In this document: in pieces, positions 1-64,000 of the stretch | How positions within the stretch are numbered: the first letter of the stretch is position 1 | How the letters are laid out: each line of letters starts with the position of its first letter | DNA from: Escherichia coli | GTDB taxonomy: Bacteria; Pseudomonadota; Gammaproteobacteria; Enterobacterales; Enterobacteriaceae | Strand: one strand, 5' to 3' | Assembly: GCF_046105845.1 (NCBI RefSeq) | Contig: NZ_CP151004.1 | Length of the DNA: 64,000 nucleotides | The notes under the pieces: generated by a model | Database searches by the model: none | What the model saw: the letters and a program-made list of their open reading frames with translations, nothing else | Told to the model about the DNA's origin: nothing | Made by a program: the position numbers and the translations under genes

Positions 1-1
1 C

Positions 2-862
2 CCTCGTGCCTTCGAACGTATTGGCGGTACGGTGTTGGGGTCGATTTTAGGTCTTATCGCTCTGCAACTGGAGTTAATCTCGTTACCGCTGATGTTAGTC
101 TGGTGCGCGGCGGCGATGTTTCTTTGCGGTTGGCTGGCGCTGGGCAAGAAACCGTATCAAGGTTTATTGATTGGGGTGACGCTGGCAATTGTTGTTGGTT
201 CCCCGACAGGTGAAATTGATACGGCGTTATGGCGAAGCGGCGATGTGATCCTCGGCTCTTTACTGGCAATGTTGTTTACCGGTATCTGGCCACAACGAGC
301 GTTCATCCACTGGCGCATTCAACTGGCAAAAAGTCTGACCGAGTATAATCGGGTCTATCAATCTGCATTCTCACCGAACTTACTCGAACGCCCACGTCTG
401 GAAAGCCATCTACAAAAACTCCTGACCGATGCCGTGAAAATGCGTGGGCTGATTGCGCCCGCCAGCAAAGAAACCCGTATTCCAAAATCGATATATGAAG
501 GTATCCAGACCATTAACCGCAATCTGGTTTGTATGCTGGAGTTGCAAATCAATGCGTACTGGGCCACGCGCCCCAGCCATTTCGTGTTATTGAACGCGCA
601 AAAACTTCGTGATACCCAGCACATGATGCAGCAAATACTGCTGAGCCTTGTTCATGCGTTGTATGAAGGTAATCCGCAGCCGGTTTTTGCCAATACGGAA
701 AAATTGAACGATGCTGTGGAAGAGCTGCGTCAGTTGCTCAATAACCACCATGACCTGAAGGTTGTGGAAACACCAATCTATGGTTATGTGTGGCTGAACA
801 TGGAAACGGCACATCAGCTTGAGTTGCTATCGAATCTGATTTGCCGGGCCTTGCGCAAATAA
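2..862 (+). CDS. yeeA: YeeA-like inner membrane protein, C-terminal part (5' end lies outside the window)
   Basis: Open frame runs from window edge to stop at 862; hydrophobic N-terminal segment; position immediately upstream of yeeX matches backbone gene order. Sequence identity not recalled, call is by synteny. Confidence 0.65.
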   Translation, partial: PRAFERIGGTVLGSILGLIALQLELISLPLMLVWCAAAMFLCGWLALGKKPYQGLLIGVTLAIVVGSPTGEIDTALWRSGDVILGSLLAMLFTGIWPQRAFIHWRIQLAKSLTEYNRVYQSAFSPNLLERPRLESHLQKLLTDAVKMRGLIAPASKETRIPKSIYEGIQTINRNLVCMLELQINAYWATRPSHFVLLNAQKLRDTQHMMQQILLSLVHALYEGNPQPVFANTEKLNDAVEELRQLLNNHHDLKVVETPIYGYVWLNMETAHQLELLSNLICRALRK

Positions 863-1033
863 TTCCTGAACTTCAGAATCATCTTGCTGCTGCTTCGATT
901 CAGCAAGGATAAAGGGTATGATAGTGAAAAGGGATAAAAGCATTGTCATCTGCGGCAGCTATGAGTAATGTTGGCCCTAACGAATAGCGGTTGCTTAAAC
1001 GAATCCGACTCTCACATTATCAGGGGTATAAAA

Positions 1034-1363
1034 ATGGAAACTACCAAGCCTTCATTCCAGGACGTACTGGAATTTGTTCGTCTGTTCCGTCGTAAGAACA
1101 AACTGCAACGTGAAATTCAGGACGTTGAGAAAAAGATCCGTGACAACCAGAAGCGCGTCCTGCTGCTGGACAACCTGAGCGATTACATCAAGCCGGGGAT
1201 GAGCGTTGAAGCAATCCAGGGCATCATCGCCAGCATGAAAGGTGACTATGAAGATCGCGTTGACGATTACATCATCAAAAATGCCGAGCTCTCCAAAGAA
1301 CGCCGCGATATCTCCAAAAAGCTGAAAGCTATGGGCGAAATGAAAAACGGCGAAGCGAAGTAA
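1034..1363 (+). CDS. yeeX: YeeX (DUF496 family) protein, 109 aa
   Basis: Translation from internal ATG begins [29 protein letters not shown], matching remembered YeeX; the supplied ORF has an upstream in-frame extension that is probably not used. Confidence 0.9.
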
Positions 1364-1376
1364 TTCCTGTTTTATT

Positions 1377-1405
1377 CAATGAGGGTTGCCCGGCAACCCT
1401 CATTG
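1377..1405. terminator. Hairpin terminator between convergent yeeX and pduV
   Basis: Inverted repeat aatgagggttgc...gcaaccctcatt directly after the yeeX stop, followed by a T-rich tract on the plus strand. Confidence 0.6.
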
Positions 1406-1463
1406 CTCATTGATTCTTTTCTGTGCATCACCGTCATCATTCTCATCTGAGAACCTGTCGAAA

Positions 1464-1907
1464 TTAGCGACAGCCTTCTTCTGTATGCAGCAAGGCTAAA
1501 AGTTCTGCAACTCCATTGTTATTAACCACACTGGTTACTAACACGTTGTGCGCTCCAGCTTCCCGTAACCAACATTTCACCAAAGATAGTTGTTCCATGT
1601 TGGCTAAATCTGCTTTGGTTACTACTCCAATGACCGGGCGATTCATTGACGAGGTAAAGCCTGGCGAAAAAGGTGACCACGGTGCGTCCGCATTAAGCAC
1701 CAGCGCGATAATGTCCGCTTCGCAGGCACTGACCAACAGTGCACTGTAGAGGCTGCGGTTTTCGAGGTATTCGCCTGGTGTATCAATGGTGGTCGGGGAC
1801 CAGACGATTGCCTGCGTTTTCTGATAATGAATATTTTCGCCACGCAGACATTGCGTGAGTGACGTTTTTCCGCACTGGCTGGGGCCGATGAGCATCATAC
1901 GTTGCAT
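1464..1907 (-). CDS. pduV: PduV, EutP/PduV family GTPase
   Basis: 147 aa; P-loop [10 protein letters not shown] near the N-terminus; last gene of the pdu array. Confidence 0.9.
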
Positions 1908-1911
1908 AACG

Positions 1912-2262
1912 TCAGGTTCGCGTAATGGGGCAGGCGGTAAAGCGCATCATTTCACCCAGCGTACGGGTAACCTGGCTAAGTGCATATTCGATCGCAGAAA
2001 CATCACCAGTCAGCACTACGGCACCGGTAAAACGATCAAGAAAACCGATCTCTACAGAGCCTGATTTTGTGGCGATATCACATGCGATGATAGATGCTTC
2101 GCTGGGGGTAATTGTAAGAATACCAATAGCGGAAATGGTGTCTGGTAAACCCAATTTCTTAAACAGATCCTTCCCTGGATTGGCGATGACATGTGCCAGC
2201 GTGACCTGCTTACCAGGGACATATTCCTGAATCATCCGTTCAGTTGTGTGCTGAGTTGTCAT
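1912..2262 (-). CDS. pduU: PduU microcompartment shell protein (circularly permuted BMC domain)
   Basis: Internal start gives about 116 aa beginning [33 protein letters not shown], matching PduU; the supplied ORF has a short upstream extension. Confidence 0.85.
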
Positions 2263-2816
2263 TATCCCTCCACCATCTGACGCCACATGGCTCCATGTGG
2301 ACGGGCAATCACTGACCGATAGACCAACAAACCTTTTTCCCCCGCACGCTCGCTGGCGACAGAGACCGCGTTATTAACATCTGAAATATCGCCAGCAACC
2401 ACCATGTAGCATTTACCACCAATGCCAAAAGCCATATGTACGCGAACGAGAATGACATTCGCAGCTTTGACAGCACAATCGGCAGCGTCAATGCAGGCGG
2501 CGACACCCCAGGTTTCGACTACGCCGACAGCCCGGTGCTGTTCAACATGGTTAAGTCCGCTGATTGCAGAAAGGAGGCTGGGATGAATATTCGGCAGGAC
2601 AAGACTGTCGACCAGCATTTCACCAGCAAGGGACGCTCCGCTGTTGATGGCCTGTTGCACCGCGCCCACATCGCCACCGAGCATCAGCAGAAATTTTCCG
2701 GGGCATAGCGTTTTGCTGACCAGTAACTCAACGTTGGCGCTTTTCAGCATGGCGTCGCCGGTTTCCATCCCTTTCGCGATACTGCTAAGTTCTAAAATAC
2801 CTACCGCTTTCGACAT
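2262..2816 (-). CDS. pduT: PduT microcompartment shell protein (tandem BMC domains)
   Basis: 184 aa beginning [32 protein letters not shown] and ending [13 protein letters not shown]; two BMC-like halves. Confidence 0.9.
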
Positions 2817-2818
2817 CG

Positions 2819-4162
2819 TTAACCTCTCACAAGCGTAATCGCGTTTTCTGTCACATCGCTGACCATGCCATCAATACTGGCATGAATGGGGGCACCTAAT
2901 GTGCCGTGTGGAATTTGACCTACATATTGCCCATGAACGACGCGATCGCCTTTTTGTACACACGCAATTGCGCTGGCACCGATGTGCTGGCGTAACAATA
3001 ACGTCACTTTTTCGGGTTGAGGCACCTGTTCAGACAATGGCGCATCCTGATACCACGGGATTAGGCCCAGTCTGGTTACCAGCCGTTTTACGGGAATCAG
3101 TCGATAATTTGCCATGGGATCAGCAGGATTTAAGGCACCTTCGTAGCGGAGATTTTGTGCGCGTAATTCCTGCTTAAGCAGACGGTTTATGCGCATTGGT
3201 GAAATTCCTACCGGACAGGCGACGCTGGCGCAGACGTTGCACTCCGAACAGGTGAGCGCCGTCAGTAACAGTTGTGGCGTAGCGAGCTGTTGGTAGTTAA
3301 CCGCACGTACTAATAAATGGGGGGCCAGTTCGTGACCGACTAAATGACGTGGGCAGAGATCGGTACACAAGCGGCATTGCTCACAAACAGTTTTCGCGAC
3401 GGCAAGTACGCTGCGGTCATTCTGCATTCGACGTTGGATCAGTGAATGAGAGTTGGGTAAAACCAGCAAGCCGCCAGTGGTTTTGCTGACTGGTGTGTCG
3501 AGCGATGTGATCAAACTTCCCATCATCGGCCCGCCATTGATAAAACCAGGAGCATCCACTGTTGCGCCGCCCGCCAGCGCCAGGACTTCACGTAAAGACA
3601 TGCCGATGGGGACGGTTACCGTTATTGGTTTCGCCACTGCACCATTAACGGTGAGTGTGCGGCGCGTCACTGGATACTGTTGCTCGACGGCTCTGGCAAT
3701 ATTAAGTACGGTTTGAACATTATTGACCACCACACCGACGCTAACGGGTAATGCAGCGGGTGGAACGCGGCGACCAGTTGCCATCCAGATGGTCAGCACT
3801 TCGTCTCCTGCGGGGTAAACATCGGGAAAAATATGCAGGCGGATATCCGGTGGTAATAGGGGTGTGAGTGCGTTTATTGCCAGTTGATATTTCTCTTTCA
3901 GCGCGATGATTCCGCTACTGGCCCCGGTGGCTTTCATCGCATAGTGAACACCGCGAAGCAGGCGGCTGGCTTGCTGCGCCATTAACTGTTGATCCACTTT
4001 CAACATGGGTTCGCATTCCGCCGCATTCACCAGGAACGTGTCAACACGCGCTTGTAGCTTAATATGGGTTGGGAAACCTGCGCCGCCAGCACCCACGACA
4101 CCTGCTGCCTGTACTCGCTCGCGGATGGTCTGGTCGTCGCAGGAGGTTAACTCGACGTTCAT
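2819..4162 (-). CDS. pduS: PduS cobalamin reductase (Fe-S flavoprotein)
   Basis: 447 aa; glycine-rich [13 protein letters not shown] motif and cysteine clusters [12 protein letters not shown] / [13 protein letters not shown] typical of the RnfC-like PduS. Confidence 0.9.
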
Positions 4163-5271
4163 AACAACTCCTCGAGCAGTTCTGCAATAGCGGTGGCATC
4201 AGCCGCACGCGGGTTGGTACGCAACGTTGCATCCGCCAGTGCCGCCTGAACCATATCTGGTATGCGTATTGACCATTCTGCTTTTTTTTCTTTCAGCACA
4301 TTGGTAAGAGTCGGTAGCTTACAGGTTGTTTTAAGCTGTTCAATATGTTGAATAAGTGCATTCAGGCTGGCGGTGTCATTGGCGTTGTCCGGGCATAAAT
4401 GGCACGTTTTCGCCAGCCGGGCGTAGCGTTTGGCAGCGCGCGGATCGCCAGCATTAAAGCGGATAACTGCCGTGAGCAGGAGCGCATTCGCCAGGCCGTG
4501 TGGCAGATGAAACTGTCCGCCGAGTTGATGAGCAATTGCATGGTTTAAACCGAGTCCGGCCTGGCTAAAGGCCATTCCTGCAAGCGTCGATGCATTATGC
4601 ATTTTGCCACGGGTGGCAAGACAATTGCCTTTTTTCACTGCAGTGGGCAGGTATTGAAAAACAATTTGCACGGCTTTTTCGACCAGTGCATCCGTGAAGT
4701 CGCTGGCGCGAGGAGAAACATAAGCTTCAAGCGCATGGGTTAAAACATCCATCCCGGTATTGGCCGTTATCGCCGGTGGCACGCTGACGATCAGAGATGG
4801 ATCAAGGATCGCGATATCCGGATAAAGTGCATTATCGAAAAGGGGATATTTAATCCCTTTCTCAGGATCGCTGATGACACAAGCACTGGTCACTTCGGAA
4901 CCGGTACCGCTGGTGGTAGGAATGGCTACGCAGGTTTCAATTTCAATGCCACACTGGCGACCGAACCAGACAATCGCTTTTGCGGCGTCCAGGGCAGAAC
5001 CGCCGCCAAAACCGATAACCACATCCGGGCGTAAAGTCTGCATTTGCGCAATGCCTTTCACCACGGTCTGGATAGTTGGGTCGGGCGTTATTTCGCTAAA
5101 AATACTAAGACGATTACTGTCGGGCAGCGCCTGATGCAACGTGTCAATAAGTGGTGAGCGTGCCAGAAAGGCATCGCAAATAATCCAGATGTGTCTATGA
5201 GAGAAACGGCTAAGTACCTTGAGACTTCCTGGTCCGCTGTATAAACGCGTCTGCAGTGAAAAAGTATTCAT
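4159..5271 (-). CDS. pduQ: PduQ 1-propanol dehydrogenase (iron-containing alcohol dehydrogenase family)
   Basis: 370 aa; GGGS motif and histidine-rich metal site typical of Fe-ADH; position between pduP and pduS. Confidence 0.9.
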   Translation of the reverse strand: MNTFSLQTRLYSGPGSLKVLSRFSHRHIWIICDAFLARSPLIDTLHQALPDSNRLSIFSEITPDPTIQTVVKGIAQMQTLRPDVVIGFGGGSALDAAKAIVWFGRQCGIEIETCVAIPTTSGTGSEVTSACVISDPEKGIKYPLFDNALYPDIAILDPSLIVSVPPAITANTGMDVLTHALEAYVSPRASDFTDALVEKAVQIVFQYLPTAVKKGNCLATRGKMHNASTLAGMAFSQAGLGLNHAIAHQLGGQFHLPHGLANALLLTAVIRFNAGDPRAAKRYARLAKTCHLCPDNANDTASLNALIQHIEQLKTTCKLPTLTNVLKEKKAEWSIRIPDMVQAALADATLRTNPRAADATAIAELLEELL

Positions 5272-5281
5272 TTCCGTTTCT

Positions 5282-6667
5282 CTAGCGAATTGAAAAGCCG
5301 CTGGTTAACACGCAGCGTCGTGAGCGGGCAAAAGTCCGTGCTGACGTTGTCCCTTCTCCGGTCGGTGTTGCAATGGTAAAGGTCGTAAAGCCTTCGCCGC
5401 CGACGCCAATACCCGCCCAGGAGGGGCCGTTTTTGACAAAGATTGAGGTTTGCATAACGCGTGCGGCAAGGTTGAGCCGTGAGACGTTCTGCGAGTGCAT
5501 AATTGCCGTGTGGTGCAAGCCGTCTTCCACTTTCAGCGCCAGGGTGAGAGCGCTATCAAAATCGTTGACCTTCACAATGGGCAGCATTGGCATCAGTTGT
5601 TCACAAGTAACCCAACTATCATTGGCGTCGACAACAGCAATCAGTAGGCGCGGCGCTTTTGCGGGCAAAGGGAGGCCTGCCGCTTCCAGCAAGGCTGATG
5701 GGCTTTTCCCAACCAGTTTTTTGTTGGCGCTACCGTCTGGCAGGCAAATTGCACGCAATTTCTCCGTTTGCTCATAGTTAAGAAGAAGCGCGCCAAAACT
5801 TTGCATCTGCTGAATTAAATACTCTGCCACTGATGCTACGACAATCAGGCTTTTTTCAGCGATACACGGCAGGTTGTAATCAAATGAAGCGCCGTTGATG
5901 ATATCTTCGGCGGCTTTCACAATATCCGCCGTTTCATCGACGATACACGGAGGGTTACCCGCTCCGGCACCAATCACTTTCTTGCCACTTTTCATTCCCA
6001 TGGCGACGATCCCCGGACCGCCGGTAATCGCCAGAACGCTGATTTTAGGGTGCGCCATCATCTGTTCGGTAGCAGCAAAGGTCGGTTCAGATACGGTAAC
6101 GATCAGGTTATGAATGCCACTACAGCGAAACGCGATGTCTTCGATTATGGTAATCAGTTTTAACGAAACGTTTTTGGCTCCCGGGTGTGGACTGAAGTAG
6201 ACGCTATTACCTGCTGCCAGCATGCTGATGCTGTTGTTAATGATGGTTTCCGTGGGGTTGGTGCTTGGCGTGACCGAGCCAATCACCCCAAACGGAGAGT
6301 ATTCAAACAAAACCATGCCACCATCACCGGTCAGTGCTGTGGTGGTTAAATCTTCAATTCCAGGCGTGTTATCAAGTGCCGCTTTGTTTTTTAGGTACTT
6401 ATCTTCTTTATTTCCCATCCCCGTTTCTTTGGCGCTTTCTTCTGCCAGTTCGGTCAGGCGGGGCATTAATTCTTCGCGAATGGCGCTGATAATGGCGCTA
6501 CGGGTTTTAAGCGGGCACTGTTGAAAGCGTAAAAAGGCCTGGTGTGCTGCGCAGACCGCTTCATCAACAGTCTGGAAAATAGCGTTTCTTTGCGCTCGTT
6601 GCGTAGCGGGGGCAAGCTGCTCACGCAGAATATTGCGGATCAGTGTTTCTAATTCAGAGTTATTCAT
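5282..6667 (-). CDS. pduP: PduP CoA-acylating propionaldehyde dehydrogenase
   Basis: 461 aa; begins MNNSELETLIRNILREQL and ends SARTFARSRRCVLTSGFSIR, matching the aldehyde dehydrogenase PduP family. Confidence 0.9.
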   Translation of the reverse strand: MNNSELETLIRNILREQLAPATQRAQRNAIFQTVDEAVCAAHQAFLRFQQCPLKTRSAIISAIREELMPRLTELAEESAKETGMGNKEDKYLKNKAALDNTPGIEDLTTTALTGDGGMVLFEYSPFGVIGSVTPSTNPTETIINNSISMLAAGNSVYFSPHPGAKNVSLKLITIIEDIAFRCSGIHNLIVTVSEPTFAATEQMMAHPKISVLAITGGPGIVAMGMKSGKKVIGAGAGNPPCIVDETADIVKAAEDIINGASFDYNLPCIAEKSLIVVASVAEYLIQQMQSFGALLLNYEQTEKLRAICLPDGSANKKLVGKSPSALLEAAGLPLPAKAPRLLIAVVDANDSWVTCEQLMPMLPIVKVNDFDSALTLALKVEDGLHHTAIMHSQNVSRLNLAARVMQTSIFVKNGPSWAGIGVGGEGFTTFTIATPTGEGTTSARTFARSRRCVLTSGFSIR

Positions 6668-7671
6668 TGGTTTACTCCCACGTTAATTGCCGCCATTGCG
6701 CTTTGGGCAATATCCATGTCTTGTTCAACGCTACCACCGCTGATGCCAAGCCCCCCGAGCAATATTCCGTCACGCCAGAGGGGGAAGCCGCCACCAAAGG
6801 TGACGACTTTGCCTTGCATATGGCTTTCGAGCCCATAAAGCGGCGCGCCGGGTTGCACGGTATCAGCAAGCTTGTGGGTTGCTGTTTTCATCGCCACGGC
6901 GGTCCAGGCTTTTTTCGGTGCCAGTTCACTGCTGACCAACAGGGCATCAGGCATCCGCCAGGTAACACTTTCTGTTCCGTTGGCATCAACAATGCTGATG
7001 ACAACGGGAATATGCAGTTCATCCGCGCGCATTGCCGCACTACGAATGAGCTGGTGAAGATCCTGAAATGTGAGCGGCATTGTGCGTTCCTTCAATGCTG
7101 GTGTGTGGTTGGCTTCGTGATAACGTTTTGTGATTTCCTGAATCATCAGGTTTTGATGAGCAACGTTGTCTTCCACTCGGGCGAGGGCATACAGGCAATC
7201 GGAAAGTCGGTTGATATAGTGCAGCAAAACATTCCGGACGTTGGTTTCCGTTGTCAGTTCAACCAGACGTCTTTCAGCCCGTCGAGCCACTGTGCGGGCG
7301 AAATGCATGTGGCTTGCGGCTTCAGATCGACCAGGCAGAATGAAGCTGTGAACTGGGGGGACGGCGTTCATTGCGCTATCGATCGCGTTTTCCAGCGCAG
7401 CAATTTCTTCCGTACTGATGTAACGCTGCTTCGCTGACGGCTGTTCGCTTTCACTCGCGAGTTCGGCGCTAAACCAAAATATCTGTTGTTGAATGGCTTC
7501 CAGTAAGATGCGATGGCTTTCGATGGCGGTGGCGCAATAACACAGACTGAGTGTCGCGTTCAGTTCATCCAGCGTGCCATAGGTTTCGACACGTAGATGA
7601 GTTTTGCTGACGCGCTGTCCGGTAAATAAAGACGTACTTCCTGAATCACCTGTTCGGGTATAAATTGCCAT
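6664..7671 (-). CDS. pduO: PduO ATP:cob(I)alamin adenosyltransferase (with C-terminal DUF336-like domain)
   Basis: 335 aa beginning MAIYTRTGDSGSTSLFTGQRVSK, the characteristic PduO-type adenosyltransferase N-terminus. Confidence 0.9.
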   Translation of the reverse strand: MAIYTRTGDSGSTSLFTGQRVSKTHLRVETYGTLDELNATLSLCYCATAIESHRILLEAIQQQIFWFSAELASESEQPSAKQRYISTEEIAALENAIDSAMNAVPPVHSFILPGRSEAASHMHFARTVARRAERRLVELTTETNVRNVLLHYINRLSDCLYALARVEDNVAHQNLMIQEITKRYHEANHTPALKERTMPLTFQDLHQLIRSAAMRADELHIPVVISIVDANGTESVTWRMPDALLVSSELAPKKAWTAVAMKTATHKLADTVQPGAPLYGLESHMQGKVVTFGGGFPLWRDGILLGGLGISGGSVEQDMDIAQSAMAAINVGVNQ

Positions 7672-7682
7672 CTTTCAGCTCC

Positions 7683-7958
7683 TTAGCGCGAAAGCGTATC
7701 GACAATGCCGACCACTGCCAGGTCGATGGCTTCGTTAGGGCCGGAAAACACATGTCTGGCGCTGGAACCACTGCTGAGGAGTACCAACTCACCAACGCCT
7801 GCGCCGACGGAATCAACGGCAACTTCGTCGCCAGTTAATGGCGTGAGAGGCAGTTCGCCGTCAGCACTGACCCGGCGAACCAGCAGCAGTTTTTTCCCGA
7901 TCAGAGAAGGTGATTTTTGCGTGGATACTACCGCGCCAGTGACTCGAGCCAGATGCAT
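7683..7958 (-). CDS. pduN: PduN microcompartment vertex protein (EutN/CcmL family)
   Basis: 91 aa; [17 protein letters not shown] start typical of EutN/PduN pentamer proteins. Confidence 0.85.
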
Positions 7959-7961
7959 AGG

Positions 7962-8453
7962 TTACTCCTGCCTGATTAACTGAATATTTCGGGTAATTGC
8001 CGCTTCACGAGCCAGTGCGGTCACACAACATTTCCGCTGTAACACCAATATTCCCGAGCTTAACTGTGCGATATCGACATAACTTAAAAGTCGATCATGA
8101 TGTAGGTAGATCGGTTGCCCTTGTTCGTCGCACCAGCTTAGCGGTAGACGGGCGAGAGTCTTCAATTCAATGGCGTTCAGGAAATGACGCTGCAACGCCA
8201 ATTGAATGTGCATTCCCCAGGCTAACGCTTCGTGTATCTGGATTGCTGCTCGATCTGACGTTTCGTTCTCCGCAAGTTGTCGCAGCAGCGGCAGATCGAC
8301 ATATCGGATTTGTAATGACGCATACTGATGAACGCTCTCTTGAACGCTGGCGTCTCGCAGTTGAAAAACAGTCAGCACGAGTGTTTTTCCCGCACGTTGT
8401 TTAAGGCGAAAAACCACTTCGTCAACAATACGTTGCATCAGTATGTTATTCAT
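7962..8453 (-). CDS. pduM: PduM microcompartment-associated protein
   Basis: 163 aa ORF in the conserved pduL-pduM-pduN position; no enzymatic motifs. Confidence 0.8.
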   Translation of the reverse strand: MNNILMQRIVDEVVFRLKQRAGKTLVLTVFQLRDASVQESVHQYASLQIRYVDLPLLRQLAENETSDRAAIQIHEALAWGMHIQLALQRHFLNAIELKTLARLPLSWCDEQGQPIYLHHDRLLSYVDIAQLSSGILVLQRKCCVTALAREAAITRNIQLIRQE

Positions 8454-9082
8454 GGCATTGACACCAGTGTGGCAAAAACGTCAGGGCTATCAGCCCCTGC
8501 GGCGTTGGCCTCATCGGTATCAATATGCATTTCAAGACGCATATCCGGAGAGACGCGAACAGCGACGTTTTCGAATATCAGTCGTCGCTCATCACCTTCA
8601 ATGGCAACCGCCACTTTTTCGCCATGCGTAACGCCATAAATCAGGGCATCCAGCGGAGACATATGAATATGCCGTTGCGCGACAATGACGCCAGATGTGA
8701 TCTCCAGTTCCGCAAATGGACTTATCAAACGAATCCCCGGAGTGCCGCTGAGATCGCCTGACATGCGTAGCGGGGCGGTGATCCCTAACGTTCTGGCGTC
8801 CGTCCGGGAAATTTCCACCTGACTTGCATTGCGTAGCGGCCCCAACAAGCGAACGTTGTGCAATTTACCTTTTGGTCCCTCCAGCGTAACAACCTGTTCA
8901 GCAGCGAATTGGCCAGGTTGCATTAACGGCTTTTTCTCGCTAATCGGTTGTTCAGGAAAAAGACGCAAATAATCCGCTGTTGAAAGATGAATATGACGAC
9001 TGGAAACACCCAGAGGGATAGGGCGCTCACGCATCTCATCCAGAATCTGGCTCACTGTTTCCTGCAAGGTTTGTTTATCCAC
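8450..9082 (-). CDS. pduL: PduL phosphate propanoyltransferase
   Basis: 210 aa; position and size match PduL; 4-nt overlap with pduM. Confidence 0.85.
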   Translation of the reverse strand: MDKQTLQETVSQILDEMRERPIPLGVSSRHIHLSTADYLRLFPEQPISEKKPLMQPGQFAAEQVVTLEGPKGKLHNVRLLGPLRNASQVEISRTDARTLGITAPLRMSGDLSGTPGIRLISPFAELEITSGVIVAQRHIHMSPLDALIYGVTHGEKVAVAIEGDERRLIFENVAVRVSPDMRLEMHIDTDEANAAGADSPDVFATLVSMP

Positions 9083-9084
9083 TG

Positions 9085-9507
9085 CTACTCCCCTCGCTTA
9101 TTGGTGTGCAGGCAAAGTGAGCGGGGCTCACCTTTTTGCCGCTGACATGCCGGGTCAAGACACAAATTACAACTGATAATCTCTGAGGTGACGGTTGTTG
9201 CTGGTGTTTCGCTTGTTTCAACCGTCCCAGTCAATGCTTCAGTTGTGTGGGGCAGAATGCCGTCTCCCGGGCGGGCAATTACTTTGTGTGCGACAAGGCT
9301 ATTTCGCTGTCCGGCGAAACTGGCTCCCGTCGCGATCGCCGCATTAACCGAGGCGACGTCACCGGTGATTTTGATGAGCGTCCAGCCTGAGCCATTGGTC
9401 TTCTCAAGGCCAACCAGCATGATAGACGCGGCTTTTGCCATAGCGTCTGCGCAACTGATGGCGAGAGCCAGACCACTGACTTCAAGTAATCCCAGTGATT
9501 GCTTCAC
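9085..9507 (-). CDS. pduK: PduK microcompartment shell protein with C-terminal cysteine motif
   Basis: 140 aa; N-terminal BMC domain (LGLLEVSGLALAISCADAMAKAA) and C-terminal CNLCLDPAC motif. Confidence 0.85.
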   Translation of the reverse strand: MKQSLGLLEVSGLALAISCADAMAKAASIMLVGLEKTNGSGWTLIKITGDVASVNAAIATGASFAGQRNSLVAHKVIARPGDGILPHTTEALTGTVETSETPATTVTSEIISCNLCLDPACQRQKGEPRSLCLHTNKRGE

Positions 9508-9530
9508 GCTGTGCTCCTTAGCAAATGGGG

Positions 9531-9806
9531 TTATGCCGATTTAGGTAAAATAGCCTCAACATCACTGTGTGGGCGCGGGATGACATGGCAGGATTTCACT
9601 TCGCCAACTGCGCTTGCCGCAGCGCTCCCCGCATCCACGGCGGCCTTTACTGCACCAACATCACCGCGGACCATCACCGTAATCAGACCCGAACCAATCT
9701 TTTCATAGCCAACCAGTTGCACGTTGGCGGATTTAACCATGGCATCTGCAGCTTCAATTGCGCCAACTAACCCTTTTGTTTCAACCAGTCCTAGTGCGTT
9801 GTTCAT
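9531..9806 (-). CDS. pduJ: PduJ microcompartment shell protein (BMC domain)
   Basis: 91 aa; [41 protein letters not shown] is a canonical BMC hexamer sequence. Confidence 0.9.
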
Positions 9807-9825
9807 ACTGCTTTTCTCCTGTGGA

Positions 9826-10176
9826 TTATGAGTGGAGTTCCCGGAAGGGAATCCCTTTTACCAGGCGGGCAGCGTTAGAGCCAATGCTGCGCCGGGCATG
9901 GTTATCTTGTTGATACATCAGCGTAAACAGTGGCGCTGATGCCGGTAAGTTTTTGTAATGCACAATCAGTTTTTCCTGATCGCAGGCAATGCCAACCAAC
10001 AGGGGAGATTGACGAGCAGCCAGCCAGGCGCTATCGATAACTTCACCTGACGGAATGTGTTGAATGCGAAAGGGAATACCTTCCTCTTCAATGCCAAGAA
10101 GCACCTCATCCCATATAGTGATGCAGTTACCGATCTCCATGACGACGATGGCTGGTGCTCGCTCTTTACTTTCCAT
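9826..10176 (-). CDS. pduH: PduH diol dehydratase reactivase small subunit
   Basis: 116 aa following pduG with 11-nt overlap; conserved position and size. Confidence 0.85.
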
Positions 10177-11998
10177 GAATCGACTCCTTGTGCCAGGCGA
10201 TGAGTAGCCCAGTAGCTACCGCGTTGCGCGGACCTTCGCTACCACGGATATTCCCCCGTCCGGCGACCAATCGATAATGCGCCAATGCATCGGTGACTAA
10301 CTGCGGTACTTCGAAATCCAGCGAAGAACCGCCCACCAGAACGACGAACGGAATATCGCGAATATTTCCTGCAGGGCTTACCTGACGTAGCGCGCGCAGG
10401 GCATTGGTTACGAAGACACGCTCTTTCGCACTGCGACGGACAGCGCGTACTTTTTCCAGCGTCAAATCACCGGGAATAGGCACCAGTTCGTCGGGTTTCA
10501 CTACACAGACGCGGGCAAATACATGGGGGGATAGGGGAGTAGGGAAGAACTGAACGCTGCCATCTTCATGGCGTAAGTGGAACAGGCTTTCTACTTTTGC
10601 CAACGGGTACTTTTTGATTTCTTCTGCCAGATAACGATCATTTAAGCCCAGCTCACGAACGATAATCATCGTTACCATGTCGCCCGCACCCGCAAGGTGA
10701 GTGGCAACAATTTCCCCTTTCTGATTGATGATGGAGGCATCGGTAGAGCCTGCACCTAAGTCCAGAATTGCCAGTGGACGTGTGGTTCCAGGGGTAGTCA
10801 AGGCCCCCTGAATGGCGGCTTCTGCTTCTGCGCCTCCTACCTGAACATCAACATGCAGTTTTTGCTTAATTTCACTGGCGATCATTGCCATTTGCAGACG
10901 GTCGGATTTCACCATAGAGGCAATACCCACAGCCTGTTCCAGTGAAAATTCACCTGCCAGACCGCCGGTTACGCTGACGGGGACAGAGGTATCTATCGCC
11001 AGCAAATCCTGAATAAAAATTTCGTTGCTGGGTTTGTTGGTCAGTTCCGCCATGGTCTGGCGAACATGTTCCAGCATTCCGCCGATGTTGGTGCCTGGTT
11101 CTCCCGTCACGTTTTCCAGTTTTGGGCACTCACCGACCGCTTTCATAATGGCATCGGCACCAGCAGCTACATCAACGCGCGTTGTGCGCCCGGCAGAAAG
11201 CAGTTCGATATTTCCGGCGGGTATCGAACGGGCTTTAACGTCGCCAGAAGGCGTTTTCACTACCACTGCTGAACGGTTGCCGATTAGCGCCCGCGCGACA
11301 GGAACAATATTTTTAGTCTCTTCAGCATTGAGGGCGAAAACGGTGGCAATCCCATACGGGTTAGATAGGGTTTCGATAACTTTCCCGGGAACGGCAACTT
11401 CAATTGCAGCCAGCATGCCGAGCGGAATACGATCGATGTAGAGGACTTCATCAACAATAGGTAGAGGAATTTCCAGGCGGTTATTGACCAGTACGCCATC
11501 GTCGCGTTGCAGAATAACGCCAGTCAGCTGATATCCGGCGCGTACGGAGGCGTTTATCATCGTCGCGATATCGGCAAAATCAAATGCCGATGACACCACC
11601 AGGATGTAAGGTGTGTCCGCCGGGCGTGTTAATAACTCTTGCGGAGTGATGGTGAGCCCTACGCCCAGCCCCACTCCGCCCGGAGTTTTCGGGTTGTGAC
11701 CGATCATGGTTGATTCGGTGATGATGGTTTCAGTGATGGTTTCCATCGCCACATCACCAATGACCGGAGTTGCTTCGTTGATACGAATAAGCGAAATATC
11801 GCTAACATTGATGCCGACTTTTTTCGTTGCCTGTGCGAGCGCCTCCTGAATACCATGGACGTTACGCAACGTACCTTTAATTCCGGTGGTTTCCGCCAGG
11901 GCGCTACTTACGAACGACAACTCTCCAGTTGCACTGAGCGTTGCCAGCGCAATCTCTGTTGATGAGTTACCGATATCAATGCCTGCTATATATCGCAT
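10166..11998 (-). CDS. pduG: PduG diol dehydratase reactivase large subunit
   Basis: 610 aa beginning MRYIAGIDIGNSSTEIALA, the actin-like ATPase fold of DhaF/PduG reactivases. Confidence 0.9.
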   Translation of the reverse strand: MRYIAGIDIGNSSTEIALATLSATGELSFVSSALAETTGIKGTLRNVHGIQEALAQATKKVGINVSDISLIRINEATPVIGDVAMETITETIITESTMIGHNPKTPGGVGLGVGLTITPQELLTRPADTPYILVVSSAFDFADIATMINASVRAGYQLTGVILQRDDGVLVNNRLEIPLPIVDEVLYIDRIPLGMLAAIEVAVPGKVIETLSNPYGIATVFALNAEETKNIVPVARALIGNRSAVVVKTPSGDVKARSIPAGNIELLSAGRTTRVDVAAGADAIMKAVGECPKLENVTGEPGTNIGGMLEHVRQTMAELTNKPSNEIFIQDLLAIDTSVPVSVTGGLAGEFSLEQAVGIASMVKSDRLQMAMIASEIKQKLHVDVQVGGAEAEAAIQGALTTPGTTRPLAILDLGAGSTDASIINQKGEIVATHLAGAGDMVTMIIVRELGLNDRYLAEEIKKYPLAKVESLFHLRHEDGSVQFFPTPLSPHVFARVCVVKPDELVPIPGDLTLEKVRAVRRSAKERVFVTNALRALRQVSPAGNIRDIPFVVLVGGSSLDFEVPQLVTDALAHYRLVAGRGNIRGSEGPRNAVATGLLIAWHKESIHGK

Positions 11999-12007
11999 AG
12001 TTCGTCC

Positions 12008-12526
12008 TTAATCGTCGCCTTTCAGTTTTTTGCGCTCGACATAAAGCTCCGCAGCTTCACGGACAAATGCAGCACAAATTTTGGCCTGATAACGCCGTTC
12101 AAGATCGTCAGCAATGGCAATGAGTTCTTGCTTAGTCGAACGATAAGGGCGTAACGCATTGTAGATTTCGAGGATACGATCATCCGGTACTGAGGTAAGC
12201 TCAGCGGCGCGTTCAAAATTCATCGCCAGACGATCGCGACCAGCATCTCTGGCAATCGCAGCCTGAATACGCAATGTTTCAGGGGTAATGCGCATATCCT
12301 GGGCGGTGACGTTATCGCTTAGCACATTTTCCAGAGTGAAATCGTCGAGCGTTTTATTGGTTGCTGTTTTAACCCATTCCGGATGTTTATTTGCCAGCGG
12401 ATAATCCGTCACTTTGGCGCTCTGTATTGACGCGCTGGGGACCGCAGAAACAGGAGCTGCATCCTGTAAACTGTTCATGCGATTCAACACGTCCCTGACC
12501 ATCGACTCAATTGCATCGGTATTCAT
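12008..12526 (-). CDS. pduE: PduE diol dehydratase small (gamma) subunit
   Basis: 172 aa; position after pduD. Confidence 0.9.
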   Translation of the reverse strand: MNTDAIESMVRDVLNRMNSLQDAAPVSAVPSASIQSAKVTDYPLANKHPEWVKTATNKTLDDFTLENVLSDNVTAQDMRITPETLRIQAAIARDAGRDRLAMNFERAAELTSVPDDRILEIYNALRPYRSTKQELIAIADDLERRYQAKICAAFVREAAELYVERKKLKGDD

Positions 12527-12540
12527 GAAGATTTCCTTTG

Positions 12541-13209
12541 TTAAAACGTCACGCGCAGTTCTTGCGGTTTTTTGCCAGTGACCACGTACTTCGTCTCTTT
12601 GATATGCAAAATGGCAGATTTAGCCTGGTATTTCGGCCGCGCCATTTGATCGTTGAGGGTCGGCACCGGTTGTGGAGACTCACGCTTTGCATAACGCGCG
12701 GCGTTTTTGCCAATCTGACGATAAGTTTCCAGCGTCAACAAAGGCGCTTGTGGGAATAGTTCCAGGTTAGACAAGGGAGGAAGACCCTGCTGGTGGATAA
12801 CCGTTGTGCCTTTCGACTGAATACCGATAGCAATACCTGAACCACTAAGACGATCGCCTTCGACTGCTACGAATGCGACATCGGACGATTTAAAGCAGCG
12901 AATCACACGGGCTTTAATGCCTTCTTCTTCAATACCAGCAATCACTTCGCGCAAGATGTTTTTATGCGGAATACCGATGATATTGACGGTTTGCGCCAGG
13001 CCGAACGCCGGGCCTACAGCAATAATGACTTCATCTTGCTGAGTGCCTTGTTGGGCTTCGCCAATTTCGGTCAGAAAATTTCCGGTATCTGGCGCGGAAG
13101 AGGCAGTTGCAGAGACAGGTGCGCGAAATGAAACGGGCTTGTCGCTGGTTTGCATTTCTGCCAGCACGTCTTCGATAATCTGACGCAGTAATTTTTCGTT
13201 AATTTCCAT
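12541..13209 (-). CDS. pduD: PduD diol dehydratase medium (beta) subunit
   Basis: 222 aa; position between pduC and pduE. Confidence 0.9.
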
Positions 13210-13218
13210 GTCTCACCC

Positions 13219-14883
13219 TTAGTCAATTTCGTTGGGATCAAGTGCACCGGGAATATTTTTGATCTCTTCCCAGCGTTCCCCTTGCAGGCGGTAACCTGTA
13301 GCCGGTCCGGCGTAATCATTGACGTCATTGACCGCAGAGAGCACTTGTCCGTCATCGACGATGATGGCTGAGGTATGGAGATAATCGCCGGTCAGTTTTG
13401 CTTTTTGCATGTTGAGCATGTCCTGGGCGACATCGGTAAAACCGCCTTGCGCCAGGGCTTTCACCACTTCCAGGCTGTTCCGGTTTTTATTGATAATCTC
13501 CTGGGCGAACTTGATGTCTTCCACAATATTGCGCTCAGGCATATCTTTTGAACCGTGGGCATAGGTTGCCGCTTCGACTTCTTCATCGGTAATAGGCGGT
13601 AGTCCCATACCGGCAAAGACAGCCTGTAAAGCGCGAGCGGCTTTATTGCGGATAGCGATAACATCTTCTTCGCGTACTGGTCGCAGGCCGCCATCAACCT
13701 TCAGGTCACGCTGAATGACGTTGTAATCATCGAAGTCTTCAGCATCTTCGTTTGAACCAGCAAACATGTTGTCATAGTTCGGCACAGCGGAAAAACCGGA
13801 AGAGATAAAGTCGGTACCTGGCAGAAACTGCATCAGGAAACGTGCGGTACGGCGCATATCCGAGTGGGTAAAGGTCTGGTCATTACTGGAGGCGCATTCC
13901 AGATCCAGCGATGAGCAAATTAAGTTTTCCGCTAATACTGCGCGGATGCCTGATGGCACAGCTGATGGAACACCGATGCAGCTTACCGAACCATTCTGCA
14001 GGCCCTGAACGCCTGCGGCTTTGGTGATGTAAATGCAACGAGCCTCGAGATAAAGCATTGATTTGCCTTCCGCGTAACCCATCTGTACTTCAGAGCCGGA
14101 GCCGGAAGTAAAGCGCATTTTTAAGCCGCGAGACGCATAGGATGACGCGAGAAATCCTTTTGACCACGGGGTGTCATCGCCATCGGTGAAAACAGGTTCT
14201 GTACCATAGACAGAAATTGTTTCGGCGTAACAGGTGTGGCCTAACATACCGAGTTTCAGTTCGGTGGCTTCTTCCAGTGAACACTGGGTCAAGACGCCCG
14301 GACGTCCCACCTGTGAGCCGACCAGCAGGGCGATGGCGTTGAACGGGGCATAGCGAGCAACGGCAACGGTGGTTTCCTGTTCATCAAACCCGCGCCATGC
14401 GCCTTCAGCTGCGTCGGCGGCAATTTGTACCGGGTTATCTTTGACGTTGGTGACGTGAGCCTGTTGTGATGGTGTTCGACGGGCGCGCATTTTCTGCATC
14501 GCCATCATCATCTCTACCACGTTCATCAGCGAAACAACTTCGACGATTTTTGCAGGCGTCATTGCTGTGGTAAGGGGAACGATATTGCTACGTTTGACAT
14601 TTGGATCGCACAACATATTGGCAAGTTTTACCGAATCCATCGCGATGACTTCTTCTGCGCGCGCGAGATTGATGCCGTAGCGGGCGATAAAGTGGTCGAT
14701 CAGGTCAAACTGGCTGGCGGGTTTTCCATCCAGTTCGGTAACGACGCCGTTAACAATTTTGATTGATGGTTTAGGATCGTTCGGGCTTTCCATCGCAATG
14801 AAGCCTTCTTCAATCCACTCTTTAACGAAACCGTCCTGGTTGACCGGGCGTTTTGCCAGTGCTTCAAATCTTTTCGATCTCAT
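13219..14883 (-). CDS. pduC: PduC B12-dependent diol dehydratase large (alpha) subunit
   Basis: 554 aa beginning MRSKRFEALAKRPVNQDGFVKEWIEEGFIAMESPNDPKPSIKIVNG, matching the diol/glycerol dehydratase alpha family. Confidence 0.92.
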   Translation of the reverse strand: MRSKRFEALAKRPVNQDGFVKEWIEEGFIAMESPNDPKPSIKIVNGVVTELDGKPASQFDLIDHFIARYGINLARAEEVIAMDSVKLANMLCDPNVKRSNIVPLTTAMTPAKIVEVVSLMNVVEMMMAMQKMRARRTPSQQAHVTNVKDNPVQIAADAAEGAWRGFDEQETTVAVARYAPFNAIALLVGSQVGRPGVLTQCSLEEATELKLGMLGHTCYAETISVYGTEPVFTDGDDTPWSKGFLASSYASRGLKMRFTSGSGSEVQMGYAEGKSMLYLEARCIYITKAAGVQGLQNGSVSCIGVPSAVPSGIRAVLAENLICSSLDLECASSNDQTFTHSDMRRTARFLMQFLPGTDFISSGFSAVPNYDNMFAGSNEDAEDFDDYNVIQRDLKVDGGLRPVREEDVIAIRNKAARALQAVFAGMGLPPITDEEVEAATYAHGSKDMPERNIVEDIKFAQEIINKNRNSLEVVKALAQGGFTDVAQDMLNMQKAKLTGDYLHTSAIIVDDGQVLSAVNDVNDYAGPATGYRLQGERWEEIKNIPGALDPNEID

Positions 14884-14901
14884 AAATCTGCCTCAGAGAA
14901 T

Positions 14902-15714
14902 TCAGATGTAGGAAGGGCGATCGTTTTTCGGTGTATCGCCGAGAGTCGAAAGCACGGTTTTACCGATTTCGCGTGCAGAGATGACCGCCTGGCGGACTGC
15001 GCCGGAGTCACCCGAGATAATCAGAATGACTTCATTGCTGTAGCTGGTGCCTTGAGCGGGGGAGCTGTATGCCACAACATCCACATTGGCGGACTTCAGC
15101 GCGGTGTCGGCCATCAGAACACCCACAGCAGCCGGAGCGCCGACAATAACGCCGCAAGCCCGTCCCAATGGTGCACCAAACGCTTTTTCCAGTGCATAGC
15201 TGGCGCGGGCGGTATATTGCAGCTCAAGATGTCCGGCTTCGTTGGCATAGACATCGCCAAAGGTCCGATCGAGTTCTTTCAGGGCGACTTCAATACCGCG
15301 TTTCACGTCGGAAACATCGTTGCCACCTAAGAGGATCAATGAGCCATGTCCGGCACCGCCTTTAGTATCCCGAGGAAGTTCAATGCTAATAACTTCAGTG
15401 TTGGTGGCTTTTACCGCTTCATCAGCGGCCATAATGTGTGGCCCTGCGCCAATACGCGCACCCAGAATGCCAATGGAACGATAGCGTTTTTCAAGTTTCA
15501 TTGCGTCCAACAGGGCGCTATCAACGTTCGCAATGACCAGACCTACAGTGTCGCCAATAGCGGTGCCAACAAATTCTGTTAACGTGCAGCTTTTTTCTGC
15601 CATAGCCGTCTCTCGTATTTGATGAGTGGTTTTCGGGAGAACCTCATGCTCTGGCGTCGCTACGCGAGCGATGACCTGCGCCATGATCTGTTTGACCAGT
15701 TCATTGCTGCTCAT
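14902..15714 (-). CDS. pduB: PduB microcompartment shell protein (tandem BMC, trimer type)
   Basis: 270 aa; position between pduA and pduC. Confidence 0.9.
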
Positions 15715-15995
15715 GGGTTAATTCCCTTTGGTAAGATTTTTTCGACATCGGTATGTGGGCGGGGAATAATGTGCACGGCTTTTACTTCGCCGACGTTACG
15801 CGCAGCTGCGGCACCTGCGTCTGTTGCCGCTTTTACCGCCCCGACATCACCACGAACGATGACGGTCACCAGCCCGGAACCTATTTTTTCGTAGCCGACC
15901 AGCAAAACATTTGCCGACTTCACCATGGCGTCTGCGGCCTCTATGGCGGCAGTTAAGCCTTTGGTTTCTACCATTCCTAACGCTTCTTGTTGCAT
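15711..15995 (-). CDS. pduA: PduA major microcompartment shell protein
   Basis: 94 aa; [57 protein letters not shown] is a canonical BMC domain; first gene of the minus-strand operon. Confidence 0.92.
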
Positions 15996-16506
15996 AAAGA
16001 CCTCGCCTGGATTTTTTTGACGATATGACTATAAAAAAAAACGAGGAAAAAGAATGGCTGACTTAATCGGCTAATCAGAAAAATTAATAGAGAACAAATA
16101 TTATAAAATTGCTTTTATGAACTATATGTTGTTAATTTATTAGTTGTTTTGTGGATATTTCAATGTGAATTAATTGCGTTGGCTAGTGAGTTTAATCGCG
16201 AGTAATATTTCGTTGAGTTTGGTTCGAGGAAGGAACTGTGATATTTGTTTCAATTTTATTATGTCATGATGGCAATTTTTTACTGTAAAAGTTTGGTGGA
16301 AATTATTACTTTCAACACTGATTAACGCTGTGTTGCATGATTCGGCAATGACAATAATTTGTTATGTTAGCACGATTTTTACACGAGTCTGTCATGCATG
16401 TTAGCAATATTTTCTGCAGAGCAATTTTTTATAGTTGCGCTCGATATACACAACAATCAGCGCATAGTTGGCTGATAAAGAAAAACTCCGTAAAGAAGGT
16501 GTCACT
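15996..16506. promoter_or_regulatory. Divergent AT-rich control region between pduA (minus) and pduF-pocR (plus)
   Basis: About 510 bp without coding potential, strongly AT-rich, between two divergently oriented gene starts; corresponds to the PocR-controlled pdu promoter region in Salmonella. Confidence 0.6.
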
Positions 16507-17316
16507 ATGAATGATTCACTCAAGGCGCAATGCGTTGCCGAGTTTTTGGGCACCGGACTGTTCCTCTTTTTTGGCATTGGTTGTTTGTGCGCCCTGAAAC
16601 TTGCCGGGGCAAGTCTGGGACTGTGGGAAATTTGTATCATTTGGGGGTTAGGGATTTCGCTTGCTGTTTACCTTACGGCAGGTATTTCCGGCGCTCATCT
16701 CAACCCGGCTGTTACCATTGCTCTGTGGCTGTTTGCCTCTTTCCCTGCCCGTAAAGTGCTGCCATTTTGTGTGGCGCAATTAGCGGGTGCCTTTGGTGGT
16801 GCGGTTCTGGCATATTTTCTCTACAGCAGTTTGTTTACCGATTTTGAATCTGCTCACAATATGGTGCGTGGTAGTGCAGAAAGTTTACAACTCGCCAGTA
16901 TCTTCAGTACTTATCCGGCAGCGGCGATTAATGTATGGCAAGCTGCGTTGGTCGAAGTGGTCATAACGTCCATGTTAATGGGGTTGATTATGGCGTTGAC
17001 CGATGACGGTAATGGCGTACCCAAAGGACCGCTTGCGCCTTTACTTATTGGTATTCTGGTTGCTGTTATTGGTGCTTCTACCGGACCATTAACCGGTTTT
17101 GCCATGAATCCAGCGCGTGATTTTGGACCTAAAATTTTCACCTGGCTTGCGGGTTGGGGGGAAATTGCGATGACTGGTGGACGCAATATTCCTTATTTCA
17201 TTGTACCCATTATTGCACCGATCATTGGCGCATGTGTTGGTGCGGCGATTTATCGCTATCTCATTGCAAAGAATTTACCTGTCAATAGTGTAACGCCTAA
17301 AGAAATTAGCGAATAA
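16507..17316 (+). CDS. pduF: PduF propanediol diffusion facilitator (MIP/aquaglyceroporin family)
   Basis: Internal ATG gives MNDSLKAQCVAEFLGTGLFLFFG; NPA motifs (HLNPAV and MNPARD) present; the supplied ORF carries an upstream extension. Confidence 0.9.
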   Translation: MNDSLKAQCVAEFLGTGLFLFFGIGCLCALKLAGASLGLWEICIIWGLGISLAVYLTAGISGAHLNPAVTIALWLFASFPARKVLPFCVAQLAGAFGGAVLAYFLYSSLFTDFESAHNMVRGSAESLQLASIFSTYPAAAINVWQAALVEVVITSMLMGLIMALTDDGNGVPKGPLAPLLIGILVAVIGASTGPLTGFAMNPARDFGPKIFTWLAGWGEIAMTGGRNIPYFIVPIIAPIIGACVGAAIYRYLIAKNLPVNSVTPKEISE

Positions 17317-17518
17317 CGAAATAATCTGGCAGTTATAAACGTTTATTTTTTTACTGTTTGTGATCTGCTTTCCGAACTTATTAAAAAGTCTCCCGCTTCA
17401 CGGAGGCTTTTGTTATTGTCCTTTGTGCTTCTCGTCAGTAAATCATCAGGGATGATGTGAAGATTAAATGTAAAACAATTGTTTTGCTATAACAATAAAT
17501 TAACTGGGAGGTTTTATC

Positions 17519-18433
17519 ATGATTTCTGCGGCGACACTTAATTCAGAACTCATTAATAAAATCGCGCAGGATTTTGCGCAGGCGACCAGCCTTGCGGTTG
17601 TCGTGGTCAATATTCACGGCGATGAAATTTCCGAGCTGTTTAACTTCACTCCATTTTGTCAGATGATGCGGCAACACCCTCAGCTAAGCACTCGATGTCG
17701 CATGAGCGATCGTTGTGGGGGCTTGGAAGCCTCTAAATCCGATCAGCCTTGTATTTATCGCTGTCATGCCGGATTAACCGATTTCTCTATTCCACTGGTA
17801 ATCGCCGGGCATTTAGTCGGTTTTGTATTGTGCGGGCAAGTTCGTCTGCGTAATGATGATGTCGATTTGGTCGATATTCTGAATGTCGATGATTGCTGGC
17901 AGGCAGATCCCGAATTACTTAATGAATTCCGCAAAGTTCCTGAGATGGATTACTCAAGAGTTATGGCCTCTGCTGATTTGTTGAAGTTGATTGTGGAAAA
18001 TTGCCTCAAAAAACAACTCAATTTTGTGGTTATTAAAGAGAACAAATCTCAGTCAGATTCGGTGCGCCAGACTCGTGCGCCTAATCCCCACGACAATAAA
18101 ATGAAAAAAGCTTTACGCTATATTGATGCGCATTTATCAGACGATTTGCGTCTGGAAGATGTCGCCTCACACGTTTATCTAAGCCCTTATTATTTCAGTA
18201 AGTTATTTAAGAAATACCATGGAATCGGGTTTAATGCGTGGGTAAACCAACAACGGATGGCCAGCGCTCGTGAGTTACTGTGCCATAGTGACTGGAGCAT
18301 CGCCAGCATTGCGCGTAATTTAGGTTTTTCACAAACAAGTTATTTTTGCAAAGTTTTCCGTCAGACTTATCAGGTTACGCCGCAGGTGTATCGACAGCAA
18401 GTGAGTGATAATGCGGCGATGGAAACGGTATAG
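17519..18433 (+). CDS. pocR: PocR, AraC-family activator of pdu/cob genes
   Basis: 304 aa; C-terminal AraC-type HTH region (LRYIDAHLSDDLRLEDVASHVYLSPYYFSKLFK); position after pduF. Confidence 0.9.
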   Translation: MISAATLNSELINKIAQDFAQATSLAVVVVNIHGDEISELFNFTPFCQMMRQHPQLSTRCRMSDRCGGLEASKSDQPCIYRCHAGLTDFSIPLVIAGHLVGFVLCGQVRLRNDDVDLVDILNVDDCWQADPELLNEFRKVPEMDYSRVMASADLLKLIVENCLKKQLNFVVIKENKSQSDSVRQTRAPNPHDNKMKKALRYIDAHLSDDLRLEDVASHVYLSPYYFSKLFKKYHGIGFNAWVNQQRMASARELLCHSDWSIASIARNLGFSQTSYFCKVFRQTYQVTPQVYRQQVSDNAAMETV

Positions 18434-18534
18434 AGTAAATGCCCCAAAAAAAGAGGACGGTTTAAATAAACTCTGCAATGAATAATTAACGTTATTTACC
18501 TGTTATGGGAAAAGTGAAATCAGCTCATAACATA

Positions 18535-18790
18535 CGCTGACAGGTGTGGCACATTTGTGCCTGGGAAGAGGGTGAAAATCCCTCGCAGCCCCCGCTGCTG
18601 TAATGCTGACAAACCCGAAAATGCCACTGATCGCGAGATTGGGAAGGTCGGGAGAGGATGACGCTAAGCCAGAAGACCAGCCAGTCAGTCAATACCAACA
18701 ACTTCGGTGGGAAGTGGGTTGCCCGGAAGCGTCCGGTAGAGTACCGGCGCGTCTTTATACCCCTACCACCCTGAAAGGATCAGGGTATGG
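18535..18790 (+). promoter_or_regulatory. Cobalamin (AdoCbl) riboswitch, leader of the former cbi operon
   Basis: Conserved aptamer core ggtgtggc...gcctgggaagagggtgaaaatccctcgcagcccccgctgctgtaatg...gccactg and B12-box-like taagccagaagaccagcc at 18666-18683; downstream stem accctga/tcagggt can sequester the aagga ribosome-binding site before the ATG at 18787. Confidence 0.8.
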
Positions 18791-18921
18791 CGGCATCATT
18801 TAGTTCTTTCATCGCAGTGCCGACAGGCACCAGGGCTGCACTTAAGGTGTGGCAATCTTGTTTCATGGCTCATCAACCAGACCGCCATTACAGGAAACTA
18901 AGTGGAGGGCGAGAGGCATGA
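18787..18921 (+). pseudogene. 44-codon mini-ORF, possible decayed 5' end of cbiA
   Basis: Starts MAA directly after the riboswitch, as cbiA does in Salmonella, but diverges after a few residues; stop TGA overlaps the next ATG (ATGA). Confidence 0.3.
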
Positions 18922-19355
18922 AAACGATAAAACCCGAATCGATAGCTCTTTTTTGCCTCTTATCTGGAGATGTGGATCTGGCGAAATATCTGGCTGAAAT
19001 ATTGCCAATAACCTGTTTTGTTGGTGAGGACTGGCAGCAAGATTTCCAGCCTCTTGATGGTGGGTCTGTGCAATCGTTATCAGATGTGTATGGCGATTAT
19101 TCAGTGCTGCTATTGATAGCAGCTGAAAGCGAGATATCCGTACCAGAATGGCTCGCTCATTCTGAAGGAACGACGGTAATTGTGATTGCAGAACACAATG
19201 CCCGTTTGCTGACTGGTCCGGCTGGTGGGGCTGTAGCATTGATCCATTATCTGAATGAAATCTGTCATTCCAGAGAAACCGCTGTCAATGACGCATTTTG
19301 TCGTACGTTAACACGAGGAAGTCTGGCTATTCCGCAATGCCATCTTCTTTCGTAA
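18918..19355 (+). CDS. Hypothetical protein, 145 aa, no family recognised
   Basis: ORF with ggaggg ribosome-binding site 8 nt upstream of ATG 18918; start overlaps the stop of the preceding mini-ORF; lies between the riboswitch and cobU. Confidence 0.4.
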   Translation: MKTIKPESIALFCLLSGDVDLAKYLAEILPITCFVGEDWQQDFQPLDGGSVQSLSDVYGDYSVLLLIAAESEISVPEWLAHSEGTTVIVIAEHNARLLTGPAGGAVALIHYLNEICHSRETAVNDAFCRTLTRGSLAIPQCHLLS

Positions 19356-19488
19356 TGGATTGAGAATGCTGGATTTTTAATTATATTACGCGCAGTATTA
19401 ATCGCGTAAATGTTTTGCGGTCAGCAACGGTGGGGGATCCATTGTTCTGTTCAATGAATACCATCATACAATTGAATCAGGAGTCGGT

Positions 19489-20034
19489 ATGATGATTTTG
19501 GTGACAGGTGGAGCACGGAGCGGGAAGAGTCGCCATGCAGAGGCGCTTATTGGGGACTCTTCACAGGTTCTGTATATCGCCACCTCGCAAATCCTTGATG
19601 ATGAGATGGCTGCACGGATAGAACATCATCGGAAAGGCCGCCCGGCGCACTGGCGCACGGTGGAGCGTTGGCAACATCTTGATGAATTAATTCATGCAGA
19701 CATTAACCCGCATGAAGCTGTGTTGCTGGAATGCGTTACCACAATGGTGACTAATCTGTTGTTTGATTATGGCGGAGATAAAGACCCTGATGAATGGGAT
19801 TATCAGGCGATGGAACAGGCAATTAATGCTGAGATTCAGTCGTTGATTGCTGCCTGCCAACGTTGCCCCGCGAAGATTGTATTAGTGACTAACGAAGTGG
19901 GAATGGGGATTGTGCCGGAGAGTCGTCTGGCACGACATTTTCGTGATATTGCCGGGCGGGTAAATCAGCAACTGGCCGCTGCGGCAAATGAAGTGTGGCT
20001 GGTGGTTTCGGGTATTGGAGTAAAAATCAAATGA
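19489..20034 (+). CDS. cobU: CobU adenosylcobinamide kinase / adenosylcobinamide-phosphate guanylyltransferase
   Basis: 181 aa beginning [22 protein letters not shown] (P-loop) and ending [10 protein letters not shown]. Confidence 0.95.
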
Positions 20035-20774
20035 GTAAATTATTTTGGGCGATGCTCTCTTTTATTACGCGTCTGCCTGTGCCGCGTCGCTGGTCCCAGG
20101 GACTGGATTTCGAGCATTATTCTCGCGGTATTATTACTTTTCCTTTAATTGGTTTATTGCTTGGCGCGATTAGCGGGCTGGTCTTCATGGCGTTGCAGGC
20201 ATGGTTTGGCGTACCACTGGCGGCACTGTTTAGCGTGCTGGTGCTGGCGCTGATGACCGGGGGATTCCACCTGGACGGCCTCGCCGATACCTGTGATGGC
20301 GTATTTTCTGCACGTAGCCGCGATCGCATGTTGGAAATCATGCGTGATAGTCGTTTAGGCACCCACGGCGGTCTGGCATTGATTTTTGTTGTACTGGCAA
20401 AGATTCTGGTGTTAAGCGAATTGGCTCTGCGTGGCGAACCGATCCTTGCATCGCTGGCGGCAGCATGCGCGGTTAGCCGCGGGACTGCCGCATTATTGAT
20501 GTATCGTCATCGTTATGCCCGGGAAGAAGGGCTTGGCAATGTGTTCATTGGCAAAATTGATGGGCGACAAACCTGCGTCACACTCGGCTTAGCCGCTATT
20601 TTTGCTGCCGTATTATTGCCGGGTATGCATGGTGTGGCTGCTATGGTGGTGACGATGGTGGCGATTTTCATCCTCGGTCAGCTTCTCAAACGTACGCTGG
20701 GCGGGCAAACCGGCGATACGCTGGGAGCAGCCATAGAGCTTGGTGAACTGGTCTTCCTGCTGGCACTGCTATAA
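20031..20774 (+). CDS. cobS: CobS adenosylcobinamide-GDP ribazoletransferase (cobalamin synthase)
   Basis: Internal start [18 protein letters not shown] overlaps the cobU stop (ATGA); polytopic membrane protein of 247 aa. Confidence 0.95.
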
Positions 20775-20785
20775 AGAGACGTGAC

Positions 20786-21865
20786 ATGCAAACACTTGCC
20801 AATTTACTGAATACGATCCCTGCCATCGATCCTGCCACTATGTCGCGTGCACAACGGCATATTGACGGGTTACTCAAACCTGTTGGTAGCCTGGGAAGGC
20901 TGGAGGCGCTTGGCGTACAACTGGCGGGAATGCCGGGGTTGAATGGCATACCGCATGTGGGCAAAAAAGCGGTACTGGTTATGTGTGCCGATCACGGCGT
21001 CTGGGAGGAAGGGGTCGCTATTTCCCCAAAAGAAGTCACAGCCATTCAGGCTGAAAATATGACCCGCGGAACAACCGGCGTGTGTGTGCTGGCAGCACAA
21101 GCGGGCGCTAACGTCCACGTAATTGATGTTGGTATTGATACTGCTGAGCCTATCCCCGGGCTTATCAACATGCGTGTCGCACGAGGTAGCGGCAATATTG
21201 CTTCAGCTCCGGCAATGAGTCGCCGTCAGGCTGAAACGTTGCTTTTGGACGTCATATGCTATACGCGGGAGCTGGCAAAAAACGGTGTCACGCTGTTTGG
21301 TGTAGGTGAACTGGGGATGGCAAACACGACACCGGCAGCGGCGATAGTGAGCACAATCACTGGCCTGGATCCTGAAGAAGTGGTTGGGATTGGCGCAAAC
21401 CTGCCGACAGATAAACTGGCTAATAAAATTGATGTTGTGCGACGGGCGATTACGTTGAATCAACCAAATCCGCAGGATGGCGTTGATGTCCTGGCAAAAG
21501 TGGGTGGATTTGATTTGGTCGGAATGGCTGGCGTGATGTTAGGCGCTGCGTCCTGCGGTTTACCGGTGTTGCTGGATGGATTTCTTTCTTATGCTGCCGC
21601 GCTCGCAGCCTGCCAGATGTCTCCTGCAATCAAACCGTATCTCATTCCTTCTCACCTGTCGGCAGAAAAAGGGGCGCGTATAGCGCTGTCGCATTTGGGG
21701 CTGGAGCCTTATCTCAATATGGATATGCGTTTAGGTGAGGGAAGTGGCGCAGCTCTGGCGATGCCCATCATCGAAGCTGCCTGTGCGATATACAACAGCA
21801 TGGGCGAACTTGCTGCCAGTAATATTGTTCTACCGGGGAATACGACTTCTGATTTGAACAGTTAA
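20786..21865 (+). CDS. cobT: CobT nicotinate-nucleotide:dimethylbenzimidazole phosphoribosyltransferase
   Basis: 359 aa beginning [40 protein letters not shown]. Confidence 0.95.
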
Positions 21866-21926
21866 AAACGAAAAGTCTGATAAAAGCTATACTTAACTGA
21901 TAGCTTTCGCGACTTAGGAAAGGGAC

Positions 21927-22853
21927 ATGATGCGTCGTGTAAATATTTTTTGGTCATTTGCTCTACTTTTTGCCAGCCATAATAGCCTGGCGGTAACTTA
22001 TCCATTACCTCCAGAGGGTAGCCGTTTAGTGGGACAGTCGCTTACTGTAACTGTTCCTGATCACAATACCCAGCCGCTGGAGACTTTTGCCGCACAATAC
22101 GGGCAAGGGTTAAGTAACATGCTGGAAGCGAATCCGGGCGCTGATGTTTTCTTGCCGAAGTCAGGCTCGCAACTCACCATTCCGCAGCAACTGATTTTGC
22201 CCGCCACTGTTCGTAAAGGGATTGTGATTAACGTCGCTGAGATGCGTCTTTATTACTACCCACCAGACAGTAATACTGTGGAGGTTTTTCCTATTGGTAT
22301 CGGCCAGGCTGGGCGAGAAACCCCGCGTAACTGGGTGACTACCGTTGAACGTAAACAAGAAGCACCAACCTGGACGCCAACGCCGAACACCCGGCGCGAA
22401 TATGCGAAACGAGGGGAGAGTTTGCCCGCATTTGTTCCTGCGGGGCCCGATAATCCCATGGGGCTGTACGCGATTTATATTGGCAGGCTATATGCCATCC
22501 ACGGTACCAATGCCAATTTTGGTATTGGGCTCCGGGTAAGTCAGGGCTGTATTCGTCTGCGCAATGACGATATCAAATATCTGTTTGATAATGTTCCTGT
22601 AGGTACTCGTGTTCAAATTATTGATCAGCCAGTGAAATACACAATGGAACCGGATGGTTCAAAGTGGCTGGAAGTTCATGAGCCGCTGTCGCGCAATCGT
22701 GCAGAATATGATTCTGACCGAAAAGTGCCATTGCCGGTAACCCCATCTTTGCGGGCGTTTATCAACGGGCAAGAAGTTGATGTAAATCGCGCAAATGTTG
22801 CGTTGCAACGTCGATCGGGAATGCCTGTGAATATCAACCGTAACGGATTTTGA
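21927..22853 (+). CDS. ldtA: L,D-transpeptidase LdtA (ErfK)
   Basis: 308 aa with signal peptide; YkuD-type catalytic motif [20 protein letters not shown]. Confidence 0.92.
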
Positions 22854-23014
22854 CATTCAAAACGTCTGGTTTGTCGGTCTGTGTAAGCATTCCGTCATGC
22901 AGAACAGGTTGTTTCGAATCATACAAATGATAATTTTCTTCTCATATGCGCATCTCTTATGAGCATAAACGTTATACTCTTCTGATTTATACATGTTTGC
23001 GGATGACATGATCA

Positions 23015-23992
23015 ATGGAAAAGAGAATGACGAAACAGAATAAAAACAGCCGTTGGCAGGGTTACGATCCTCGTTACATATACTCGCTCGTGGTCAGACG
23101 CTATTTTGCGGATATGAAAACCAAGATTGAGATTGCTGAGGAGCTTGGCGTTTCCCGCTTTAAAGTTGCCAGATTGATCGATGAGGCGATCGAACAGGAT
23201 TACGTGAGGTTTATCTTCCCTAAGCAGCAAGCGATGGATGAAGAAATCGCCAATAATCTACGGAAAAAATTTCATCTGGAAGATGCAATTGTTCTTTCAG
23301 TTGCTGAATCATGGACGACGCAAGAAGAACTCAATCACAAATTGGGTGAAGTCACCGCTGAATATCTTACGCAATCTCTTCATGAAGGTATGAAAGTGGG
23401 GATCGCCTGGGGACGTGTATTATCAAGTACGGTCAGTAAGTTGAGCAAGCTGCCTCCTTTAGACGTTGTGCAGTTATCTGGCGTACATCCGGGGATTGAG
23501 TTTAGTCAAGGGCCAATAGATCTTATTCATAAGATCGCTGCCATTTCGCAGGGAAAAGCGCACCCAATGTACGTGCCGATGTGGGTCGATGACGAAGAGC
23601 TTGCTGCCAGACTGGCAGGTGATCCTGCGGTATTAGATACACAGCAATATTACTCACAGTTGGATGTGGTTATCACCGGGATAGGTGACTGGAAATCAGG
23701 TTCTTCAAGCTTGTGTAAAATATTTCCGGATACCTGGTGCGAAGCTTTGTTTCAACAAGATATCGCTGCGGATGTGTGTATCTCGTTGGTCAGCAGGGAA
23801 GGGAAGATTCTTCATAGTCCTATTGAACGTCTGGGATTTGGCATTTCGACGGATCAACTACAAAAAGCCAAAAAAGTGATTGGTGTCGCCGGAGGGGAAG
23901 AGAAATATGAAGGCATTCTTGCTTCGCTGAAATCTGGACTTTTGAATGTCTTAATTACTGATTTTGATACGGCCATTAAACTTCTGGATTAA
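23015..23992 (+). CDS. SorC/DeoR-type sugar-binding transcriptional regulator
   Basis: 325 aa; N-terminal HTH (KIEIAEELGVSRFKVARLIDEA) and C-terminal sugar-phosphate-binding domain (VGIAWGRVL...VIGVAGGEEK). Confidence 0.8.
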   Translation: MEKRMTKQNKNSRWQGYDPRYIYSLVVRRYFADMKTKIEIAEELGVSRFKVARLIDEAIEQDYVRFIFPKQQAMDEEIANNLRKKFHLEDAIVLSVAESWTTQEELNHKLGEVTAEYLTQSLHEGMKVGIAWGRVLSSTVSKLSKLPPLDVVQLSGVHPGIEFSQGPIDLIHKIAAISQGKAHPMYVPMWVDDEELAARLAGDPAVLDTQQYYSQLDVVITGIGDWKSGSSSLCKIFPDTWCEALFQQDIAADVCISLVSREGKILHSPIERLGFGISTDQLQKAKKVIGVAGGEEKYEGILASLKSGLLNVLITDFDTAIKLLD

Positions 23993-24009
23993 TAGCCGTA
24001 TCTGTGAAG

Positions 24010-24038
24010 AAAGGGCAGTACCGCTGATTCTGCCCTTT
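24010..24038. terminator. Bidirectional hairpin between convergent regulator and PTS IIA gene
   Basis: Inverted repeat aagggcag...ctgccctt followed by tttaattt. Confidence 0.55.
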
Positions 24039-24043
24039 TAATT

Positions 24044-24502
24044 TCAGGATGCTGCGAGCGTATCCTCTACATATTTAGCCACGCGCGTTGCAGGTAAATT
24101 GCGGCAAGTCTCAACAAAGGCGTTATCCTGAAACAGTGTGAATAAACGACGCAATATCGACATATGTTGATCACTGGTGGCAAATGCCAGGTTAAACATA
24201 ATGCTACAATCAACTGTTAAAGCAGCATCTTCCATCTGTCCGAAAGTGACATCATTGGAGAAACGAACAATACTGATGCTGTTTACATTTACCAGCGTGT
24301 AATCGGCATGGGGAATGGCGATACCCTGACCGTTTGCCATCATTAATCCTGTCGGATAGCTTTTTTCACGTTCCAGACAGGCGTCAATGTATTCTGCAGT
24401 GATGTAGCCTTTTTCCAATAATTGCGTACCAGCAAAGGTGATCGCCGTTTGATAGTCGTTGATGCTGTTATCAACATCATTTACCAGAATTTCAAATTTC
24501 AT
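24044..24502 (-). CDS. PTS EIIA component (fructose/mannitol/galactitol type 2 family)
   Basis: 152 aa; conserved histidine context GQGIAIPHADYT typical of EIIA-2 domains. Confidence 0.8.
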   Translation of the reverse strand: MKFEILVNDVDNSINDYQTAITFAGTQLLEKGYITAEYIDACLEREKSYPTGLMMANGQGIAIPHADYTLVNVNSISIVRFSNDVTFGQMEDAALTVDCSIMFNLAFATSDQHMSILRRLFTLFQDNAFVETCRNLPATRVAKYVEDTLAAS

Positions 24503-24512
24503 TGCACACCTG

Positions 24513-24797
24513 TTATTTCAGTATCTCTTCTTTAACTGCAGCGAAAATCTCATCTTCGCCCAGACCAGTCAGTAATCCAGCGCCAACGATGACACGAGTA
24601 GTAATGGCCGGGTTATCGAGTTTGGTCGATGAAACCACCAGGTCATAGCTGTTGAAGGTATCGCTGGTGCATGCCATTAACGAAGATTTATCGACTTGCG
24701 CTTCAATTTTCTCTTCTTTCAGTAAGTCCTGCAGTACAGAGACCATGATGGAAGATGAGGCAATTCCGTTTCCGCAAACTACTAAGATTTTTTTCAT
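24513..24797 (-). CDS. PTS EIIB component (galactitol/lactose-type)
   Basis: 94 aa; N-terminal MKKILVVCGNGIASSS with phosphorylatable cysteine. Confidence 0.8.
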   Translation of the reverse strand: MKKILVVCGNGIASSSIMVSVLQDLLKEEKIEAQVDKSSLMACTSDTFNSYDLVVSSTKLDNPAITTRVIVGAGLLTGLGEDEIFAAVKEEILK

Positions 24798-24820
24798 TTG
24801 ATTATTCCTCTGTAAAAGAT

Positions 24821-26191
24821 TTAAAGCGCTTTTTCTAAATCCGTTTCAATCTGGCGACGTGATTTTTGTTTAATTAAGTATCCAATAGATAACAAAAGGA
24901 TACCTGCCATCACATAGCCAATGATTCCAACATGGCTCAGGGCGGCAAACAGACCAGTAAATGGATTCGCAGACGGGTTAAGCGAAGAGTACATCACGCT
25001 GGCATCCGGGTTTGTACCAAACTTCTGGAAGACTTCGTTGGTAGCCGGTGCCATCCACGATGCAATATACAGACCACCACCGAACAAAATGATCGAGGTC
25101 ACCCAGGTGCGAATAATGTTGCCATTGAAAACAGGCACCATGCAGGCAATGAAAAACACAAACTGAGAGAGGTCACCCAGTGGCATAACGCGGTTGCCGG
25201 GCAAGATCACTGCGAGGATCACAATCACCGGGATCAGTAATAATGCCGGGGCGATAACTGACGGATGACCCACAATCAGGGCAGTGTCCATTCCAACAGT
25301 GATTTGACGATCCGGGAAACGTTTGACCAGTTTTTTGCGTGCCACGTTGGAAAGCGGAACAAGCCCTTCCATCATGATAGAGGTCATACGTGGCAACAGA
25401 AGCATGACTGCAGCCAGATACATCCCTAACTGTAGGCTGGCAATTATGGTGTGGTAGGGGGATTTCCAGCCATAACCACAAAAGCCCAACAAAATACCAA
25501 TAATAAAACCAACCATAGTTGGATCGCCCAGAATGCCAAACCGTTTTTGAATAGTTTCGGCGGTCACATTCAGATTACGGAAGCCTGGGATGCGATCATA
25601 AATCCAGTTGAATGGATAAGCGAAAAGTAAGTAGGTATTGGCAACCGGGTGAGAGATCGCAACACCTTTTGGCAGGTTAAAGAATTTTTCGTTATTTTTA
25701 GCACCGAGATCGGCAGCGATCAGCGCCCAGACATGGAATAGCGCGGCGGTCAATGCGCCATACAGGAAGCTACCAGAATAGACGCCAACAATTGCCCCCA
25801 TTGACGCATTTTGATGAAGGTTGAAAACATCAACGTTAACACAGTCAGTCAGGCGGGCGACCAGCATTGCAATATTTACCGCAACACAGAGGGGAATAAT
25901 GATAGCGCCCATGCTGGAGCCAAATCCCATCACTGCAGTCGCTGCGCCACCAACATCGATGGCACTGAGCGAGGAACCTGTTGCTTCTGCTAATCCGGTG
26001 ACTGCCGGTTGCATTTTTTCCAGCATCAGTTTGATGGTCATGGTTAGCGCAATGAAACCAATGCCGACTTTGATGGCGGAGGAGATACATTCTGAAAGAG
26101 GACGGCCAAGTATCTTCATCAGTACCAGAAAGATGACCGGGATAAATATAAAATTTCCCAGATCGTTTATAAATTGCGTGATCAGTTCCAT
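24821..26191 (-). CDS. PTS EIIC permease, galactitol (GatC) family
   Basis: 456 aa polytopic membrane protein; resembles GatC/SgcC-type EIIC. Confidence 0.8.
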   Translation of the reverse strand: MELITQFINDLGNFIFIPVIFLVLMKILGRPLSECISSAIKVGIGFIALTMTIKLMLEKMQPAVTGLAEATGSSLSAIDVGGAATAVMGFGSSMGAIIIPLCVAVNIAMLVARLTDCVNVDVFNLHQNASMGAIVGVYSGSFLYGALTAALFHVWALIAADLGAKNNEKFFNLPKGVAISHPVANTYLLFAYPFNWIYDRIPGFRNLNVTAETIQKRFGILGDPTMVGFIIGILLGFCGYGWKSPYHTIIASLQLGMYLAAVMLLLPRMTSIMMEGLVPLSNVARKKLVKRFPDRQITVGMDTALIVGHPSVIAPALLLIPVIVILAVILPGNRVMPLGDLSQFVFFIACMVPVFNGNIIRTWVTSIILFGGGLYIASWMAPATNEVFQKFGTNPDASVMYSSLNPSANPFTGLFAALSHVGIIGYVMAGILLLSIGYLIKQKSRRQIETDLEKAL

Positions 26192-26194
26192 ACA

Positions 26195-26731
26195 TTAACC
26201 CTCAGATTTTTCATCATCTGGTCGGAAACCCATATTCCAGCGTACATCAGCGGGCTTAACCAGCAATGCATTATCGTTACGTTCAGCTTCTAGTAAGTTC
26301 TTTTTAGAATTTTCTCTGGCGGTGGTGAAGTCGAATGGGTTATCCAACCATGCATCGACAATCATTTTGCTGTATTCGAGATCGTTGACCCGGCAACCCA
26401 GTCCAATAACTTGTGCGTTATTGCTGAGTCGCGCCCGCTTTGCGGAGTAGGGGTTAGTAACCGCAACGGCTCTTATGCCCCAGTGTTTGTTGATCTGACA
26501 AGTAAAGCCAATGCCAGTCCCACAAATGTAAATTCCCAGACGGCACTCATCGCGTTGAATAATGCCTGCCATTTCGTCGGCTAGACGCGCGAAGTTATTG
26601 ACACCTTGTTCCTTACATGTGACGGGATCGTACACGATCTCCATGTTTTTCTCTTCTATGAGGTATTTTTTTATCTCCTCTTTACGTGCAAAACCTACAT
26701 CATCGCTTGCGATAGCAATCTTCGTTTTCAT
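26195..26731 (-). CDS. RpiB/LacAB-family sugar-phosphate isomerase with C-terminal extension
   Basis: 178 aa; motif GIYICGTGIGFTCQINKHWGIRAVAV resembles the RpiB active-site region; first gene of the minus-strand PTS operon. Confidence 0.75.
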   Translation of the reverse strand: MKTKIAIASDDVGFARKEEIKKYLIEEKNMEIVYDPVTCKEQGVNNFARLADEMAGIIQRDECRLGIYICGTGIGFTCQINKHWGIRAVAVTNPYSAKRARLSNNAQVIGLGCRVNDLEYSKMIVDAWLDNPFDFTTARENSKKNLLEAERNDNALLVKPADVRWNMGFRPDDEKSEG

Positions 26732-27079
26732 TTCATTTTGCCTGTCGTTAAGTAACTAAAGCCAAGTATGCTGTTGGTAAATATTGGTTGTCAATTGAGA
26801 TCTAAATCACAAAATTTATAACTGATTGATTTTTATGATAAAAAAAACCAATAAAAACAAATAAAAAATAAATTAAGCCAATTGAGACAAATTGGGATTG
26901 TACAGTGGCGTTGTAATGAATAATAAAAACTCATTTATTATCAATCGGATATATGGTTTTTGAACTATTGTCTTTATTGGGTTTATTTGTACTTTCCACT
27001 GTTAGTGTTTGTTTTTGTTTGCATCATCTGTGCTATGCTTGGCGTTTTCTAAGATGGGTAATAGATTTCAGGAGGAAGG
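26732..27079. promoter_or_regulatory. AT-rich divergent control region between the minus-strand PTS operon and the DeoR-family regulator gene
   Basis: About 350 bp, very AT-rich, no coding potential, flanked by divergent gene starts. Confidence 0.5.
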
Positions 27080-27835
27080 ATGTATCTGGTTGATGAAAGG
27101 CGAAAGTTAATACTTGAAGACTTAATGTCGGCAGGTACGGTCTATGTCAGTGATCTTGCACGAAAGTATGAAGTAACGTATGAGACCATCAGGAAAGATT
27201 TGACCCATCTTGAACAAAAAGGGCTGCTGATCAAAAGCCATGGTGGGGCGACTTTAAAGCAAAGGGCCATAGAGCATCCCTTTCAGGTCAGGGAAAAAGA
27301 AAATAACTCTTATAAGAAGGCGATAGCTCGTAAAGCGCTTGATTTCATTCCGCCTAATAGTTCGATGATTATCGGTACGGGCAGTACCACTTTTGAGCTG
27401 GCTAACCTGTTATGTATGAAGTCTGGGTTTAAAATCTTCACAGATTCGCTCCCCGTTGCCAGTGTGTTGATTGAATCTGACAATCAGGTTTTTCTCTTTG
27501 GCGGCGAACTGCGTAGAAAGAGTTCCTCAGTGTTTGGGGGGTGGGCGGTATCTATGATCAACGATATACATGTTGATCTCTGTTTCATTGGAACCGACGG
27601 TTTTAGTAACATGACTGGTCCATCGACGCCTTCTTCTTCTGATGCGTTTTTGGATCGCACGATAATTTCGCACTCAGACAAAAAATATATCCTCGGTGAT
27701 TACACCAAGTTTGAGCGCAGCAGTTTGTTTAAGATCTGCGACTGGTCGGAGATCACCGCCCTTATTACCAACGATCATGCCGACAAAGAGGGGATTGCCG
27801 AAGTCGCAAAATACACGTCAGTAATAACCTGTTAG
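27080..27835 (+). CDS. DeoR-family transcriptional regulator
   Basis: 251 aa; N-terminal HTH (VYVSDLARKYEVTYETIRKDLTHLEQKGLL) and C-terminal DeoR sugar-binding domain. Confidence 0.85.
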   Translation: MYLVDERRKLILEDLMSAGTVYVSDLARKYEVTYETIRKDLTHLEQKGLLIKSHGGATLKQRAIEHPFQVREKENNSYKKAIARKALDFIPPNSSMIIGTGSTTFELANLLCMKSGFKIFTDSLPVASVLIESDNQVFLFGGELRRKSSSVFGGWAVSMINDIHVDLCFIGTDGFSNMTGPSTPSSSDAFLDRTIISHSDKKYILGDYTKFERSSLFKICDWSEITALITNDHADKEGIAEVAKYTSVITC

Positions 27836-28010
27836 AACTCACTACGACACGCCTTCTCTCTTCGAATCAGCTTTGCCAAATGTAATCATTTCATAATTAT
27901 CAAGTGAGCATCCATGGCGATGCTTGCTTAGCGCCCTCTATTGAATACATCCTCTACATATTGCCAGTTTCACTTCATTTTTAGCGACGAAATCATTTTT
28001 TGAATCACGA

Positions 28011-28152
28011 TTTGCTCATATGAGCGTAAATAGTGTCGCCATTATGTGATTTTTTGTGATCTGGATTTAATTTCTCAGATCTCGTCATTTGTCCACAGGA
28101 TCGTTGTGCTATAACTGCTCATATGAAGGTTGTTCAATGCTCATGTGAGCAT
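28011..28152. promoter_or_regulatory. Three palindromic operator-like sites upstream of the plus-strand PTS operon
   Basis: tgctcatatgagcg (28013-28026), gctcatatga (28117-28126) and aatgctcatgtgagcatt (28137-28152) share the inverted-repeat core GCTCAT-ATGAGC. Confidence 0.5.
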
Positions 28153-28172
28153 TGGGGGTGAGGGGGAAGGAT

Positions 28173-28616
28173 ATGATATCGATCAGTGTTGCCGATGGTG
28201 CGGGACTACAGAACTACGATGCCGTGCTTGAACATATTTATAACACGCATCGTGAAACGAATACGGTGAAAGAGAGCTGGCTCAATGCTATGCGTAAACG
28301 CGAAGCGGAATATCCGACAGGAATAGAACTGGAAGGTTATTCTATCGCTATACCACACTGTGATAGTGAACATGCGAATCAACCGGCTATTTACATCATC
28401 CGTCTGCCAGACGCAATACCTGTGAACAGGGCTGATGAAGATGGAATATTGTGGGTCAGACTGGTCGTTAATATCATTGTTACGGATCCTGCTGACCAGC
28501 TTCGATTGTTAAAGTCATTATTTAACCATCTCCAAAATGAAGAATTCTACCAAAACTTACTGACACTTCCCGTCGAGGATGCAAAAGCACTTTTTGTATC
28601 CAGGATAATCCAATAG
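28173..28616 (+). CDS. PTS EIIA component (type 2 family)
   Basis: Probable start at second ATG (ggaagga ribosome-binding site); conserved histidine context YSIAIPHCDSE. Confidence 0.8.
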   Translation: MISISVADGAGLQNYDAVLEHIYNTHRETNTVKESWLNAMRKREAEYPTGIELEGYSIAIPHCDSEHANQPAIYIIRLPDAIPVNRADEDGILWVRLVVNIIVTDPADQLRLLKSLFNHLQNEEFYQNLLTLPVEDAKALFVSRIIQ

Positions 28617-28634
28617 TAAAAACTGGAGTTTATT

Positions 28635-28928
28635 ATGATTAATATTCTTGTTGCTTGTGGTAGCGGTGTCGCTACATCTACGCTTGCTGCTGATGAAGTG
28701 AAGTCAGTATGTGCTGAATATGGTATTACGGCATTTAAAATCAACAAATGCAGTATGGCTGAACTTTCTTCTGAGATGGCTCATGCAGATATTGTACTCA
28801 CAACTAATAATTATAAAGGTGATATTGGGAAACCACATATGAGCGTTGCAGGTTTTGTAACGGGTATTAATGAAGGAGCATTACGCAAGAAATTAGGAGA
28901 GTTATTAACTGAATTAGCAAATAGCTAA
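28635..28928 (+). CDS. PTS EIIB component (galactitol-type)
   Basis: 97 aa; MINILVACGSGVATST with phosphorylatable cysteine. Confidence 0.8.
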   Translation: MINILVACGSGVATSTLAADEVKSVCAEYGITAFKINKCSMAELSSEMAHADIVLTTNNYKGDIGKPHMSVAGFVTGINEGALRKKLGELLTELANS

Positions 28929-28948
28929 ACCTGACAGGAATAATAAAA

Positions 28949-30202
28949 ATGGAAATGTTGAAAAATTTAATGGAAACAATCACCGGAATGGGGGCGACTG
29001 CAATACTGCCGCTGGTGATATTTATTTTAGGTCTGGTGTTCAGAATGAAACCAGGTGCCGCGATCAAGTCGGGCATCACCGTCGGTATTGGTTTTATTGG
29101 TTTAGGTTTAGTTGTTGGTTTATTAAATAGTTCATTACAGCCAGCTATCGAGTATTACTCAAAAGTAGGCAGTGGTTTTACGGTTGCAGATATTGGTTGG
29201 CCAGCAGTCGGTGCGGCTGCATGGGTAGCACCTTTTGCCGCATTAGTGATACCAGTTGGCATCGTACTTAACCTGATTCTGGTGCGCCTGAAATTAACCA
29301 AAACGTTAAATGTTGATATCTGGAACTATATGCATTTTTTAGTTCCGGGCGCTCTGGCATATTTTGTGTTCGACAGTTTTATCATCGGCTTCTCTGTCGC
29401 GGTGGCTTTGAGTATTGCGGCCCTGTTTATTGGCGATTTGATTGCGCCCAGATGGCAAAAATATTATGGACTCGAGGGAACAACCTGTACCACGATGATT
29501 CATATCGGCTGGACTCTACCGTTCGCCTGGGTAGTAAATAAAATCATTGATTACATCCCTGGGTTAAATAAGTTAGATGTTGACTTAAACAGTGTGCAAA
29601 AACGCCTGGGTGTCTTTGGTGAACCTGCAATTATCGGTGTTATCGTTGGCGCATTACTCGGAGTTTTAACGAAACAGGCAATTACCACAATTGTTCCCAT
29701 GGCGATGGGGGTTGCTGGTGTAATGGTATTGTTACCTAAAGTGGTCGGTGTGCTGATGGAAGGTCTTAACCCGATTGGGAAAAGTGCCAAAGAAATCATG
29801 CAAAAACAGATGGGTAAAGATGCTGAATTAAACATCGGTATGGATTGTGCACTGGCGTTGGGGGATCCGGCGACGGTCACCGTGACAGTCATTACCATTC
29901 CTTTAACTATGCTATGTGCTCTGGTATTGCCTGATATTAAGATCTTCCCAATTGGCGTATTGATGTCAATTATTTATATGACCACCATGACCGTAATGGC
30001 GAGCAACGGTAACGTGATTCGTTCGATTATCTCGACCTTGTTATTCTGCGTTGTAGTGATGTATTTAGGCGGTTATGTCGCACCAGGGGCAACGCAATTT
30101 TTAGCTGGAGCCGGTGTAGGCTTGCAAGGACAAGGTACTGATTTTGTATTAACCGGCCCGTGGGAAATTTTAACCTATTGGTTGAGCACCGTATTACATT
30201 GA
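28949..30202 (+). CDS. PTS EIIC permease, galactitol (GatC) family
   Basis: 417 aa polytopic membrane protein of GatC/SgcC type. Confidence 0.8.
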   Translation: MEMLKNLMETITGMGATAILPLVIFILGLVFRMKPGAAIKSGITVGIGFIGLGLVVGLLNSSLQPAIEYYSKVGSGFTVADIGWPAVGAAAWVAPFAALVIPVGIVLNLILVRLKLTKTLNVDIWNYMHFLVPGALAYFVFDSFIIGFSVAVALSIAALFIGDLIAPRWQKYYGLEGTTCTTMIHIGWTLPFAWVVNKIIDYIPGLNKLDVDLNSVQKRLGVFGEPAIIGVIVGALLGVLTKQAITTIVPMAMGVAGVMVLLPKVVGVLMEGLNPIGKSAKEIMQKQMGKDAELNIGMDCALALGDPATVTVTVITIPLTMLCALVLPDIKIFPIGVLMSIIYMTTMTVMASNGNVIRSIISTLLFCVVVMYLGGYVAPGATQFLAGAGVGLQGQGTDFVLTGPWEILTYWLSTVLH

Positions 30203-30224
30203 TTTAATAATCTGGAGTTTTAAC

Positions 30225-30869
30225 ATGGCAAAAATATTACCTTCTATATTTGGCGCGGATATTTTACGCCTGAAAGATGAAATTCATTTTCTGGAAGAGG
30301 AACAAACCGAAATATTGCACGTTGATTTAATGGATGGCACTTACGTCAGTAATATTGCCTTTGGCCCAAATCAAATTGCAGCAATGAAAAAAGCCAGTTC
30401 GATGATCTTTGACGTGCATATGATGCTGGCAAATCCTGAGCGACATATTGATGATGTAATCAATACCGGGGCGGAGATGATTTCTGTACATTATGAGTCG
30501 ACGCCACATGTGCATTATATTATTCAAAAAATCAAAAAAGCGGGGCGCAAAGCAGGTGTTGTGCTTAATCCTGGGACACCTGAATCTGTCATCGAGTATT
30601 TATTAGATGATATTGATTATATATTGTTAATGACAATTAATCCGGGGCAACTAGGCCAGACATTTATTCATAAAAGCCTGGAGAAAATCCGTAACACCAA
30701 AAAATTGATATCTGGCAGAGATATTCAAATTGAAGTGGATGGTGGCGTTAATCTTGATAATGTGAAACAAGTTAAAGAAGCGGGGGCTGACCTTATTGTT
30801 GTTGGCGGTGCATTATTTAACAAACAGCCTCATGAAAGTTATCAGGCATTAAAAATCGCTGTTCAGTGA
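30225..30869 (+). CDS. Ribulose-phosphate 3-epimerase family protein (ketose-phosphate 3-epimerase)
   Basis: 214 aa; N-terminal LPSIFGADILRLKDE matches the RPE SILSAD signature region; metal-binding His/Asp residues present. Confidence 0.8.
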   Translation: MAKILPSIFGADILRLKDEIHFLEEEQTEILHVDLMDGTYVSNIAFGPNQIAAMKKASSMIFDVHMMLANPERHIDDVINTGAEMISVHYESTPHVHYIIQKIKKAGRKAGVVLNPGTPESVIEYLLDDIDYILLMTINPGQLGQTFIHKSLEKIRNTKKLISGRDIQIEVDGGVNLDNVKQVKEAGADLIVVGGALFNKQPHESYQALKIAVQ

Positions 30870-30964
30870 TCATAATCTAAAAATTTTACATCCAGCTAAG
30901 TGAGGTTTTCGATTTCATATCGGGAGGAAAACCCCAACTAAAAAGTCTTTAATGGAGAAAAGTA

Positions 30965-31717
30965 ATGAGTAATTTTGCAGGTAAAGTGGTTTTAGTTACC
31001 GGAGGTGCTCACGGTATTGGCAAAGGGATAGCTAAACAATTTGCTGATCGTGGTGCACATACTGTTATTGTTGACTATAACGAAGAGAACGGCAAGGCCA
31101 CTGCAGCAGAGTTAACTTTTGGCGATGTTAAATCGCTGTTTGTTAAAACAGATGTCTCCGATCCACAGGCATTAGTGGATGTACGGGAAAAAGTATTTGC
31201 TACCTTTGGTCGTATTGATGTGTTGATATTAAATGCCGGTGTGGCATTTGCCAATAAAGTTAACAATATTTCTTTTGAGGAATGGAATAAGACTATCGCA
31301 ATTAACTTATCGGGATTATTTAATACCGTTAAGGCATTTTATGATGATTTCCTGACAAATAAGGGATCTATTGTTTATATCTCATCGGGATCAGCGCTTT
31401 CGGGGACTGGGGGCGGCGTGAGCTATCCTGCCAGTAAAGCGGGAGGCGAAGGATTGATTCGTGGTCTGGCAAAAGAGTTAGGACCAAAAGGCGTAAATGT
31501 TAATGCGATTGCTCCCCGCTTAATAGACACCGGAGATATGATGCGGGTCAACTATCCAACACAAGCCGATTTAGACGCTGTCCTGGAAAAAATACCCGTC
31601 CGTCGTCTGGGGACTATCGATGATGTGGCTAACCTGGCAATATTTTTGGCAGATAAAGATAACTCTTATATTCAGGGACAAACCATTTTAATGGATGGTG
31701 GCCGGACTATTGCTTAA
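30965..31717 (+). CDS. Short-chain dehydrogenase/reductase (SDR) family oxidoreductase
   Basis: 250 aa; Rossmann motif VTGGAHGIGKG and catalytic YPASK. Confidence 0.85.
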   Translation: MSNFAGKVVLVTGGAHGIGKGIAKQFADRGAHTVIVDYNEENGKATAAELTFGDVKSLFVKTDVSDPQALVDVREKVFATFGRIDVLILNAGVAFANKVNNISFEEWNKTIAINLSGLFNTVKAFYDDFLTNKGSIVYISSGSALSGTGGGVSYPASKAGGEGLIRGLAKELGPKGVNVNAIAPRLIDTGDMMRVNYPTQADLDAVLEKIPVRRLGTIDDVANLAIFLADKDNSYIQGQTILMDGGRTIA

Positions 31718-31732
31718 AAAGGGAGAGGAAAA

Positions 31733-32293
31733 ATGAGTGTTCAGGAAAATACTCTTAATATTCTGCATGAATTAGAGAGTAATGCACTGAAGATTGACGA
31801 TGCTCAGGCTGCACAGTTTATTTCGCAAATCAGAAATGCCCGGCATATTTTTTTGCAGGGAGCTGGGCGCAGTGGCATTGCTATTCGCGCTTTTGCTAAT
31901 CGCTTGCTGCATTTAGGTTTTTCAGTAAGCGTTGTGGGAGAAATATCATCACCGCATACCCAACCTGGAGATCTATTAATTATTGGGTCAGGCAGTGGTG
32001 AAACTACCAGTTTAAAAAGTCTGGCACAAAAAGCAGTTGATAGCGGAGTAAACGTAGCTCTGGTAACTATGAAAGCAGATTCGACGATCGGTAAATTAGC
32101 TCAATCTGTGTTGGTACTACCAGGAAGTGTGAAAGACGATAACAATCGTGTTGCAGGCGCTTTCGCACAACCAATGGGATCGGCTTTTGAGCAGCTCTGC
32201 TTTATTACTTATGATGCAATTGTTCTGGAGTTGATGTCTGAACTGGGTGAAAGCAGTGCCACAATGTTTACCCGACACGCTGATCTGGAATGA
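31733..32293 (+). CDS. SIS-domain sugar-phosphate isomerase (6-phospho-3-hexuloisomerase-like)
   Basis: 186 aa; SIS-domain features (FLQGAGRSG ... LLIIGSGSGETT) and size typical of PHI-type isomerases. Confidence 0.7.
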   Translation: MSVQENTLNILHELESNALKIDDAQAAQFISQIRNARHIFLQGAGRSGIAIRAFANRLLHLGFSVSVVGEISSPHTQPGDLLIIGSGSGETTSLKSLAQKAVDSGVNVALVTMKADSTIGKLAQSVLVLPGSVKDDNNRVAGAFAQPMGSAFEQLCFITYDAIVLELMSELGESSATMFTRHADLE

Positions 32294-32317
32294 CCAAAGA
32301 GTTGGTAATTAGAAAGT

Positions 32318-32346
32318 AAAAAGCCTGCTTGAAAGCAGGCTTTTTT
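32318..32346. terminator. Bidirectional rho-independent terminator between the SIS gene and tRNA-Asn
   Basis: aaaagcctgcttgaaagcaggctttttt: perfect hairpin flanked by A-run and T-run. Confidence 0.8.
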
Positions 32347-32351
32347 GAATT

Positions 32352-32427
32352 TGGCTCCTCTGACTGGACTCGAACCAGTGACATACGGATTAACAGTCCG
32401 CCGTTCTACCGACTGAACTACAGAGGA
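32352..32427 (-). tRNA. asnV: tRNA-Asn (anticodon GUU)
   Basis: Reverse complement is the 76-nt E. coli tRNA-Asn TCCTCTGTAGTTCAGTCGGTAGAACGGCGGACTGTTAATCCG...GAGGAGCCA. Confidence 0.95.
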
Positions 32428-32752
32428 ATCGTGTGAACGGGGCGCATATTAATGGCAGTGCATGGTGATGTCAAAGGGTGAAATGCATTTTTTTGTTTGT
32501 TTGCTGTCAATTTCAACAAAGTGGTGAGCTTTCAATCTTATTGGTAATGAACCATCGTGGTGCATACCCTCCTTTTATGGGGCAGGGGAACGCGACAGCT
32601 GATAAAAAGAGCCAATGACGAACCTATCATAATCTCTTATTTGACAGTTGGTTAGCTTGTACATCAACGCCAAAATAAAACTGGCAAGCATCTTGCAATC
32701 TGGTTGTAAGTAATGGCGGCACTTGGGCCGATTCTTAAAAACCGGAGGCAAC

Positions 32753-33670
32753 ATGAACTTCAGACGCCTGAAATACTTCGTAAAAATTGTAGATATTGGT
32801 AGCCTGACCCAGGCTGCTGAAGTATTGCATATCGCACAACCAGCGCTCAGTCAGCAGGTTGCCACACTGGAAGGTGAGTTAAATCAACAACTTTTGATTC
32901 GCACAAAACGGGGCGTTACGCCAACTGACGCCGGAAAAATTCTCTATACCCATGCGCGGGCCATTTTACGTCAGTGTGAGCAGGCCCAACTGGCGGTGCA
33001 TAACGTTGGTCAGGCATTATCGGGGCAAGTCTCGATTGGCTTTGCGCCAGGAACCGCTGCGTCATCCATCACCATGCCCTTATTACAGGCGGTTCGCGCT
33101 GAATTCCCGGAGGTCGTTATCTATCTTCATGAAAATAGCGGTGCAGTACTTAACGAAAAACTGATAAATCATCAACTCGATATGGCGGTGATTTATGAGC
33201 ATTCCCCTGTGGCTGGTGTATCCAGCCAGGCTTTGCTGAAAGAAGATCTTTTCCTGGTAGGAACTCAAGATTGCCCGGGGCAAAGCGTTGATGTTAATGC
33301 TATTGCGCAAATGAACCTCTTTCTCCCCAGTGATTACAGTGCTATTAGACTTCGTGTTGATGAGGCTTTTTCCCTACGGCGACTCACGGCAAAAGTCATT
33401 GGTGAAATTGAGTCTATTGCCACGCTTACCGCAGCGATTGCTAGCGGCATGGGCGTTGCAGTATTACCCGAATCGGCCGCGCGTTCGTTATGTGGCGCAG
33501 TAAATGGTTGGATGTCACGCATTACCACTCCTTCCATGAGTCTCTCTTTGTCATTAAATTTACCCGCCAGAGCGAACTTATCGCCACAGGCACAGGCAGT
33601 GAAAGAGTTGTTAATGTCAGTGATGAGTTCTCCAGTGATGGAAAAAAGGCAGTGGCAATTGGTGAGCTAA
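32753..33670 (+). CDS. nac: Nitrogen assimilation control protein Nac (LysR family)
   Basis: Internal start MNFRRLKYFVKIVDIGSLTQAAEVLHIAQPALSQQV (LysR HTH); 305 aa. Confidence 0.92.
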   Translation: MNFRRLKYFVKIVDIGSLTQAAEVLHIAQPALSQQVATLEGELNQQLLIRTKRGVTPTDAGKILYTHARAILRQCEQAQLAVHNVGQALSGQVSIGFAPGTAASSITMPLLQAVRAEFPEVVIYLHENSGAVLNEKLINHQLDMAVIYEHSPVAGVSSQALLKEDLFLVGTQDCPGQSVDVNAIAQMNLFLPSDYSAIRLRVDEAFSLRRLTAKVIGEIESIATLTAAIASGMGVAVLPESAARSLCGAVNGWMSRITTPSMSLSLSLNLPARANLSPQAQAVKELLMSVMSSPVMEKRQWQLVS

Positions 33671-33771
33671 GCGTTATATCGGGATGGAATAAGATGCGGG
33701 TTTTTATTATTTGTTATGCCGGGCATTAGACTTTAACAATAACGGGAAATCTGAACTGCCCGGAGTTTACC

Positions 33772-34722
33772 GTGAATTTCCAACAAATAAAGATAATCCG
33801 CGAGGCTGCACGTCAGGATTACAACCTGACAGAGGTTGCGAATATGCTTTTTACCTCACAGTCCGGCGTCAGCCGTCATATTCGGGAACTGGAGGATGAA
33901 CTTGGCATCGAAATATTTGTTCGACGAGGTAAGCGACTGCTGGGCATGACTGAACCGGGCAAAGCATTACTGGTCATTGCAGAACGTATTCTGAATGAAG
34001 CCAGTAATGTTCGTCGGCTTGCAGACCTGTTTACCAACGATACGTCTGGCGTTCTCACTATTGCAACGACGCATACTCAGGCACGTTATAGCTTGCCAGA
34101 GGTCATTAAAGCTTTTCGCGAACTTTTCCCGGAGGTTCGGCTGGAGCTAATCCAGGGTACGCCACAGGAAATTGCGACGTTGTTGCAAAATGGCGAAGCT
34201 GATATTGGTATCGCCAGCGAGCGTTTGAGTAATGACCCGCAGCTCGTCGCCTTCCCGTGGTTTCGTTGGCACCATAGTTTGCTTGTTCCACTCGATCATC
34301 CCTTGACGCAAATTACACCGTTGACGCTGGAATCAATAGCGAAGTGGCCGTTAATTACTTACCGACAGGGGATTACGGGGCGCTCACGTATTGATGACGC
34401 ATTTGTCCGCAAAGGTTTGCTGGTAGATATTGTATTAAGTGCGCAGGATTCTGATGTCATTAAAACCTATGTTGCTCTTGGGTTGGGGATTGGATTAGTT
34501 GCCGAACAATCCAGCGGCGAACAAGAGGAAGAGAATTTAATCCGTCTTGATACGCGGCATCTTTTCGATGCCAATACTGTATGGTTGGGACTGAAGCGAG
34601 GGCAACTTCAACGTAACTATGTCTGGCGCTTTCTGGAACTTTGTAATGCAGGACTGTCAGTTGAGGATATCAAGCGCCAGGTGATGGAGAACAGTGAAGA
34701 GGAAATTGATTATCAGATATAG
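33772..34722 (+). CDS. cbl: Cbl, LysR-family regulator of sulfonate-sulfur utilisation
   Basis: 316 aa beginning MNFQQIKIIREAARQDYNLTEVANMLFTSQSGVSRHIRELE. Confidence 0.92.
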   Translation: MNFQQIKIIREAARQDYNLTEVANMLFTSQSGVSRHIRELEDELGIEIFVRRGKRLLGMTEPGKALLVIAERILNEASNVRRLADLFTNDTSGVLTIATTHTQARYSLPEVIKAFRELFPEVRLELIQGTPQEIATLLQNGEADIGIASERLSNDPQLVAFPWFRWHHSLLVPLDHPLTQITPLTLESIAKWPLITYRQGITGRSRIDDAFVRKGLLVDIVLSAQDSDVIKTYVALGLGIGLVAEQSSGEQEEENLIRLDTRHLFDANTVWLGLKRGQLQRNYVWRFLELCNAGLSVEDIKRQVMENSEEEIDYQI

Positions 34723-34723
34723 C

Positions 34724-34752
34724 AAAAAGCCCGCTATAAAAGCGGGCTTTTC
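34724..34752. terminator. Bidirectional rho-independent terminator between cbl and tRNA-Asn
   Basis: aaaagcccgctataaaagcgggcttttc hairpin. Confidence 0.75.
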
Positions 34753-34759
34753 AGAAATT

Positions 34760-34835
34760 TGGCTCCTCTGACTGGACTCGAACCAGTGACATACGGATTA
34801 ACAGTCCGCCGTTCTACCGACTGAACTACAGAGGA
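34760..34835 (-). tRNA. asnU: tRNA-Asn (anticodon GUU)
   Basis: Identical 76-nt tRNA-Asn sequence on the minus strand. Confidence 0.95.
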
Positions 34836-34995
34836 ATCGCTGTTGAGGCACATCTTAACGGCGAAAAATCTTTTGTCAAACCCGATTTTTAAATTTCCCA
34901 ACTGTTTGCCGTTTCTATCAACAGTTTGTTGCATTTGCAGACAATTTGTTGGCGAAAATCTTTGCAGCTTTGCTGATTCTCCCTCATTATTTGAA

Positions 34996-36483
34996 ATGTG
35001 GTTTCACTTTCTGCAATTAAGGTCGGCTTTGAATATCTCCTCTGCTTTACGCCAGGTTGTTCACGGCACTCGCTGGCACGCTAAACGCAAGAGCTACAAA
35101 GTGTTGTTCTGGCGCGAGATAACCCCGCTTGCTGTTCCTATCTTCATGGAGAACGCCTGTGTCCTGTTGATGGGTGTTCTGAGCACTTTTCTGGTCAGCT
35201 GGCTGGGAAAAGATGCGATGGCCGGCGTGGGATTGGCCGACAGCTTCAATATGGTCATTATGGCTTTTTTTGCAGCTATCGATCTTGGTACCACTGTCGT
35301 TGTGGCATTTAGTCTCGGTAAGCGGGATCGACGACGAGCGAGGGTGGCGACGCGGCAGTCATTGGTGATCATGACGTTGTTTGCCGTACTGTTGGCAACG
35401 CTTATTCATCATTTTGGCGAACAAATTATTGATTTCGTCGCGGGTGATGCCACGACAGAAGTTAAAGCACTGGCGTTGACTTATCTGGAGCTGACGGTAC
35501 TCAGTTATCCAGCAGCTGCCATCACTTTGATTGGTAGTGGGGCACTTCGTGGTGCAGGGAATACGAAAATACCGCTACTGATTAACGGTAGCCTGAATAT
35601 TCTTAATATTATTATTAGCGGCATATTGATTTACGGCCTTTTCTCCTGGCCGGGACTGGGATTTGTCGGGGCTGGGTTGGGTTTAACCATTTCTCGTTAT
35701 ATTGGCGCAGTGGCAATTTTGTGGGTGCTGGCGATTGGTTTTAATCCTGCGCTAAGGATTTCGTTAAAGAGCTATTTTAAACCGCTGAATTTTAGCATTA
35801 TCTGGGAAGTCATGGGGATTGGTATTCCAGCAAGTGTCGAATCAGTATTATTTACCAGTGGTCGGTTATTAACCCAAATGTTCGTTGCCGGGATGGGGAC
35901 CAGTGTTATTGCCGGAAATTTTATCGCGTTTTCAATTGCGGCTCTTATCAACTTACCCGGAAGTGCGCTCGGCTCTGCTTCTACGATCATTACAGGCCGA
36001 AGGTTGGGAGTAGGGCAGATAGCGCAAGCAGAGATTCAGTTGCGGCATGTGTTCTGGCTGTCCACTCTTGGATTAACGGCCATCGCCTGGCTAACGGCTC
36101 CCTTTGCCGGGGTTATGGCATCGTTTTACACCCAGGATCCACAGGTTAAACATGTCGTTGTGATTCTGATTTGGCTAAATGCTTTATTTATGCCTATTTG
36201 GTCTGCCTCATGGGTGCTACCCGCTGGATTTAAGGGTGCTCGCGATGCACGTTACGCCATGTGGGTTTCTATGTTGAGCATGTGGGGTTGCCGGGTTGTA
36301 GTCGGTTATGTGCTGGGAATCATGCTTGGCTGGGGGGTGGTTGGTGTCTGGATGGGAATGTTTGCCGACTGGGCTGTGCGGGCCGTGCTGTTTTACTGGC
36401 GAATGGTTACTGGACGTTGGCTGTGGAAATATCCTCGATCTGAGCCGCAAAAGTGTGAAAAAAAGCCAGTTGTGTCGGAATAA
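34996..36483 (+). CDS. yeeO: YeeO MATE-family efflux transporter
   Basis: Internal start MWFHFLQLRSALNISSALRQ gives 495 aa; 12-TM MATE-like protein; the supplied ORF has a 51-codon upstream extension. Confidence 0.88.
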   Translation: MWFHFLQLRSALNISSALRQVVHGTRWHAKRKSYKVLFWREITPLAVPIFMENACVLLMGVLSTFLVSWLGKDAMAGVGLADSFNMVIMAFFAAIDLGTTVVVAFSLGKRDRRRARVATRQSLVIMTLFAVLLATLIHHFGEQIIDFVAGDATTEVKALALTYLELTVLSYPAAAITLIGSGALRGAGNTKIPLLINGSLNILNIIISGILIYGLFSWPGLGFVGAGLGLTISRYIGAVAILWVLAIGFNPALRISLKSYFKPLNFSIIWEVMGIGIPASVESVLFTSGRLLTQMFVAGMGTSVIAGNFIAFSIAALINLPGSALGSASTIITGRRLGVGQIAQAEIQLRHVFWLSTLGLTAIAWLTAPFAGVMASFYTQDPQVKHVVVILIWLNALFMPIWSASWVLPAGFKGARDARYAMWVSMLSMWGCRVVVGYVLGIMLGWGVVGVWMGMFADWAVRAVLFYWRMVTGRWLWKYPRSEPQKCEKKPVVSE

Positions 36484-36583
36484 ACGACAAAGTGCAGATT
36501 ATTTCAGCAAACGATTTCAAATTTAAAAAACAGGCTTTGACATTGTGGATGGGCATCGCTAATATTCGCCTCGTTCTCACGAT

Positions 36584-36659
36584 TCCTCTGTAGTTCAGTC
36601 GGTAGAACGGCGGACTGTTAATCCGTATGTCACTGGTTCGAGTCCAGTCAGAGGAGCCA
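36584..36659 (+). tRNA. asnW: tRNA-Asn (anticodon GUU)
   Basis: Plus-strand copy of the same 76-nt tRNA-Asn sequence. Confidence 0.95.
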
Positions 36660-36720
36660 AATTTTAGTTTTGAGACATCTCTATAAGTCTCAAAACAGTT
36701 AAAAAATAAAAATTATTTTT

Positions 36721-36757
36721 ACCCGGTTACTTGTAAAAAAGTTACCGGGTTTTTTGA
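36721..36757 (+). terminator. Rho-independent terminator after tRNA-Asn
   Basis: acccggttacttgtaaaaaagttaccgggtttttt hairpin plus T-run; preceded by a second hairpin at 36667-36694. Confidence 0.75.
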
Positions 36758-37112
36758 TTTCTGTGTTTCGTGCGCTTAATCGAGTCTCACGCTTCAGTGA
36801 GCAAATTGCCCCTCCCCAACAGACATCACGATTCGCAAGGTCAAAAACTCTGTTCCATGAAGTACCGTACAAAGATAAAGAGAAAAATGCCTTATGCGGG
36901 ATGTCGCTATCGCGTCTTTATCGGGAAACTATGCGTAATTGCCACTTTGCCTTCTGTAATCAGAAAAAGAAGAACTGGAATTTTAATAAATATTATTTCT
37001 CTGGGAATGGGTTTTTTTTATAATCAATATGACGAGTTGAACATTATATTTTTATAATGATTATATGAGATTAAAGAAATCTGCCATAAAGACAGATTTC
37101 TTTAAAATATAA

Positions 37113-37829
37113 TTAGAGATTTGCGACGTTATGATAAACTTTTTGTACATCGTCGTCATCTTCAAGGGCATCAACAAGCCCTTCAAAGATTTCTAAATCT
37201 TCTGGGGAAAGCTCAACTTCAGATTGAGCAATCATTTCTAATTCTGTTGTTGAGAACTCAGTGATTCCAGCTGCTTTTAGAGCCGCGATTCCTTTATGAA
37301 GGTCAGTAGGTTCGGTATAAATAACAATGTTACCTTCTTCTTCAGTCACATCACGAACATCAACTTCAGCTTCAAGTAAAATTTCAAAAATATGGTCAGG
37401 GTCTGTTCCTTTAAATACAATCACACCCGTATTGTCAAACATATAGCTGACAGAACCTGCCGCTCCGATATTGCCGCCTTTTTTATTGAAAATTGTGCGA
37501 ACGTTAGCAATCGTACGGTTAACATTGGAAGTCAAGGTTTCAGCGATAATCATTGAGCCATTAGGACCAAAGCCTTCATAACGGCCCTGCACGAACGTTT
37601 CATCTCCGCCGCCTTTGGCTTTATCAATTGCTTTATCAATAACATGCTTTGGAACTTGTGCCTGCTTTGCTCGTTCAATAACGAATTTTAAAGATGTGTT
37701 TAATTCTGGATCGGGTTCACCTTGTTTGGCAGCGGCATAGATTTCTACACCGAATTTTGCATAAATTTTAGACGTCGCACCGTCTTTAGCCGTTTTTTTA
37801 GCAACAATATTGGCCCATTTACGTCCCAC
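37113..37829 (-). CDS. yeeN: YeeN, YebC/PmpR-family transcriptional regulator
   Basis: 238 aa beginning [27 protein letters not shown]. Confidence 0.92.
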
Positions 37830-38171
37830 TGGAATGATCTCCTCGAAAATTTATTTACATTACTGGTAAATCGTTAACATGTGTTAGTTCGGCATATTAT
37901 ATCATAACAGGAAAAATCTCGTCTATTAGAAATAAAAATATTCTAAAGCCATAATATTATATTTAATCTCATAAAAACTAATGTTGTTGGCGGATTTTTT
38001 TATAATTCTTTTTTGAAAGCATACTTGCTTTTAATATGTGGAAATCATTAAGACGATAATAAAACTCGTATCCGCCCAAGGAAGCAAACAGCCCGCGTTT
38101 ATTGCGGGCTATTTGCCAGATGTCTTACTTAATCCTTCACATCTATTTTTGATAAGAAGGTTCAGAACTTA

Positions 38172-39626
38172 TTATCGGAACGGCGGCTCATTAAAGGTTC
38201 GTAATTTACGTGAATGCAGTCGGTCGCCTTCTGCGCGCAGCAAATCGATCGCCCGAATGCCAATTTGCAGGTGTTCGGAAATAGCGCCTTCATAAAAACG
38301 GTTAGCCTGACCGGGAAGTTTAATCTCACCATGCAACGGTTTATCTGAAACACACAGTAGTGTCCCGTATGGCACGCGGAAACGATATCCTTGCGCAGCG
38401 ATGGTTGCACTTTCCATATCAATTGCTACGGCCCGGCTTAAGTTAAAACGAAGTGCAGAAGCTGAGTAACGTAATTCCCAATTCCTGTCATCTGTGGTTA
38501 CCACAGTGCCAGTACGTAGCCGCTGTTTAACTTCCTCACCGGGCCTGCCGCTGACTAACTTGGTAGCGTCATAAAGCGCACGTTGCACTTCAGCAATGCT
38601 CGGAATAGGAATATCGGGCGGCAGTACCGCATCAAGAACGTGGTCATCGCGTAAATAAGCGTGTGCAAGTACATAATCTCCAATGGCCTGGCTTTCACGT
38701 AAGCCACCACAGTGACCAATCATCAACCAGACATCCGGGCGTAGCACCGCCAGATGATCGCAGATGGTTTTTGCATTTGACGGTCCCACGCCAATATTCA
38801 CCAGAGTAATACCCTGACCATCGACGGTAATTAAATGCCATGCTGGCATCTGGTGTTTTTTCCATGCAAGGTCGGAAATGGCTTCTTCTGGCGCTTCGGT
38901 TTCGGCGGTGATCCAGTTCCCGCCAGCACAAGAAAGGGCAATGTAGGGACTATCAGGGTCGAGGATCTGGCTGCATCCCCAACGAACGAATTCATCCACA
39001 TAACGTGTGTAGTTGGTAAACAAGACGAACGGCTGAAAATGTTCAACTGGCGTACCGGTATAATGGCGCAACCGCGCGAGGGAAAAATCGACGCGGCGCG
39101 CATCAAAATGCGATAGCGGGGAGAATTCCGTTGGATGATAAATGCCGTCTGCAGTTTCATCGCCAATTTGCGCCAGTTCTGTTGTCGGGAAGTAGCGAGT
39201 TAGCCCAGCGCTCATTGAGCGATCAAGTGTCAATTCAGAGCCATCGATGACATAAGGATAAGGGATTTCATGCTGCGAGGGTTGCATCGAGATATGCGCA
39301 CCATAATCCTGATACAGCAACGTAAGTTGTTCATTGAGATACGAACGAAAGAGAGTAGGGCGAGTAATCGTGGTGGTGTAGCTGCCTGCGTGGGTAAAAC
39401 GACCAAATGCGCGCGTTTTGGGGGGATTGGTTGTGCTACCGTCCCAGGTTACGGTCAGTGATGGATAGACAAAAAGACCTTGTTTGCGGGCGTTTTCATC
39501 AGGTAATTCGCCACTTGTAATATATTTGCCAATGGCGTTGCGTAAAGCGACTACAGATTGCTCATACAGCGCGTCGAGTTTATCCAGTGCCTGAGCTGGG
39601 GTCAGACCGGAGCCCTTATTATTCAT
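38172..39626 (-). CDS. amn: AMP nucleosidase
   Basis: Internal start MNNKGSGLTPAQALDKLDALYEQ gives 484 aa; the supplied ORF has an upstream extension. Confidence 0.92.
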   Translation of the reverse strand: MNNKGSGLTPAQALDKLDALYEQSVVALRNAIGKYITSGELPDENARKQGLFVYPSLTVTWDGSTTNPPKTRAFGRFTHAGSYTTTITRPTLFRSYLNEQLTLLYQDYGAHISMQPSQHEIPYPYVIDGSELTLDRSMSAGLTRYFPTTELAQIGDETADGIYHPTEFSPLSHFDARRVDFSLARLRHYTGTPVEHFQPFVLFTNYTRYVDEFVRWGCSQILDPDSPYIALSCAGGNWITAETEAPEEAISDLAWKKHQMPAWHLITVDGQGITLVNIGVGPSNAKTICDHLAVLRPDVWLMIGHCGGLRESQAIGDYVLAHAYLRDDHVLDAVLPPDIPIPSIAEVQRALYDATKLVSGRPGEEVKQRLRTGTVVTTDDRNWELRYSASALRFNLSRAVAIDMESATIAAQGYRFRVPYGTLLCVSDKPLHGEIKLPGQANRFYEGAISEHLQIGIRAIDLLRAEGDRLHSRKLRTFNEPPFR

Positions 39627-39727
39627 GTGTGTCTCCTGTTCCATACAATTACCGCACATCCGATAGTATGTCACAGAAATGTGAAACAAAAGTGTAAGGC
39701 GAAGATCGGATGATCTTCGCCAGACTA

Positions 39728-41044
39728 TCAAGCGCGTTGATTATCTTTCATCAACAAAGCGGTCATTGCGGAAATCAGGCATCCAGCCAGCAAATAAATG
39801 GCGACGCTATGCCAGTTCCCGGCAAAGTAAGTGATGAGTGCAGCGGCAATAAAAGGTGTAAATCCACCGCCAACCACACTGGCAACCTGATAACCGACTC
39901 CAGCGCCACTATAGCGATAACTGGCACCAAACATTTCGGTAAACATCGGTTGTTGCACACACACCACCATGTCATGCGCAATGTTTGCCAGCATTATGGA
40001 GAAGAAAACTATCCAGAAAATAGATTGTGCTTCAAGCGCCATAAAGAAAGGAAATGCGCTCAACGTTCCGATTAACGCACCTGTGATATAAACCCTGCGG
40101 CGACCAAAACGATCGGCAAGCCAGGCAAAACAGGGAATTGTCAGGCAGCTTAATCCACCTACCAGCAAACCAATATTGAGGAAAAGTTCGCGCGGTAACC
40201 CCATATTCTGGGTTGAATAATTAAGTGCGAAGGCGGTAACGATGTACATCGTCAGCAACTCGCACAGTCGTAGCGCAATAATCTTCAGGAAAGCACCAGG
40301 ATGCCGTAATAGTGCTTCGATAACCGGAATGCGTTTTTTCGCGGCCGCTTGATTATGTTGCTGTTGTTCGAATTCCGCGGACTCCTCCATGCCATTGCGC
40401 ACCCACAATGCTCCCAGTACCAGTACGATGCTAAACAGGAAAGGAATGCGCCAGCCCCAGCTTAAAAACTGTTCGTCAGTCGTCATCATACTGATCAATG
40501 AAACCAGTCCGGTTGAAAGCAGTAAACCTACACCGTAGCCAACTTGTACACCGCTACTATAAAAGGCTTTTTTATTTTTCGGCGCACTTTCAACGGAAAG
40601 TAACGCCGCGCCTCCCCATTCGCCGCCGACGGCAAATCCCTGTATGGCACGCAGCGTCACCAGTAAAATGGGGGCCCACCACCCAATGGTCGAGAAGGAA
40701 GGAAGAATACCAATCAAGGCTGTCGCGATGCCCATCATCCAGACGGTCAGCATTAACATGCGTTTACGTCCCAGTCGGTCGCCAAAGTGACCGAAAATGA
40801 CACCGCCGAGCGGACGGAACAGGAATCCGACACCAAAGGTGGCAAATGCGGCGAGCGTTCCCATAGCCGGGCTTACTTGCGGGAAAAACTCGCGATTAAA
40901 CACCAGTGCGGCGGTAATGCCATAGAGTAAAAAATCATACCAGTCGACGACGGCACCGGCAAAACTGCCTAACGCAGCTCGTCGGGCGCGACTTAACGAA
41001 AGCGTCCCTTCATCGGGACGAGTGGAGATGAGCGTGGAGTCCAT
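39728..41044 (-). CDS. shiA: Shikimate:H+ symporter ShiA (MFS)
   Basis: 438 aa MFS transporter in the conserved position next to amn. Confidence 0.9.
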   Translation of the reverse strand: MDSTLISTRPDEGTLSLSRARRAALGSFAGAVVDWYDFLLYGITAALVFNREFFPQVSPAMGTLAAFATFGVGFLFRPLGGVIFGHFGDRLGRKRMLMLTVWMMGIATALIGILPSFSTIGWWAPILLVTLRAIQGFAVGGEWGGAALLSVESAPKNKKAFYSSGVQVGYGVGLLLSTGLVSLISMMTTDEQFLSWGWRIPFLFSIVLVLGALWVRNGMEESAEFEQQQHNQAAAKKRIPVIEALLRHPGAFLKIIALRLCELLTMYIVTAFALNYSTQNMGLPRELFLNIGLLVGGLSCLTIPCFAWLADRFGRRRVYITGALIGTLSAFPFFMALEAQSIFWIVFFSIMLANIAHDMVVCVQQPMFTEMFGASYRYSGAGVGYQVASVVGGGFTPFIAAALITYFAGNWHSVAIYLLAGCLISAMTALLMKDNQRA

Positions 41045-41358
41045 AATGATCCTGTTTGTACTGTCTTTTTATAATTAGTATGGAAAAGGTAACTCACATT
41101 GCCGTCGATCTATAAACGAACCTTATGAGACTACCTCGACAGAGCGCATCTGCAAATGATTTTATGGCTGATGAGCAACAACACGAAAAATTCGCTGGAA
41201 GATGAAAGCGCAGGAGTTGCTGGTGTTGTTTAAGGATTAAGCAGAGGCCCCACAGGTTCGAGATATGAAACATAAAAGTCCGCATATGTACAAAATAGCA
41301 CCCTGATGAGTCTGATAGACTGCATTGCATTATAACCAGTAGGGAGGCGAGGTTAGGT

Positions 41359-42411
41359 ATGTTTTTAGCATCATTGTTGAGACGTATTGCATTTAGTTAC
41401 TACGATTATAAAGCTAATAATTTCAATATTGGAAAAACAGACTTTGTTGTCATCCATATTCCCGATCAAATTGGCGATGCTATGGCCATCTTTCCAGTTA
41501 TTCGGGCGATTGAAATGCATAAAATAAAGCATCTTTTAATTGTTACTTCGACTATTAATTTAGAAGTCTTTAATGCGCTCAAACTTGAACAGACTAAATT
41601 AACATTAGTCACAATGACTATGCAGGATCACGCAACATTAAAAGAAATAAAAGATTTAGCGAAGAACATAACACAGCAATACGGTACGCCGGATCTTTGT
41701 ATAGAGGCGATGCGTAAAAAGAACCTGAAAACGATGTTATTTATCAGTCAGTTGAAAGCAAAAACGAATTTTCAGGTTGTCGGTTTAACCATGAAGTGCT
41801 ATTCCCCTTTGTGTAAGAACGCGTCCCGGATGGATCAGAATCTCAGGGCTCCCGTACCCATGACATGGGCGTTTATGATGCGTGAAGCGGGTTTTCCTGC
41901 AGTCAGGCCAATATATGAATTGCCATTAAGCGAGGATGTACTCGATGAGGTGCGCGAGGAAATGCGATCGTTAGGATCTTACATTGCGCTTAATTTAGAA
42001 GGTAGCTCGCAGGAGCGTACATTTTCATTATCGATTGCAGAAAATCTAATAGCAAAAATTCAAAGTGAAACAGATATACCAATAGTGATCGTTCATGGAC
42101 CCAAAGGGGAAGATAAAGCCAGGGAACTAGTGAATAGTTATAATAATGTCTACCGTTTATCCTTGTCACCCTCGATTAAACGTTCAGCAGCAATCATAAA
42201 AGATGCTTATATCGCAATAACACCTGACACCTCAATATTACATATGGCAAGTGCCTATAATACCCCCGTTGTTGCAATTTATGCTGATTACAAAACGCGA
42301 TGGCCCGCAATGGCCGATGTCTCGGAGTCAGTCGTCGTTGGGCAAAAAATTGACAATATAAGTCTGGATGAATTCGCAAAGGCATTAAAAAGTGTTTTGG
42401 CGAGAATTTGA
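41359..42411 (+). CDS. yeeL: YeeL, glycosyltransferase family 9 (heptosyltransferase-like) protein, intact
   Basis: 350 aa uninterrupted ORF in the shiA-yeeJ interval. Confidence 0.75.
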   Translation: MFLASLLRRIAFSYYDYKANNFNIGKTDFVVIHIPDQIGDAMAIFPVIRAIEMHKIKHLLIVTSTINLEVFNALKLEQTKLTLVTMTMQDHATLKEIKDLAKNITQQYGTPDLCIEAMRKKNLKTMLFISQLKAKTNFQVVGLTMKCYSPLCKNASRMDQNLRAPVPMTWAFMMREAGFPAVRPIYELPLSEDVLDEVREEMRSLGSYIALNLEGSSQERTFSLSIAENLIAKIQSETDIPIVIVHGPKGEDKARELVNSYNNVYRLSLSPSIKRSAAIIKDAYIAITPDTSILHMASAYNTPVVAIYADYKTRWPAMADVSESVVVGQKIDNISLDEFAKALKSVLARI

Positions 42412-42982
42412 GGCAGTACTTATGCATAGTAATGCCGATCTGTTATGAACGGTAGTGTCATCAATGCTCTGAGGCTGGTCAATCATCACAGAAAACCAGC
42501 CTTTGGATCAAAGCAGTACTCACCGAAAATGCTCATAGTCACACCGAACGCGATTCAGGTGGAACTAAAACATTCACCATCATAAATAAGACAGCCTGAA
42601 CTTAAATCCCCGTTAACAGGCATACATTATAATGAGTGGTACTGATGTAATTTGTAATATTGAAATATGAACTGATATTGTTTGTTCGTCCTGACATATC
42701 TTCCTCCTTGATGTAATTAGCTAAACATTAACGTAATTTGACTGCATAGCAACAATGATAGCTATCAATAATAGCTCATGTACTTCGTTTCCCGCTGGCG
42801 TGGAACAGGTGGTTATACCATGTGTGAAAGCGTTTATTAAAAAAGAAAGGAGGCTCGACTATCTTCAGACTAACAGGGATGTATGGGAAAATGCAGGTAT
42901 ATTAATGGAGCGTTTGACAGCAAACGAATGTAAAAGTAGAGCGCCCCGAATGGAGCACTCTGTAAGAAAATATAGCGAAAAA

Positions 42983-51595
<8,613 letters not shown>

Positions 51596-51907
51596 GCTTA
51601 CCTTCCCTGAACGAGCTAACATAAATGCGCCCTTTCTAGCACAGCGAAAAAATGTAAATCCTGATAGCAATATGATTGAAAATTAATAAATTTTCGTTAA
51701 GCAGTTTTGGGTGTGGGTTGCAAGAGGGGAGACTACTGAATTACTCAAGTTTTGTAATCGAGGGGAAAATGGTGATGGCGTTCATAGCAAAACGCCCTCA
51801 ACCATAAAGGTCGAGGGCGCTTAAGATGTCAAAAACCCGCTATCCGTTAAAAAGCAATGCTCAACTAAGGTCAGTGACATTGCGCTAAAAAGCGAATTTT
51901 TAGAATT

Positions 51908-51983
51908 TGGCTCCTCTGACTGGACTCGAACCAGTGACATACGGATTAACAGTCCGCCGTTCTACCGACTGAACTACAGAGGA
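51908..51983 (-). tRNA. asnT: tRNA-Asn (anticodon GUU)
   Basis: Fourth copy of the same 76-nt tRNA-Asn sequence, minus strand, between yeeJ and mtfA. Confidence 0.95.
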
Positions 51984-52083
51984 ATCGTGTGAACGGGGCG
52001 CATATTACTTAGCGGTACCTTGTCTGTCAACACTAAATTTCATAAGTCATTTCAATTGGTTAATTAATCCGCAAAGTTGTTAA

Positions 52084-52881
52084 TTAATGAACATTCGTCG
52101 CCGAAAACGAGTCTGTATCATTAGCGTGATGCAGTCTCTGCAAAGGATCTTGTTGATAAAATTGGCAGAAACGTTGCCACAATGAAGGGAAACGAGGAGC
52201 AAAAAGTTCTGGGGCGCTAAAGAAATATTCAGAAAGTACGGCAAAACATTCAGCAGGATCACTGGCAGCATAAGCATCGATGCTCGCCGCATTCTCGCCA
52301 ACTAATTCGATTTCTTCCTGAATATTGTTCATTGCAGCATGAAGATCGTGTTCCCAGCCAGCAACCTCACGCAACGGAATAAAGGGAACTCCGCTGGCGC
52401 GATCGCCATTACGGGTGTCCAGCTTATGAGCGACTTCATGAATAATCAGGTTAAAACCAGAAGCATCAAAAGAATCTTGTATATCCAACCAGTTCAAAAC
52501 GATAGGCCCTTGCTGCCAGCTCTGACCTGACTGAACAATACGTTGGTTATGCACCAAACCGATATCGTCTTCCCATTCGTCATCGACCACAAATGGCGCA
52601 GGATAAATTAAGACTTCATGAAAACCATCCAGCCATTCCAGTCCTAACTCCAGAACGGGAAGGCAAAATAGAAGTGCTATCCGGCAGCTTCTTAATGAAT
52701 CCAGTTCAAAGCCCTGTAAAGGAACAAGCCGCTTTTGCTGTAAAAAACGTTCGGCAAGAGTGACTAATTTGCTTTGTTCCTGTTCCGTCAGACACGTTAA
52801 AAGGGGGATCGATAGTGCTTCCTGCCAGGGCAGGGCAGTTTGATGTGCTGATTCTTGTACTTTCCAGGGCCACTTAATCAT
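52084..52881 (-). CDS. mtfA: MtfA, Mlc titration factor A (zinc peptidase-like)
   Basis: Internal start [23 protein letters not shown] gives 265 aa; HEVAH metalloprotease motif. Confidence 0.92.
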
Positions 52882-52974
52882 CGTTTTGCTCGCAAACTCG
52901 TCACTTGAACAAAATTGCACGGACAGGGACTGTTAAAATGCCAAATTTCCTGGCATCATGGCAACCATCTGAAC

Positions 52975-53064
52975 GGAGAGATGCCGGAGCGGCTGAACGG
53001 ACCGGTCTCGAAAACCGGAGTAGGGGCAACTCTACCGGGGGTTCAAATCCCCCTCTCTCCGCCA
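52975..53064 (+). tRNA. serU: tRNA-Ser (anticodon CGA), long variable arm
   Basis: GGAGAGATGCCGGAGCGGCTGAACGGACCGGTCTCGAAAACCGG...CCCCCTCTCTCCGCCA: class II tRNA with CGA anticodon and encoded CCA. Confidence 0.9.
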
Positions 53065-53611
53065 CTTTATCAATGACTTATCTCCCGACTTCCCGCCTTG
53101 CTTTTCCTAAACAGAACAATCGTAGAATATTCTTGAAGGGTTAGATCGTCACTGTTTTCTGTTCGATACTGTGACATTCAGCACTTGATTCGCTATGGAT
53201 CTGACAGGAAGGTTTCGAGCGAAAATGTGCAGTTATTCAGTCGTTTTCTTATCGGTCACCATTATTCTTTTAGACATTGATCCTACAAAGCTGCCGCAAA
53301 GTTGGTGGTGGGAACTGAAGTTGCGTAGAGAAGGGGTCAATAATTGAGCAAAAAAAGGAACGCGGCCGTCAGATTAAAGCCGCGGGACAAAGTCCATAAT
53401 TTCCAAGAGTTGTTGAATTTCCCAGCTTTTTTGAAAGCCTTTGTATCATACTAACAAGTAAAAAAGGTTTAAATACCAAAATTAACCTATATTTCTGGTT
53501 AGCTTTACCATGACAGATGACTTGCTCCTGGAGACATTGGCGCAGCCAGTCTGTATTGGTGAGTTGTGTATTTATTGTTCGCCGTTTTCTCAGTTTTTTC
53601 TACAGACATAA

Positions 53612-53645
53612 TAAAAAAGACACGTCTCAAGCATGAGCGTGTCTG
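53612..53645 (-). terminator. Rho-independent terminator downstream of zinT
   Basis: On the minus strand, hairpin agacacgctcatgcttgagacgtgtct followed by a T-run. Confidence 0.7.
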
Positions 53646-53732
53646 AGTTTGTCTTATTTATTTGTCTTGGTAAATTATTGTCGTTACTACCAGGCACTGT
53701 TCTGTTAAATAATTGAAGTCAGCGCAAAAAAA

Positions 53733-54383
53733 TCAATGAGACATCATCTCCTCGACCACTTCTTCGCTACTCAACTGATATGGATAATACGTTGGCCAGT
53801 TTTCCATTTCATTTAATAAAGATTGCTGTGAATCATTACCCATAAAAATGTGAAAATGAGATGATTTTCGTGGTGCAATTATATGATCGCTAAATTGAAT
53901 ATATTTAGGGGCTTTGCTTTCAGGATCTTTACATTCGAATAAGTAACGAACGCCTTTCTTGCCTGATTTATAGGTGAGTATTTTGTATCCATCGTAATCA
54001 TATTTACAGGATGTTGTTTCATTATTTCTATGGAATTCAACAATGCCGTCCTCAATGCCAATCATCTCGATATCTGTCACATAACCTTTGCGATAATAAT
54101 CTTTAATTTCAGCAAATGTTTTGGTTTTATCTGCATCCGCTTTCTTCTGAAAGACGGGGTCAAGTTTGCCACTTTGCAGTAAAGGATAAACGGATTGCCA
54201 GACTCCATCCCAGTCACTGAGCGTTCGGTTTTGTACATTGGCATCATCAAAAACACCATTAGCAGCTTTTTGTTCGACCTCTGTTAAGGGTTTGCCGTGT
54301 GAGTGATGACCATGCGAAAAGGCAGGAGCGCTAACAATAAAGACACCTAAAGCAACAGCCAGTTTATGAAGACGAATCGCCAA
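53733..54383 (-). CDS. zinT: ZinT (YodA) periplasmic zinc/cadmium-binding protein
   Basis: 216 aa with signal peptide and His-rich SHGHHSHGK segment. Confidence 0.93.
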
Positions 54384-54570
54384 AACAGTTTCCTCCAGAG
54401 TTAATGTATATGATGTGTAATGTTATATTGTAACATATAACAAAATGCAACAACTCTTAGGAGACAAGAGAATAGTTCTCTCAGGTGTGCTTATCTATCT
54501 TATTGAAATAAAATAAATTATGTCGATGATTTGAGGTTGATGACAAACGAAACATAACTTGATGTGATCT

Positions 54571-54609
54571 GCGTAGGCCGGATAGGGCGCTCGCGCCGCA
54601 TCCGGCAGG
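54571..54609. repeat. REP (repetitive extragenic palindromic) element
   Basis: gcgtaggccggatagggcgctcgcgccgcatccggcagg matches the enterobacterial REP consensus (CGTAGGCCGGATAAGGCG...GCCGCATCCGGCA). Confidence 0.75.
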
Positions 54610-54639
54610 GATAACGCGTACTTTGTCGGCAATATGAAG

Positions 54640-55275
54640 TTATACAGATAATTTGTTGTGAACCTGCTTGCGTAACCGGTTAAAAAGGGAACGCAACTTC
54701 TTATACCGTAAGGCTAAAAGCAGTACAGCCAGCCCAGCGTAGATGAGCGGCTGCGGTGAAATAATCTTCACTGACCACAGATAATGTATTGGGGCCAGGA
54801 TCGCGACAAGATAGACGAAATTATGCAACTGTTGCCAGTGCTTGCCGAGTTTTCGCTGCATCGCCTGGGTTGAAGTAAACGCTAAAGCAAGCAAAATAAC
54901 CCAGCTGATAATTCCTAACGTTAAATAAGGCCGGGTAATTAACTCCTTGCCTAATAACGCCAGATTATTCACGCCCAGCTCCAGTAATGCGTAACTGGTT
55001 AAATGCAGTGTCGCCCAGGCAAAGCACCATAAGCCTAACAGGCGGCGAGTGCGTATCAATAACGGCTGTTTTGCGTAGCGTGCCAGAGGTGTGATTAACA
55101 AGGTCGCCAGCAAAAATTTCAGTGCAGTGCGGCCAGTAAAATGCTGAATATCTTTCACCGGATCGGCACCCAATCCACCGTGATTAATCGCCCAGACCAG
55201 CCAGAGAAACGGCAACAATCCGGCAAGATGCAGGCAAACTTTCAGCCATGTCACCTGTTTTGCTGTCAGACGCAT
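54640..55275 (-). CDS. msrQ: MsrQ (YedZ) heme-binding membrane subunit of the periplasmic methionine sulfoxide reductase system
   Basis: 211 aa polytopic membrane protein immediately downstream of msrP. Confidence 0.9.
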
Positions 55276-56286
<1,011 letters not shown>

Positions 56287-56388
56287 TCACACTTTTTTGT
56301 CGTTAGCCAGCAAGAGCCGTTTACTGTTAATCTGTCAGGGAGTGTCCTCCCTAACAGTAGCAGAGATCTGCTTTTACATATTTATGCA

Positions 56389-56802
56389 TTAACTGCCACG
56401 ATAGGTTGAATACCCATATTGGCTAAGTAATAAAGGCACATGATAATGCTCGTTCACTTTATTAATATGAAATTCAACGGGGATCTCAGGGAAGAAACTT
56501 TCAAGATTTTGTTTCTTGAAATAGTCCCCGGTTTTAAATACGACACGGTAATCGCCAGTAGTAGCAGTTTGCTCGGGCCACAGTGCCTTAATTCGTCCAT
56601 CCTTATCTGTTTTGGCGGTATTAAGTTGTAACCAGCCGTTGTCCGCTTTCTTTTCAAGAGTGACTGTCACGTCGGCAGCGGGTTTTCCTGTTTGCTGGTT
56701 CAAAATGTGCACGCTAAGAATGTTTTGTTGTGCAGCATAGACCAAAGAAGGTAATGAAAATGCAGCCGTTACTACGGAGAGAACTAAATAACGCTTTAAC
56801 AT
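56389..56802 (-). CDS. hiuH: HiuH (YedX) 5-hydroxyisourate hydrolase, transthyretin-like
   Basis: 137 aa with signal peptide and C-terminal YRGS signature. Confidence 0.9.
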
Positions 56803-56934
56803 GTTTATATCCTTGTCATGTGAATGAGTTTTGAGGATAGCGAAAAAACGTCCAGGGTAACCTTACAGCAGCATTACAATTTTGTAATGAACCAGGCTGT
56901 TTCTATAACATATGATTTATGGCATATTATTTTC

Positions 56935-57606
56935 ATGAAGATTCTACTTATTGAAGATAATCAAAGGACCCAGGAATGGGTAACGCAGGGGCTTTCCGAA
57001 GCGGGTTATGTCATTGATGCCGTTTCTGATGGCAGAGATGGGCTTTATCTTGCGCTGAAGGATGATTATGCATTGATCATTCTGGATATTATGCTTCCGG
57101 GTATGGATGGCTGGCAGATCTTACAAACGTTAAGAACAGCAAAGCAAACCCCTGTTATTTGCCTTACTGCAAGAGATTCTGTCGATGACAGAGTCAGAGG
57201 GCTGGACAGTGGAGCAAATGATTATCTGGTAAAACCTTTTTCATTTTCTGAGTTGCTGGCAAGGGTTCGGGCACAATTAAGGCAACATCACGCTTTGAAT
57301 TCAACATTAGAAATCAGCGGCTTAAGAATGGACTCTGTTAGTCAAAGTGTGAGCAGGGACAATATCAATATTACACTGACGCGCAAGGAGTTTCAGTTAC
57401 TTTGGCTACTGGCCTCCAGAGCTGGCGAAATTATACCCAGAACGGTTATTGCGAGTGAAATTTGGGGAATCAACTTTGATAGTGATACCAATACGGTGGA
57501 TGTCGCCATTCGCAGGCTCCGCGCAAAAGTTGATGATCCTTTTCCTGAAAAGCTAATCGCCACAATCCGGGGGATGGGCTATTCATTCGTAGCGGTAAAA
57601 AAATAA
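56935..57606 (+). CDS. hprR: HprR (YedW) two-component response regulator, OmpR family
   Basis: Internal start MKILLIEDNQRTQEWVTQGL; receiver domain plus winged-helix output domain; 223 aa. Confidence 0.9.
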   Translation: MKILLIEDNQRTQEWVTQGLSEAGYVIDAVSDGRDGLYLALKDDYALIILDIMLPGMDGWQILQTLRTAKQTPVICLTARDSVDDRVRGLDSGANDYLVKPFSFSELLARVRAQLRQHHALNSTLEISGLRMDSVSQSVSRDNINITLTRKEFQLLWLLASRAGEIIPRTVIASEIWGINFDSDTNTVDVAIRRLRAKVDDPFPEKLIATIRGMGYSFVAVKK

Positions 57607-58964
57607 TGAAAAGATTATCTATAACCGTCCGTTTAACCTTGCTTTTTATATTGCTGCTGTCTGTTGCTGGCGCTGGAATTGTATGGACTCTCTATAATGG
57701 CCTGGCAAGTGAGTTGAAATGGCGCGATGATACAACACTCATTAACCGGACAGCGCAGATCAAGCAGTTGTTAATTGATGGGGTAAATCCAGATACGTTA
57801 CCTGTGTACTTTAACCGGATGATGGATGTTAGTCAGGATATCTTGATCATTCATGGTGATAGCATCAACAAGATTGTTAACCGGACGAATGTCAGTGATG
57901 ACATGTTAAATAACATACCTGCTACTGAGACAATCAGCGCAGCTGGCATTTACAGAAGCATTATTAATGACACAGAGATAGATGCTTTACGAATTAATAT
58001 TGATGAAGTTTCGCCATCATTAACGGTTACTGTGGCTAAATTGGCTTCAGCCAGATATAACATGCTTGAACAGTATAAAATTAATAGCATTATAATTTGC
58101 ATTGTCGCCATTATACTGTGCTCAGTATTAAGTCCGTTGTTAATCAGAACGGGGTTACGAGAGATCAAAAAGTTGAGTGGTGTAACGGAAGCGCTGAATT
58201 ATAACGATAGCCGAGAACCTGTTGAGATTAGTGCATTACCGAGAGAACTAAAACCTCTTGGGCAGGCGTTGAATAAAATGCACCAAGCCTTAGTCAAAGA
58301 TTTTGAACGCCTAAGTCAATTTGCTGACGATCTCGCTCATGAACTTAGAACGCCAATTAATGCATTACTGGGTCAGAATCAGGTTACGCTCAGTCAAACC
58401 AGAAGTATCGCTGAATATCAAAAAACAATTGCCGGAAACATTGAAGAGCTGGAAAATATTTCGCGGTTAACAGAGAACATACTGTTTCTTGCCAGGGCAG
58501 ATAAAAACAATGTTTTGGTGAAATTGGATTCGCTTTCTCTCAATAAGGAAGTTGAAAATCTTTTGGACTATCTTGAATATCTTTCAGACGAGAAAGAGAT
58601 TCGTTTTAAGGTGGAGTGCAATCAGCAAATTTTTGCGGATAAAATTTTACTGCAACGAATGTTATCGAATCTTATTGTTAACGCCATTCGATATTCGCCA
58701 GAAAAATCGCGTATTCATATAACCAGTTTTCTTGATACCAACGGCTCTCTTAATATTGATATCGCCAGCCCTGGAACGAAAATTCATGAGCCTGAAAAAC
58801 TCTTCCGGAGATTTTGGCGGGGAGATAATTCGCGTCATTCCGTAGGTCAGGGACTTGGTCTTTCTTTAGTCAAAGCGATTGCCGAATTGCATGGGGGAAG
58901 TGCTACGTATCACTATCTCAATAAGCATAATGTATTCCGGATTACGTTACCGCAAAGAAATTAA
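57606..58964 (+). CDS. hprS: HprS (YedV) sensor histidine kinase
   Basis: 452 aa; two TM segments, H-box LAHELRTPINALLG, ATPase G-box GQGLGLSLVKAI; start overlaps the hprR stop. Confidence 0.9.
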   Translation: MKRLSITVRLTLLFILLLSVAGAGIVWTLYNGLASELKWRDDTTLINRTAQIKQLLIDGVNPDTLPVYFNRMMDVSQDILIIHGDSINKIVNRTNVSDDMLNNIPATETISAAGIYRSIINDTEIDALRINIDEVSPSLTVTVAKLASARYNMLEQYKINSIIICIVAIILCSVLSPLLIRTGLREIKKLSGVTEALNYNDSREPVEISALPRELKPLGQALNKMHQALVKDFERLSQFADDLAHELRTPINALLGQNQVTLSQTRSIAEYQKTIAGNIEELENISRLTENILFLARADKNNVLVKLDSLSLNKEVENLLDYLEYLSDEKEIRFKVECNQQIFADKILLQRMLSNLIVNAIRYSPEKSRIHITSFLDTNGSLNIDIASPGTKIHEPEKLFRRFWRGDNSRHSVGQGLGLSLVKAIAELHGGSATYHYLNKHNVFRITLPQRN

Positions 58965-59071
58965 CATAGGGCTTCAGTACGCCATAAATTAACCGTGAAA
59001 ACACGCAGCCACGTCGTGAGTACTAACGCGGCTGCGATTGATTATGCGCTTACATTCAAACGTAACAGGGA

Positions 59072-59923
59072 TTAACCCGCGTAAGCTGCCAGCATTTCCT
59101 GCGCCGCCAGTTTACCCAACGCATTCGCTGCGAAAGGACTGTCGCCGGTGAGAACTTTACGGTCCTTATGTACTCGCCCGGTGATGTCGTCATTAATGAT
59201 GTTCATGCCCATTTTCTTCAGCTCTTCGCCGAAGTACCAGGTGAGATGACCCGGCATATAGCCTATCTCTGGCGTTTGTTTGTCTGCGGCGTCTGGGAAT
59301 GCGCAAATGGAATAACCATTCAGTGGGTTATCGCCGTGGCGAAGCGCCAGAAATGCCGCCGGGCCGTGGCAAAGGGAGATAACAAAACGGTCATTTTTGA
59401 TTGCCCACTGTAAAGCGGCAGCCACGTCCTGGCTTTCTGGTAAACCAATAAGTGCGCCATGACCACCAGGAACAAAGATTGCTGCATATTCGCTGTCAGC
59501 GTTGAGGCTGGCGACAACATCCGCGAGTTTCTTCGGATTGCGGAACAACGATTTATGCTGCTCAAAGAATGGCATTACTTTTTCATCTTTGTGTGGCATA
59601 GCCCAGTATTCAAACTTGGTCATCAGACCGGAAATGGTCGCCACTTCGAATTCGAAACCTGCAGCATGGAGATGATACAACGGCAGCAACGTTTCAATCG
59701 GATGGTTACCGGTCGAGAACAGTTTCCCGTTATCGGTCGGCAAATAACGTTCGTCCGCGGCGATCACCAGAATTTTATGTTTACCGCGATACGGTTTTGG
59801 ATAGTCCACGCCATCAAGATCAGAGACAGGACTGGTATATTGGCTAAGCGAATATTCTGAAGGGAAGAATGCATTATCTTCAGCAATATCGACCTGCGGA
59901 TTTTTACTTGTTTGAACAGTCAT
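59072..59923 (-). CDS. hchA: HchA (Hsp31) glyoxalase/chaperone, DJ-1/PfpI family
   Basis: 283 aa beginning MTVQTSKNPQVDIAEDNAFFPSEYSLSQYTSP. Confidence 0.92.
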   Translation of the reverse strand: MTVQTSKNPQVDIAEDNAFFPSEYSLSQYTSPVSDLDGVDYPKPYRGKHKILVIAADERYLPTDNGKLFSTGNHPIETLLPLYHLHAAGFEFEVATISGLMTKFEYWAMPHKDEKVMPFFEQHKSLFRNPKKLADVVASLNADSEYAAIFVPGGHGALIGLPESQDVAAALQWAIKNDRFVISLCHGPAAFLALRHGDNPLNGYSICAFPDAADKQTPEIGYMPGHLTWYFGEELKKMGMNIINDDITGRVHKDRKVLTGDSPFAANALGKLAAQEMLAAYAG

Positions 59924-60432
59924 AGTGTATTCCTTATTGTTGCTTAGTTAGGGTAGTCACTATATTTGCGACTGAGCTGGTCGCTATTTTTAACCAGTCT
60001 GGAAAATTGAGTCAATATATCGAAAGCGGTAGTCGGCGGGTGTAAGTATGTAATGATGATGCTGCACTGGTGTTGAATATTATTCACGCCAAATTTTCCT
60101 TATTGAACAACGTCGTCGCAAGTGGCCTCAATGATTTTAGACCATTATCAGAGGTCCGGGGCGGCAGGGAGAGATTTAGTGCTGTGGAATATTGTGGTGC
60201 TGATGAATATTTATATCGCGGATTGGTAGAGAAAAAGCTTTTTTCATGCACTATTTTTGCAAATATTCCTATATGGACGGCGGTTTTGTTGCGGATTAAT
60301 TCATAAAGAAATGCATTTGGGTGTTGGCTGGAAGAGACGCTGGTAGATTTTATTGAGCCAGGGGGGCGGGGTAAGGTGCTGTATCGATATGCTTTGGCAA
60401 TTGCGTGTGCCGCAGATGGAGATGAAATGCCA

Positions 60433-60471
60433 ATAAAAAAGCCTGAGTTCGATGAGGGACGAACTCAGGCT
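60433..60471 (-). terminator. Rho-independent terminator downstream of the porin gene
   Basis: Minus-strand hairpin (cctgagttcg / cgaactcagg) followed by a T-run. Confidence 0.7.
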
Positions 60472-60513
60472 GGTGTTAAGTTTTACAGTAACACGCCGCG
60501 GCGCGTTGGCTGA

Positions 60514-61707
60514 TTAGAACTGGTAGACTAAGCCCACAGCAACGATATCATCGGTAGCGATGCCGTTAGCTTCGTAGAAGTCGTCGTCGTTGTCCAGCAG
60601 GTTGATTTTGTAATCAACATAGGTGGACATATTTTTGTTGAAGTAGTAGGTCGCACCGACTTCAACGTATTTAACCAGATCTTTATTGGTGTAACGCGGA
60701 TCGCCATTACCGTCATGAGCCCAACCGCCTAAATCCTTCCCTTTAGATTGCAGGTAAGCGATGGACGGGCGCAGGCCGAAGTCGAACTGATACTGAGCAA
60801 CAACTTCAAAGTTTTGGGTTTTGTTCGCAATACCACCTCTGTCAATGTCGTTATTGTCTTTTCCGCTGCCATATGCAGTCATATTACGTGTTTCTGCATA
60901 CATTGCCGCTAAATAGACATTATTCGCATCATATTTAGCACCGACTGTCCATGCTTCAGCTGTTTCACCACCAGCATATTTATTCGAGCGTTGCTCACCT
61001 AAACCAGTAGCACGTTGGTTATCAGTACGGTCAGAGTTTGAATATGCAGCCCCGAGGCTTAACCCGAAGTCAAAGTCATAGGAAGTGGACATACCGAAAC
61101 CGTCACCATTTTCTTTAGACAGTTTACGATTATTACCATTACCAGAACCTTCTTGATCCCAAAGCCCACCCGATCCTTCATTATTACCCTGATATTGCAG
61201 AGCAAAGTTCAGGCCATCGACCTGACCAAAGAAGCCATTGTTACGGTAGGTTGCAACACCATTAGCACGACCGTTCAGGAAGTTGTCGGCACCAGCATAG
61301 GTATCGCCACCAAATTCTGGCAGCATATCGGTCCATGCTTCGATGTCATATACGACACCGTAGTTACGACCATAGTCGAAAGTACCATTCTGACCAAAGC
61401 CTAAACCTGCAAATGCCAGACGCGTTGCGGTATTACCTTTGTCGCTTTCAGGACCGTTTGCGCCAATGTTAAATTCCCACTGACCATAACCAGTGAATTG
61501 GTCAGCGATCTGAGTTTCACCTTTGAAACCGATACGGGCATATGACATGTCGCCATCGCTGCCAGCATCATCAGAGAAGTAGTGCAGGCCCGCTACTTTT
61601 CCGTACAAATCCAGTTTATTACCATCTTTATTATAGACTTCAGCCGCATTTGCTGCGCCAGCAACTAATAACGCCGGGACCAGCATTGCCAGAACTTTTC
61701 TTTTCAT
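60514..61707 (-). CDS. yedS: YedS, OmpC/OmpF-family general porin, intact
   Basis: Start placed at [21 protein letters not shown] (porin-type signal peptide); ends with the C-terminal LVYQF beta-barrel signature. Confidence 0.85.
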
Positions 61708-61965
61708 TATGTATTCCCTTGTGATTATAATCTTCATGAATATATCAATAAGTGCCGTTATCCAAAAAAAAGCACATTTGGATACTATTCTATGAAGTTC
61801 ATTTTATTTTAAAGATTACATGTAACAAATGTATTTAAAAGATTTCAAAATGTTTCTAATCTATTTAATATAATTCAAAATTATGAATTCTAAATATAAA
61901 TATTCATGAAAATTATAAATGTATATCAATATGTTATGAGTTGAGCGGAAACATAGGAGGTATCA

Positions 61966-62055
61966 ATGATTGTTGCGCCAAACGGCTGGTGTGATCACGC
62001 GCACATTAATGAAGACATAAAAAAAGCCGGCATCATGCCGGCCCAAAAAATATAA
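61966..62055 (+). CDS. Candidate 29-codon small ORF with strong Shine-Dalgarno
   Basis: aggagg at 61955-61960, 5-nt spacer, ATG at 61966; encodes MIVAPNGWCDHAHINEDIKKAGIMPAQKI; contains hairpin gccggcatcatgccggc at 62027-62043. Confidence 0.3.
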   Translation: MIVAPNGWCDHAHINEDIKKAGIMPAQKI

Positions 62056-62254
62056 ACAAGACGATAAAAGGCTAATAACGGAGGCATCATGACACAGAAT
62101 AATAAAAAGGTATAATTGTAATCAGTGCTAATATATTGATTGAATGAATTAATAAAGCCGATATCAAAGATAAATAAAATCGCTCAAAACGATTTATCCT
62201 GTACTCACTGCCGTTGCGCAAAAATTATCTATTTGTTCAAAAAATGATTGAGTC

Positions 62255-62638
62255 TTGACTGGCTCATCCAATGTGGAAAAATGTGACTTTTATCACATAA
62301 TAGTACTAAGTCTGAATTTTCCGGGTTATCTCAAAATGGAATACGGTTCGACAAAGATGGAAGAGAGACTCTCTCGCAGCCCTGGTGGCAAATTGGCTTT
62401 GTGGGCTTTCTATACATGGTGTGGCTATTTCGTCTGGGCAATGGCGCGTTACATCTGGGTGATGAGCCGGATCCCCGATGCCCCCGTGTCGGGATTTGAA
62501 AGCGATTTAGGCTCTACCGCGGGAAAGTGGTTAGGGGCACTGGTCGGCTTTTTATTTATGGCTCTGGTCGGGGCATTGTTAGGCAGCATTGCCTGGTACA
62601 CCCGACCTCGTCCCGCACGTAGCAGACGCTATGAATAA
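62255..62638 (+). CDS. yedR: YedR-like small inner membrane protein
   Basis: 127-aa ORF with two hydrophobic segments, upstream of yedJ; exact start uncertain. Confidence 0.6.
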   Translation: MTGSSNVEKCDFYHIIVLSLNFPGYLKMEYGSTKMEERLSRSPGGKLALWAFYTWCGYFVWAMARYIWVMSRIPDAPVSGFESDLGSTAGKWLGALVGFLFMALVGALLGSIAWYTRPRPARSRRYE

Positions 62639-62677
62639 AAACTGCTAAGGTTGCGACTCTTTGGCAACGGAGCGCGT

Positions 62678-63373
62678 ATGGACTTACAACACTGGCAGGC
62701 ACAGTTCGAAAACTGGTTGAAAAACCATCATCAGCATCAGGACGCGGCCCATGACGTATGTCATTTTCGCCGCGTCTGGGCTACGGCACAGAAGCTGGCG
62801 GCAGATGACGATGTCGATATGCTGGTGATTTTAACCGCCTGTTATTTTCACGATATTGTGAGCCTGGCGAAAAATCATCCGCAACGGCAGCGTTCTTCAA
62901 TCCTGGCGGCAGAAGAGACGCGTCGCCTGCTCCGTGAAGAGTTCGTGCAATTTCCGGCGGAGAAAATTGAGGCCGTTTGTCATGCCATTGCCGCGCACAG
63001 TTTCAGCGCGCAAATCGCCCCCTTAACAACGGAAGCTAAAATCGTCCAGGATGCGGATCGGCTGGAAGCCCTGGGGGCGATTGGCCTGGCGCGCGTGTTT
63101 GCCGTTTCAGGGGCATTGGGCGTGGCGCTGTTTGATGGTGAAGATCCGTTCGCACAGCATCGCCCGCTTGATGATAAACGCTACGCGCTGGATCATTTCC
63201 AGACTAAGTTGCTGAAGCTACCGCAAACCATGCAAACCGCAAGAGGCAAGCAGCTGGCGCAGCACAACGCGCAATTTTTAGTCGAGTTTATGGCGAAGCT
63301 CAGTGCCGAACTGGCGGGGGAGAATGAAGGTGTCGATCACAAGGTGATAGATGCGTTTTCACCCGCGGGCTGA
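62678..63373 (+). CDS. yedJ: YedJ HD-domain phosphohydrolase
   Basis: Internal start [35 protein letters not shown] motif (YFHDIV); 231 aa. Confidence 0.9.
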
Positions 63374-63439
63374 GCGCGTGGCCCTAAATGGCTGTAATTA
63401 TGTTAACCTGTCGGCCATCTCAGATGGCCGGTTAAATCT

Positions 63440-64000
63440 ATGCAGGAAAATATATCAGTAACCGATTCATACAGCACCGGGAATGCCGCACAGGCAATGC
63501 TGGAGAAACTGCTGCAAATTTATGATGTTAAAACGCTGGTGGCGCAGCTTAATGGTGTGGGTGAGAATCACTGGAGCGCGGCAATTTTAAAACGTGCGCT
63601 GGCGAATGACTCGGCATGGCACCGTTTAAGTGAGAAAGAGTTCGCCCATCTGCAAACGTTGTTACCCAAACCACCGGCACATCATCCGCATTATGCGTTT
63701 CGCTTTATCGATCTATTTGCCGGAATTGGCGGCATCCGTCGCGGTTTTGAATCGATTGGCGGACAGTGCGTCTTTACCAGCGAATGGAACAAACATGCGG
63801 TACGCACTTATAAAGCCAACCATTATTGCGATCCGGCGACGCATCATTTTAATGAAGATATCCGCGACATCACCCTCAGCCATAAAGACGGCGTGAGTGA
63901 TGAGGCGGCAGCGGAACATATTCGTCAACACATTCCTGAACACGATGTATTACTGGCGGGTTTTCCTTGTCAGCCATTTTCGCTGGCTGGCGTATCGAAA
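63440..64000 (+). CDS. dcm: Dcm DNA-cytosine methyltransferase, N-terminal 187 codons (3' end outside window)
   Basis: Translation MQENISVTDSYSTGNAAQAMLEKLLQIYDVKTLVAQLNGVGENHWS...FIDLFAGIGGIRRGFE...GFPCQPFSLAG contains C5-MTase motifs I (FAGIGG) and IV (PCQ); open to the window edge. Confidence 0.93.
   Translation, partial: MQENISVTDSYSTGNAAQAMLEKLLQIYDVKTLVAQLNGVGENHWSAAILKRALANDSAWHRLSEKEFAHLQTLLPKPPAHHPHYAFRFIDLFAGIGGIRRGFESIGGQCVFTSEWNKHAVRTYKANHYCDPATHHFNEDIRDITLSHKDGVSDEAAAEHIRQHIPEHDVLLAGFPCQPFSLAGVSK

Follow-up and report, generated by a model that had tools for sequence, protein, structure and literature searches.

Gene content and layout of the locus

The pdu operon lies on the minus strand at positions 1464–15995 of the window, by which we mean the whole 64,000-nucleotide stretch of Escherichia coli DNA that was analysed, and consists of 19 intact, closely packed genes (pduA, B, C, D, E, G, H, J, K, L, M, N, O, P, Q, S, T, U, and V). 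On the plus strand, pduF and pocR diverge from it and reach 18433. The operon genes are as follows.

15711..15995, minus: pduA, the operon's first gene, 94 aa, hexameric shell protein (BMC match of 125 bits, below the 133-bit model cutoff; annotated pduA)
14902..15714, minus: pduB, 270 aa, tandem-BMC trimeric shell protein (NF011944, 474 bits)
13219..14883, minus: pduC, 554 aa, B12-dependent diol dehydratase large subunit (NF011979, 1071 bits)
12541..13209, minus: pduD, 222 aa, diol dehydratase medium subunit (NF011616, 393 bits)
12008..12526, minus: pduE, 172 aa, diol dehydratase small subunit (NF011971, 358 bits)
10166..11998, minus: pduG, 610 aa, diol dehydratase reactivase large subunit (TIGR04491, 959 bits)
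9826..10176, minus: pduH, 116 aa, reactivase small subunit, named from the CB6837 annotation (reactivase beta/small subunit family)
9531..9806, minus: pduJ, 91 aa, major hexameric shell protein (EutM/PduA-type BMC, 118 bits, below the 133-bit cutoff; annotated pduJ)
9085..9507, minus: pduK, 140 aa, BMC shell protein with a C-terminal Cys motif (BMC domain matches)
8450..9082, minus: pduL, 210 aa, phosphate propanoyltransferase, the enzyme that forms propionyl-phosphate (NF011652, 255 bits)
7962..8453, minus: pduM, 163 aa (NF011957, 243 bits)
7683..7958, minus: pduN, 91 aa, pentameric vertex protein (EutN/CcmL matches all under model cutoffs; annotated EutN/CcmL family microcompartment protein)
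6664..7671, minus: pduO, 335 aa, two-domain ATP:cob(I)alamin adenosyltransferase (TIGR00636, 164 bits, and CB6837 annotation)
5282..6667, minus: pduP, 461 aa, propionaldehyde dehydrogenase of the CoA-acylating type (full-length match to NF011927, 718 bits)
4159..5271, minus: pduQ, 370 aa, iron-type 1-propanol dehydrogenase (Fe-ADH family matches; annotated PduQ)
2819..4162, minus: pduS, 447 aa, cobalamin reductase, an Fe-S flavoprotein resembling RnfC (TIGR01945, 256 bits; position and length as in CB6837)
2262..2816, minus: pduT, 184 aa, tandem-BMC shell protein (TIGR02526, 154 bits, below the 250-bit cutoff; identity rests on the CB6837 annotation)
1912..2262, minus: pduU, 116 aa, circularly permuted BMC shell protein (EutS/PduU NF012012, 134 bits; annotated pduU)
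1464..1907, minus: pduV, the operon's last gene, 147 aa (TIGR02528 EutP/PduV, 183 bits)

The 19 translations are free of internal stops, and all ORF lengths equal those annotated in E. coli CB6837. The expected NCBIfam models were matched, for example by PduB, PduC, PduE, PduG, PduM, and PocR (scores in the lists), and those for PduCDE were matched full length and above cutoff. BMC domains were detected in PduA, PduB, PduJ, PduK, PduT, and PduU. PduH gave only a weak profile match, scoring 23 bits against the model for the medium subunit of diol dehydratase, and the protein is 99.1% identical to that of CB6837; PduJ is 100% identical to its CB6837 counterpart. PduK keeps its CNLCLDPAC...C motif, and only its linker is shorter compared with the protein of the foreign pdu island in strain 48 (see below). 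When annotated starts are used, six gene pairs overlap (T/U by 1 nt, Q/S, O/P, L/M, and A/B by 4 nt each, G/H by 11 nt), and the remaining intergenic gaps in the operon are all ≤23 nt. A preliminary description had claimed 19 intact minus-strand genes, divergent pduF and pocR, and overlaps of 1 to 11 nt; the stop-free ORFs, the profile matches, and the overlaps themselves bear this out.

The following features flank the operon.

1..862, plus: 3′ portion of the FUSC-family gene yeeA, a flank that is conserved on the left (annotated yeeA at the homologous CB6837 position; 74–79% identical to Citrobacter-group proteins)
1034..1363, plus: tmaR (yeeX), convergent with pduV (NF040881 TmaR, 187 bits; NF003844, 197 bits; annotated tmaR)
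1377..1405, no strand assigned: hairpin with a perfect 13-bp stem and 3-nt loop, in the tmaR-pduV spacer
15996..16506, no strand assigned: pduA/pduF control region, 511 nt, divergent, low G+C
16507..17316, plus: pduF, 269 aa, MIP-family propanediol facilitator (TIGR00861, 225 bits; start as in the CB6837 annotation)
17375..17458, minus: STnc230-like sRNA match in the pduF-pocR interval (Rfam RF02075, 74.8 bits against a gathering score of 50)
17519..18433, plus: pocR, 304 aa, AraC-family activator (NF047788 PocR, 554 bits)
18525..18699, plus: cobalamin riboswitch (Rfam RF00174, 109.4 bits, full model; also annotated in CB6837)
18918..19355, plus: CbiG-N-like relic ORF, 145 aa (NF004463 positions 1–125 of 351, E = 1e-18, 68 bits vs. 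a 546-bit cutoff)
19489..20034, plus: cobU, which opens the cobinamide-salvage genes cobUST, on the right flank (NF004469, 246 bits)

Placement of the locus between yeeX and cobU, as first proposed, was correct on the yeeX side; on the other side the operon's neighbours do not abut directly on cobU, as the riboswitch and the CbiG-N relic ORF lie between it and pocR. The cbi operon is gone: ahead of cobUST, its riboswitch and the cbiG relic are all that is left. As the former leader of that operon the riboswitch is now a vestige, and the 145-aa ORF, corresponding to the N-terminal third of CbiG, is a remnant of the cbi genes whose homologues were found only in Escherichia/Shigella. G+C content falls to 0.41–0.42 in 1-kb windows spanning the pduA/pduF intergenic region, vs. 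0.49–0.55 over the operon, and by analogy with the Salmonella model this region probably has a regulatory role. A terminator-like hairpin at 17384–17411 overlaps the STnc230-like match.

Comparison with other E. coli loci, selection, and predicted function

The pdu loci of E. coli LF82, CUMT8, ZvL2, and CB6837, which include AIEC and commensal strains, share gene order, gene lengths, and both flanks with the window. Wherever the published LF82 table is correct, its gene sizes equal those of the window base for base (e.g., pduV 443, pduU 350); the LF82 list also stops at pduV, and its pdu genes are expressed (PMC6379400). Complete genomes that cover all of positions 1–20100 are, among the matches listed, 97.6–98.8% identical to the window in DNA sequence, the closest being CB6837 (98.8%), which is co-linear across 20.1 kb. 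Since no complete RefSeq E. coli genome among the matches listed exceeds 98.8% identity, the window comes from a less sampled lineage. Relative to these E. coli loci there are allelic differences only, with PduV (95.2% identical to CB6837) and PduT (96.7%) the most diverged proteins. The locus is real and already known: an intact copy of the usual E. coli type, not peculiar to this strain.

PduCDE, shell and vertex proteins, PduP/PduL/PduQ, PduGH/PduO/PduS, and divergent pocR and pduF, the components expected of a pdu locus, are all encoded. The arrangement is that of the Escherichia-type 19-gene locus, in which pduV and tmaR converge over a hairpin-bearing spacer of ~100–120 nt and the riboswitch, cbiG relic, and cobUST follow past pocR, whereas the terminal pduW and pduX and the adjacent complete cbi-cob operon of the 21-gene Salmonella/Citrobacter type (pduA-X) are absent. 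We are highly confident that this is a native Escherichia-type pdu locus for a B12-dependent 1,2-propanediol catabolic microcompartment, and no observation speaks against it. Microcompartment formation and growth on 1,2-propanediol with cobalamin have indirect support from closely related E. coli loci, which are expressed (PMC6379400) and needed to grow on 1,2-propanediol (PMC9220930).

The pdu genes are under purifying selection, with dN/dS of 0.14 over the 19 operon genes (116 synonymous and 52 nonsynonymous differences), 0.05 for pduF, and 0.02 for pocR. These values bear on whether the locus could be an inactive remnant heading for loss as in K-12, carrying lesions that are invisible as stops or frameshifts. 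Such a fate would be in keeping with the absence of the locus from 88% of E. coli, with the decay of the neighbouring cbi operon to a relic, and with the greater divergence of PduV and PduT from CB6837 than of the other Pdu proteins. However, all 21 genes are intact, the Cys motif of PduK is conserved, and the constraint contrasts with the fast drift of the cbiG relic (68–74% identity between species), which together make an inactive remnant very unlikely.

The pathway and its regulation are proposed by analogy with Salmonella. PocR would switch on the divergent pduF and pduA-V promoters, and 1,2-propanediol would enter via PduF. A shell may be assembled from PduA/B/J/K/T/U and the PduN vertex protein, with PduM, and within it PduCDE would convert propanediol to propionaldehyde, from which PduP would form propionyl-CoA and PduQ 1-propanol, while PduL would provide propionyl-phosphate. 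PduGH, PduO, and PduS are predicted to keep adenosyl-B12 active.

Absence of pduW and pduX

The operons of Salmonella enterica LT2 and the Citrobacter freundii group contain the same 19 genes in the same order, with the same divergent pduF-pocR; Citrobacter loci served as a proxy for the Salmonella operon, and Salmonella facts were taken from the cited papers. Citrobacter also has the chromosomal neighbourhood of the window, with yeeX-yeeA downstream. In all 21 Citrobacter-group representatives, however, pduV is followed by pduW (a 404-aa propionate kinase, 828 bits to NF009063) and pduX (a 288-aa GHMP-type threonine kinase), both of which are missing in the window; yeeX-yeeA comes next at the same site in 19 of these 21 loci (flank recovered and retained). 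The Salmonella genes encode, respectively, a propionate kinase and an L-threonine kinase for de novo B12 synthesis. Both products are cytosolic and not microcompartment components in Salmonella, and all genes for microcompartment-component products of the Salmonella-type operon are present in the window (PMC7181861).

The operon had been described as ending at pduV, followed by a yeeX-side hairpin and lacking pduW and pduX, and this proved correct. The stops of pduV (1464) and tmaR (1363) are 100 nt apart, and tblastn with Citrobacter PduW and PduX recovered no relic of either gene in the 64-kb window (best E = 6). A pduW/pduX-like ORF at 1364–1463, set beforehand as a finding that would speak against the description, does not occur there, the spacer containing the 13-bp hairpin only. 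The spacer folds at −28.5 kcal/mol on the plus strand (z −4.15) and −30.3 kcal/mol on the minus strand (z −3.79). Because its U-rich tail is present on the plus strand only, the hairpin is likely the tmaR terminator; a simple terminator scan did not call it as an intrinsic terminator.

The tmaR-pduV-pduU-pduT junction occurs in 639 of 5,426 complete E. coli genomes (~12%, about one in eight), and pduV-yeeX-yeeA without pduW/X was also found in representatives of E. albertii and E. whittamii and of two more species-level clusters of E. coli. A pdu operon ending at pduV is the norm across the genus Escherichia. None of the 5,426 E. coli genomes carries pduW-pduX at the native site, and the absence of pduW from E. 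coli is already on record (PMC7360682; PMC3475010). A single genome, that of the deer isolate strain 48, has pduW/X-like DNA, on a separate IS-flanked foreign pdu island. This island lies elsewhere in the chromosome, followed by IS66, IS21, and IS4 remnants; its pduA-V order is that of the window, its proteins are 55–98% identical, and a pduW-like kinase but no pduX follows pduV, whereas the window has neither. It is clearly a separate horizontal acquisition.

That the deletion might be recent, private to this strain or lineage, and functionally damaging to the operon is scarcely credible. Two terminal genes are indeed missing relative to the Citrobacter/Salmonella operon, and PduV ends in EEGCR rather than in the EEPSCLTK of Citrobacter, which places the breakpoint at the very end of pduV. 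Yet the 639 E. coli genomes and the other Escherichia species share the junction, and the spacer and hairpin are conserved across those species (in E. whittamii with paired, compensatory changes in the stem; largely so in E. albertii). Moreover, the remaining genes are constrained, and E. coli with this locus show pduC-dependent growth on 1,2-propanediol, a pduC deletion mutant of CUMT8 being unable to grow on it (PMC9220930).

The suggestion that another kinase must serve in place of PduW is plausible. AckA and TdcD are each 43% identical to Citrobacter PduW and are encoded by core genes (ackA in 5,422 and tdcD in 5,377 of the 5,426 E. coli genomes), so that AckA and/or TdcD plausibly replace PduW in E. 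coli. Propionyl-phosphate outside the compartment would then yield propionate and ATP; alternatively, propionyl-CoA could enter the methylcitrate cycle. As the window is 64 kb of the genome, ackA, tdcD, prpBCDE, and btuB are assumed for this strain from species-wide frequencies. Salmonella and Citrobacter have an adjacent cbiA-P operon, whereas the window lacks cbiA-P and hence de novo B12 synthesis, so B12 must be imported or salvaged via cobUST. PduX feeds the CobD/CbiB step (PMC6249242); with the consumers of its product, the cbi genes, deleted, it has no role in this strain. The loss of pduX thus fits that of the cbi operon, and the pduW/pduX deletion may have followed the loss of de novo synthesis.

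The pduV relic of K-12 and the history of the locus

The last 61 codons of pduV (bases 1464–1646, with the boundary at 1646 or 1640) are kept by nearly all other E. coli, K-12 included. There the C-terminal 60 residues of yoeF (b4538) correspond to PduV 87–146 at 87% identity, and yoeF is a chimeric ORF of island sequence and pduV relic. The locus had been placed where K-12 carries CP4-44 and IS5, and the alignment to the K-12 yeeX-cobU interval, proposed as a check, confirms it: a 12.7-kb CP4-44 island with IS5 and IS2 stands in place of window 1647–19183, and its annotated right boundary (2078748) is the point where homology to the window ends. K-12 has its deletion junction at window 1646/19184 and strain 22AR0118 has its own at 1640/19301, and among the matches listed homology breaks at 1646 or 1640 in every pdu-negative genome with the full relic. 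At least the tmaR and pduV-relic segment is retained by 5,417 of the 5,426 E. coli genomes; because of this retention and the shared breaks, we infer that pdu-negative strains are deletion derivatives.

A recent acquisition of the locus by this strain, as a genomic island at the K-12 CP4-44 site, is largely refuted by this pattern and is extremely unlikely. It could draw on the presence of pdu in only ~12% of complete E. coli genomes, on the use of the site as an island hot spot in other strains, and on the foreign pdu island that strain 48 did gain elsewhere in its chromosome. Against it stand the pdu-yeeX-yeeA synteny in E. albertii, E. whittamii, and Citrobacter, an operon G+C near that of the yeeA-tmaR flank (0.46–0.49), and the absence of any integrase, tRNA, or IS flanking the locus. 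In addition, PduV and YeeA are about equally diverged from Citrobacter (66–78% and 71–79% identity to Citrobacter-group proteins, YeeA being 96–99% identical to other Escherichia), which is consistent with vertical descent.

On the reading of a native locus, the operon ends at pduV because an Escherichia ancestor probably lost the last two genes, and most E. coli, among them K-12, later lost the stretch between the inside of pduV and a point just upstream of cobU; in most of these a CP4-44-type island now occupies the site. Within this reading, we lean slightly toward a history in two steps. One ~2.2-kb deletion at the base of Escherichia would have taken exactly pduW and pduX, the two genes with cytosolic products. 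A second deletion, starting at codon 87 of pduV and reaching the cbiG relic, would then have removed the locus from the lineages to which ~88% of sequenced E. coli now belong, leaving the yoeF scar. If so, the locus is a natural minimal operon whose genes stop at pduV, the final one with a product that in Salmonella is associated with the microcompartment. In the literature searched, no paper sets out the two-step history or yoeF as a pduV relic, although genome annotation already labels the relic. A fifth Escherichia representative, MOD1-EC7003, has the pduV relic only, beside yeeX-yeeA.

Gene content and integrity of the pdu locus

The feature is an ordinary Escherichia-type pdu locus, real and rightly described, of a kind annotated in hundreds of genomes and experimentally studied. 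The ORF map of the window has uninterrupted minus-strand ORFs over 1464-15995, followed by two plus-strand ORFs to 18433. Most of the predicted products were recognized by protein family models, and those scoring below the model cutoffs were named from the co-linear annotation of CB6837, the closest of the complete genomes listed and itself a pdu-positive E. coli.

Products of the pdu locus and their matches to protein family models (minus strand, 1464-15995, unless stated)
PduV: EutP/PduV model, 183 bits, above cutoff
PduU: EutS/PduU-type, 134 bits, above cutoff
PduT: family-level match below model cutoff; name from CB6837
PduS: RnfC-like, 256 bits, above cutoff
PduQ: Fe-ADH family, below model cutoff; name from CB6837
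PduP: 718 bits, above cutoff
PduO: 164 bits, above cutoff
PduN: EutN/CcmL family, below model cutoff; name from CB6837
PduM: 243 bits, above cutoff
PduL: 255 bits, above cutoff
PduK, PduJ and PduA: BMC domain, below model cutoff; names from CB6837
PduH: family-level match below model cutoff; name from CB6837
PduG: 959 bits, above cutoff
PduE: 358 bits, above cutoff
PduD: 393 bits, above cutoff
PduC: 1071 bits, above cutoff
PduB: 474 bits, above cutoff
PduF: plus strand, MIP family, 225 bits
PocR: plus strand, 554 bits

With start codons taken from the near-identical CB6837, the 19 operon genes all give clean translations of standard length. Six gene pairs overlap (T/U by 1 nt, Q/S by 4, O/P by 4, L/M by 4, G/H by 11 and A/B by 4), and the remaining intergenic gaps in the operon are all 23 nt or shorter. 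Thus, the ORF map, the profiles and the translations bear out the gene run, intactness and overlaps reported in the preliminary description, which was accurate in these respects. We considered a truncation of PduK (140 aa vs 158 aa in a second pdu island of E. coli strain 48) and rejected it, as a shorter linker accounts for the 18 residues and the Cys motif at the C terminus is preserved.

Relative to CB6837, the 19 operon genes carry 116 synonymous and 52 nonsynonymous changes (dN/dS 0.14); pduF has a ratio of 0.05 and pocR one of 0.02. In E. coli with the same locus, expression and induction of the whole operon have been published, with a gene list that stops at pduV (PMC6379400); deletion of pduC abolishes growth on 1,2-propanediol (PMC9220930). 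The locus is important to E. coli biology in that it allows gut use of propanediol derived from fucose or rhamnose and is enriched in adherent-invasive strains tied to Crohn's disease, with reported frequencies of about 50% in AIEC vs 20% in non-AIEC strains (PMC9220930).

G+C content is 0.41-0.45 over 15501-18500 (the pduA-pduF control region, pduF and pocR) vs 0.49-0.55 in the operon proper. The pduF-pocR intergenic region also contains a match to the enterobacterial sRNA STnc230 (17375-17458, minus strand; Rfam, 74.8 bits), which overlaps a terminator-like hairpin at 17384-17411.

The end of the operon in Escherichia and related genera

The stop codons of pduV (1464) and of tmaR (yeeX; 1034-1363, plus strand) are separated by a spacer of 100 nt. 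This spacer encloses a perfect 13-bp hairpin (1377-1405) followed by a U-rich tail on the plus strand only, and the hairpin is therefore taken as the terminator of tmaR. A bidirectional terminator was rejected, given that the tail lies on the tmaR side only and a simple terminator scan made no call. Searches with Citrobacter PduW and PduX (tblastn) detected no relic of either gene in the spacer or in the whole 64 kb (best E = 6). The absence of both genes after pduV noted in the preliminary description therefore stands, as no similar ORF was found in 1364-1463.

To place this arrangement among bacteria, we ran PduV peptide patterns against a single genome of each bacterial species and obtained 27 loci. 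The Escherichia and Citrobacter-group loci were returned and the Salmonella locus was not, and Citrobacter served as its proxy. The Citrobacter-group loci number 21 (Citrobacter, Pseudocitrobacter, Pluralibacter and two others), and each has, after pduV, a 404-aa acetate/propionate kinase (NF009063, 828 bits vs a cutoff of 659) and next a 288-aa GHMP-type kinase (PduX); yeeX and yeeA come after pduX in 19 of the 21, those with the downstream flank recovered and retained. Thus, the Citrobacter-group operon has pduW and pduX after pduV, whereas the Escherichia operon has neither. E. albertii, E. whittamii and two E. coli species clusters have yeeX-yeeA directly after pduV; in a fifth Escherichia (MOD1-EC7003), a pduV relic is all that lies beside yeeX-yeeA.

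Identity to the Citrobacter-group proteins is 66-78% for PduV and 71-79% for the flanking YeeA. Given this similar divergence and the conserved site, the pdu locus looks vertically inherited. PduV of Escherichia and Citrobacter can be aligned until the last few residues (EEGCR vs EEPSCLTK), which puts the breakpoint between pduV and pduW; the 100-nt spacer itself could not be aligned with the Citrobacter pduX-yeeX spacer, whose hairpin differs. Most simply, a single deletion of some 2.2 kb in an ancestor of the genus Escherichia would account for this.

At the nucleotide level, at which very divergent copies would be missed, the 2.2-kb pduW-pduX DNA of Citrobacter matches just one of 5,426 complete E. 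coli genomes (sensitive blastn), that of strain 48, which was isolated from deer and whose genome is 5.9 Mb in size. This match belongs to a second, foreign pdu operon (NZ_CP166879.1, 5244379-5260146), whose proteins are 55-98% identical to their window counterparts and which is followed downstream by IS66, IS21 and IS4 remnants and a cdi locus. The island has a pduW-like kinase and lacks pduX, whereas the window has neither. Overall, lacking pduW and pduX is normal for any native pdu locus in Escherichia.

Probable dispensability of PduW and PduX

In Salmonella, PduW forms propionate and ATP from propionyl-phosphate, PduX acts in B12 synthesis as an L-threonine kinase, and GFP fusions place both in the cytosol and PduV with the microcompartment (PMC7181861). 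The Escherichia operon therefore retains all genes as far as the last whose product is microcompartment-associated.

E. coli AckA is 43% identical to Citrobacter PduW, as is TdcD. Both genes are assumed for the source genome, of which 64 kb is visible here, from their frequency in the species: ackA occurs in 5,422 and tdcD in 5,377 of the 5,426 E. coli genomes. Acetate kinase was reportedly found by Palacios et al. in 2003 to be able to replace PduW in Salmonella. We infer that a core paralogue, AckA and/or TdcD, could substitute for PduW in E. coli. That E. coli lacks a PduW orthologue, with TdcD as the closest homologue, was previously noted (PMC3475010, PMC7360682).

PduX supplies the threonine phosphate for the CobD/CbiB step (PMC6249242). 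Between pocR and cobU, the window has a full-length cobalamin riboswitch (18525-18699, plus strand; Rfam, 109 bits) and, just upstream of cobU, a 145-aa ORF (18918-19355, plus strand) that resembles only the N-terminal third of CbiG; the co-linear CB6837 annotation has the riboswitch and a small hypothetical gene in this interval. Homologues of the CbiG-N-like relic were found in Escherichia/Shigella only and are fast-diverging, with just 68-74% identity between species. The two elements look like the vestige of a lost cbiA-P operon, in which case PduX would have no partner enzymes; cobUST is retained, for cobinamide salvage.

Both absent enzymes thus act outside the microcompartment, one with core paralogues and the other for a B12 pathway gone from E. 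coli. Their absence is a genus-wide, already noted and readily explained trait, which points to no gap and no new pathway.

Distribution and loss of the locus within E. coli

Window 1-20100 is at least 80% covered in 635 of 5,426 complete E. coli genomes (megablast; best identity 98.8%). A junction probe (window 1200-2300) found contiguous tmaR-pduV-pduU-pduT in 639 of the 5,426 genomes and at least tmaR with the pduV 3' end in 5,417. Identity to any complete RefSeq E. coli is at most 98.8% in the pdu region and at most 97.9% over 22800-46000, and the sequence seems to come from an under-sampled E. coli lineage.

K-12 is homologous to window 1-1646 and 19184-22829 and carries CP4-44 with IS5 and IS2 in between, in agreement with the earlier placement of the locus at the K-12 CP4-44/IS5 site; the annotated right boundary of CP4-44 is the point where homology breaks. 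K-12 yoeF (b4538; 20576-20932 of the K-12 locus L003, corresponding to window 1464-1646) is a chimeric ORF, with a 5' half of CP4-44 island sequence and a last 60 residues that match PduV 87-146 at 87% identity. Among the pdu-negative genomes listed, every one with a full relic has its match ending at window 1646 or 1640, and in strain 22AR0118 a clean deletion has brought 1640 and 19301 together, with a 7-bp overlap. An IS-mediated adjacent deletion was rejected for the K-12 junction, where the IS66-family fragment (yoeD) at the island end stops about 70 nt short.

We give somewhat better than an even chance to a history in which the genus-level loss of pduW/pduX was followed by a second, widespread loss of the stretch between pduV and the cbiG relic, with yoeF as its remnant. 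Only this explicit two-step history is mildly new; the useful by-product of the analysis is a clean evolutionary picture of vertical inheritance, one genus-level trimming and widespread loss marked by the yoeF relic.

Elsewhere in the window, ldtA and a tRNA-Asn gene flank a 9.5-kb segment (22830-32297) that is inserted with respect to K-12 and encodes two PTS systems (galactitol-type IIABC), DeoR-type and sugar-binding regulators, an RpiB/LacAB isomerase, a ribulose-phosphate epimerase, an SDR oxidoreductase and a 6-phospho-3-hexuloisomerase; the 23.2-kb segment containing it (22800-46000) is at least 80% covered in 130 complete E. coli genomes. A very long ORF of 2,895 aa (42983-51670, minus strand, TTG start) bears the annotation Ig-like domain-containing protein in relatives and is probably a YeeJ-type inverse autotransporter; it is intact here, whereas the annotation of strain TB06052 has it as incomplete. 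Four equally scoring tRNA matches lie at 32355, 34763, 36584 and 51911 (the first three are tRNA-Asn in relatives' annotation), with a fifth tRNA at 52975-53061 and rseX at 62019-62108.

Follow-up and report, generated by a model that had tools for sequence, protein, structure and literature searches.

Short overlaps between genes of the pdu operon in an Escherichia coli strain are ordinary packing of a compact operon

The window (the whole stretch of Escherichia coli DNA that was analysed, 64,000 nt from contig NZ_CP151004.1) carries an intact 19-gene pdu operon, pduABCDEGHJKLMNOPQSTUV, at positions 1464-15995 of the minus strand, and six of the 18 junctions of this operon are gene overlaps: four of 4 nt, one of 1 nt and one of 11 nt. 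These six overlaps are genuine and reflect the ordinary way in which compact bacterial operons are packed, as described before. The explanation that best accounts for the data, and which we consider likely, is that they are inherited overlaps in an intact compact operon, with probable coupling of translation but with ratios of gene products that the overlaps do not fix. Sargent et al. had mentioned in 2013 both the pduA/pduB overlap and a translational coupling that occurs naturally in pduAB and pduTU (PMC3836489). The strain is confirmed to possess an intact compact pdu operon with canonical junction architecture; the importance of the finding is otherwise small, and the overlaps raise no new question.

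Genes were called by means of the list of open reading frames, their translations, NCBIfam and Pfam matches, and the PGAP boundaries of E. coli ECA64. The operon shares about 98.8% identity with E. coli chromosomes and, in the PGAP annotation of ECA64 (98.8% identical), the gene ends are the same after a shift of 2601 nt and the gene names agree. The B12-dependent diol dehydratase PduCDE (pduC, 13219-14883; pduD, 12541-13209; pduE, 12008-12526) and the reactivase PduGH (pduG, 10166-11998; pduH, 9826-10176) are present, the matches to NF011979, NF011616, NF011971 and TIGR04491 all being above the cut-off. PduH also matches PF02288 and, at E = 1.7e-51, chain B of PDB entry 2d0o (2d0o_B), the crystal structure of a PduH homologue named "diol dehydratase-reactivating factor small subunit". 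The shell set is present as well: PduA (15711-15995), PduJ (9531-9806), PduK (9085-9507, GTG start), PduT (2262-2816) and PduU (1912-2262) match BMC and EutM/EutS-type models, all of these except PduT being BMC hexamer shell proteins, PduB (14902-15714) matches NF011944 with 473 bits and is, as PduT, a tandem-BMC trimer shell protein, and PduN (7683-7958) matches the CcmL/EutN models of pentamer shell proteins. PduB contains an internal Met38. The enzymes of the downstream pathway and of cofactor recycling, PduL (8450-9082, GTG start), PduP (5282-6667), PduQ (4159-5271), PduO (6664-7671) and PduS (2819-4162), were identified by their families; pduM (7962-8453) and pduV (1464-1907) complete the operon. 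The divergent genes pduF (MIP channel) and pocR (regulator), at 16468..18433 of the plus strand, lie outside the overlaps and provide context only. The annotated start of pduF falls within its open reading frame.

Sizes, gene names and places that had been given for the six overlaps in the sequence-only reading, whose span of 2262-15714 goes from the pduT/pduU to the pduA/pduB overlap, were all exact when the junctions were re-derived. Four junctions, all on the minus strand as the rest of the operon, are ATGA overlaps of stop and start: pduA/pduB (15711-15714; an AAGGGAA Shine-Dalgarno motif is located 7 nt upstream, within pduA), pduL/pduM (8450-8453; no recognisable Shine-Dalgarno motif), pduO/pduP (6664-6667; GGGAG, 6 nt upstream) and pduQ/pduS (4159-4162; GAGGAG, 4-5 nt upstream). 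The pduT stop and the pduU start share a single nucleotide in TAATG (2262; GGAGGG, 3-4 nt upstream), and the pduG stop and the pduH start overlap by 11 nt, ATGGAAAGTAA (10166-10176; AAGGAG, 6-7 nt upstream). Duplex energies with the anti-Shine-Dalgarno sequence range from -5.3 to -9.8 kcal/mol for pduB, pduH, pduP, pduS and pduU, while the best duplex of pduM reaches -2.8 kcal/mol and pduV has none. De novo initiation could suffice for the five of the six downstream genes that carry a motif of their own. A PduG-PduH fusion produced by frameshifting at the 11-nt overlap was also considered, and nothing points to one.

None of the 18 junctions exceeds 23 nt, and ten fall in the range from -11 to +4 nt (negative values are overlaps). 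The shortest spacers are those of pduK/pduL (2 nt, 9083-9084), pduM/pduN (3 nt, 7959-7961; 18 of 19 related loci have this length), pduS/pduT (2 nt, 2817-2818; 14 of 17 related loci have +1 or +2) and pduU/pduV (4 nt, 1908-1911). The remaining ones include C/D (9 nt), D/E (14 nt) and B/C (+18), and the longest are H/J (19 nt) and J/K (23 nt), both with AGGAG-type motifs. The K/L spacer is equivalent to an overlap under a termination-reinitiation model; while pduL starts here with GTG at +2, the same junction is a 1-nt TAATG overlap in Salmonella/Citrobacter (TAATG or TGATG among Citrobacter, Salmonella, Yersinia and Hafnia).

The choice of starts by sequence alone is uncertain and the N-termini of PduS and PduU vary in sequence or length, which would favour the view that the overlaps were created by annotation, with true starts further downstream and no overlap between the genes. 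This is very improbable, and mis-annotated starts were rejected on the basis of N-terminal alignments, PGAP, which independently chooses the same starts, and published functional N-termini. In homologue alignments, conservation of PduB, PduP and PduM begins at the first residue. The N-terminus of PduP, MNNSELETLIRNILREQL, is the encapsulation signal sequence named in bioRxiv 10.1101/2021.10.27.466122, and the N-terminus of PduB is functional according to published work. A passage of PMC3836489 credits the overlap of the pduB start with the pduA stop to Havemann & Bobik 2003, citing it as known from protein work. No conserved internal Met able to replace the start was found in the alignments of PduH, PduS and PduU: several species have Val in place of the candidate Met of PduU (ERMIQEY), and the ATGA junction is kept at PduS despite its varying N-terminal length. 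For pduU, the longest-ORF rule would place the start at a GTG at 2286, creating a 25-nt overlap with pduT, but PGAP, homologue alignment and the GGAGGG motif favour the ATG at 2262. Judged by these comparisons, the start codons of the overlapping genes are well supported.

Junction distances were compared in 16-20 gammaproteobacterial loci, and also in Firmicutes, the start in each related locus being picked automatically as the start codon nearest to the aligned N-terminus. The A/B overlap (4, 1 or 14 nt, the -14 outlier being a possible artefact of start choice) is present in 17 of 17 gammaproteobacterial loci, and G/H, whose length varies (11, 8, 14, 4 or 1 nt), overlaps in all 19 gammaproteobacterial loci and, among Firmicutes, in 9 of 11. 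L/M overlaps in 16 of 19 gammaproteobacterial loci, O/P (4 or 1 nt) in 16 of 17 loci and T/U (1 nt) in 16 of 18. Q/S is the least conserved of the six (9 of 16 loci), with outliers of +8 to +55 that may also be artefacts of start choice. At A/B and O/P, ATGA and TAATG replace each other while the overlap stays. Non-overlapping junctions are equally tightly conserved (M/N +3, S/T +2, U/V +4, B/C +18). On this comparative evidence, the entire arrangement of junctions, with its overlaps and its spacers, is inherited almost unchanged across Enterobacterales. For instance, the pdu operons of Salmonella enterica/Citrobacter share with this one the gene order from pduA to pduV, the overlaps at A/B, G/H, L/M, O/P, Q/S and T/U and near-identical spacers elsewhere, and 13 of the 19 proteins have the same length in S. 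enterica subsp. diarizonae. There are differences, however: this operon stops at pduV, without pduW or pduX, and the cbi genes that Salmonella/Citrobacter carry 3' of the cobalamin riboswitch are absent; PduK has 140 residues instead of the 147 of S. enterica subsp. diarizonae; and pduH, which in the Salmonella relative extends 8 nt into pduJ, is separated from it by a 19-nt spacer.

Translational coupling at the pdu overlaps is plausible, by analogy with gene pairs whose junctions have the same geometry. In the E. coli and Haloferax pairs of Huber et al. (2019, 2023), the overlaps are co-directional ATGA/TAATG overlaps as here, and the Shine-Dalgarno motif is often inside the upstream gene, as in pdu; those pairs are coupled via termination-reinitiation, as tested by reporter fusions and premature stops. 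Nine pdu junctions fall into the -8 to +6 nt class that these authors emphasise: five overlaps of 4 or 1 nt and four spacers of 2 to 4 nt. The 11-nt G/H overlap is just outside. Of the 14 pairs with an overlap of 4 nt or 1 nt that were tested, 13 showed strict coupling (PMC6728339), and coupling decays with distance, being lost by about 20 nt (PMC10666635). At overlapped or near-abutting pdu junctions, the ribosome ending the upstream gene would probably reinitiate at the downstream start, or unmask it, aided in most cases by a Shine-Dalgarno motif that lies within the upstream gene, so that downstream translation would be tied to upstream translation. Coupling would be most important to pduM and pduV, which are both devoid of such a motif. 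A literature search for the pdu operon and translational coupling found no direct test of any pdu junction, and another for ribosome profiling of pdu found no paper; a 2026 preprint in which pduN is moved within the operon mentions keeping ribosome-binding sites, without a coupling test.

Two other ways in which the junctions could act were rejected. The predicted unpaired probability of the -18..+6 region spans 0.34-0.62 in overlapped genes and 0.34-0.68 in the remaining ones; given this similar predicted accessibility, nothing suggests that RNA structure hides the downstream ribosome-binding sites and thereby forces coupling. Internal promoters or terminators splitting the operon at its junctions are not indicated either: consensus matches inside the operon are at or below shuffled expectation, and no junction has room for a promoter or a terminator. 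The Salmonella pdu operon is reported to have one transcription start, upstream of pduA (PMC7181861).

The sequence-only reading had called the overlaps expected for this operon, and correctly so. They are ordinary operon packing, and their frequency (6/18, 33%) is not above normal operon values. The binomial P(X>=6) is 0.04 against the 15% baseline of all gene pairs and 0.28-0.47, which is not significant, against operon-like baselines of 25-30%, and the interval of -8..+6 nt holds 24% of E. coli same-strand gene pairs (PMC10666635). In the flanking E. coli annotation, three of seven closely spaced same-strand pairs overlap. The flanking pairs cobU/cobS (-4) and hprR/hprS (-1), in the window, and dcm/vsr (-20), seen only in the aligned ECA64 annotation, are similar short same-strand overlaps that occur in unrelated operons with a comparable frequency, but they are two-gene cases as against the 19-gene pdu operon. 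The dcm/vsr pair is translationally coupled.

Such a typical frequency would also fit overlaps that are neutral by-products of compaction, with independent initiation of each gene and persistence through the shared ancestry of an operon moving as a unit. ATGA and TAATG arise easily because the start codon provides most of the stop codon, and a review (PMC12548453) puts the abundance of 4-nt overlaps down to this ease of evolution. The Shine-Dalgarno motifs of five of the six downstream genes point in the same direction, as do the Firmicutes pdu loci, which still work without the A/B, L/M and O/P overlaps. However, overlap outlives repeated sequence change, both the ATGA to TAATG replacements at A/B and O/P and the changes of length at G/H, and therefore maintenance is favoured over frozen ancestry. 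In addition, pduM would initiate poorly alone, and nearly all tested pairs with 4- or 1-nt overlaps were coupled in published work. Neutral compaction as the explanation seems rather unlikely.

A further claim of that reading, that the overlaps set the stoichiometry of shell proteins and enzymes, found no support. In its strong form, the overlaps would exist because coupling fixes this stoichiometry, overlapped neighbours being made in set ratios, and we consider this decidedly unlikely. It is favoured by the fact that G and H encode two subunits of one enzyme and keep their overlap even in Firmicutes, and by the enrichment of short overlaps among subunits of heteromeric complexes (PMC10666635). 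Moreover, the copy numbers available, which are contents of purified Salmonella microcompartments and not E. coli synthesis rates (PMC7181861, Table 1), give downstream/upstream ratios of 0.82, 0.50, 1.70, 1.47, 0.34 and 0.45 at the six overlapped junctions, all within about 3-fold, while non-overlapped junctions range from 0.05 to 137. Nevertheless, the spread of these Salmonella ratios is not significantly smaller at overlapped junctions (Mann-Whitney p = 0.12), and the difference vanishes (p = 0.59) if the classes of junctions are taken from the Salmonella relative, S. enterica subsp. diarizonae L008, which stands in for LT2 (there K/L at -1 and H/J at -8 overlap as well). PduC, PduD and PduE, the best-matched subunits at about 1:1:1, lie 9 and 14 nt apart. 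PduG:PduH was measured at 2:1 and not 1:1 (PMC7181861). With the exception of G/H, the overlapped pairs differ from the partnerships described in PMC7181861 (PduS with PduO and PduT, PduP with PduQ), and the spacers are as tightly conserved as the overlaps. Short distance does not equalise output, as deduced from the 6-fold rise from S to T (+2 nt) and the 15-fold fall from K to L in Salmonella compartments, the latter in spite of the 1-nt K/L overlap of subsp. diarizonae L008. Abundance changes most steeply from H to J (x137, the PduJ surge) and from J to K (/10), at the 19- and 23-nt spacers, which are the longest of the operon and carry strong independent ribosome-binding sites. In the favoured explanation of inherited overlaps with probable coupling, coupling would link expression without dictating ratios, and independent initiation can also tune levels, since, of the six downstream genes, all but pduM carry a Shine-Dalgarno motif.

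More tentatively, and with some doubt, the junction pattern may define translational blocks (A-B, C, D, E, G-H, J, K-L-M-N, O-P and Q-S-T-U-V), within which reinitiation would hand ribosomes on and between which spacers of at least 9 nt with independent ribosome-binding sites would act as separators. If so, pduM and pduV would depend entirely on their upstream neighbours, and the 4-fold decrease of PduB/B' in a Salmonella pduA deletion (PMC7181861) would be partly due to coupling and not to structural co-dependence. For Pdu engineering, deletions or gene moves near the six overlaps or the 2-4 nt spacers can alter downstream expression; Kennedy et al. ascribed the change in PduCDE expression in a pduB knockout to polar effects.

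Nineteen consecutive ORFs on the minus strand (window 1464-15995) encode products with profile matches to Pdu proteins; among Pdu operons this one is of the standard type. PduB, PduC, PduD, PduE, PduG, PduL, PduM, PduP, PduO (N-terminal domain), PduU (EutS-type model) and PduV (EutP/PduV family) exceed the curated NCBIfam cut-offs, and PduS passes one only with a related RnfC subfamily model. Scores below the model cut-offs were obtained for PduA, PduJ, PduK and PduT (BMC-type shell models), PduN (CcmL/EutN models) and PduQ (iron-type alcohol dehydrogenase models); PduH is matched by Pfam PF02288. The window is E. coli DNA: the operon region matches E. coli chromosomes at 98.8% identity, at least 80% of the operon is present in 636 of 5426 complete E. 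coli genomes, and in the cobUST-ldtA flank the identity to E. coli is 97.8-98.9%. The neighbours are tmaR (968-1363, plus strand) at the pduV end and, at the other, the divergent pduF and pocR (16468-18433, plus strand). As in the PGAP annotation of the E. coli strain ECA64, pduV is the last operon gene and the convergent tmaR comes next. Unlike the operons of Salmonella and Citrobacter, this one lacks pduW (propionate kinase) and pduX (threonine kinase), neither being found after pduV (window 1364-1463 and 968-1363); the Salmonella LT2 operon includes both (PMC7181861).

Reading all 18 junctions on the coding strand gave exactly the six overlaps claimed by the sequence-only reading, all on the minus strand: pduA/pduB (15711-15714, 4 nt, ...AACCC ATGA GC), pduG/pduH (10166-10176, 11 nt, ...TTC ATGGAAAGTAA AG), pduL/pduM (8450-8453, 4 nt, ...GCC ATGA AT), pduO/pduP (6664-6667, 4 nt, ...CCA ATGA AT), pduQ/pduS (4159-4162, 4 nt, ...GTT ATGA AC) and pduT/pduU (2262, 1 nt, ...GGA TAATG AC). 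The remaining junctions are spacers of 2 nt (K/L, S/T), 3 nt (M/N), 4 nt (U/V), 9 nt (C/D, E/G), 10 nt (P/Q), 11 nt (N/O), 14 nt (D/E), 18 nt (B/C), 19 nt (H/J) and 23 nt (J/K). The NCBI annotation of ECA64 places the boundaries of all 19 genes identically after a constant 2601-nt shift. Overlaps like these are the most frequent types in prokaryotes, and the feature is already known. Sargent et al. described in 2013 that the start of pduB overlaps the stop of pduA, and also natural coupling of pduAB and pduTU (PMC3836489).

Six overlaps in 18 junctions are not above chance for an operon. In most prokaryote groups, about 15% of the gene pairs are co-directional overlaps (Huber et al., PMC6728339), and the binomial probability of at least six is 0.04 at p = 0.15 and 0.28-0.47 at p = 0.25-0.30; the all-pairs baseline is too low here because all pdu pairs lie within one operon. 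Among E. coli same-strand pairs, 707 of 2987 (24%) lie at -8 to +6 nt (overlaps negative), and there is another small peak between +9 and +12 (PMC10666635); 9/18 and 4/18 pdu junctions fall in these classes. In flanking annotated E. coli DNA, three of seven closely spaced same-strand pairs overlap (fliPQ +9, fliQR +8, dcm/vsr -20, hprRS -1, msrPQ 0, cobUS -4, cobST +11). Within the window, cobU/cobS overlap by 4 nt according to the ECA64 annotation (19995-20034) and hprR/hprS by 1 nt (57606), and msrP/msrQ abut.

The possibility that the overlaps are annotation artefacts was rejected on N-terminal conservation and published N-termini. When the six downstream proteins were aligned with 13-14 gammaproteobacterial relatives, PduB, PduP (MNxSELETLIRxILxEQL) and PduM were conserved from residue 1 onward, the sole internal Met candidate of PduU (ERMIQEY) was Val in several species, and PduS varied in N-terminal length yet kept its ATGA junction. 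In agreement with the starts called here, the N-terminus of PduP is an encapsulation signal with a name in the literature, and enzyme loading requires that of PduB (bioRxiv 10.1101/2021.10.27.466122). An internal in-frame ATG of pduB (Met38, 15601-15603), 111 nt beyond the first start and source of the shorter PduB' in Salmonella, is kept here and in all aligned relatives. The pduK gene has a GTG start preceded by AAGGAGCACAGC (window 9500-9530, pduJ/pduK junction). GTG with an AGGAG-type motif was found in the window and in 13 of 14 Enterobacterales loci checked, 10 of which share the exact AAGGAGCACAGC string; the upstream sequence differs at one, L020. No in-frame ATG precedes this GTG in the window or in those loci. 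Sargent et al. (2013) judged the pduK GUG start more likely than the AUG present in LT2, a preference that this conservation and the lack of an upstream ATG support.

Junctions were compared across 80 loci recovered with a PduL probe, in which Pdu homologues were mapped and the start codon nearest the aligned N-terminus was taken. Among the 16-20 gammaproteobacterial loci counted (Escherichia, Citrobacter, Salmonella, Phytobacter, Hafnia, Yersinia, Vibrio and others), the overlap is kept at A/B in 17/17, G/H in 19/19, L/M in 16/19, O/P in 16/17, T/U in 16/18 and Q/S in 9/16. ATGA and TAATG are exchanged at A/B and O/P with the overlap retained, and the G/H overlap measures 11, 8, 14, 4 or 1 nt; G/H is also the only one of the six present in Firmicutes pdu loci (9/11). 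Spacers are equally fixed: M/N is +3 in 18/19, S/T +1 or +2 in 14/17, U/V +4 in 16/19, B/C +18 in 13/17 and P/Q +10 in 14/20. It is the entire junction architecture that is conserved, not overlaps in particular. In this E. coli operon pduL starts with GTG, 2 nt past the pduK stop (window 9075-9090), whereas all relatives examined use ATG, and K/L is a 1-nt overlap (TAATG or TGATG) in Citrobacter, Salmonella, Yersinia and Hafnia. PduK is also shorter (140 aa; 147 aa in S. enterica subsp. diarizonae) but keeps its C-terminal Cys motif. In the subsp. diarizonae locus (L008) and in Enterobacteriaceae RIT691 (L009) the usual pduH stop is lost and pduH extends 8 nt into pduJ (PduH of 125 aa instead of 116), which adds one overlap at the start of the most abundant shell gene. 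In E. albertii NBRC 107761 (L002), a 290-nt pduO/pduP gap and a 122-nt pduQ/pduS overlap suggest that pduO is truncated and the pduQ end altered. In E. coli SCPM-O-B-8794 (L003) pduL is truncated and pduM, pduN and pduO are missing; in some lineages of Escherichia the operon is decaying.

At five of the six overlaps the upstream gene contains a Shine-Dalgarno motif for the downstream start, with anti-SD duplexes (kcal/mol) of -5.3 (pduB), -8.0 (pduH), -6.8 (pduP), -8.4 (pduS) and -9.8 (pduU). Essentially none is present before pduM (-2.8; window 7962-8475), none is recognisable before pduV, 4 nt past pduU (window 1464-1930), and that of pduQ is weak; it is for these genes that strict dependence on translation of the preceding gene would be most expected. 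Predicted ribosome-binding-site accessibility did not separate overlapped from other junctions, and consensus promoter or terminator matches in the operon interior were not above shuffled expectation. Of tested pairs with 4- or 1-nt overlaps, 13/14 were strictly coupled (PMC6728339), and coupling was gone by about 20 nt (PMC10666635). By extension from these pairs, termination-reinitiation coupling would operate at ten pdu junctions between -11 and +4 nt, where it is the likeliest behaviour; no experiment on coupling at pdu junctions was found in the literature.

The sequence-only reading had called the overlaps consistent with translational coupling that sets the stoichiometry of shell proteins and enzymes, which is supported in part. 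Coupling is plausible; its stoichiometric role is not borne out by the copies per Salmonella microcompartment (A 1841, B+B' 1505, C 543, D 423, E 376, G 76, H 38, J 5212, K 514, L 33, M 56, N 60, O 146, P 214, Q 145, S 49, T 289, U 130, V 7; all from Table 1 of PMC7181861), which reflect compartment content, not synthesis rate, and come from Salmonella, not E. coli. Downstream/upstream ratios are 0.82 (A/B), 0.50 (G/H), 1.70 (L/M), 1.47 (O/P), 0.34 (Q/S) and 0.45 (T/U) at overlaps and 0.05 to 137 elsewhere. The spread at overlaps is narrower, but not significantly so by a Mann-Whitney test (p = 0.12), and no difference is left (p = 0.59) when junctions are classed as in subsp. diarizonae, the LT2 proxy, which adds the overlaps K/L (-1; 15-fold drop) and H/J (-8; 137-fold rise). 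PduC:D:E are the best-matched subunits, yet their spacers are 9 and 14 nt, and the large steps around PduJ lie at the longest spacers, with strong independent AGGAG motifs. Reported partnerships join PduS with PduO and PduT, and PduP with PduQ, and PduG:PduH was measured at 2:1 (PMC7181861); except for G/H, no overlapped pair is among the partnerships reported there. Deletion of pduA by an FRT-scar method lowered PduB and PduB' 4-fold and PduCDE 2-fold, which its authors read as structural coordination (PMC7181861); this drop could also be a coupling effect. Separately, Kennedy et al. ascribed altered PduCDE in a knockout of pduB to polar effects. Expression of neighbours may be coupled; in our reading, the ratios are not set by coupling alone.

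Elsewhere in the window, a cobalamin riboswitch (in 18525-19488; Rfam RF00174, 109 bits) precedes an orphan ORF (18849-19355; 'hypothetical protein' in ECA64) without a Pfam match, and cobU, cobS and cobT come directly after that ORF; missing are the cbi biosynthesis genes normally found downstream of this riboswitch. Rfam hits to two sRNAs lie on the minus strand: the enterobacterial STnc230 (17375-17458, 74.8 bits), opposite the strand of pduF and pocR and between them, and the Hfq-binding rseX (62019-62108, 99 bits). Four tRNA-Asn genes and one tRNA-Ser gene lie within 32352-53064, extra ORFs absent from the ECA64 layout occupy about 23000-32300, between ldtA and nac, and a 2895-aa ORF (42983-51670, minus strand) is the counterpart of the ECA64 'Ig-like domain-containing protein' (YeeJ-like adhesin).

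Follow-up and report, generated by a model that had tools for sequence, protein, structure and literature searches.

The leader of the Salmonella cob operon is 468 nt long, the first codons of cbiA being needed, and the usual view is that E. coli possesses only one B12 riboswitch, that of btuB. The Salmonella cob operon has been included among riboswitch-controlled operons (PMC5282855), and in E. coli the btuB, thiM and lysC riboswitches act through ligand-induced occlusion of the start site, the loss of mRNA being secondary and, for thiM and lysC, coupled to Rho (PMC5499598, PMC11162775). The B12 riboswitch of M. tuberculosis ppe2 works with a short translated leader frame and termination-reinitiation coupling (PMC11260477), and where cobalamin riboswitches directly precede cobT or cobUST-type genes, as at cobT of Sporomusa ovata, complete corrinoids repress late assembly genes (PMC9600662).

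Here we analyze a cobalamin riboswitch found in a stretch of 64,000 nucleotides of an E. coli genome (RefSeq assembly GCF_046105845.1, contig NZ_CP151004.1), which we refer to at its full length as the window. The element belongs to the same aptamer family as the btuB riboswitch, and its predicted mode is that of btuB, thiM and lysC; however, these switches control an intact gene directly, whereas in the window relics come first, followed only after 700 nt by the functional genes, which have a promoter-like site of their own. The overlap of the first two relic frames, ORF44 and cbiG', recalls the arrangement of ppe2, but ppe2 belongs to another riboswitch subclass and another organism and its leader frame is not a relic, while coupling in E. 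coli would follow from an ATGA overlap and a preserved frame. The likeness to Sporomusa would hold if the riboswitch acts on cobUST; even so, riboswitches of the cobT or cobUST type sit elsewhere immediately 5' of the gene, whereas here the layout is secondary, having arisen by deletion, and relics lie between. The Salmonella riboswitch heads 20 genes (cbiA to cobT), in contrast to the window, where cbiA-cbiF and most of cbiG-cbiP are deleted. Since RefSeq genomes already carry a PGAP "riboswitch" feature at this locus, the element itself is not new. What sets it apart is its context, a riboswitch heading gene relics rather than genes, and not the RNA. In a full-text search of the literature, no account of this E. 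coli riboswitch or of its conservation was found.

Aptamer and genomic position

The initial annotation, made from the letters of the DNA, had described a well-preserved B12 aptamer with its B12 box following pocR. The features on which this description bears are the following.

17519-18433, plus strand: pocR, AraC-family regulator of pdu/cob (NCBIfam NF047788 PocR; PGAP annotation in strain XJ6.1)
18501-18530, plus strand: hairpin just 5' of the aptamer, GTTATGGG...CTCATAAC (read from the sequence)
18525-18699, plus strand: cobalamin (AdoCbl-type) riboswitch aptamer (RF00174)

The Rfam covariance model RF00174 (Cobalamin) covers 18525-18699 on the plus strand over its complete length (model positions 1-189) with 109.4 bits and an E value of 1.7e-26, far above the gathering score of 31.5 bits, and this significant match bears the description out. 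The B12 box, AGCCAGAAGACCAGCC, occupies 18667-18682, the core helices are in place, and standard pairs make up 41 of the 48 model pairs present in the window. Between Escherichia species, the substitutions in the aptamer include one double compensatory change (TA to AT), as well as pair restorations. By these measures of sequence and pairing, the vitamin-B12 riboswitch at 18525-18699 is real and intact.

The upstream genes on the plus strand are pduF and then pocR, whose product scores 554 bits against NF047788 (cutoff 500). The aptamer begins 91 nt 3' of the pocR stop (18433), and is followed by an 87-nt platform and an ATG at 18787. A terminator scan of the interval between pocR and the riboswitch found no terminator-like site on the plus strand. 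A stem like that of the 18501-18530 hairpin also occurs in the Salmonella and Citrobacter leaders. The window comes from a propanediol-utilizing (pdu-bearing) strain, and its region 18430-19490 is 99.4% identical to that of E. coli strain XJ6.1.

Orthology with the Salmonella cbi leader

It had further been claimed that the element occupies the position of the cbi operon leader of Salmonella. When we aligned the window with pocR-cbiA leaders, 18521-18795 was found to be 82% identical to Salmonella and 81-85% identical to Citrobacter and relatives, with pocR directly upstream, so that the segment is indeed related to that leader and takes its place. The alignment ends 9 nt inside cbiA, that is, it runs through the cbiA start codon at 18787, and blastn returned about 40 enterobacterial leaders with 81-85% identity that likewise extend to the cbiA ATG plus 9 nt. 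The element and the Salmonella cob (cbiA) leader share their genomic position after pocR, an aptamer that is 82% identical, similar model scores (109 bits in the window and 107 in Salmonella), identical platform blocks, the hairpin over the Shine-Dalgarno sequence and AUG, and the start codon context ATGGCGGCA. Judged from this collinear homology, bounded by pocR on the 5' side and the cbiA start codon on the 3' side, this riboswitch and that of the Salmonella cob (cbiA) leader are orthologous.

A survey of PocR with one genome per species yielded 80 loci. The full operons of S. enterica diarizonae and C. sedlakii (loci L090 and L091) have the order pocR-cbiABCDETFGHJKLMNQOP-cobUST-ldtA, and the window has the same flanks, pduF-pocR on one side and cobUST-ldtA on the other. 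Because these flanks match, the window is a deletion derivative of the full-operon layout.

The two leaders differ upstream of the aptamer, where about 230 nt of Salmonella and Citrobacter are without counterpart in the window. In Salmonella this extra segment holds a promoter-like TTGTCA-16-TAAAAT, about 475 nt 5' of cbiA, which is absent here. The gap between pocR and the riboswitch measures 91 nt in Escherichia, 48 nt in Scandinavium and about 320 nt in Salmonella. The 91-nt gap contains no sigma-70 consensus, and the similarity of the first 47 nt after pocR to the promoter region of Salmonella and Citrobacter never rose above that of shuffled sequences. Since the segment with the promoter-like site is missing, the riboswitch may be transcribed by read-through from pocR.

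Expression platform

The 87 nt between the aptamer and the old cbiA start contain three elements.

18696-18721, plus strand: invariant platform block CAACAACTTCGGTGGGAAGTGGGTTG, identical in 16 enterobacterial leaders
18733-18747, plus strand: variable central platform hairpin CCGGTA-GAG-TACCGG (predicted fold)
18760-18790, plus strand: hairpin sequestering the ribosome-binding site and start codon, CCCCTACCACCCTGA-AAGGA-TCAGGGTATGG (centroid fold)

Two platform blocks, CAACAACTTCGGTGGGAAGTGGGTTG and CCCCTACCACCCTGA..AGGATCAGGGTATGGCGGC, are invariant in the 16 enterics, and the leaders that share CAACAACTTCGGTGGGAAGTGGGTTG include ones with intact cbi operons. The central hairpin has another sequence in Salmonella, Citrobacter and Klebsiella (ACAGTCGAAAGACTG, GCGGTCGCAGGACCG), and reading of the alignment indicates that the hairpin is retained. 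The Shine-Dalgarno sequence AAGGA (18775-18779) and the old cbiA ATG (18787) both fall within the start-site hairpin at 18760-18790, which is near-invariant and is a consensus structure across the 16 leaders; because its pairs are invariant, it has no covariation support. The GGTGG of the CAACAACTTCGGTGGGAAGTGGGTTG block is complementary to the CCACC of this hairpin, and is for that reason a candidate anti-sequestering (enhancer) element.

The platform of a translational OFF switch would need a hairpin over the Shine-Dalgarno sequence and start codon, which was found in the centroid fold and in the 16 leaders, and an alternative pairing, for which GGTGG with CCACC is the predicted partner pair. 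By homology with the Salmonella leader, a translational OFF mechanism is the best reading of these elements: on binding of adenosylcobalamin, the platform hairpin would bury the Shine-Dalgarno sequence and the AUG at 18787.

Gene relics downstream of the riboswitch

The riboswitch is followed by three remnants of the cbi operon.

18787-18921, plus strand: ORF44, relic leader frame of 44 codons (open reading frame; first ~15 codons decayed cbiA)
18918-19355, plus strand: cbiG', relic of 145 codons (NF004463; PGAP CDS)
19336-19488, plus strand: relic of the cbiP 3' end, about the last 50 codons or ~150 nt (blastx, blastn and alignment)

The first ATG after the aptamer had been said to open a 44-codon frame that starts MAA like cbiA and then diverges, and this is what we observed at 18787-18921: the frame begins MAA, and about its first 15 residues are CbiA-like (MAASFSSFIAVPTG compared with MAARHHAFILAGTG). 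A family search with ORF44 gave no match, and recognizable CbiA domains were not found in it; codons ~16-44 could not be traced, as neither the 3' end of cbiF nor any of the Cbi proteins resembles them significantly. A match of its YRK to the CbiF C-terminus was dropped, being out of register. The TGA stop of ORF44 overlaps the ATG of cbiG' at 18918 (ATGA), and a GGAGG Shine-Dalgarno sequence lies before that ATG at 18902-18906. Because of this strong site of its own, cbiG' may be translated independently of ORF44.

The cbiG' product scores 68 bits against NCBIfam NF004463, whose cutoff is 546 bits, over profile positions 1-125 of 351. Its residues 1-112 correspond to CbiG residues 1-119 with a deletion of 7 residues, at 42-46% identity to real CbiG, and the tail, residues 113-145, is junction sequence. 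A Pfam scan found no match, to CbiG_N, CbiG_mid and CbiG_C or to any other family, and the CbiG motifs GATGIAVR..APL..DK, DPAVVVIDE and PVITTATD have been lost. The AlphaFold model of cbiG' (pLDDT 73) has a generic alpha/beta fold, for which Foldseek returned only weak Rossmann-like matches in the PDB and none to CbiG 3EEQ, an uninformative outcome. On these family and alignment grounds cbiG' is a CbiG relic, lying outside the CbiG enzyme family (cobalt-precorrin-5A hydrolase). The last remnant gave a collinear blastx match to CbiP residues 454-478, and can be aligned with the 3' terminus of cbiP in both Salmonella and C. sedlakii.

The initial annotation was thus mistaken in placing only a decayed cbiA start behind the riboswitch, given the 145-codon cbiG' and the cbiP 3' relic. 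Its statement that the cbiA-to-cbiP block is absent is right insofar as the block is mostly gone, but relics of cbiA, cbiG and cbiP remain. Likewise, the riboswitch is an orphan in the sense that the biosynthetic block was lost, but not in the sense of standing alone, as ORF44, cbiG', the cbiP relic and cobUST all follow it.

Selection on the riboswitch and the relic frames

The identities between the window and the other Escherichia species, feature by feature, were as follows.

Aptamer: 93-95%, no indels
Platform: 91-95%
pocR: 90-92%
cobU: 88-90%
ORF44: 73-82%
cbiG': 79-84%

The aptamer and platform are under purifying selection; they form the most conserved stretch of the locus and are not decaying. 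Differing sites amount to 5-7% in the aptamer and platform, compared with 17-22% in the relic frames and 28-39% at the fourfold sites of pocR, and the contrast between the riboswitch and the relic frames or fourfold sites is significant throughout (Fisher P 1e-5 to 1e-13). In a 30-nt sliding profile, a sharply bounded conserved block extends over 18494-18793, from the 5' hairpin to the start codon, the mean pairwise difference dropping from 0.26-0.30 to 0.04-0.10 at 18494. Within E. coli (644 genomes), the riboswitch is 98.5-100% identical, and the full-length matches listed for the relic frames are 96.6-98.7% identical.

Given that the original target genes are deleted, the riboswitch could be thought of as a recently orphaned element, functionless by now and still awaiting decay, and the state of the relic frames, 17-22% diverged and with cbiG' devoid of its motifs and of a Pfam match, would agree with this. 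We find such an explanation very hard to believe, and the divergence statistics contradict it. The deletions took place before E. coli, E. albertii, E. marmotae and E. whittamii diverged, and the aptamer and platform differ by only 2-11% in a locus whose flanking non-coding DNA has a pairwise difference of 0.26-0.30. Moreover, the other Escherichia copies score 105-113 bits with the covariance model, equal to or above the 107 of Salmonella, and the conservation pattern is repeated in Scandinavium.

The relic frames have drifted and have stayed open. ORF44 has exactly 44 codons and the ATGA overlap in all seven Escherichia sequences, despite 18-27% nucleotide divergence, and cbiG' is open at 144-145 codons in all Escherichia lineages compared, the sole indel being one of 3 nt, in frame. 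When the observed numbers of substitutions were placed at random in simulation, the chance of staying open was 0.09-0.20 per lineage for ORF44 and 0.03-0.05 for cbiG'. Codons 4-44 of ORF44 and the cbiG' tail showed no codon-position bias (P 0.8 and 0.9, respectively). In the CbiG-like part of cbiG' (residues 1-112), variable sites number 38, 27 and 55 at codon positions 1, 2 and 3 (P 0.007), and dN/dS is 0.40 in frame compared with 0.77 and 1.0 in the other two frames. These values point to a weak protein-level constraint on the CbiG-like part, to which a leftover of the ancestral codon composition could contribute. Selection here preserves a riboswitch while the gene fragments behind it remain translatable yet drift.

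Distribution and age of the locus

The riboswitch is carried by 644 of the 5426 complete E. coli genomes, so that about 12% of them have a second B12 riboswitch, beside pdu, a locus that has been linked to gut colonization and to inflammation-associated strains. K-12 retains, after an IS5 element, the final 144 nt of cbiG' and then the cbiP relic followed by cobUST, and in other E. coli genomes without the riboswitch pduV is joined to mid-cbiG'. Among the complete E. coli genomes, an intact riboswitch was seen only beside pocR, and it is lost in the sampled forms with pdu deletions.

The same collinear layout was found in E. whittamii, E. marmotae, E. albertii and the representatives of two further Escherichia species, at 85-90% identity. 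As it is common to these species, the deletions predate the diversification of the genus. Read from gene order and alignment, a complete cbi operon was present here in the ancestor of Escherichia and was lost by internal deletions: an ancestral pocR-cbiA...cbiP-cobUST would have lost cbiA-cbiF and cbiG-cbiP, the riboswitch being left in place. The locus shows that a riboswitch can persist without its operon over a span exceeding the age of a genus, and the relics are relevant to the old model in which enteric bacteria lost and reacquired cob and pdu.

E. albertii carries cobU as a pseudogene and has lost cobT by deletion, while the aptamer scores 112.8 bits and ORF44 and cbiG' are both open. 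We considered this species as a natural knockout of a cobUST target, but the case is not a clean one, since cobS is still strongly constrained there.

Relation to cobUST

The functional genes next in line are those of cobUST, preceded by a possible promoter.

19360-19387, plus strand: sigma-70-like promoter candidate TTGAGA-16-TATATT, 10 of 12 consensus positions, inside the cbiP relic
19489-20034, plus strand: cobU (NF004469; PGAP)
20031-20774, plus strand: cobS (PGAP)
20786-21865, plus strand: cobT (PGAP)

CobU scores 246 bits against NF004469. The three genes serve nucleotide-loop assembly and cobinamide salvage, and have dN/dS values of 0.03-0.14. The riboswitch had been placed about 700 bp upstream of cobUST, in agreement with our coordinates: the cobU ATG (19489) lies on the same strand, 702 nt 3' of the ATG at 18787. 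A terminator scan of the interval between riboswitch and cobU found no convincing intrinsic terminator. One candidate, at 18835-18853, was rejected because it has a weak G-T-rich stem and a poor T tract, and its sequence differs in other species. A Rho utilization signal was sought in 18787-19355, where no sustained C>G (rut-like) skew was found. The -35 of the promoter candidate is kept in all Escherichia except E. albertii (TTGATA), and its -10 is kept only in E. coli. K-12, in which induction by cobinamide is known, and most E. coli retain cobUST without the riboswitch.

We favor, with somewhat more than even confidence, the hypothesis that the element still functions as a translational OFF switch at the former cbiA start, acting directly on the relic frames and perhaps, through polarity, on cobUST. 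Burial of the start site by the ligand-bound platform would stop the translation of ORF44, and this in turn would stop that of cbiG' through the ATGA overlap (in Scandinavium, through an in-frame fusion). About 570 nt of RNA would then be left untranslated, which would probably reduce read-through into cobUST, either by Rho-dependent polarity or by mRNA decay, and this effect would come on top of a constitutive promoter just 5' of cobU. In E. coli, Rho termination is a common consequence of translational riboswitches (PMC5499598). Like the OFF mechanism, the ligand response, the coupling, the polarity on cobUST and any function of CbiG' are inferred.

Gating of cobUST by B12 is plausible as such. 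A stronger version, to which we give distinctly less credence and which we regard as a minority possibility, is that the riboswitch is kept mainly or only for this gating, B12 repressing the salvage genes through polarity over the relic region. The common strand and the lack of a convincing terminator between the riboswitch and cobU would suit it; open relic frames are to be expected if premature stops cause constitutive polarity, and the absence of amino-acid constraint in ORF44 and in the cbiG' tail points the same way. The logic would also be sensible, as cobinamide is discriminated against by the Sporomusa ovata riboswitch 5' of cobT, and the E. coli btuB aptamer has an affinity for it that is ~8000-fold lower than for cobalamin (PMC9600662). 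However, cobU has a promoter-like site of its own and most E. coli express cobUST without any riboswitch, the relic frames show no rut-like skew, and in E. albertii the riboswitch and frames are intact despite the damage to cobU and cobT, although cobS is still constrained. Finally, four Scandinavium lineages keep the riboswitch and an open frame with nac-cbl downstream. Because the riboswitch is retained there without cobUST, gating of cobUST cannot be the whole reason for its retention.

Comparison with Scandinavium and Hafnia

The Scandinavium set (n=4) consists of the Enterobacteriaceae genome RIT691 and three related loci, two of them named Scandinavium and the third from a sequencing-run assembly. 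The order in this set is pdu-pduF-pocR, a gap of 48 nt, a Cobalamin riboswitch with a score of 102.6-103.4 bits, a relic frame, nac and cbl. The relic is a cbiA'-cbiG' fusion frame made up of the cbiA start, a linker and CbiG residues 3-124; it has 179 codons in three lineages, and in the fourth (L093) 12 nt are missing in frame and the stop lies further downstream. Differing sites make up 2-5% of the aptamer and platform in five of the six pairs and 8-23% of the relic frame, with 14-43% at fourfold sites; the pair L059/L092, which is mosaic, is best disregarded. None of the four lineages has an interrupted frame, and the CbiG-like part of the frame has a dN/dS of 0.32 in frame compared with 1.1 and 1.8 out of frame, along with a codon-position bias (P 0.009).

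On the PocR tree, Escherichia stands beside Citrobacter, and Scandinavium falls outside the group of Citrobacter, Klebsiella, Salmonella and Escherichia. The neighbors of both carry intact operons, and the relic layout common to Escherichia and Scandinavium therefore stems either from independent deletions or from an old transfer. The linkers of Escherichia and Scandinavium are not alignable, so the breakpoints do not separate a shared from an independent origin. The genus-deep conservation of the riboswitch after loss of the operon, together with relic frames, in two genera was unexpected and is only partly explained.

The constant partners of the riboswitch in both genera are the upstream pdu-pduF-pocR genes and not cobUST, which raises the question of whether it serves pocR and pdu instead. 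It would then be transcribed by read-through, and ligand binding or translation of the relics would alter the 3' end or the stability of the pduF-pocR mRNA; if true, this would make expression of the propanediol pathway, which depends on B12, follow the supply of B12 in bacteria unable to make it. The short gap after pocR (91 or 48 nt), without promoter or terminator consensus, is in line with this, and so is the restriction of intact E. coli riboswitches to sites beside pocR with their loss in the sampled pdu-deletion forms. AspocR belongs to the Listeria Rli55 B12-riboswitch system. A parallel is known from Listeria, where the B12 riboswitch Rli55 controls a regulator of B12-dependent catabolism (PMC5282855). 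Nevertheless, we judge a role in pocR and pdu expression to be improbable, as we know of no mechanism in which a riboswitch lies 3' of its target on the same strand, the co-occurrence with pocR may be mere adjacency, and the open relic frames and the coding constraint on cbiG' would be left unexplained.

Under the translational OFF switch that we favor, the relic frames are the direct targets. As a tentative extension, which we would not expect to hold but take seriously, the CbiG N-terminal relic could have its own function as a small protein regulated by B12, so that the riboswitch would have been re-used and not orphaned. Such a protein might, for example, handle salvaged corrinoids or provide a connection to pdu. 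The locus offers a natural system for the study of what a riboswitch requires downstream, of relic frames as relays to distal genes, and of gene wrecks as a source of new small proteins.

Hafnia paralvei has the riboswitch, a frame of 118 codons and an intact full-length cbiG, and nothing else of the operon. The 118-codon frame joins a cbiA-like start to the final 85 codons of cbiF, and appears to overlap the cbiG start. Going by this gene arrangement, Hafnia paralvei may be a separate, third case in which the riboswitch and cbiG were retained together. At least two lineages that retain the riboswitch and a piece of cbiG, Escherichia and Scandinavium, have lost de novo B12 synthesis and have kept the B12-dependent pdu. 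In all three cases cbiG is tied to the riboswitch-controlled cbiA start: in Escherichia stop and start overlap, in Scandinavium the two are fused in frame, and in Hafnia an apparent cbiA'-'cbiF fusion frame runs into the start of cbiG.

Possible allele replacement and recombination

The cob genes of E. albertii (L084-L086, locus coordinates 4435-5877) have followed unequal courses: cobU is a pseudogene, with gaps totalling 148 nt, several stops and a start codon changed from ATG to TTG, cobT has been deleted, and cobS is intact (dN/dS of 0.03). When cobS was compared with that of all other Escherichia, we found a dS of 1.0-1.4, against a value of about 0.45 obtained for the adjoining pocR, and for this reason the sequences suggest that E. 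albertii carries a replaced or foreign cobS allele.

Two Scandinavium loci, L059 and L092, have almost the same pocR and riboswitch (the aptamer plus platform differ at 1 of 272 sites), but the relic frame next to the riboswitch, a cbiA start fused in frame to the N-terminal part of CbiG, is 19% diverged. The pair is mosaic, and the pattern implies that recombination broke the sequence approximately at the start codon.

In Hafnia paralvei (L051 and L095-L097), pocR is followed by the riboswitch, a 118-codon frame and an intact cbiG, and no other cbi genes are present at the locus. The riboswitch platform is of the terminator type, and the 118-codon frame consists of a cbiA-like start joined to the carboxy-terminus of cbiF. 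Downstream of the locus the strains differ in gene content; in one of them we found an OLD-family ATPase/TOPRIM gene and a UvrD-like helicase gene, which form a Gabija-like pair.

Doubtful assignments in public assemblies

L004 is a contig in a Citrobacter MAG bin, with a PocR showing 99% amino acid identity to that of the window and pocR-cobU DNA that matches the window at 98%. L065, a 383-nt contig of a Streptomyces assembly, encodes a partial PocR with 99% identity to that of the window. Each of the two contigs has the appearance of a mis-binned or contaminant sequence. In L038, from Escherichia sp. MOD1-EC7003, cbiG lies about 6 kb 3′ of cbiA, its normal position in intact operons, and PocR clusters with Klebsiella, not Escherichia; either the genome carries a wrong name or its locus is of foreign origin.

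Flanking features of the window

RNA genes and the segment following ldtA in the window
17375-17458, minus strand: STnc230, enterobacterial sRNA (Rfam, 74.8 bits)
22854-32351: DeoR-family and AgaR-family regulators; galactitol-family PTS IIA and IIC components; RpiB-like isomerase, ribulose-phosphate 3-epimerase, SDR dehydrogenase and 6-phospho-3-hexuloisomerase
32352, 34760, 36584 and 51908: tRNA-Asn(GTT), four identical copies
52975-53064: tRNA-Ser(CGA), one copy
62019-62108: rseX, Hfq-binding sRNA (99 bits)

Some 9.4 kb separate ldtA from the first tRNA-Asn gene, whereas in the pdu-positive E. coli strain XJ6.1 ldtA is directly followed by tRNA-Asn and this segment is missing. The segment looks like a sugar-utilisation island adjoining a tRNA-Asn gene. 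STnc230 occupies the intergenic gap between pduF and pocR, on the strand opposite to both genes, and was found at the equivalent place in Salmonella and in other Escherichia loci.

Follow-up and report, generated by a model that had tools for sequence, protein, structure and literature searches.

A 145-codon open reading frame (ORF) that lies between a cobalamin riboswitch and cobU in Escherichia coli, here termed cbiG', is the in-frame 5' part of cbiG and corresponds roughly to residues 1–140 of CbiG. It is a relic of a known gene, left by the decay of an operon; its coding signature is unexpected, and most likely it is still translated, under weak constraint, behind an intact riboswitch. The explanation that we prefer, with a probability of about 0.6, is that this cbiG remnant was left by at least two deletions and has been kept as a riboswitch-gated, translated leader ORF without a catalytic role.

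Organization of the locus

The window, that is the whole stretch of E. coli DNA that was analysed (64 000 nucleotides, contig NZ_CP151004.1), contains pduF at positions 16507–17316 and pocR at 17519–18433. The features that follow, from the riboswitch to cobU, are all located on the plus strand. cobU (19489–20034) was placed from the ORF list and from the RefSeq annotation of near-identical loci; it is the first intact gene of the surviving cobUST salvage set, and cobS, cobT and ldtA come after it in the window. The order that survives is pocR, B12 riboswitch, cbiA' (a mini-ORF), cbiG', 'cbiP and cobUST.

cbiG' occupies 18918–19355, with an ATG at 18918–18920 and a TAA at 19353–19355; it begins MKTIKPESIALFCLLSGDVDL and comprises an N-terminal domain followed by a short junction tail. 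The start codon overlaps the TGA of the mini-ORF (18919–18921) in an ATGA arrangement, and a Shine–Dalgarno sequence read from the DNA, GGAGG at 18904–18908, lies 9 nt 5' of the ATG. A GGAGG-like motif is kept before cbiG' in all of the Escherichia loci that were aligned. The spacer between cbiG' and cobU (19356–19488) is exactly 133 nt. A Shine–Dalgarno-led ORF of 145 residues, its ATGA overlap with the mini-ORF and its distance of 133 bp from cobU had been described in a first-pass annotation of this DNA, and all of these features are present in the sequence. The same annotation had situated the ORF at the scar of a cbi deletion and downstream of a B12 riboswitch; both statements hold. The ORF is flanked by the stub of the cbiA start and a 3' remnant of cbiP, and the riboswitch is an intact match to RF00174 at 109 bits.

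Identity of the 145-codon ORF

The ORF matched the NCBIfam family NF004463 (CbiG, cobalt-precorrin-5A hydrolase) with an E-value of 6.5e-19, residues 1–118 aligning with positions 1–125 of the 351 in the profile; the score of 68 bits compares with a family cut-off of 546. A complete Salmonella enterica stretch from pduA to cobT (locus L010) was used as the reference locus, and blastx was performed in all three frames against all 20 proteins of the Salmonella locus. Residues 1–112 of the ORF aligned in frame with residues 1–119 of Salmonella CbiG (43% identity, E 3e-21), and beyond CbiG the only matches to the Salmonella proteins in any frame were a weak one to the first 15 residues of CbiA and one to CobU. 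At the nucleotide level, 18914–18958 matches the start region of cbiG, and the start codon of cbiG' aligns with that of cbiG. A further segment, 19264–19291, is collinear with cbiG codons ∼127–137, with a score that was equalled by five of 500 shuffled sequences. The first-pass annotation had been unable to place the ORF in any recognized family and had not considered CbiG; the profile and blastx matches identify it as the N-terminal third of that protein. A source among the Salmonella cbi genes, in whatever frame, had been envisaged, and the match is indeed there, in frame and in cbiG; an origin of the ORF from cbiA or cbiP received no support.

Other searches returned little. A Pfam scan with the ORF gave nothing even at E 10, and a PDB sequence search gave chance-level matches only (E ∼0.5). 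A word-indexed protein search retrieved no copies outside Escherichia and Shigella, a contig scan with the single ORF protein returned only three loci, and an exhaustive search of 1.84 billion representatives yielded only 32 matches, which were CbiG N-termini and the Escherichia fergusonii copy.

The affinity to CbiG is already in the database names: the ORF is a 'cobalamin biosynthesis protein' or a 'hypothetical protein' in PGAP annotation, 'Protein CbiG' in UniProt and, as LF82_328, 'CbiG' in strain LF82. With these names in place, the earlier suggestion of an uncharacterized gene cannot be upheld. Neither the truncation of the protein to an N-terminal fragment nor its in-frame conservation among Escherichia species is mentioned in any of the annotations found. 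A literature search for a description of a cbiG remnant returned only the LF82 table entry (PMC4509574), and no paper was found that describes a genus-wide conserved truncated fragment.

The product of cbiG' is not the CbiG enzyme

cbiG' shares with cbiG (NF004463; PF11760, PF11761 and PF01890) its descent, position, start codon and in-frame residues and, like Salmonella cbiG, lies 3' of a riboswitch-led operon start and 5' of the cbiP end and cobU. It differs in that it represents only the first ∼40% of the gene, and in that all the partner enzymes of the pathway are missing. Real CbiG proteins (∼350 aa) carry CbiG_N, CbiG_mid and CbiG_C domains, the last two of which are absent from the ORF. 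In an alignment with 14 CbiG proteins, four family-wide CbiG motifs were found to be deleted or replaced: GxxGIxVRxxAP is represented by AAESEISV----P, DPAVVVxDE by EGTTVIVI---AE, SLLSGHxGGAN by ARLLTGPAGGAV and PVITTATDV by HSRETAVND. The pathway context is gone as well, as the genes from cbiA (past its first codons) to cbiF and from cbiH to most of cbiP are missing; the set is complete in loci L009 and L010. Amino acid identity to Salmonella is 43% for cbiG' compared with 79–89% for PduF, PocR, CobU, CobS and CobT (82% for CobU). With the middle and C-terminal domains missing and the hallmark motifs eroded, the product of cbiG' cannot be the CbiG enzyme, and the pathway of that enzyme has been lost. 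Judged from the sequence, cobalt-precorrin-5A hydrolase activity is expected to be absent.

An AlphaFold model, for which the alignment with the 14 CbiG proteins was the input, predicted an alpha/beta fold for residues 1–133 at moderate confidence (pLDDT 70.8), followed by a disordered tail. A Foldseek search of the PDB gave no match at E ≤ 0.001. The best TM-score was obtained with a CbiG homologue, 3eeq (TM 0.53, E ∼0.1), which ranked only 11th, and generic Rossmann-like matches were set aside. The likeness to 3eeq is consistent with the CbiG assignment and is not strong evidence for it.

The locus was generated by at least two deletions

The chain from pocR to cobUST is shared across the genus, with cobUST missing in E. 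fergusonii, which indicates that in the ancestor of Escherichia the site was occupied by a complete cob/pdu locus of the Salmonella type. The ancestral array was pocR, B12 riboswitch, cbiABCDETFGHJKLMNQOP and cobUST, and at least two deletions made the present locus from it. One took cbiA, past about codon 3, through cbiF, and the other took cbiG, past about codon 130–145, through all but about the last 110 nt of cbiP. The upstream junction was placed within 18796–18913 and the downstream junction within 19292–19380, at or just 5' of the ORF stop codon.

The decayed 3' end of cbiP ('cbiP, 19381–19488, about the last 110 nt of the gene) is now the upstream region of cobU. Positions 19458–19520 matched the cbiP end and cobU start of L010 by blastn (E 1e-11), and 19381–19444 is collinear with the cbiP 3' region with a score of 32, whereas none of 500 shuffles scored above 28. 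The last ∼20 codons of the ORF (19292–19355) could be assigned to neither cbiG nor cbiP, and the alignment of this tail with the whole of cbiP was not significant. A consensus scan located a sigma-70 promoter-like site, TTGAGA-16-TATATT (19360–19387, 10/12), which is a candidate promoter for cobU, its consensus score alone not being above shuffle expectation. Six pdu+ E. coli have identical versions of the 133 nt spacer, from which K-12 departs at one base.

The riboswitch and the coupled mini-ORF

The cobalamin riboswitch at 18525–18699 is the leader of the former cbi–cob operon. The aptamer matched Rfam RF00174 over its full length (109.4 bits), and the region 18521–18795 is 82% identical over 275 nt to the Salmonella cob leader (L010, 3704–3987). 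The aptamer is intact, at 105–113 bits, in all the other species tested, which were E. albertii, E. marmotae, Escherichia strain E69 (L003) and E. fergusonii. Downstream of the aptamer, a hairpin read from the sequence, CCCTGA-AAGGA-TCAGGG (18769–18785), carries in its loop the Shine–Dalgarno sequence of the mini-ORF, formerly that of cbiA. The hairpin appears in the centroid fold, is shared by every Escherichia locus and the leader of Salmonella cbiA, and is a putative expression platform for translational control. Ravnum and Andersson are said to have found that, in Salmonella, B12 controls translation of cbiA via a hairpin that sequesters the ribosome binding site.

The mini-ORF, cbiA' (18787–18921), has 44 codons, starts ATGGCGGCA and ends in the ATGA overlap. 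The nucleotide alignment of the leader with Salmonella extends through cbiA codon 3 inside the mini-ORF, which identifies the mini-ORF ATG as the ancestral cbiA start codon. The body of the mini-ORF (18796–18913) aligned with the cbiA 5' and cbiF 3' regions no better than did shuffled sequences. A length of 44 codons and the same ATGA overlap were found in eight Escherichia lineages, and the omega of the mini-ORF, obtained with the maximum-likelihood pipeline described below, was indistinguishable from 1; length and overlap are thus constant while the amino acids drift. An intact aptamer and putative platform, a Shine–Dalgarno sequence of its own and an ATGA coupling conserved in eight lineages are the attributes of a riboswitch-led leader that were found here.

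The aptamer, the hairpin that holds the Shine–Dalgarno sequence and the cbiA start codon are common to this leader and the Salmonella cob leader. The two differ in what follows. In E. coli this is a stub of 44 codons to which a gene fragment is coupled, whereas in Salmonella it is a 459-codon cbiA and a further 16 cbi genes; the leader of E. fergusonii no longer has any cob gene downstream of it.

Distribution of cbiG' in Escherichia

The riboswitch and the ORF were present in the same arrangement in 644 of 5426 complete E. coli genomes, with 94–99% identity. In ∼200 further E. coli, a deletion that extends into pduV has taken away the first 97 nt of the ORF together with pdu, pocR and the riboswitch, and some of these alleles are flagged by PGAP as pseudogenes with internal stops. 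Most of the remaining E. coli, including K-12 MG1655, retain only about the last 170 nt of the ORF and the spacer. The K-12 remnant has a 9 nt deletion and a premature stop, and lies unannotated between cobU and the CP4-44 prophage. Overall, ∼88% of complete E. coli genomes have neither the riboswitch nor an intact cbiG', and the alleles in circulation in the species include one of 136 aa and other variants.

A 44-codon mini-ORF with the ATGA overlap, followed by a 144-aa ORF, was found in six further loci, from E. albertii, E. marmotae, E. ruysiae, Escherichia sp. E4736, strain E69 (L003) and an Escherichia clade (L006). The E. fergusonii copy is 156 aa in length (47% identity) and its mini-ORF has 49 codons with an overlap of 20 nt. 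An overlap of 20 nt is typical of cbiF–cbiG. cobUST are wholly missing from E. fergusonii, in which the riboswitch, the mini-ORF and an open cbiG' are retained. E. albertii has no cobT, and its cobU is disrupted by a frameshift, a stop and deletions; the riboswitch, the mini-ORF and cbiG' are intact. The constant partners of cbiG' are pdu, pocR and the riboswitch, not cobUST.

cbiG' does not evolve as dead DNA

The same frame was open, with 144–156 codons, in nine Escherichia lineages, with no stop or frameshift. Only frame +1 of the six was open in all taxa, the other five being broken in most, and all indels in cbiG' were in frame. This conservation in nine lineages and the homology to a curated family show that the ORF is not simply a frame left open by accident. 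Protein identity between species was 68–74% for cbiG', compared with 88–99% for the neighbouring genes, and pairwise Nei–Gojobori omega was 0.3–0.6, compared with 0.02–0.15.

Omega was also estimated with our own maximum-likelihood codon model (GY94-type, F3x4) on a neighbour-joining tree. The value for cbiG' was 0.447 over nine taxa (likelihood ratio test against omega = 1, P 5e-11) and 0.497 without E. fergusonii (P 8e-7). By segment, and again against omega = 1, it was 0.26 in codons 1–45 (P 4e-6), 0.54 in codons 46–95 (P 0.011), and 0.67 and 0.63 in codons 96–118 and 119–145 respectively, neither of which was significant. The mini-ORF served as an internal control and gave 0.82, so the pipeline does not manufacture low values of omega. 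On the E. fergusonii branch omega was 0.33 (P 2e-5) and on the E. albertii branch, where the test is underpowered, it was 0.48 (P 0.07). Third codon positions of cbiG' diverge at the rate of the neighbours (0.225 compared with 0.21–0.27), and first and second positions at 0.12–0.15, which is ∼55–65% of that rate. Overall nucleotide divergence was 0.148 for cbiG' and 0.139 for the mini-ORF region.

Random substitutions were simulated along the tree at the observed rate (5000 replicates, eight tips), and all eight tips were stop-free by chance in ∼0.04% of replicates for the ORF (P ∼4e-4) and in 11% for the mini-ORF. Within E. coli, piN/piS was 0.44 for cbiG' compared with 0.07–0.08 for pocR and cobU. 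When 5'-deleted and intact E. coli alleles were compared, dN/dS showed a trend upwards to ∼1.3 with one internal stop, on small counts; the remainder of the ORF gains stops once the 5' end and the riboswitch have been deleted.

LF82_328 is presumably the cbiG' ORF, with which we equate it by its name and its position next to pduF. Its transcript was detected at 13–17 RPKM in strain LF82 by RNA-seq (PMC4509574), and the cbiG' fragment is thus transcribed.

Decay of the kind expected of a neutral pseudogene was found only in the pdu-less, 5'-deleted E. coli. These data show that cbiG' does not evolve as dead DNA; its evolution fits a translated, weakly constrained frame rather than neutral decay. 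According to the first-pass annotation, clear frame-shifted identity to a cbi gene would make the ORF a pure relic. A cbi relic it is, but the homology is in frame and, with an omega of ∼0.5 and a transcript in LF82, a pure relic is not supported.

A riboswitch-gated leader ORF as the preferred explanation

In the explanation that we prefer, the riboswitch would still gate the initiation of translation at the old cbiA start. Ribosomes that end translation of the 44-codon mini-ORF would reinitiate at the ATGA and others would load at the GGAGG of cbiG', and selection would maintain the translation of cbiG' and a product that can fold and is not toxic. Translated leader or upstream ORFs relay control in bacteria generally, by coupling and by protection from Rho-dependent polarity. 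Translation of the 0.6 kb leader may likewise shield the transcript from premature (Rho-type) termination, which would be the reason for this selection, and would relay the B12 signal to the downstream genes, which are cobUST where these survive. Both the translation of cbiG' and the step of coupling or anti-termination are predicted. cbiG' resembles known translated leader ORFs in its riboswitch-gated start, in its ATGA overlap and in an openness that is conserved above the sequence, especially in the mini-ORF. It differs from them in being unusually long, in its derivation from an enzyme and in its persistence without downstream cargo, and the leader role is here one that we infer.

Several observations limit the leader explanation or weigh against it. 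The ∼88% of complete E. coli that have no riboswitch or intact cbiG' express cobUST without them. A role in cobUST expression only cannot explain the retention of the module, since E. fergusonii has no cobUST and E. albertii has a dead cobU. The promoter-like site in the spacer, together with the invariance of the spacer, suggests that cobU may not depend on read-through. Furthermore, a role that any ORF could fill predicts an omega of ∼1, and the value of 0.26 in the N-terminal third points to some constraint on the protein.

Alternative explanations

A constraint of this kind would be anticipated if cbiG' were a neofunctionalized small protein, a freed CbiG N-terminal domain that has gained a separate function under the control of the B12 riboswitch, which we consider possible but doubtful. 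Among its possible roles are the binding or handing over of corrinoids for salvage, and the linking of B12 availability to Pdu or PocR. An omega significantly below 1 and lowest in codons 1–45, next to a mini-ORF at 0.82, argues for a protein function, as does the survival of the frame and the riboswitch in E. fergusonii, with no cob gene 3', and in E. albertii, with a dead cobU. The steady partnership with pdu, pocR and the riboswitch rather than with cobUST is also in its favour, as are the truncation near the CbiG_N/CbiG_mid boundary and the compact alpha/beta model (pLDDT ∼71, residues 1–133). However, the constraint is weak (omega 0.45–0.5 compared with 0.02–0.15 for the neighbours) and leaves codons 96–145 indistinguishable from neutral, and every motif that is conserved in real CbiG N-domains is eroded. 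The ORF has moreover been lost from most E. coli, with the 136-aa and other variants circulating in the species, and the 32 matches among 1.84 billion representatives include no stand-alone homologous family outside Escherichia. A specific form of the proposal, in which the riboswitch, the mini-ORF and cbiG' are a genus-wide unit making a B12-repressed protein of ∼15 kDa that would bind or hand over corrinoids or signal B12 to Pdu or PocR, appears slightly less probable again. If true, a genus-wide protein role would explain why the module and its riboswitch survive in E. fergusonii without cob genes.

It is improbable that cbiG' is a neutral pseudogene fragment that is open by chance and has no selected role at the level of RNA, translation or protein. 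Evolution of the protein 3–10 times faster than that of the neighbours, disappearance of the hallmark CbiG motifs, a nucleotide divergence that resembles that of the mini-ORF region and piecemeal deletion in most E. coli are all what neutral decay would produce. Yet the likelihood ratio test rejects omega = 1 with and without E. fergusonii, eight stop-free taxa are unexpected (P ∼4e-4) even at the observed, sub-neutral substitution rate, the indels are all in frame and frame +1 alone is conserved open. What a true pseudogene looks like is seen next door in E. albertii, where cobU carries a frameshift, a stop and deletions.

It is highly improbable that cbiG' is a chimeric or frame-shifted relic, assembled from more than one cbi gene or translated out of its original frame, as the first-pass annotation had suggested. 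Such an origin is rejected for the bulk of the ORF, given that codons 1 to ∼125 follow cbiG collinearly and in frame, beginning at the cbiG start codon, and that blastx in three frames against all 20 Salmonella locus proteins gave no other significant match. The exception is the unassignable tail of ∼20 codons in the junction interval.

Annotation and significance

The label of the cbiG' ORF should be truncated cbiG (N-terminal domain only) and not a B12 biosynthesis enzyme, and pdu+ E. coli with cbiG' are still unable to make B12 de novo. The cobUST genes of E. coli, K-12 included, are the leftover of the ancestral cob/pdu locus, the record of which bears on the old debate over loss and reacquisition of B12 synthesis in enterics. 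It is a mild surprise that a gene fragment without its enzymatic context stays open, at an omega of ∼0.5, behind a conserved riboswitch. cbiG' is a tractable natural case for the retention of operon remnants, in which leader translation and polarity can be set against a new protein function.

On the minus strand, an antisense ORF of 113 aa (18898–19239) overlaps this region; it is open in E. coli only and broken in the other species, and was rejected as a chance frame.

Sequence between the relic ORF and cobU

The 133 nt spacer that separates the cbiG' relic ORF from cobU (window 19356-19488) was without differences among six diverse pdu+ E. coli, and the K-12 spacer differed from that of pdu+ E. 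coli by 1 base. The relic ORF directly 5' of it is polymorphic, with a piS of about 0.04. The sole promoter-like site of the region, TTGAGA-16-TATATT, is located within the spacer at 19360-19387. The spacer may act as the promoter of cobUST, made out of cbiP remnant sequence.

The same spacer was found in K-12 MG1655 (locus L011), in an unannotated stretch of 255 bp between cobU and the boundary of the CP4-44 prophage (L011 5766-6020, equivalent to NC_000913.3 2065765-2066019). This stretch holds the last ~170 nt of the cbiG' relic and the cbiP remnant spacer; in the relic, 9 nt have been lost and CAA has become the stop codon TAA.

Variants of the relic ORF and an overlapping frame

Two protein variants of the relic ORF were distinguished. 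In P0001 (188 aa, from a Logan contig) the mini-ORF is joined in frame to cbiG' through a small deletion. P0004, an allele of 136 aa, has a complete 5' part joined to a 3' end of the K-12 type, including the 9-nt deletion and the early stop, and this combination of sequences implies recombination between haplotypes.

An antisense ORF of 113 aa overlaps the relic ORF (window 18898-19239, minus strand). It was rejected as a real gene: the frame is open in E. coli alleles only and interrupted in every other Escherichia species, so it probably arose by chance.

Comparison with E. albertii and E. fergusonii

In both E. albertii loci (L014 and L004), cobT is absent from the interval between the relic ORF and ldtA, and cobU is degraded, with a frameshift, an internal stop and a missing N-terminus. 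The intact cobS gene of E. albertii is under strong constraint (omega 0.02-0.04). Its dS against other species is about 1.0-1.3, far above the value of about 0.45-0.55 for the adjacent relic ORF, which suggests that cobS has had a history of its own.

E. fergusonii (locus L008) retains a B12 riboswitch with a high score (113 bits), a mini-ORF of 49 codons and a cbiG' fragment of 156 aa (L008 9608-10698), while cobU, cobS and cobT are all absent and ldtA lies 227 nt 3' of the cbiG' ORF. Just past ldtA is a glycyl-radical-enzyme microcompartment cluster (L008 11691-20471), which adjoins the pdu locus and is similar to a choline-utilisation (cut) locus. The cluster encodes BMC shell proteins and, as enzymes, a 1128-aa PFL-like protein with a radical SAM activase, an Fe-ADH and an aldehyde dehydrogenase.

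RNA genes and chromosomal setting

Around the asnV/asnU tRNA cluster the window has the make-up of an ordinary E. coli-type chromosome, as shown by the Hfq-binding sRNA rseX (62019-62108, minus strand, 99 bits), several tRNA genes (32355-32427, 34763-34835, 36584-36656, 51911-51983 and 52975-53061) and the nac/cbl region. The enterobacterial sRNA STnc230 (17375-17458, minus strand; Rfam, 74.8 bits) lies between pduF and pocR, on the strand opposite to these genes, and occupies the same position in the loci of Salmonella, E. fergusonii, E. marmotae, E. albertii and strain E69.

Follow-up and report, generated by a model that had tools for sequence, protein, structure and literature searches.

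The 64,000-nucleotide stretch of Escherichia coli DNA analysed here (the window) carries, next to ldtA, a SorC-type regulator gene together with genes for an RpiB/LacAB-family isomerase and the three components of a galactitol-type PTS; the question raised by this locus is which of these genes work together, and on which sugar. A sequence-only reading had grouped the five genes in one accessory cluster. All five ORFs were found as described, with Pfam matches far beyond chance, and they are indeed accessory, given that at the equivalent site of K-12 only 55 bp separate ldtA from asnV and the five genes are missing. Alignment with K-12 delimits an island of low GC content (9.47 kb, approximately 22830-32295) that displaces the last ldtA codons. 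At the left junction (22830..22853, plus strand; alignment and ORF list) K-12 ldtA homology stops at 22829, and the C-terminus of LdtA is rewritten to end in PVNINRNGF in place of PVQISSGSRQMF. At the right junction (32296..32427, minus strand) K-12 homology restarts at about 32296, followed by a shared terminator (32318-32345) and the tRNA-Asn gene asnV (32352-32427). The five genes represent one half of this island, which is built from two self-contained PTS modules.

In module 1, a DeoR/GlpR-family regulator gene (27080..27835, plus strand; Pfam HTH_DeoR and DeoRC) is divergent from the genes encoding the RpiB-like isomerase, EIIC, EIIB and EIIA; beyond E. coli it has a sixth gene, for a homologue of 6-phospho-3-hexuloisomerase (PHI). 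Module 2 is formed by sorC and the operon EIIA-EIIB-EIIC-Rpe-SDR-PHI. Gene-order tables were compiled for 33 isomerase-anchored loci and 79 loci anchored on the module-2 EIIC (EIIC2), and neighbours were counted over 27 non-redundant loci. Every one of these has a PHI homologue less than or up to 10 kb from the isomerase, and in 23 the DeoR gene is divergent from the isomerase operon; SorC is present in four, all of which also carry module 2, and no further recurrent neighbour of the isomerase operon was found among the 27. SorC is missing from all module-1-only loci and plasmids; it occurs with module 2 and without module 1 in four stand-alone loci (L077, L078, L080 and L093), and in Vibrio and the stand-alone loci sorC is directly upstream of module 2, which, among the EIIC2-anchored loci, was also found without any nearby RpiB-family gene. 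In Enterobacterales module 1, in inverted orientation, separates sorC from the module-2 promoter, and for this reason sorC merely seems to be part of module 1. The divergent DeoR regulator, the isomerase, EIIC, EIIB, EIIA and PHI are the unit kept across phyla, which moves as such among Proteobacteria, Firmicutes, Actinobacteria and Negativicutes and is also carried, deoR included, by conjugative Klebsiella and Enterobacter plasmids (deoR / isomerase-IIC-IIB-IIA-hxlB on a Klebsiella IncF plasmid). The E. coli cassette is also present in gut, plant and bee-gut bacteria.

The distribution of putative operators follows the same division. For sorC (23027..23992, plus strand; Pfam Sugar-bind 1.3e-49) the start given follows the PGAP annotation of NRG857C; the longest ORF begins at 23015. 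Upstream of it, two degenerate copies of the palindrome TGCTCA-N2-TGAGCA (TTCTCATATGCGCA and TCTCTTATGAGCAT; 22939..22966, plus strand), each with two mismatches, are a possible autoregulation site. A cluster of the palindrome upstream of the second operon (27897..28151, plus strand; copies at 27897, 28013, 28116 and 28138) is proposed as the SorC operator. The same palindromes precede EIIA in the SorC-bearing loci examined, SorC-only loci included, and are missing from the isomerase operon promoter; SorC would act at these boxes in its own promoter and in that of module 2. The putative promoter/operator region of the isomerase operon (26762..26811, minus strand), recognised by multiple alignment and promoter scan, includes a CRP-like sequence TGTGATTTAGATCTCA at 26811-26796, a -35 TTGACA at 26794-26789, ACCAA-N6-ACCAA and CCAA-N8-TTGG repeats at 26788-26762, and a -10 CATACT at 26770-26765, and it is kept in Enterobacterales, Vibrio, Orbus and Gilliamella. 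DeoR would repress the operon through the repeats, and CRP would activate it through the TGTGA-N6-TCTCA site. Both this region and deoR fall outside the range considered by the sequence-only reading, which had SorC accompany the isomerase operon. A stand-alone SorC-regulated operon (isomerase, EIIC, EIIB, EIIA) importing a phosphosugar or polyol would agree with the adjacent, convergent position of sorC and with the sugar phosphates commonly sensed by SorC-family regulators; it is very unlikely, being largely contradicted by the neighbour counts and the palindrome distribution, and the conserved regulator of the cassette is DeoR. From gene order and operators, SorC was assigned to the second operon, and the partition into modules, deoR going with module 1 and sorC with module 2, is very probably correct. 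Nor does the cluster hold as a unit of its own in E. coli, where it has lost its PHI gene and is nested inside the other module.

The PTS of module 1 consists of EIIA (24044..24502, minus strand; Pfam PTS_EIIA_2 3.7e-25), EIIB (24513..24797, minus strand; PTS_IIB 1.9e-10) and a Gat-family EIIC of 456 aa (24821..26191, minus strand; EIIC-GAT 9.2e-64). The phosphorylatable His of EIIA (GIAIPH) and the active-site Cys of EIIB (VVCGNG) are visible in the translations. EIIC is 33% identical to GatC, 34% to SgcC and 29% to the other EIIC of the island, and 70-95% identical to its cassette orthologues in other phyla. EIIA reaches 79.5 bits against the GatA model (cut-off 139), and all NCBIfam equivalog cut-offs for Gat are missed; the PTS is galactitol-type, in agreement with the earlier description, but it is neither Gat nor Sgc. 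GatABC and the cryptic sgc system (TC 4.A.5 Gat family) share with the cassette the separate EIIA (EIIA_2), EIIB (PTS_IIB) and EIIC (EIIC-GAT) and a nearby DeoR-type regulator, and the sgc operon has an Rpe-like epimerase; in contrast, their EIIC proteins are distant, and the cassette has an RpiB-family isomerase in place of the tagatose-pathway GatD/Y/Z. We know of no substrate for Sgc. No orthologue of established substrate turned up in NCBIfam or in the literature searched, nor did any experiment on a member.

The isomerase (26195..26731, minus strand; Pfam LacAB_rpiB 1.3e-33) has 178 aa, and E. coli RpiB has 149, the length of PDB chain 2vvr_A. Its sequence alignments to solved RpiB structures end at residues 134-155 and its structural alignments at about residue 154; the C-terminal extension noticed before is thus real, but its description as unusual has to be qualified, since it is invariant throughout a close-knit subfamily whose members, from E. 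coli to Firmicutes, are 62-90% identical. Residues 157-174 are modelled as coil with pLDDT >90; K159, P160, W165, N166, M167, G168 and F169 are invariant or nearly so, and K82-H83-W84 and W165-N166-M167-G168-F169 are invariant residues of the subfamily's own. The enzyme keeps the catalytic Cys70, visible in its ICGTG motif, and Thr72, whereas His10, His99 and His134 of canonical RpiB are replaced by D11, S103 and S142 (the last by hand alignment), and position 99 is Arg. Among the nearest family representatives (141 scored at position 99, 126 retained for class analysis) the active site co-varies in two classes, one with H10/H99/R133-H134-R137 and the other with a non-His residue at 10, R95, S99, S134 and K/N137. 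The E. coli isomerase shows the second pattern, and Rhizobium EryI shares it; this EryI is encoded in a complete ery locus and scores 257.6 against the NCBIfam D-erythrulose-4-P isomerase model (cut-off 240). The local motifs in this comparison read RLSNNAQ and ALSNNAQ. The class also includes proteins with a fused Dak2 or HPr domain and others encoded beside TIM-type or EryC-type genes. The isomerase itself fails that model (99.7 bits) and the RpiB equivalog (103.8, cut-off 138.65), and misses the LacA and LacB cut-offs by a wide margin. The shared pattern could be convergent, because overall the isomerase is no closer to the Ser class (37.4% identity) than to the His class (36.4%). The sole sister clade of the isomerase (46% identity) has an HxlA-like gene on either side, a hint of hexulose chemistry. 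The enzyme looks suited to a small open-chain sugar phosphate, possibly derived from four-carbon erythrulose.

The second operon (28173..32293, plus strand; ORF list and model scores) encodes EIIA (28173-28616), EIIB (28635-28928), EIIC (28949-30202), Rpe (30225-30869), SDR (30965-31717) and PHI/HxlB (31733-32293). Rpe passes the rpe equivalog model (232.8, cut-off 212.6) and misses that of AlsE (177.7, cut-off 271). PHI scores 209.7 against HxlB, and the PHI proteins of both modules behave as genuine HxlB (187-210 bits, cut-off 160). Every E. coli copy examined has lost the module-1 PHI gene by deletion, and the module-2 paralogue, 52% identical, is the only one left in the island. In the gap where sorC and EIIA converge lies a hairpin (24013..24035; GGGCAG-N11-CTGCCC, each strand having T-runs) homologous to that separating EIIA from PHI in Citrobacter and K. 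oxytoca, where the PHI gene follows; at the E. coli hairpin it is gone.

For these enzymes the leading reading, to which we give a probability of roughly 0.35-0.4, is that a tetrulose enters through the PTS and is then isomerised by the PHI-like and RpiB-like enzymes to erythrose-4-phosphate, with pentose and allose/psicose routes as alternatives. The PTS would import and phosphorylate a rare sugar, and the two isomerases alone would turn the product into a central metabolite: L-erythrulose phosphorylated on C1 would give L-erythrulose-1-P (that is, D-3-tetrulose-4-P), the PHI-like enzyme would move the carbonyl to yield D-erythrulose-4-P, a change from 3-ulose to 2-ulose as in its hexulose reaction, and the RpiB-like enzyme would form D-erythrose-4-P, as EryI and DerI do. 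Module 2 would deliver the corresponding tetritol(s) to the same route via SDR and the Rpe-like epimerase, and in E. coli its PHI would stand in for the lost one. The known route L-Eu1P to D-Eu4P to E4P takes exactly one ketol shift plus one step by an RpiB-family enzyme (PMC10733421), and a cassette with only two isomerases fits it. Using precedented reaction types, we found no hexose or pentose route of comparable simplicity. L-erythrulose is not usable by K-12, and tetrose uptake systems are not known (bioRxiv 10.1101/2024.11.09.622817).

Two-isomerase modules of this kind are EryH (TIM-type) and EryI (RpiB-type) of Brucella/Rhizobium, and LerI and DerI of Mycolicibacterium. EryI has the same three histidines replaced (S99, R95, S134), which favours the tetrulose reading, and in one ery locus (L127) a DeoR-type regulator lies beside the isomerase pair and a SorC-type one beside the dehydrogenase/epimerase genes. 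In contrast, these systems use an ABC transporter and an FGGY or Dha-type kinase instead of a PTS, their partner isomerase is TIM-type rather than SIS/PHI, and EryC and EryB are unrelated to the module-2 epimerase and SDR. Against a tetrulose stand the failed DerI model, the unremarkable identity to the Ser class, the conserved tail of 20-25 residues, which EryI does not have, and the invariant residues peculiar to the subfamily; the genuine-HxlB scores of the PHI proteins, the HxlA-flanked sister clade, the module-2 loci that have no RpiB-family gene nearby and the rpe score of Rpe also speak against it. By our reasoning, L-erythrulose would also require of PHI a stereochemistry opposite to that of its hexulose reaction. 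We know of no SIS enzyme that uses a tetrulose phosphate. In stand-alone module-2 loci the TGCTCA-N2-TGAGCA palindrome is also carried by an RbsB-like ABC system and by a XylB-like kinase scoring above the xylulokinase threshold (389.9 bits, cut-off 380.25), and this points to five-carbon substrates.

This kinase and the RbsB-like binding protein, the score of Rpe above the ribulose-phosphate 3-epimerase cut-off, and the Gat-family pentitol PTS operons with RpiB and Rpe genes of Listeria and Enterococcus favour a pentose/pentitol island. In it module 2 would take up D-arabitol, ribitol or xylitol, oxidation of the pentitol phosphate by the SDR would give ribulose-5-P or xylulose-5-P, interconverted by Rpe, and module 1 would take up a related pentose, e.g. 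D-arabinose, with the SIS protein as arabinose-5-P isomerase and the RpiB-like enzyme turning ribulose-5-P into ribose-5-P. A Ser-class isomerase could still use open-chain ribulose-5-P; however, all three histidines of ribose-5-P isomerases are replaced, the SIS proteins fit HxlB rather than KdsD/GutQ, PHI is left without a role in module 2, and with RpiA present the isomerase would be superfluous, whereas every non-redundant locus keeps it together with PHI. We consider such an island unlikely. The true-PHI scores and the HxlA-flanked sister clade agree with rare hexoses of the D-allose / D-psicose (allulose) / allitol family: the RpiB-like enzyme would convert allose-6-P to psicose-6-P, as E. 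coli RpiB/AlsI does, PHI would take part in passing this through 3-hexulose-6-P to fructose-6-P, and module 2 would oxidise a hexitol phosphate, with its Rpe-like enzyme as an AlsE-type 3-epimerase, AlsE being an Rpe homologue. The isomerase has the RpiB fold (TM 0.77, rmsd 1.4-1.7 A to 1nn4/2vvr) and the catalytic Cys in CGTG, and an Rpe-family epimerase is present in the island; its length resembles that of LacB, a hexose-phosphate enzyme of the same family with about 30 extra C-terminal residues (PMC3755991). Nevertheless, it is only 35% identical to RpiB/AlsI and has the additional tail, predicted as coil and not as the helix of LacB; from LacAB it differs further in identity (26%), rmsd (4.5 A) and in being a single gene instead of an A/B pair. 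His99, the ring-opening residue important for allose-6-P and ribose-5-P, is here an invariant Ser, Rpe misses the AlsE model, and the D-allose pathway relies on an ABC transporter and a kinase. One of two activities would be needed, RpiB-family catalysis on a C2/C3 pair or epimerisation of psicose-6-P by a PHI; neither has a precedent, and we judge this hexose route rather improbable. Unlike the RuMP pathway, with which they share SIS proteins above the HxlB cut-off, the cassette loci belong to sugar PTS operons and not to formaldehyde fixation, and no HxlA gene is present in any of them.

The loss of PHI could also mean that the E. coli cassette is a cryptic, decaying remnant whose pathway is no longer supported. 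In this sense, about 55 of 280 island-bearing genomes keep only left-anchored fragments, deoR has an internal stop in one strain, and IS5 is inserted in another. Against it, every ORF is intact, the isomerase operon promoter is conserved, a PHI paralogue remains in the island, and dN/dS of the four operon genes within E. coli is 0.008-0.14 over 880 codons; between NRG857C and ATCC 8739, 39 nucleotides differ in these codons and only one amino acid. A remnant is highly improbable, and within E. coli strong purifying selection acts on the isomerase operon. The claim that the identity of the substrate cannot be read from sequence holds only in part, since the pattern of active-site residues and the obligatory partnership with PHI narrow the options considerably. 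The cassette is a real, uncharacterised sugar-uptake system.

The five genes described in the sequence-only reading were found at the same positions in the ORF list and by Pfam (E-values from 1e-10 to 1e-64): a SorC-type regulator on the plus strand (23015/23027-23992) and, on the minus strand, EIIA (24044-24502; EIIA_2, 3.7e-25), EIIB (24513-24797; PTS_IIB, 1.9e-10), EIIC (24821-26191; EIIC-GAT, 9.2e-64) and an RpiB-like isomerase (26195-26731; LacAB_rpiB, 1.3e-33). Their translations show the phosphorelay His of EIIA, the phosphorelay Cys of EIIB and the catalytic Cys of the isomerase. These genes are part of an island that, by alignment with K-12, extends from approximately 22830 to 32295 (9.47 kb) and that also includes two elements left out of that reading: deoR (27080-27835; HTH_DeoR and DeoRC), and a second operon (28173-32293) encoding EIIA, EIIB, EIIC, Rpe, a short-chain dehydrogenase (SDR) and HxlB, a 6-phospho-3-hexuloisomerase of the SIS type (PHI). 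The island is bordered on the left by pdu, pocR, the cobalamin riboswitch, cobUST and ldtA, and on the right by asnV; in K-12, 55 bp separate ldtA from asnV. The island substitutes for the final 11 codons of K-12 ldtA, and on the right it stops just short of the shared terminator and asnV, both of which are intact. The GC content of the island is 0.428 vs 0.488 in the adjoining 10 kb on the left. A tRNA-integrase-type island was considered and rejected, given that none of the 12 island ORFs encodes an integrase and that the junction is located in the 3' end of ldtA.

Some features of the surroundings were also recorded. Positions 1-19400 of the window carry a complete pdu microcompartment operon with pduF, pocR and the cobalamin riboswitch, directly upstream of cobUST-ldtA; the arrangement is the same in the AIEC strain NRG857C, and in K-12 a cryptic prophage and an IS5 occupy the place of pdu beyond cobU. 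Between hxlB and asnV, NRG857C has an insertion absent from the window (locus L001, 23821-32401), with two very large hypothetical proteins and an ATP-dependent nuclease paired with a UvrD-helicase, which we take to be Gabija-like; a large hypothetical gene likewise lies between hxlB and asnV in strain ATCC 8739 (L137, from 11467). The window further includes four tRNA-Asn genes, a tRNA-Ser(CGA) and an ORF of 2895 aa (32352-36659, 51908-53064 and 42983-51670), the latter on the minus strand and adjoining one tRNA-Asn.

The sequence-only reading had drawn SorC and the isomerase operon as one unit; these boundaries and this regulator did not hold, as SorC was found only with the second operon. 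In a scan anchored on the EIIC of the second operon, stand-alone loci (L077, L078, L080 and L093) show sorC directly upstream of EIIA-EIIB-EIIC-Rpe-SDR-PHI, and their flanks are free of the isomerase operon; in Vibrio cholerae, sorC and the second operon are followed by the deoR cassette, that is, deoR divergent from isomerase-EIIC-EIIB-EIIA-PHI. From these gene orders, the arrangement in Enterobacterales is a deoR cassette inverted between sorC and its operon. In the SorC-bearing loci examined, two to four copies of the palindrome TGCTCA-N2-TGAGCA precede the second-operon EIIA. Its positions in the window are 27897, 28013, 28116 and 28138, upstream of the second operon (27897-28151), and degenerate copies are located upstream of sorC (22939-22966). 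Neither the isomerase promoter nor the cassette-only loci have it, nor do the Firmicute versions with a PRD-type regulator. SorC as regulator of the isomerase operon was therefore rejected, on the basis that the two are not co-inherited and that region 26732-27079 has no such palindrome. The HTH_DeoR and DeoRC domains place the other regulator in the DeoR/GlpR family, and it is divergently paired with the isomerase operon in 23 of 27 loci and in the plasmid cassette. Co-occurrence and conservation thus point to DeoR as the putative regulator of the cassette, and to SorC as that of the second operon, acting on the predicted operators.

The promoter of the isomerase operon is conserved from E. 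coli to Vibrio, Orbus and Gilliamella; it comprises a CRP-like site, TGTGATTTAGATCTCA, a TTGACA box, ACCAA/CCAA-TTGG repeats that fill the 18-nt spacer, and CATACT, and in Gilliamella the CRP-like site is a perfect TGTGA-N6-TCACA. Promoter and terminator scans by themselves performed at chance level, so it is the cross-species conservation that makes this promoter credible. In loci that carry only the SorC-linked operon (L078, ~13464; L080, ~15912; L093, 13636-18751), we observed a divergent operon for an FGGY kinase resembling XylB, a binding protein resembling RbsB, a permease and an ABC ATPase; about 100 bp upstream of the kinase gene lies the same box as at the second operon, TGCTCATATGATCA. 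Since it bears this box, the kinase operon is likely a second SorC target.

The cassette is widely distributed. Full-length homologues of the isomerase with 62-90% identity were found in Citrobacter, Klebsiella, Enterobacter, Providencia, Proteus, Vibrio, Orbus and Gilliamella, as well as in Paenibacillus, Enterococcus, Streptococcus gallolyticus, Lactiplantibacillus, bee-gut Lactobacillus, Tetragenococcus, Mitsuokella and Thermophilibacter. Among 1.84 billion representatives (50% identity clusters) the subfamily forms one full-length cluster with one sister at 46%, beyond which scores drop to the generic RpiB level. The recurring gene order is deoR divergent from isomerase-EIIC-EIIB-EIIA-PHI. 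Within 10 kb of the isomerase, a PHI homologue is present in 27/27 non-redundant loci, DeoR in 23 and SorC in four, and no other recurrent gene family was detected in these loci. The six-gene cassette resides, free of sorC and of the second operon, on conjugative IncF plasmids of Klebsiella (L136, 5686-10071), and at least 38 plasmids of Klebsiella and Enterobacter carry the isomerase at ~90% identity. The two-operon island of E. coli type also occurs in Citrobacter and K. oxytoca, where the PHI gene is kept between EIIA and sorC; this gene is missing from the cassettes of E. coli, Enterobacter wuhouensis, Entomohabitans and Providencia. No remnant of it was found in the E. coli gap, the deletion being clean, and a homologous hairpin is retained where the gene was lost. 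A terminator-like hairpin was observed between EIIA and the cassette PHI gene in Klebsiella, Citrobacter, Vibrio and strain LSJC7 (L015, 12684-12735; L008, 11125-11200; L038, ~12680-12750), so read-through or attenuation may govern the expression of this gene. Enterococcus and bee-gut Lactobacillus loci (L027, 4613-8600; L082, L084, L086 and L091, ~760-2000; L032/L033, 13374-17900) have a third module alongside (EIIA, EIIC, EIIB, an Rpe-like protein of 34-37% identity and a PHI-like protein); hence one RpiB-like gene is surrounded by as many as three PTS modules, all with a PHI of their own.

The transporter belongs to the PTS galactitol (Gat) family, TC 4.A.5, having an EIIC-GAT with separate EIIA and EIIB and the His and Cys motifs. 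The expectation that these proteins have no characterised orthologue was borne out: all the substrate-specific NCBIfam models (GatA, GatB, GatC-type, RpiB, LacA/B and DerI) were missed, and the literature search found no report on the substrate of the cassette. The scores were 79.5 for GatA (cut-off 139), 22.2 for GatB (95) and 350.7 for the EIIC-GAT model TIGR00827 (542.2); with these values and 33% identity to GatC, orthology to GatABC was rejected. The same holds for SgcABC, given 34% identity to SgcC, 35% to SgcB, and an island that has no SgcQ- or SgcX-like gene. By these comparisons the transporter is assigned to the Gat family, as neither Gat nor Sgc.

The isomerase passes only one NCBIfam model, the generic TIGR00689 of the RpiB/LacA/LacB superfamily (99.7; cut-off 88.3); its AlphaFold model has an RpiB fold (pLDDT 95.9), and Foldseek matches RpiB structures at a TM of 0.77. 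Two more specific identities were discarded: ribose-5-phosphate isomerase B, because TIGR01120 gives 103.8 (cut-off 138.65) and the protein has D11 and S103 and no RHxxR motif; and, by model, D-erythrulose-4-phosphate isomerase, because NF051858 gives 99.7 (cut-off 240), vs 257.6 for Rhizobium EryI. By the available tests it is thus classified as a member of the superfamily that is not RpiB, LacA/B or DerI. Residues 140-156 are the counterpart of the last RpiB helix, and the true addition is therefore the tail of residues ~157-174, where K159, P160, W165, N166, M167, G168 and F169 are invariant or nearly so; Cys70 is also invariant in the subfamily. LacB has an extra C-terminal helix (PMC3755991); in contrast, this tail is predicted as coil in the AlphaFold model. 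The 46% sister (P0124; L128, 779-2825, on a 3-kb contig) has the tail and an 'SQN' motif, and is flanked by two 3-hexulose-6-phosphate-synthase-like genes, one of which passes the HxlA cut-off.

Mapped on E. coli RpiB, Cys66 and Thr68 are kept in the isomerase, and His10, His99 and His134 are replaced. Among the nearest RpiB-family representatives (of which 141 were scored at position 99 and 126 entered the class analysis), two active-site classes co-vary across positions: a His class (n=87) with H10, L/M95, H99, R133, H134 and R137, and a Ser class (n=23-32) with non-His at 10, R95, S99, S134 and K/N137. The isomerase shows the Ser-class pattern (non-His 10, Arg95, Ser99 and Ser134, position 134 by hand alignment of 'NSKKN'). 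So does Rhizobium EryI, which passes the NCBIfam D-erythrulose-4-phosphate isomerase cut-off and comes from a complete ery locus with kinase, dehydrogenase, EryC, the SorC-type EryD, a DeoR-type regulator, and TIM-type and RpiB-type isomerases. The DerI-type active-site pattern is common to EryI/DerI and to the window isomerase, and the tail is particular to the subfamily of the latter. Of the other Ser-class members, some are fusions with a Dak2 or HPr domain, some adjoin a TIM-type gene together with DhaL and an EI-like gene or adjoin an EryC-type gene, and one lies in another Gat-type PTS cluster. This cluster (P0137; L133, 216-5051) also encodes E1-alpha/E1-beta dehydrogenase subunits, a small lipoyl protein and YjbQ, and the EIIC-EIIB-YjbQ start of Tetragenococcus locus L011 resembles it. 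Overall identity (37.4% to the Ser class vs 36.4% to the His class) and the NJ tree do not place the isomerase in the Ser class; in the tree its neighbours are limited to its sister and a few atypical members. The Ser-class proteins P0137, P0144, P0147, P0174 and P0213 lack all three active-site histidines, yet pass the NCBIfam RpiB cut-offs, so automatic 'RpiB' names in this class may be wrong.

Since the cassette consists only of a PTS and two isomerases, two isomerisation steps must separate its phosphorylated substrate from central metabolism. The end of the known tetritol route follows this pattern: L-erythrulose-1-P is converted to D-erythrulose-4-P by one ketol shift, and this to erythrose-4-P by an RpiB-family step (PMC10733421). 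A PHI-type enzyme catalyses a 3-ulose to 2-ulose shift on hexulose and would supply the equivalent shift on a tetrulose, and the interconversion of D-erythrulose-4-P and D-erythrose-4-P would then be the candidate activity of the window isomerase. The SDR, Rpe-like and PHI proteins of the second operon would parallel EryB, EryC and EryH one for one: an SIS-type PHI would replace the TIM-type EryH/LerI, an Rpe-type protein EryC, an SDR EryB, and the PTS the kinase. The third module of Enterococcus could serve another stereoisomer, with the single RpiB-like gene as the meeting point of all modules. L-erythrulose inhibits K-12, which cannot use it, and the uptake of tetroses was called unknown by authors who speculated on a PTS (bioRxiv 10.1101/2024.11.09.622817). 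We assign a probability of roughly 0.35-0.4 to a tetrulose as the substrate of the cassette. A broader proposal is less likely than not: that the island would encode a PTS-dependent route for C4 sugars and polyols (L-/D-erythrulose, erythritol, threitols), the first of its kind, in which only the enzyme of the last step is related to the known Ery/Ler/Der set, and that plasmids and islands would have carried this route to gut Enterobacterales, lactic acid bacteria and bee-gut symbionts.

Several observations count against a tetrulose, and for this reason a pentose or pentitol, and allose or psicose, are kept as rival substrates. The PHI proteins pass the HxlB model (187-210 bits; cut-off 160), with no HxlA gene present in any cassette locus examined; PHI and Rpe both pass the models of their canonical functions, on C6 and C5 compounds respectively; HxlA-like genes flank the sister clade; the XylB-like kinase and RbsB-like ABC system behind the same palindrome suggest five-carbon substrates; and the PHI stereochemistry that a tetrulose requires is uncertain. 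The prediction that the second operon always accompanies an RpiB-like gene failed, as the metagenome scan gave stand-alone second-operon loci with no RpiB gene nearby, and the support that it would have lent to a tetrulose was withdrawn; an isomerase may still be encoded elsewhere in those genomes. For the hexose and pentose alternatives, we were unable by our own reasoning to construct an equally short route using precedented reaction types. The Klebsiella psicose locus (PMC6020474) and the allose and allulose loci of Listeria and C. innocuum are systems different from the cassette, and the SDR gave only generic FabG/BudC-like matches against PDB and NCBIfam.

Some part of the island is present in 280 of 5426 complete E. 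coli genomes, and at least 80% of it in 225; carriage of the cassette is ~4-5%, and carriers include NRG857C and the laboratory strain ATCC 8739. In ~55 genomes only left-anchored fragments remain (60%, 31%, 21%, 11% and 2% of the island length; matches H85-H89), which suggests stepwise deletion from the asnV side. Synonymous divergence between alleles of carrier strains is 0.06-0.07 and the proteins hardly differ: the four operon genes of NRG857C and ATCC 8739 have 39 nucleotide differences and one amino-acid difference in 880 codons, and pairwise dN/dS within E. coli is 0.008-0.14. These values and the near-identical proteins indicate that the operon is maintained by selection in E. coli, and disfavour the view of the island as a decaying remnant. 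In the bovine isolate EC26 the cassette deoR has an internal stop (L139, 4521-5276), which makes this strain a natural candidate for constitutive expression, and in a chicken isolate (VTB97074v, match H1) an IS5 lies within the island. The sole mention found in the literature is a gene table of STEC O156:H25 that lists the island (PMC5359238).

As a PTS sugar operon, the cassette is a system of an ordinary kind, yet it carries a tightly conserved isomerase subfamily of its own, and beyond E. coli its hosts include Klebsiella/Enterobacter plasmids, Lactiplantibacillus, Enterococcus, Streptococcus gallolyticus and bee-gut symbionts. Whatever the substrate, the reassignment of the regulators and the two-class split of RpiB-family active sites can be reused for annotation, the latter because many Ser-class proteins pass 'ribose-5-phosphate isomerase B' models. 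If the substrate is a tetrulose or a tetritol, some strains of E. coli, Klebsiella and Lactiplantibacillus would gain access to the sweetener erythritol and/or L-erythrulose, a breakdown product of vitamin C; this would answer the question left open in the literature on how bacteria take up tetroses, and would show which gut strains consume erythritol or erythrulose.
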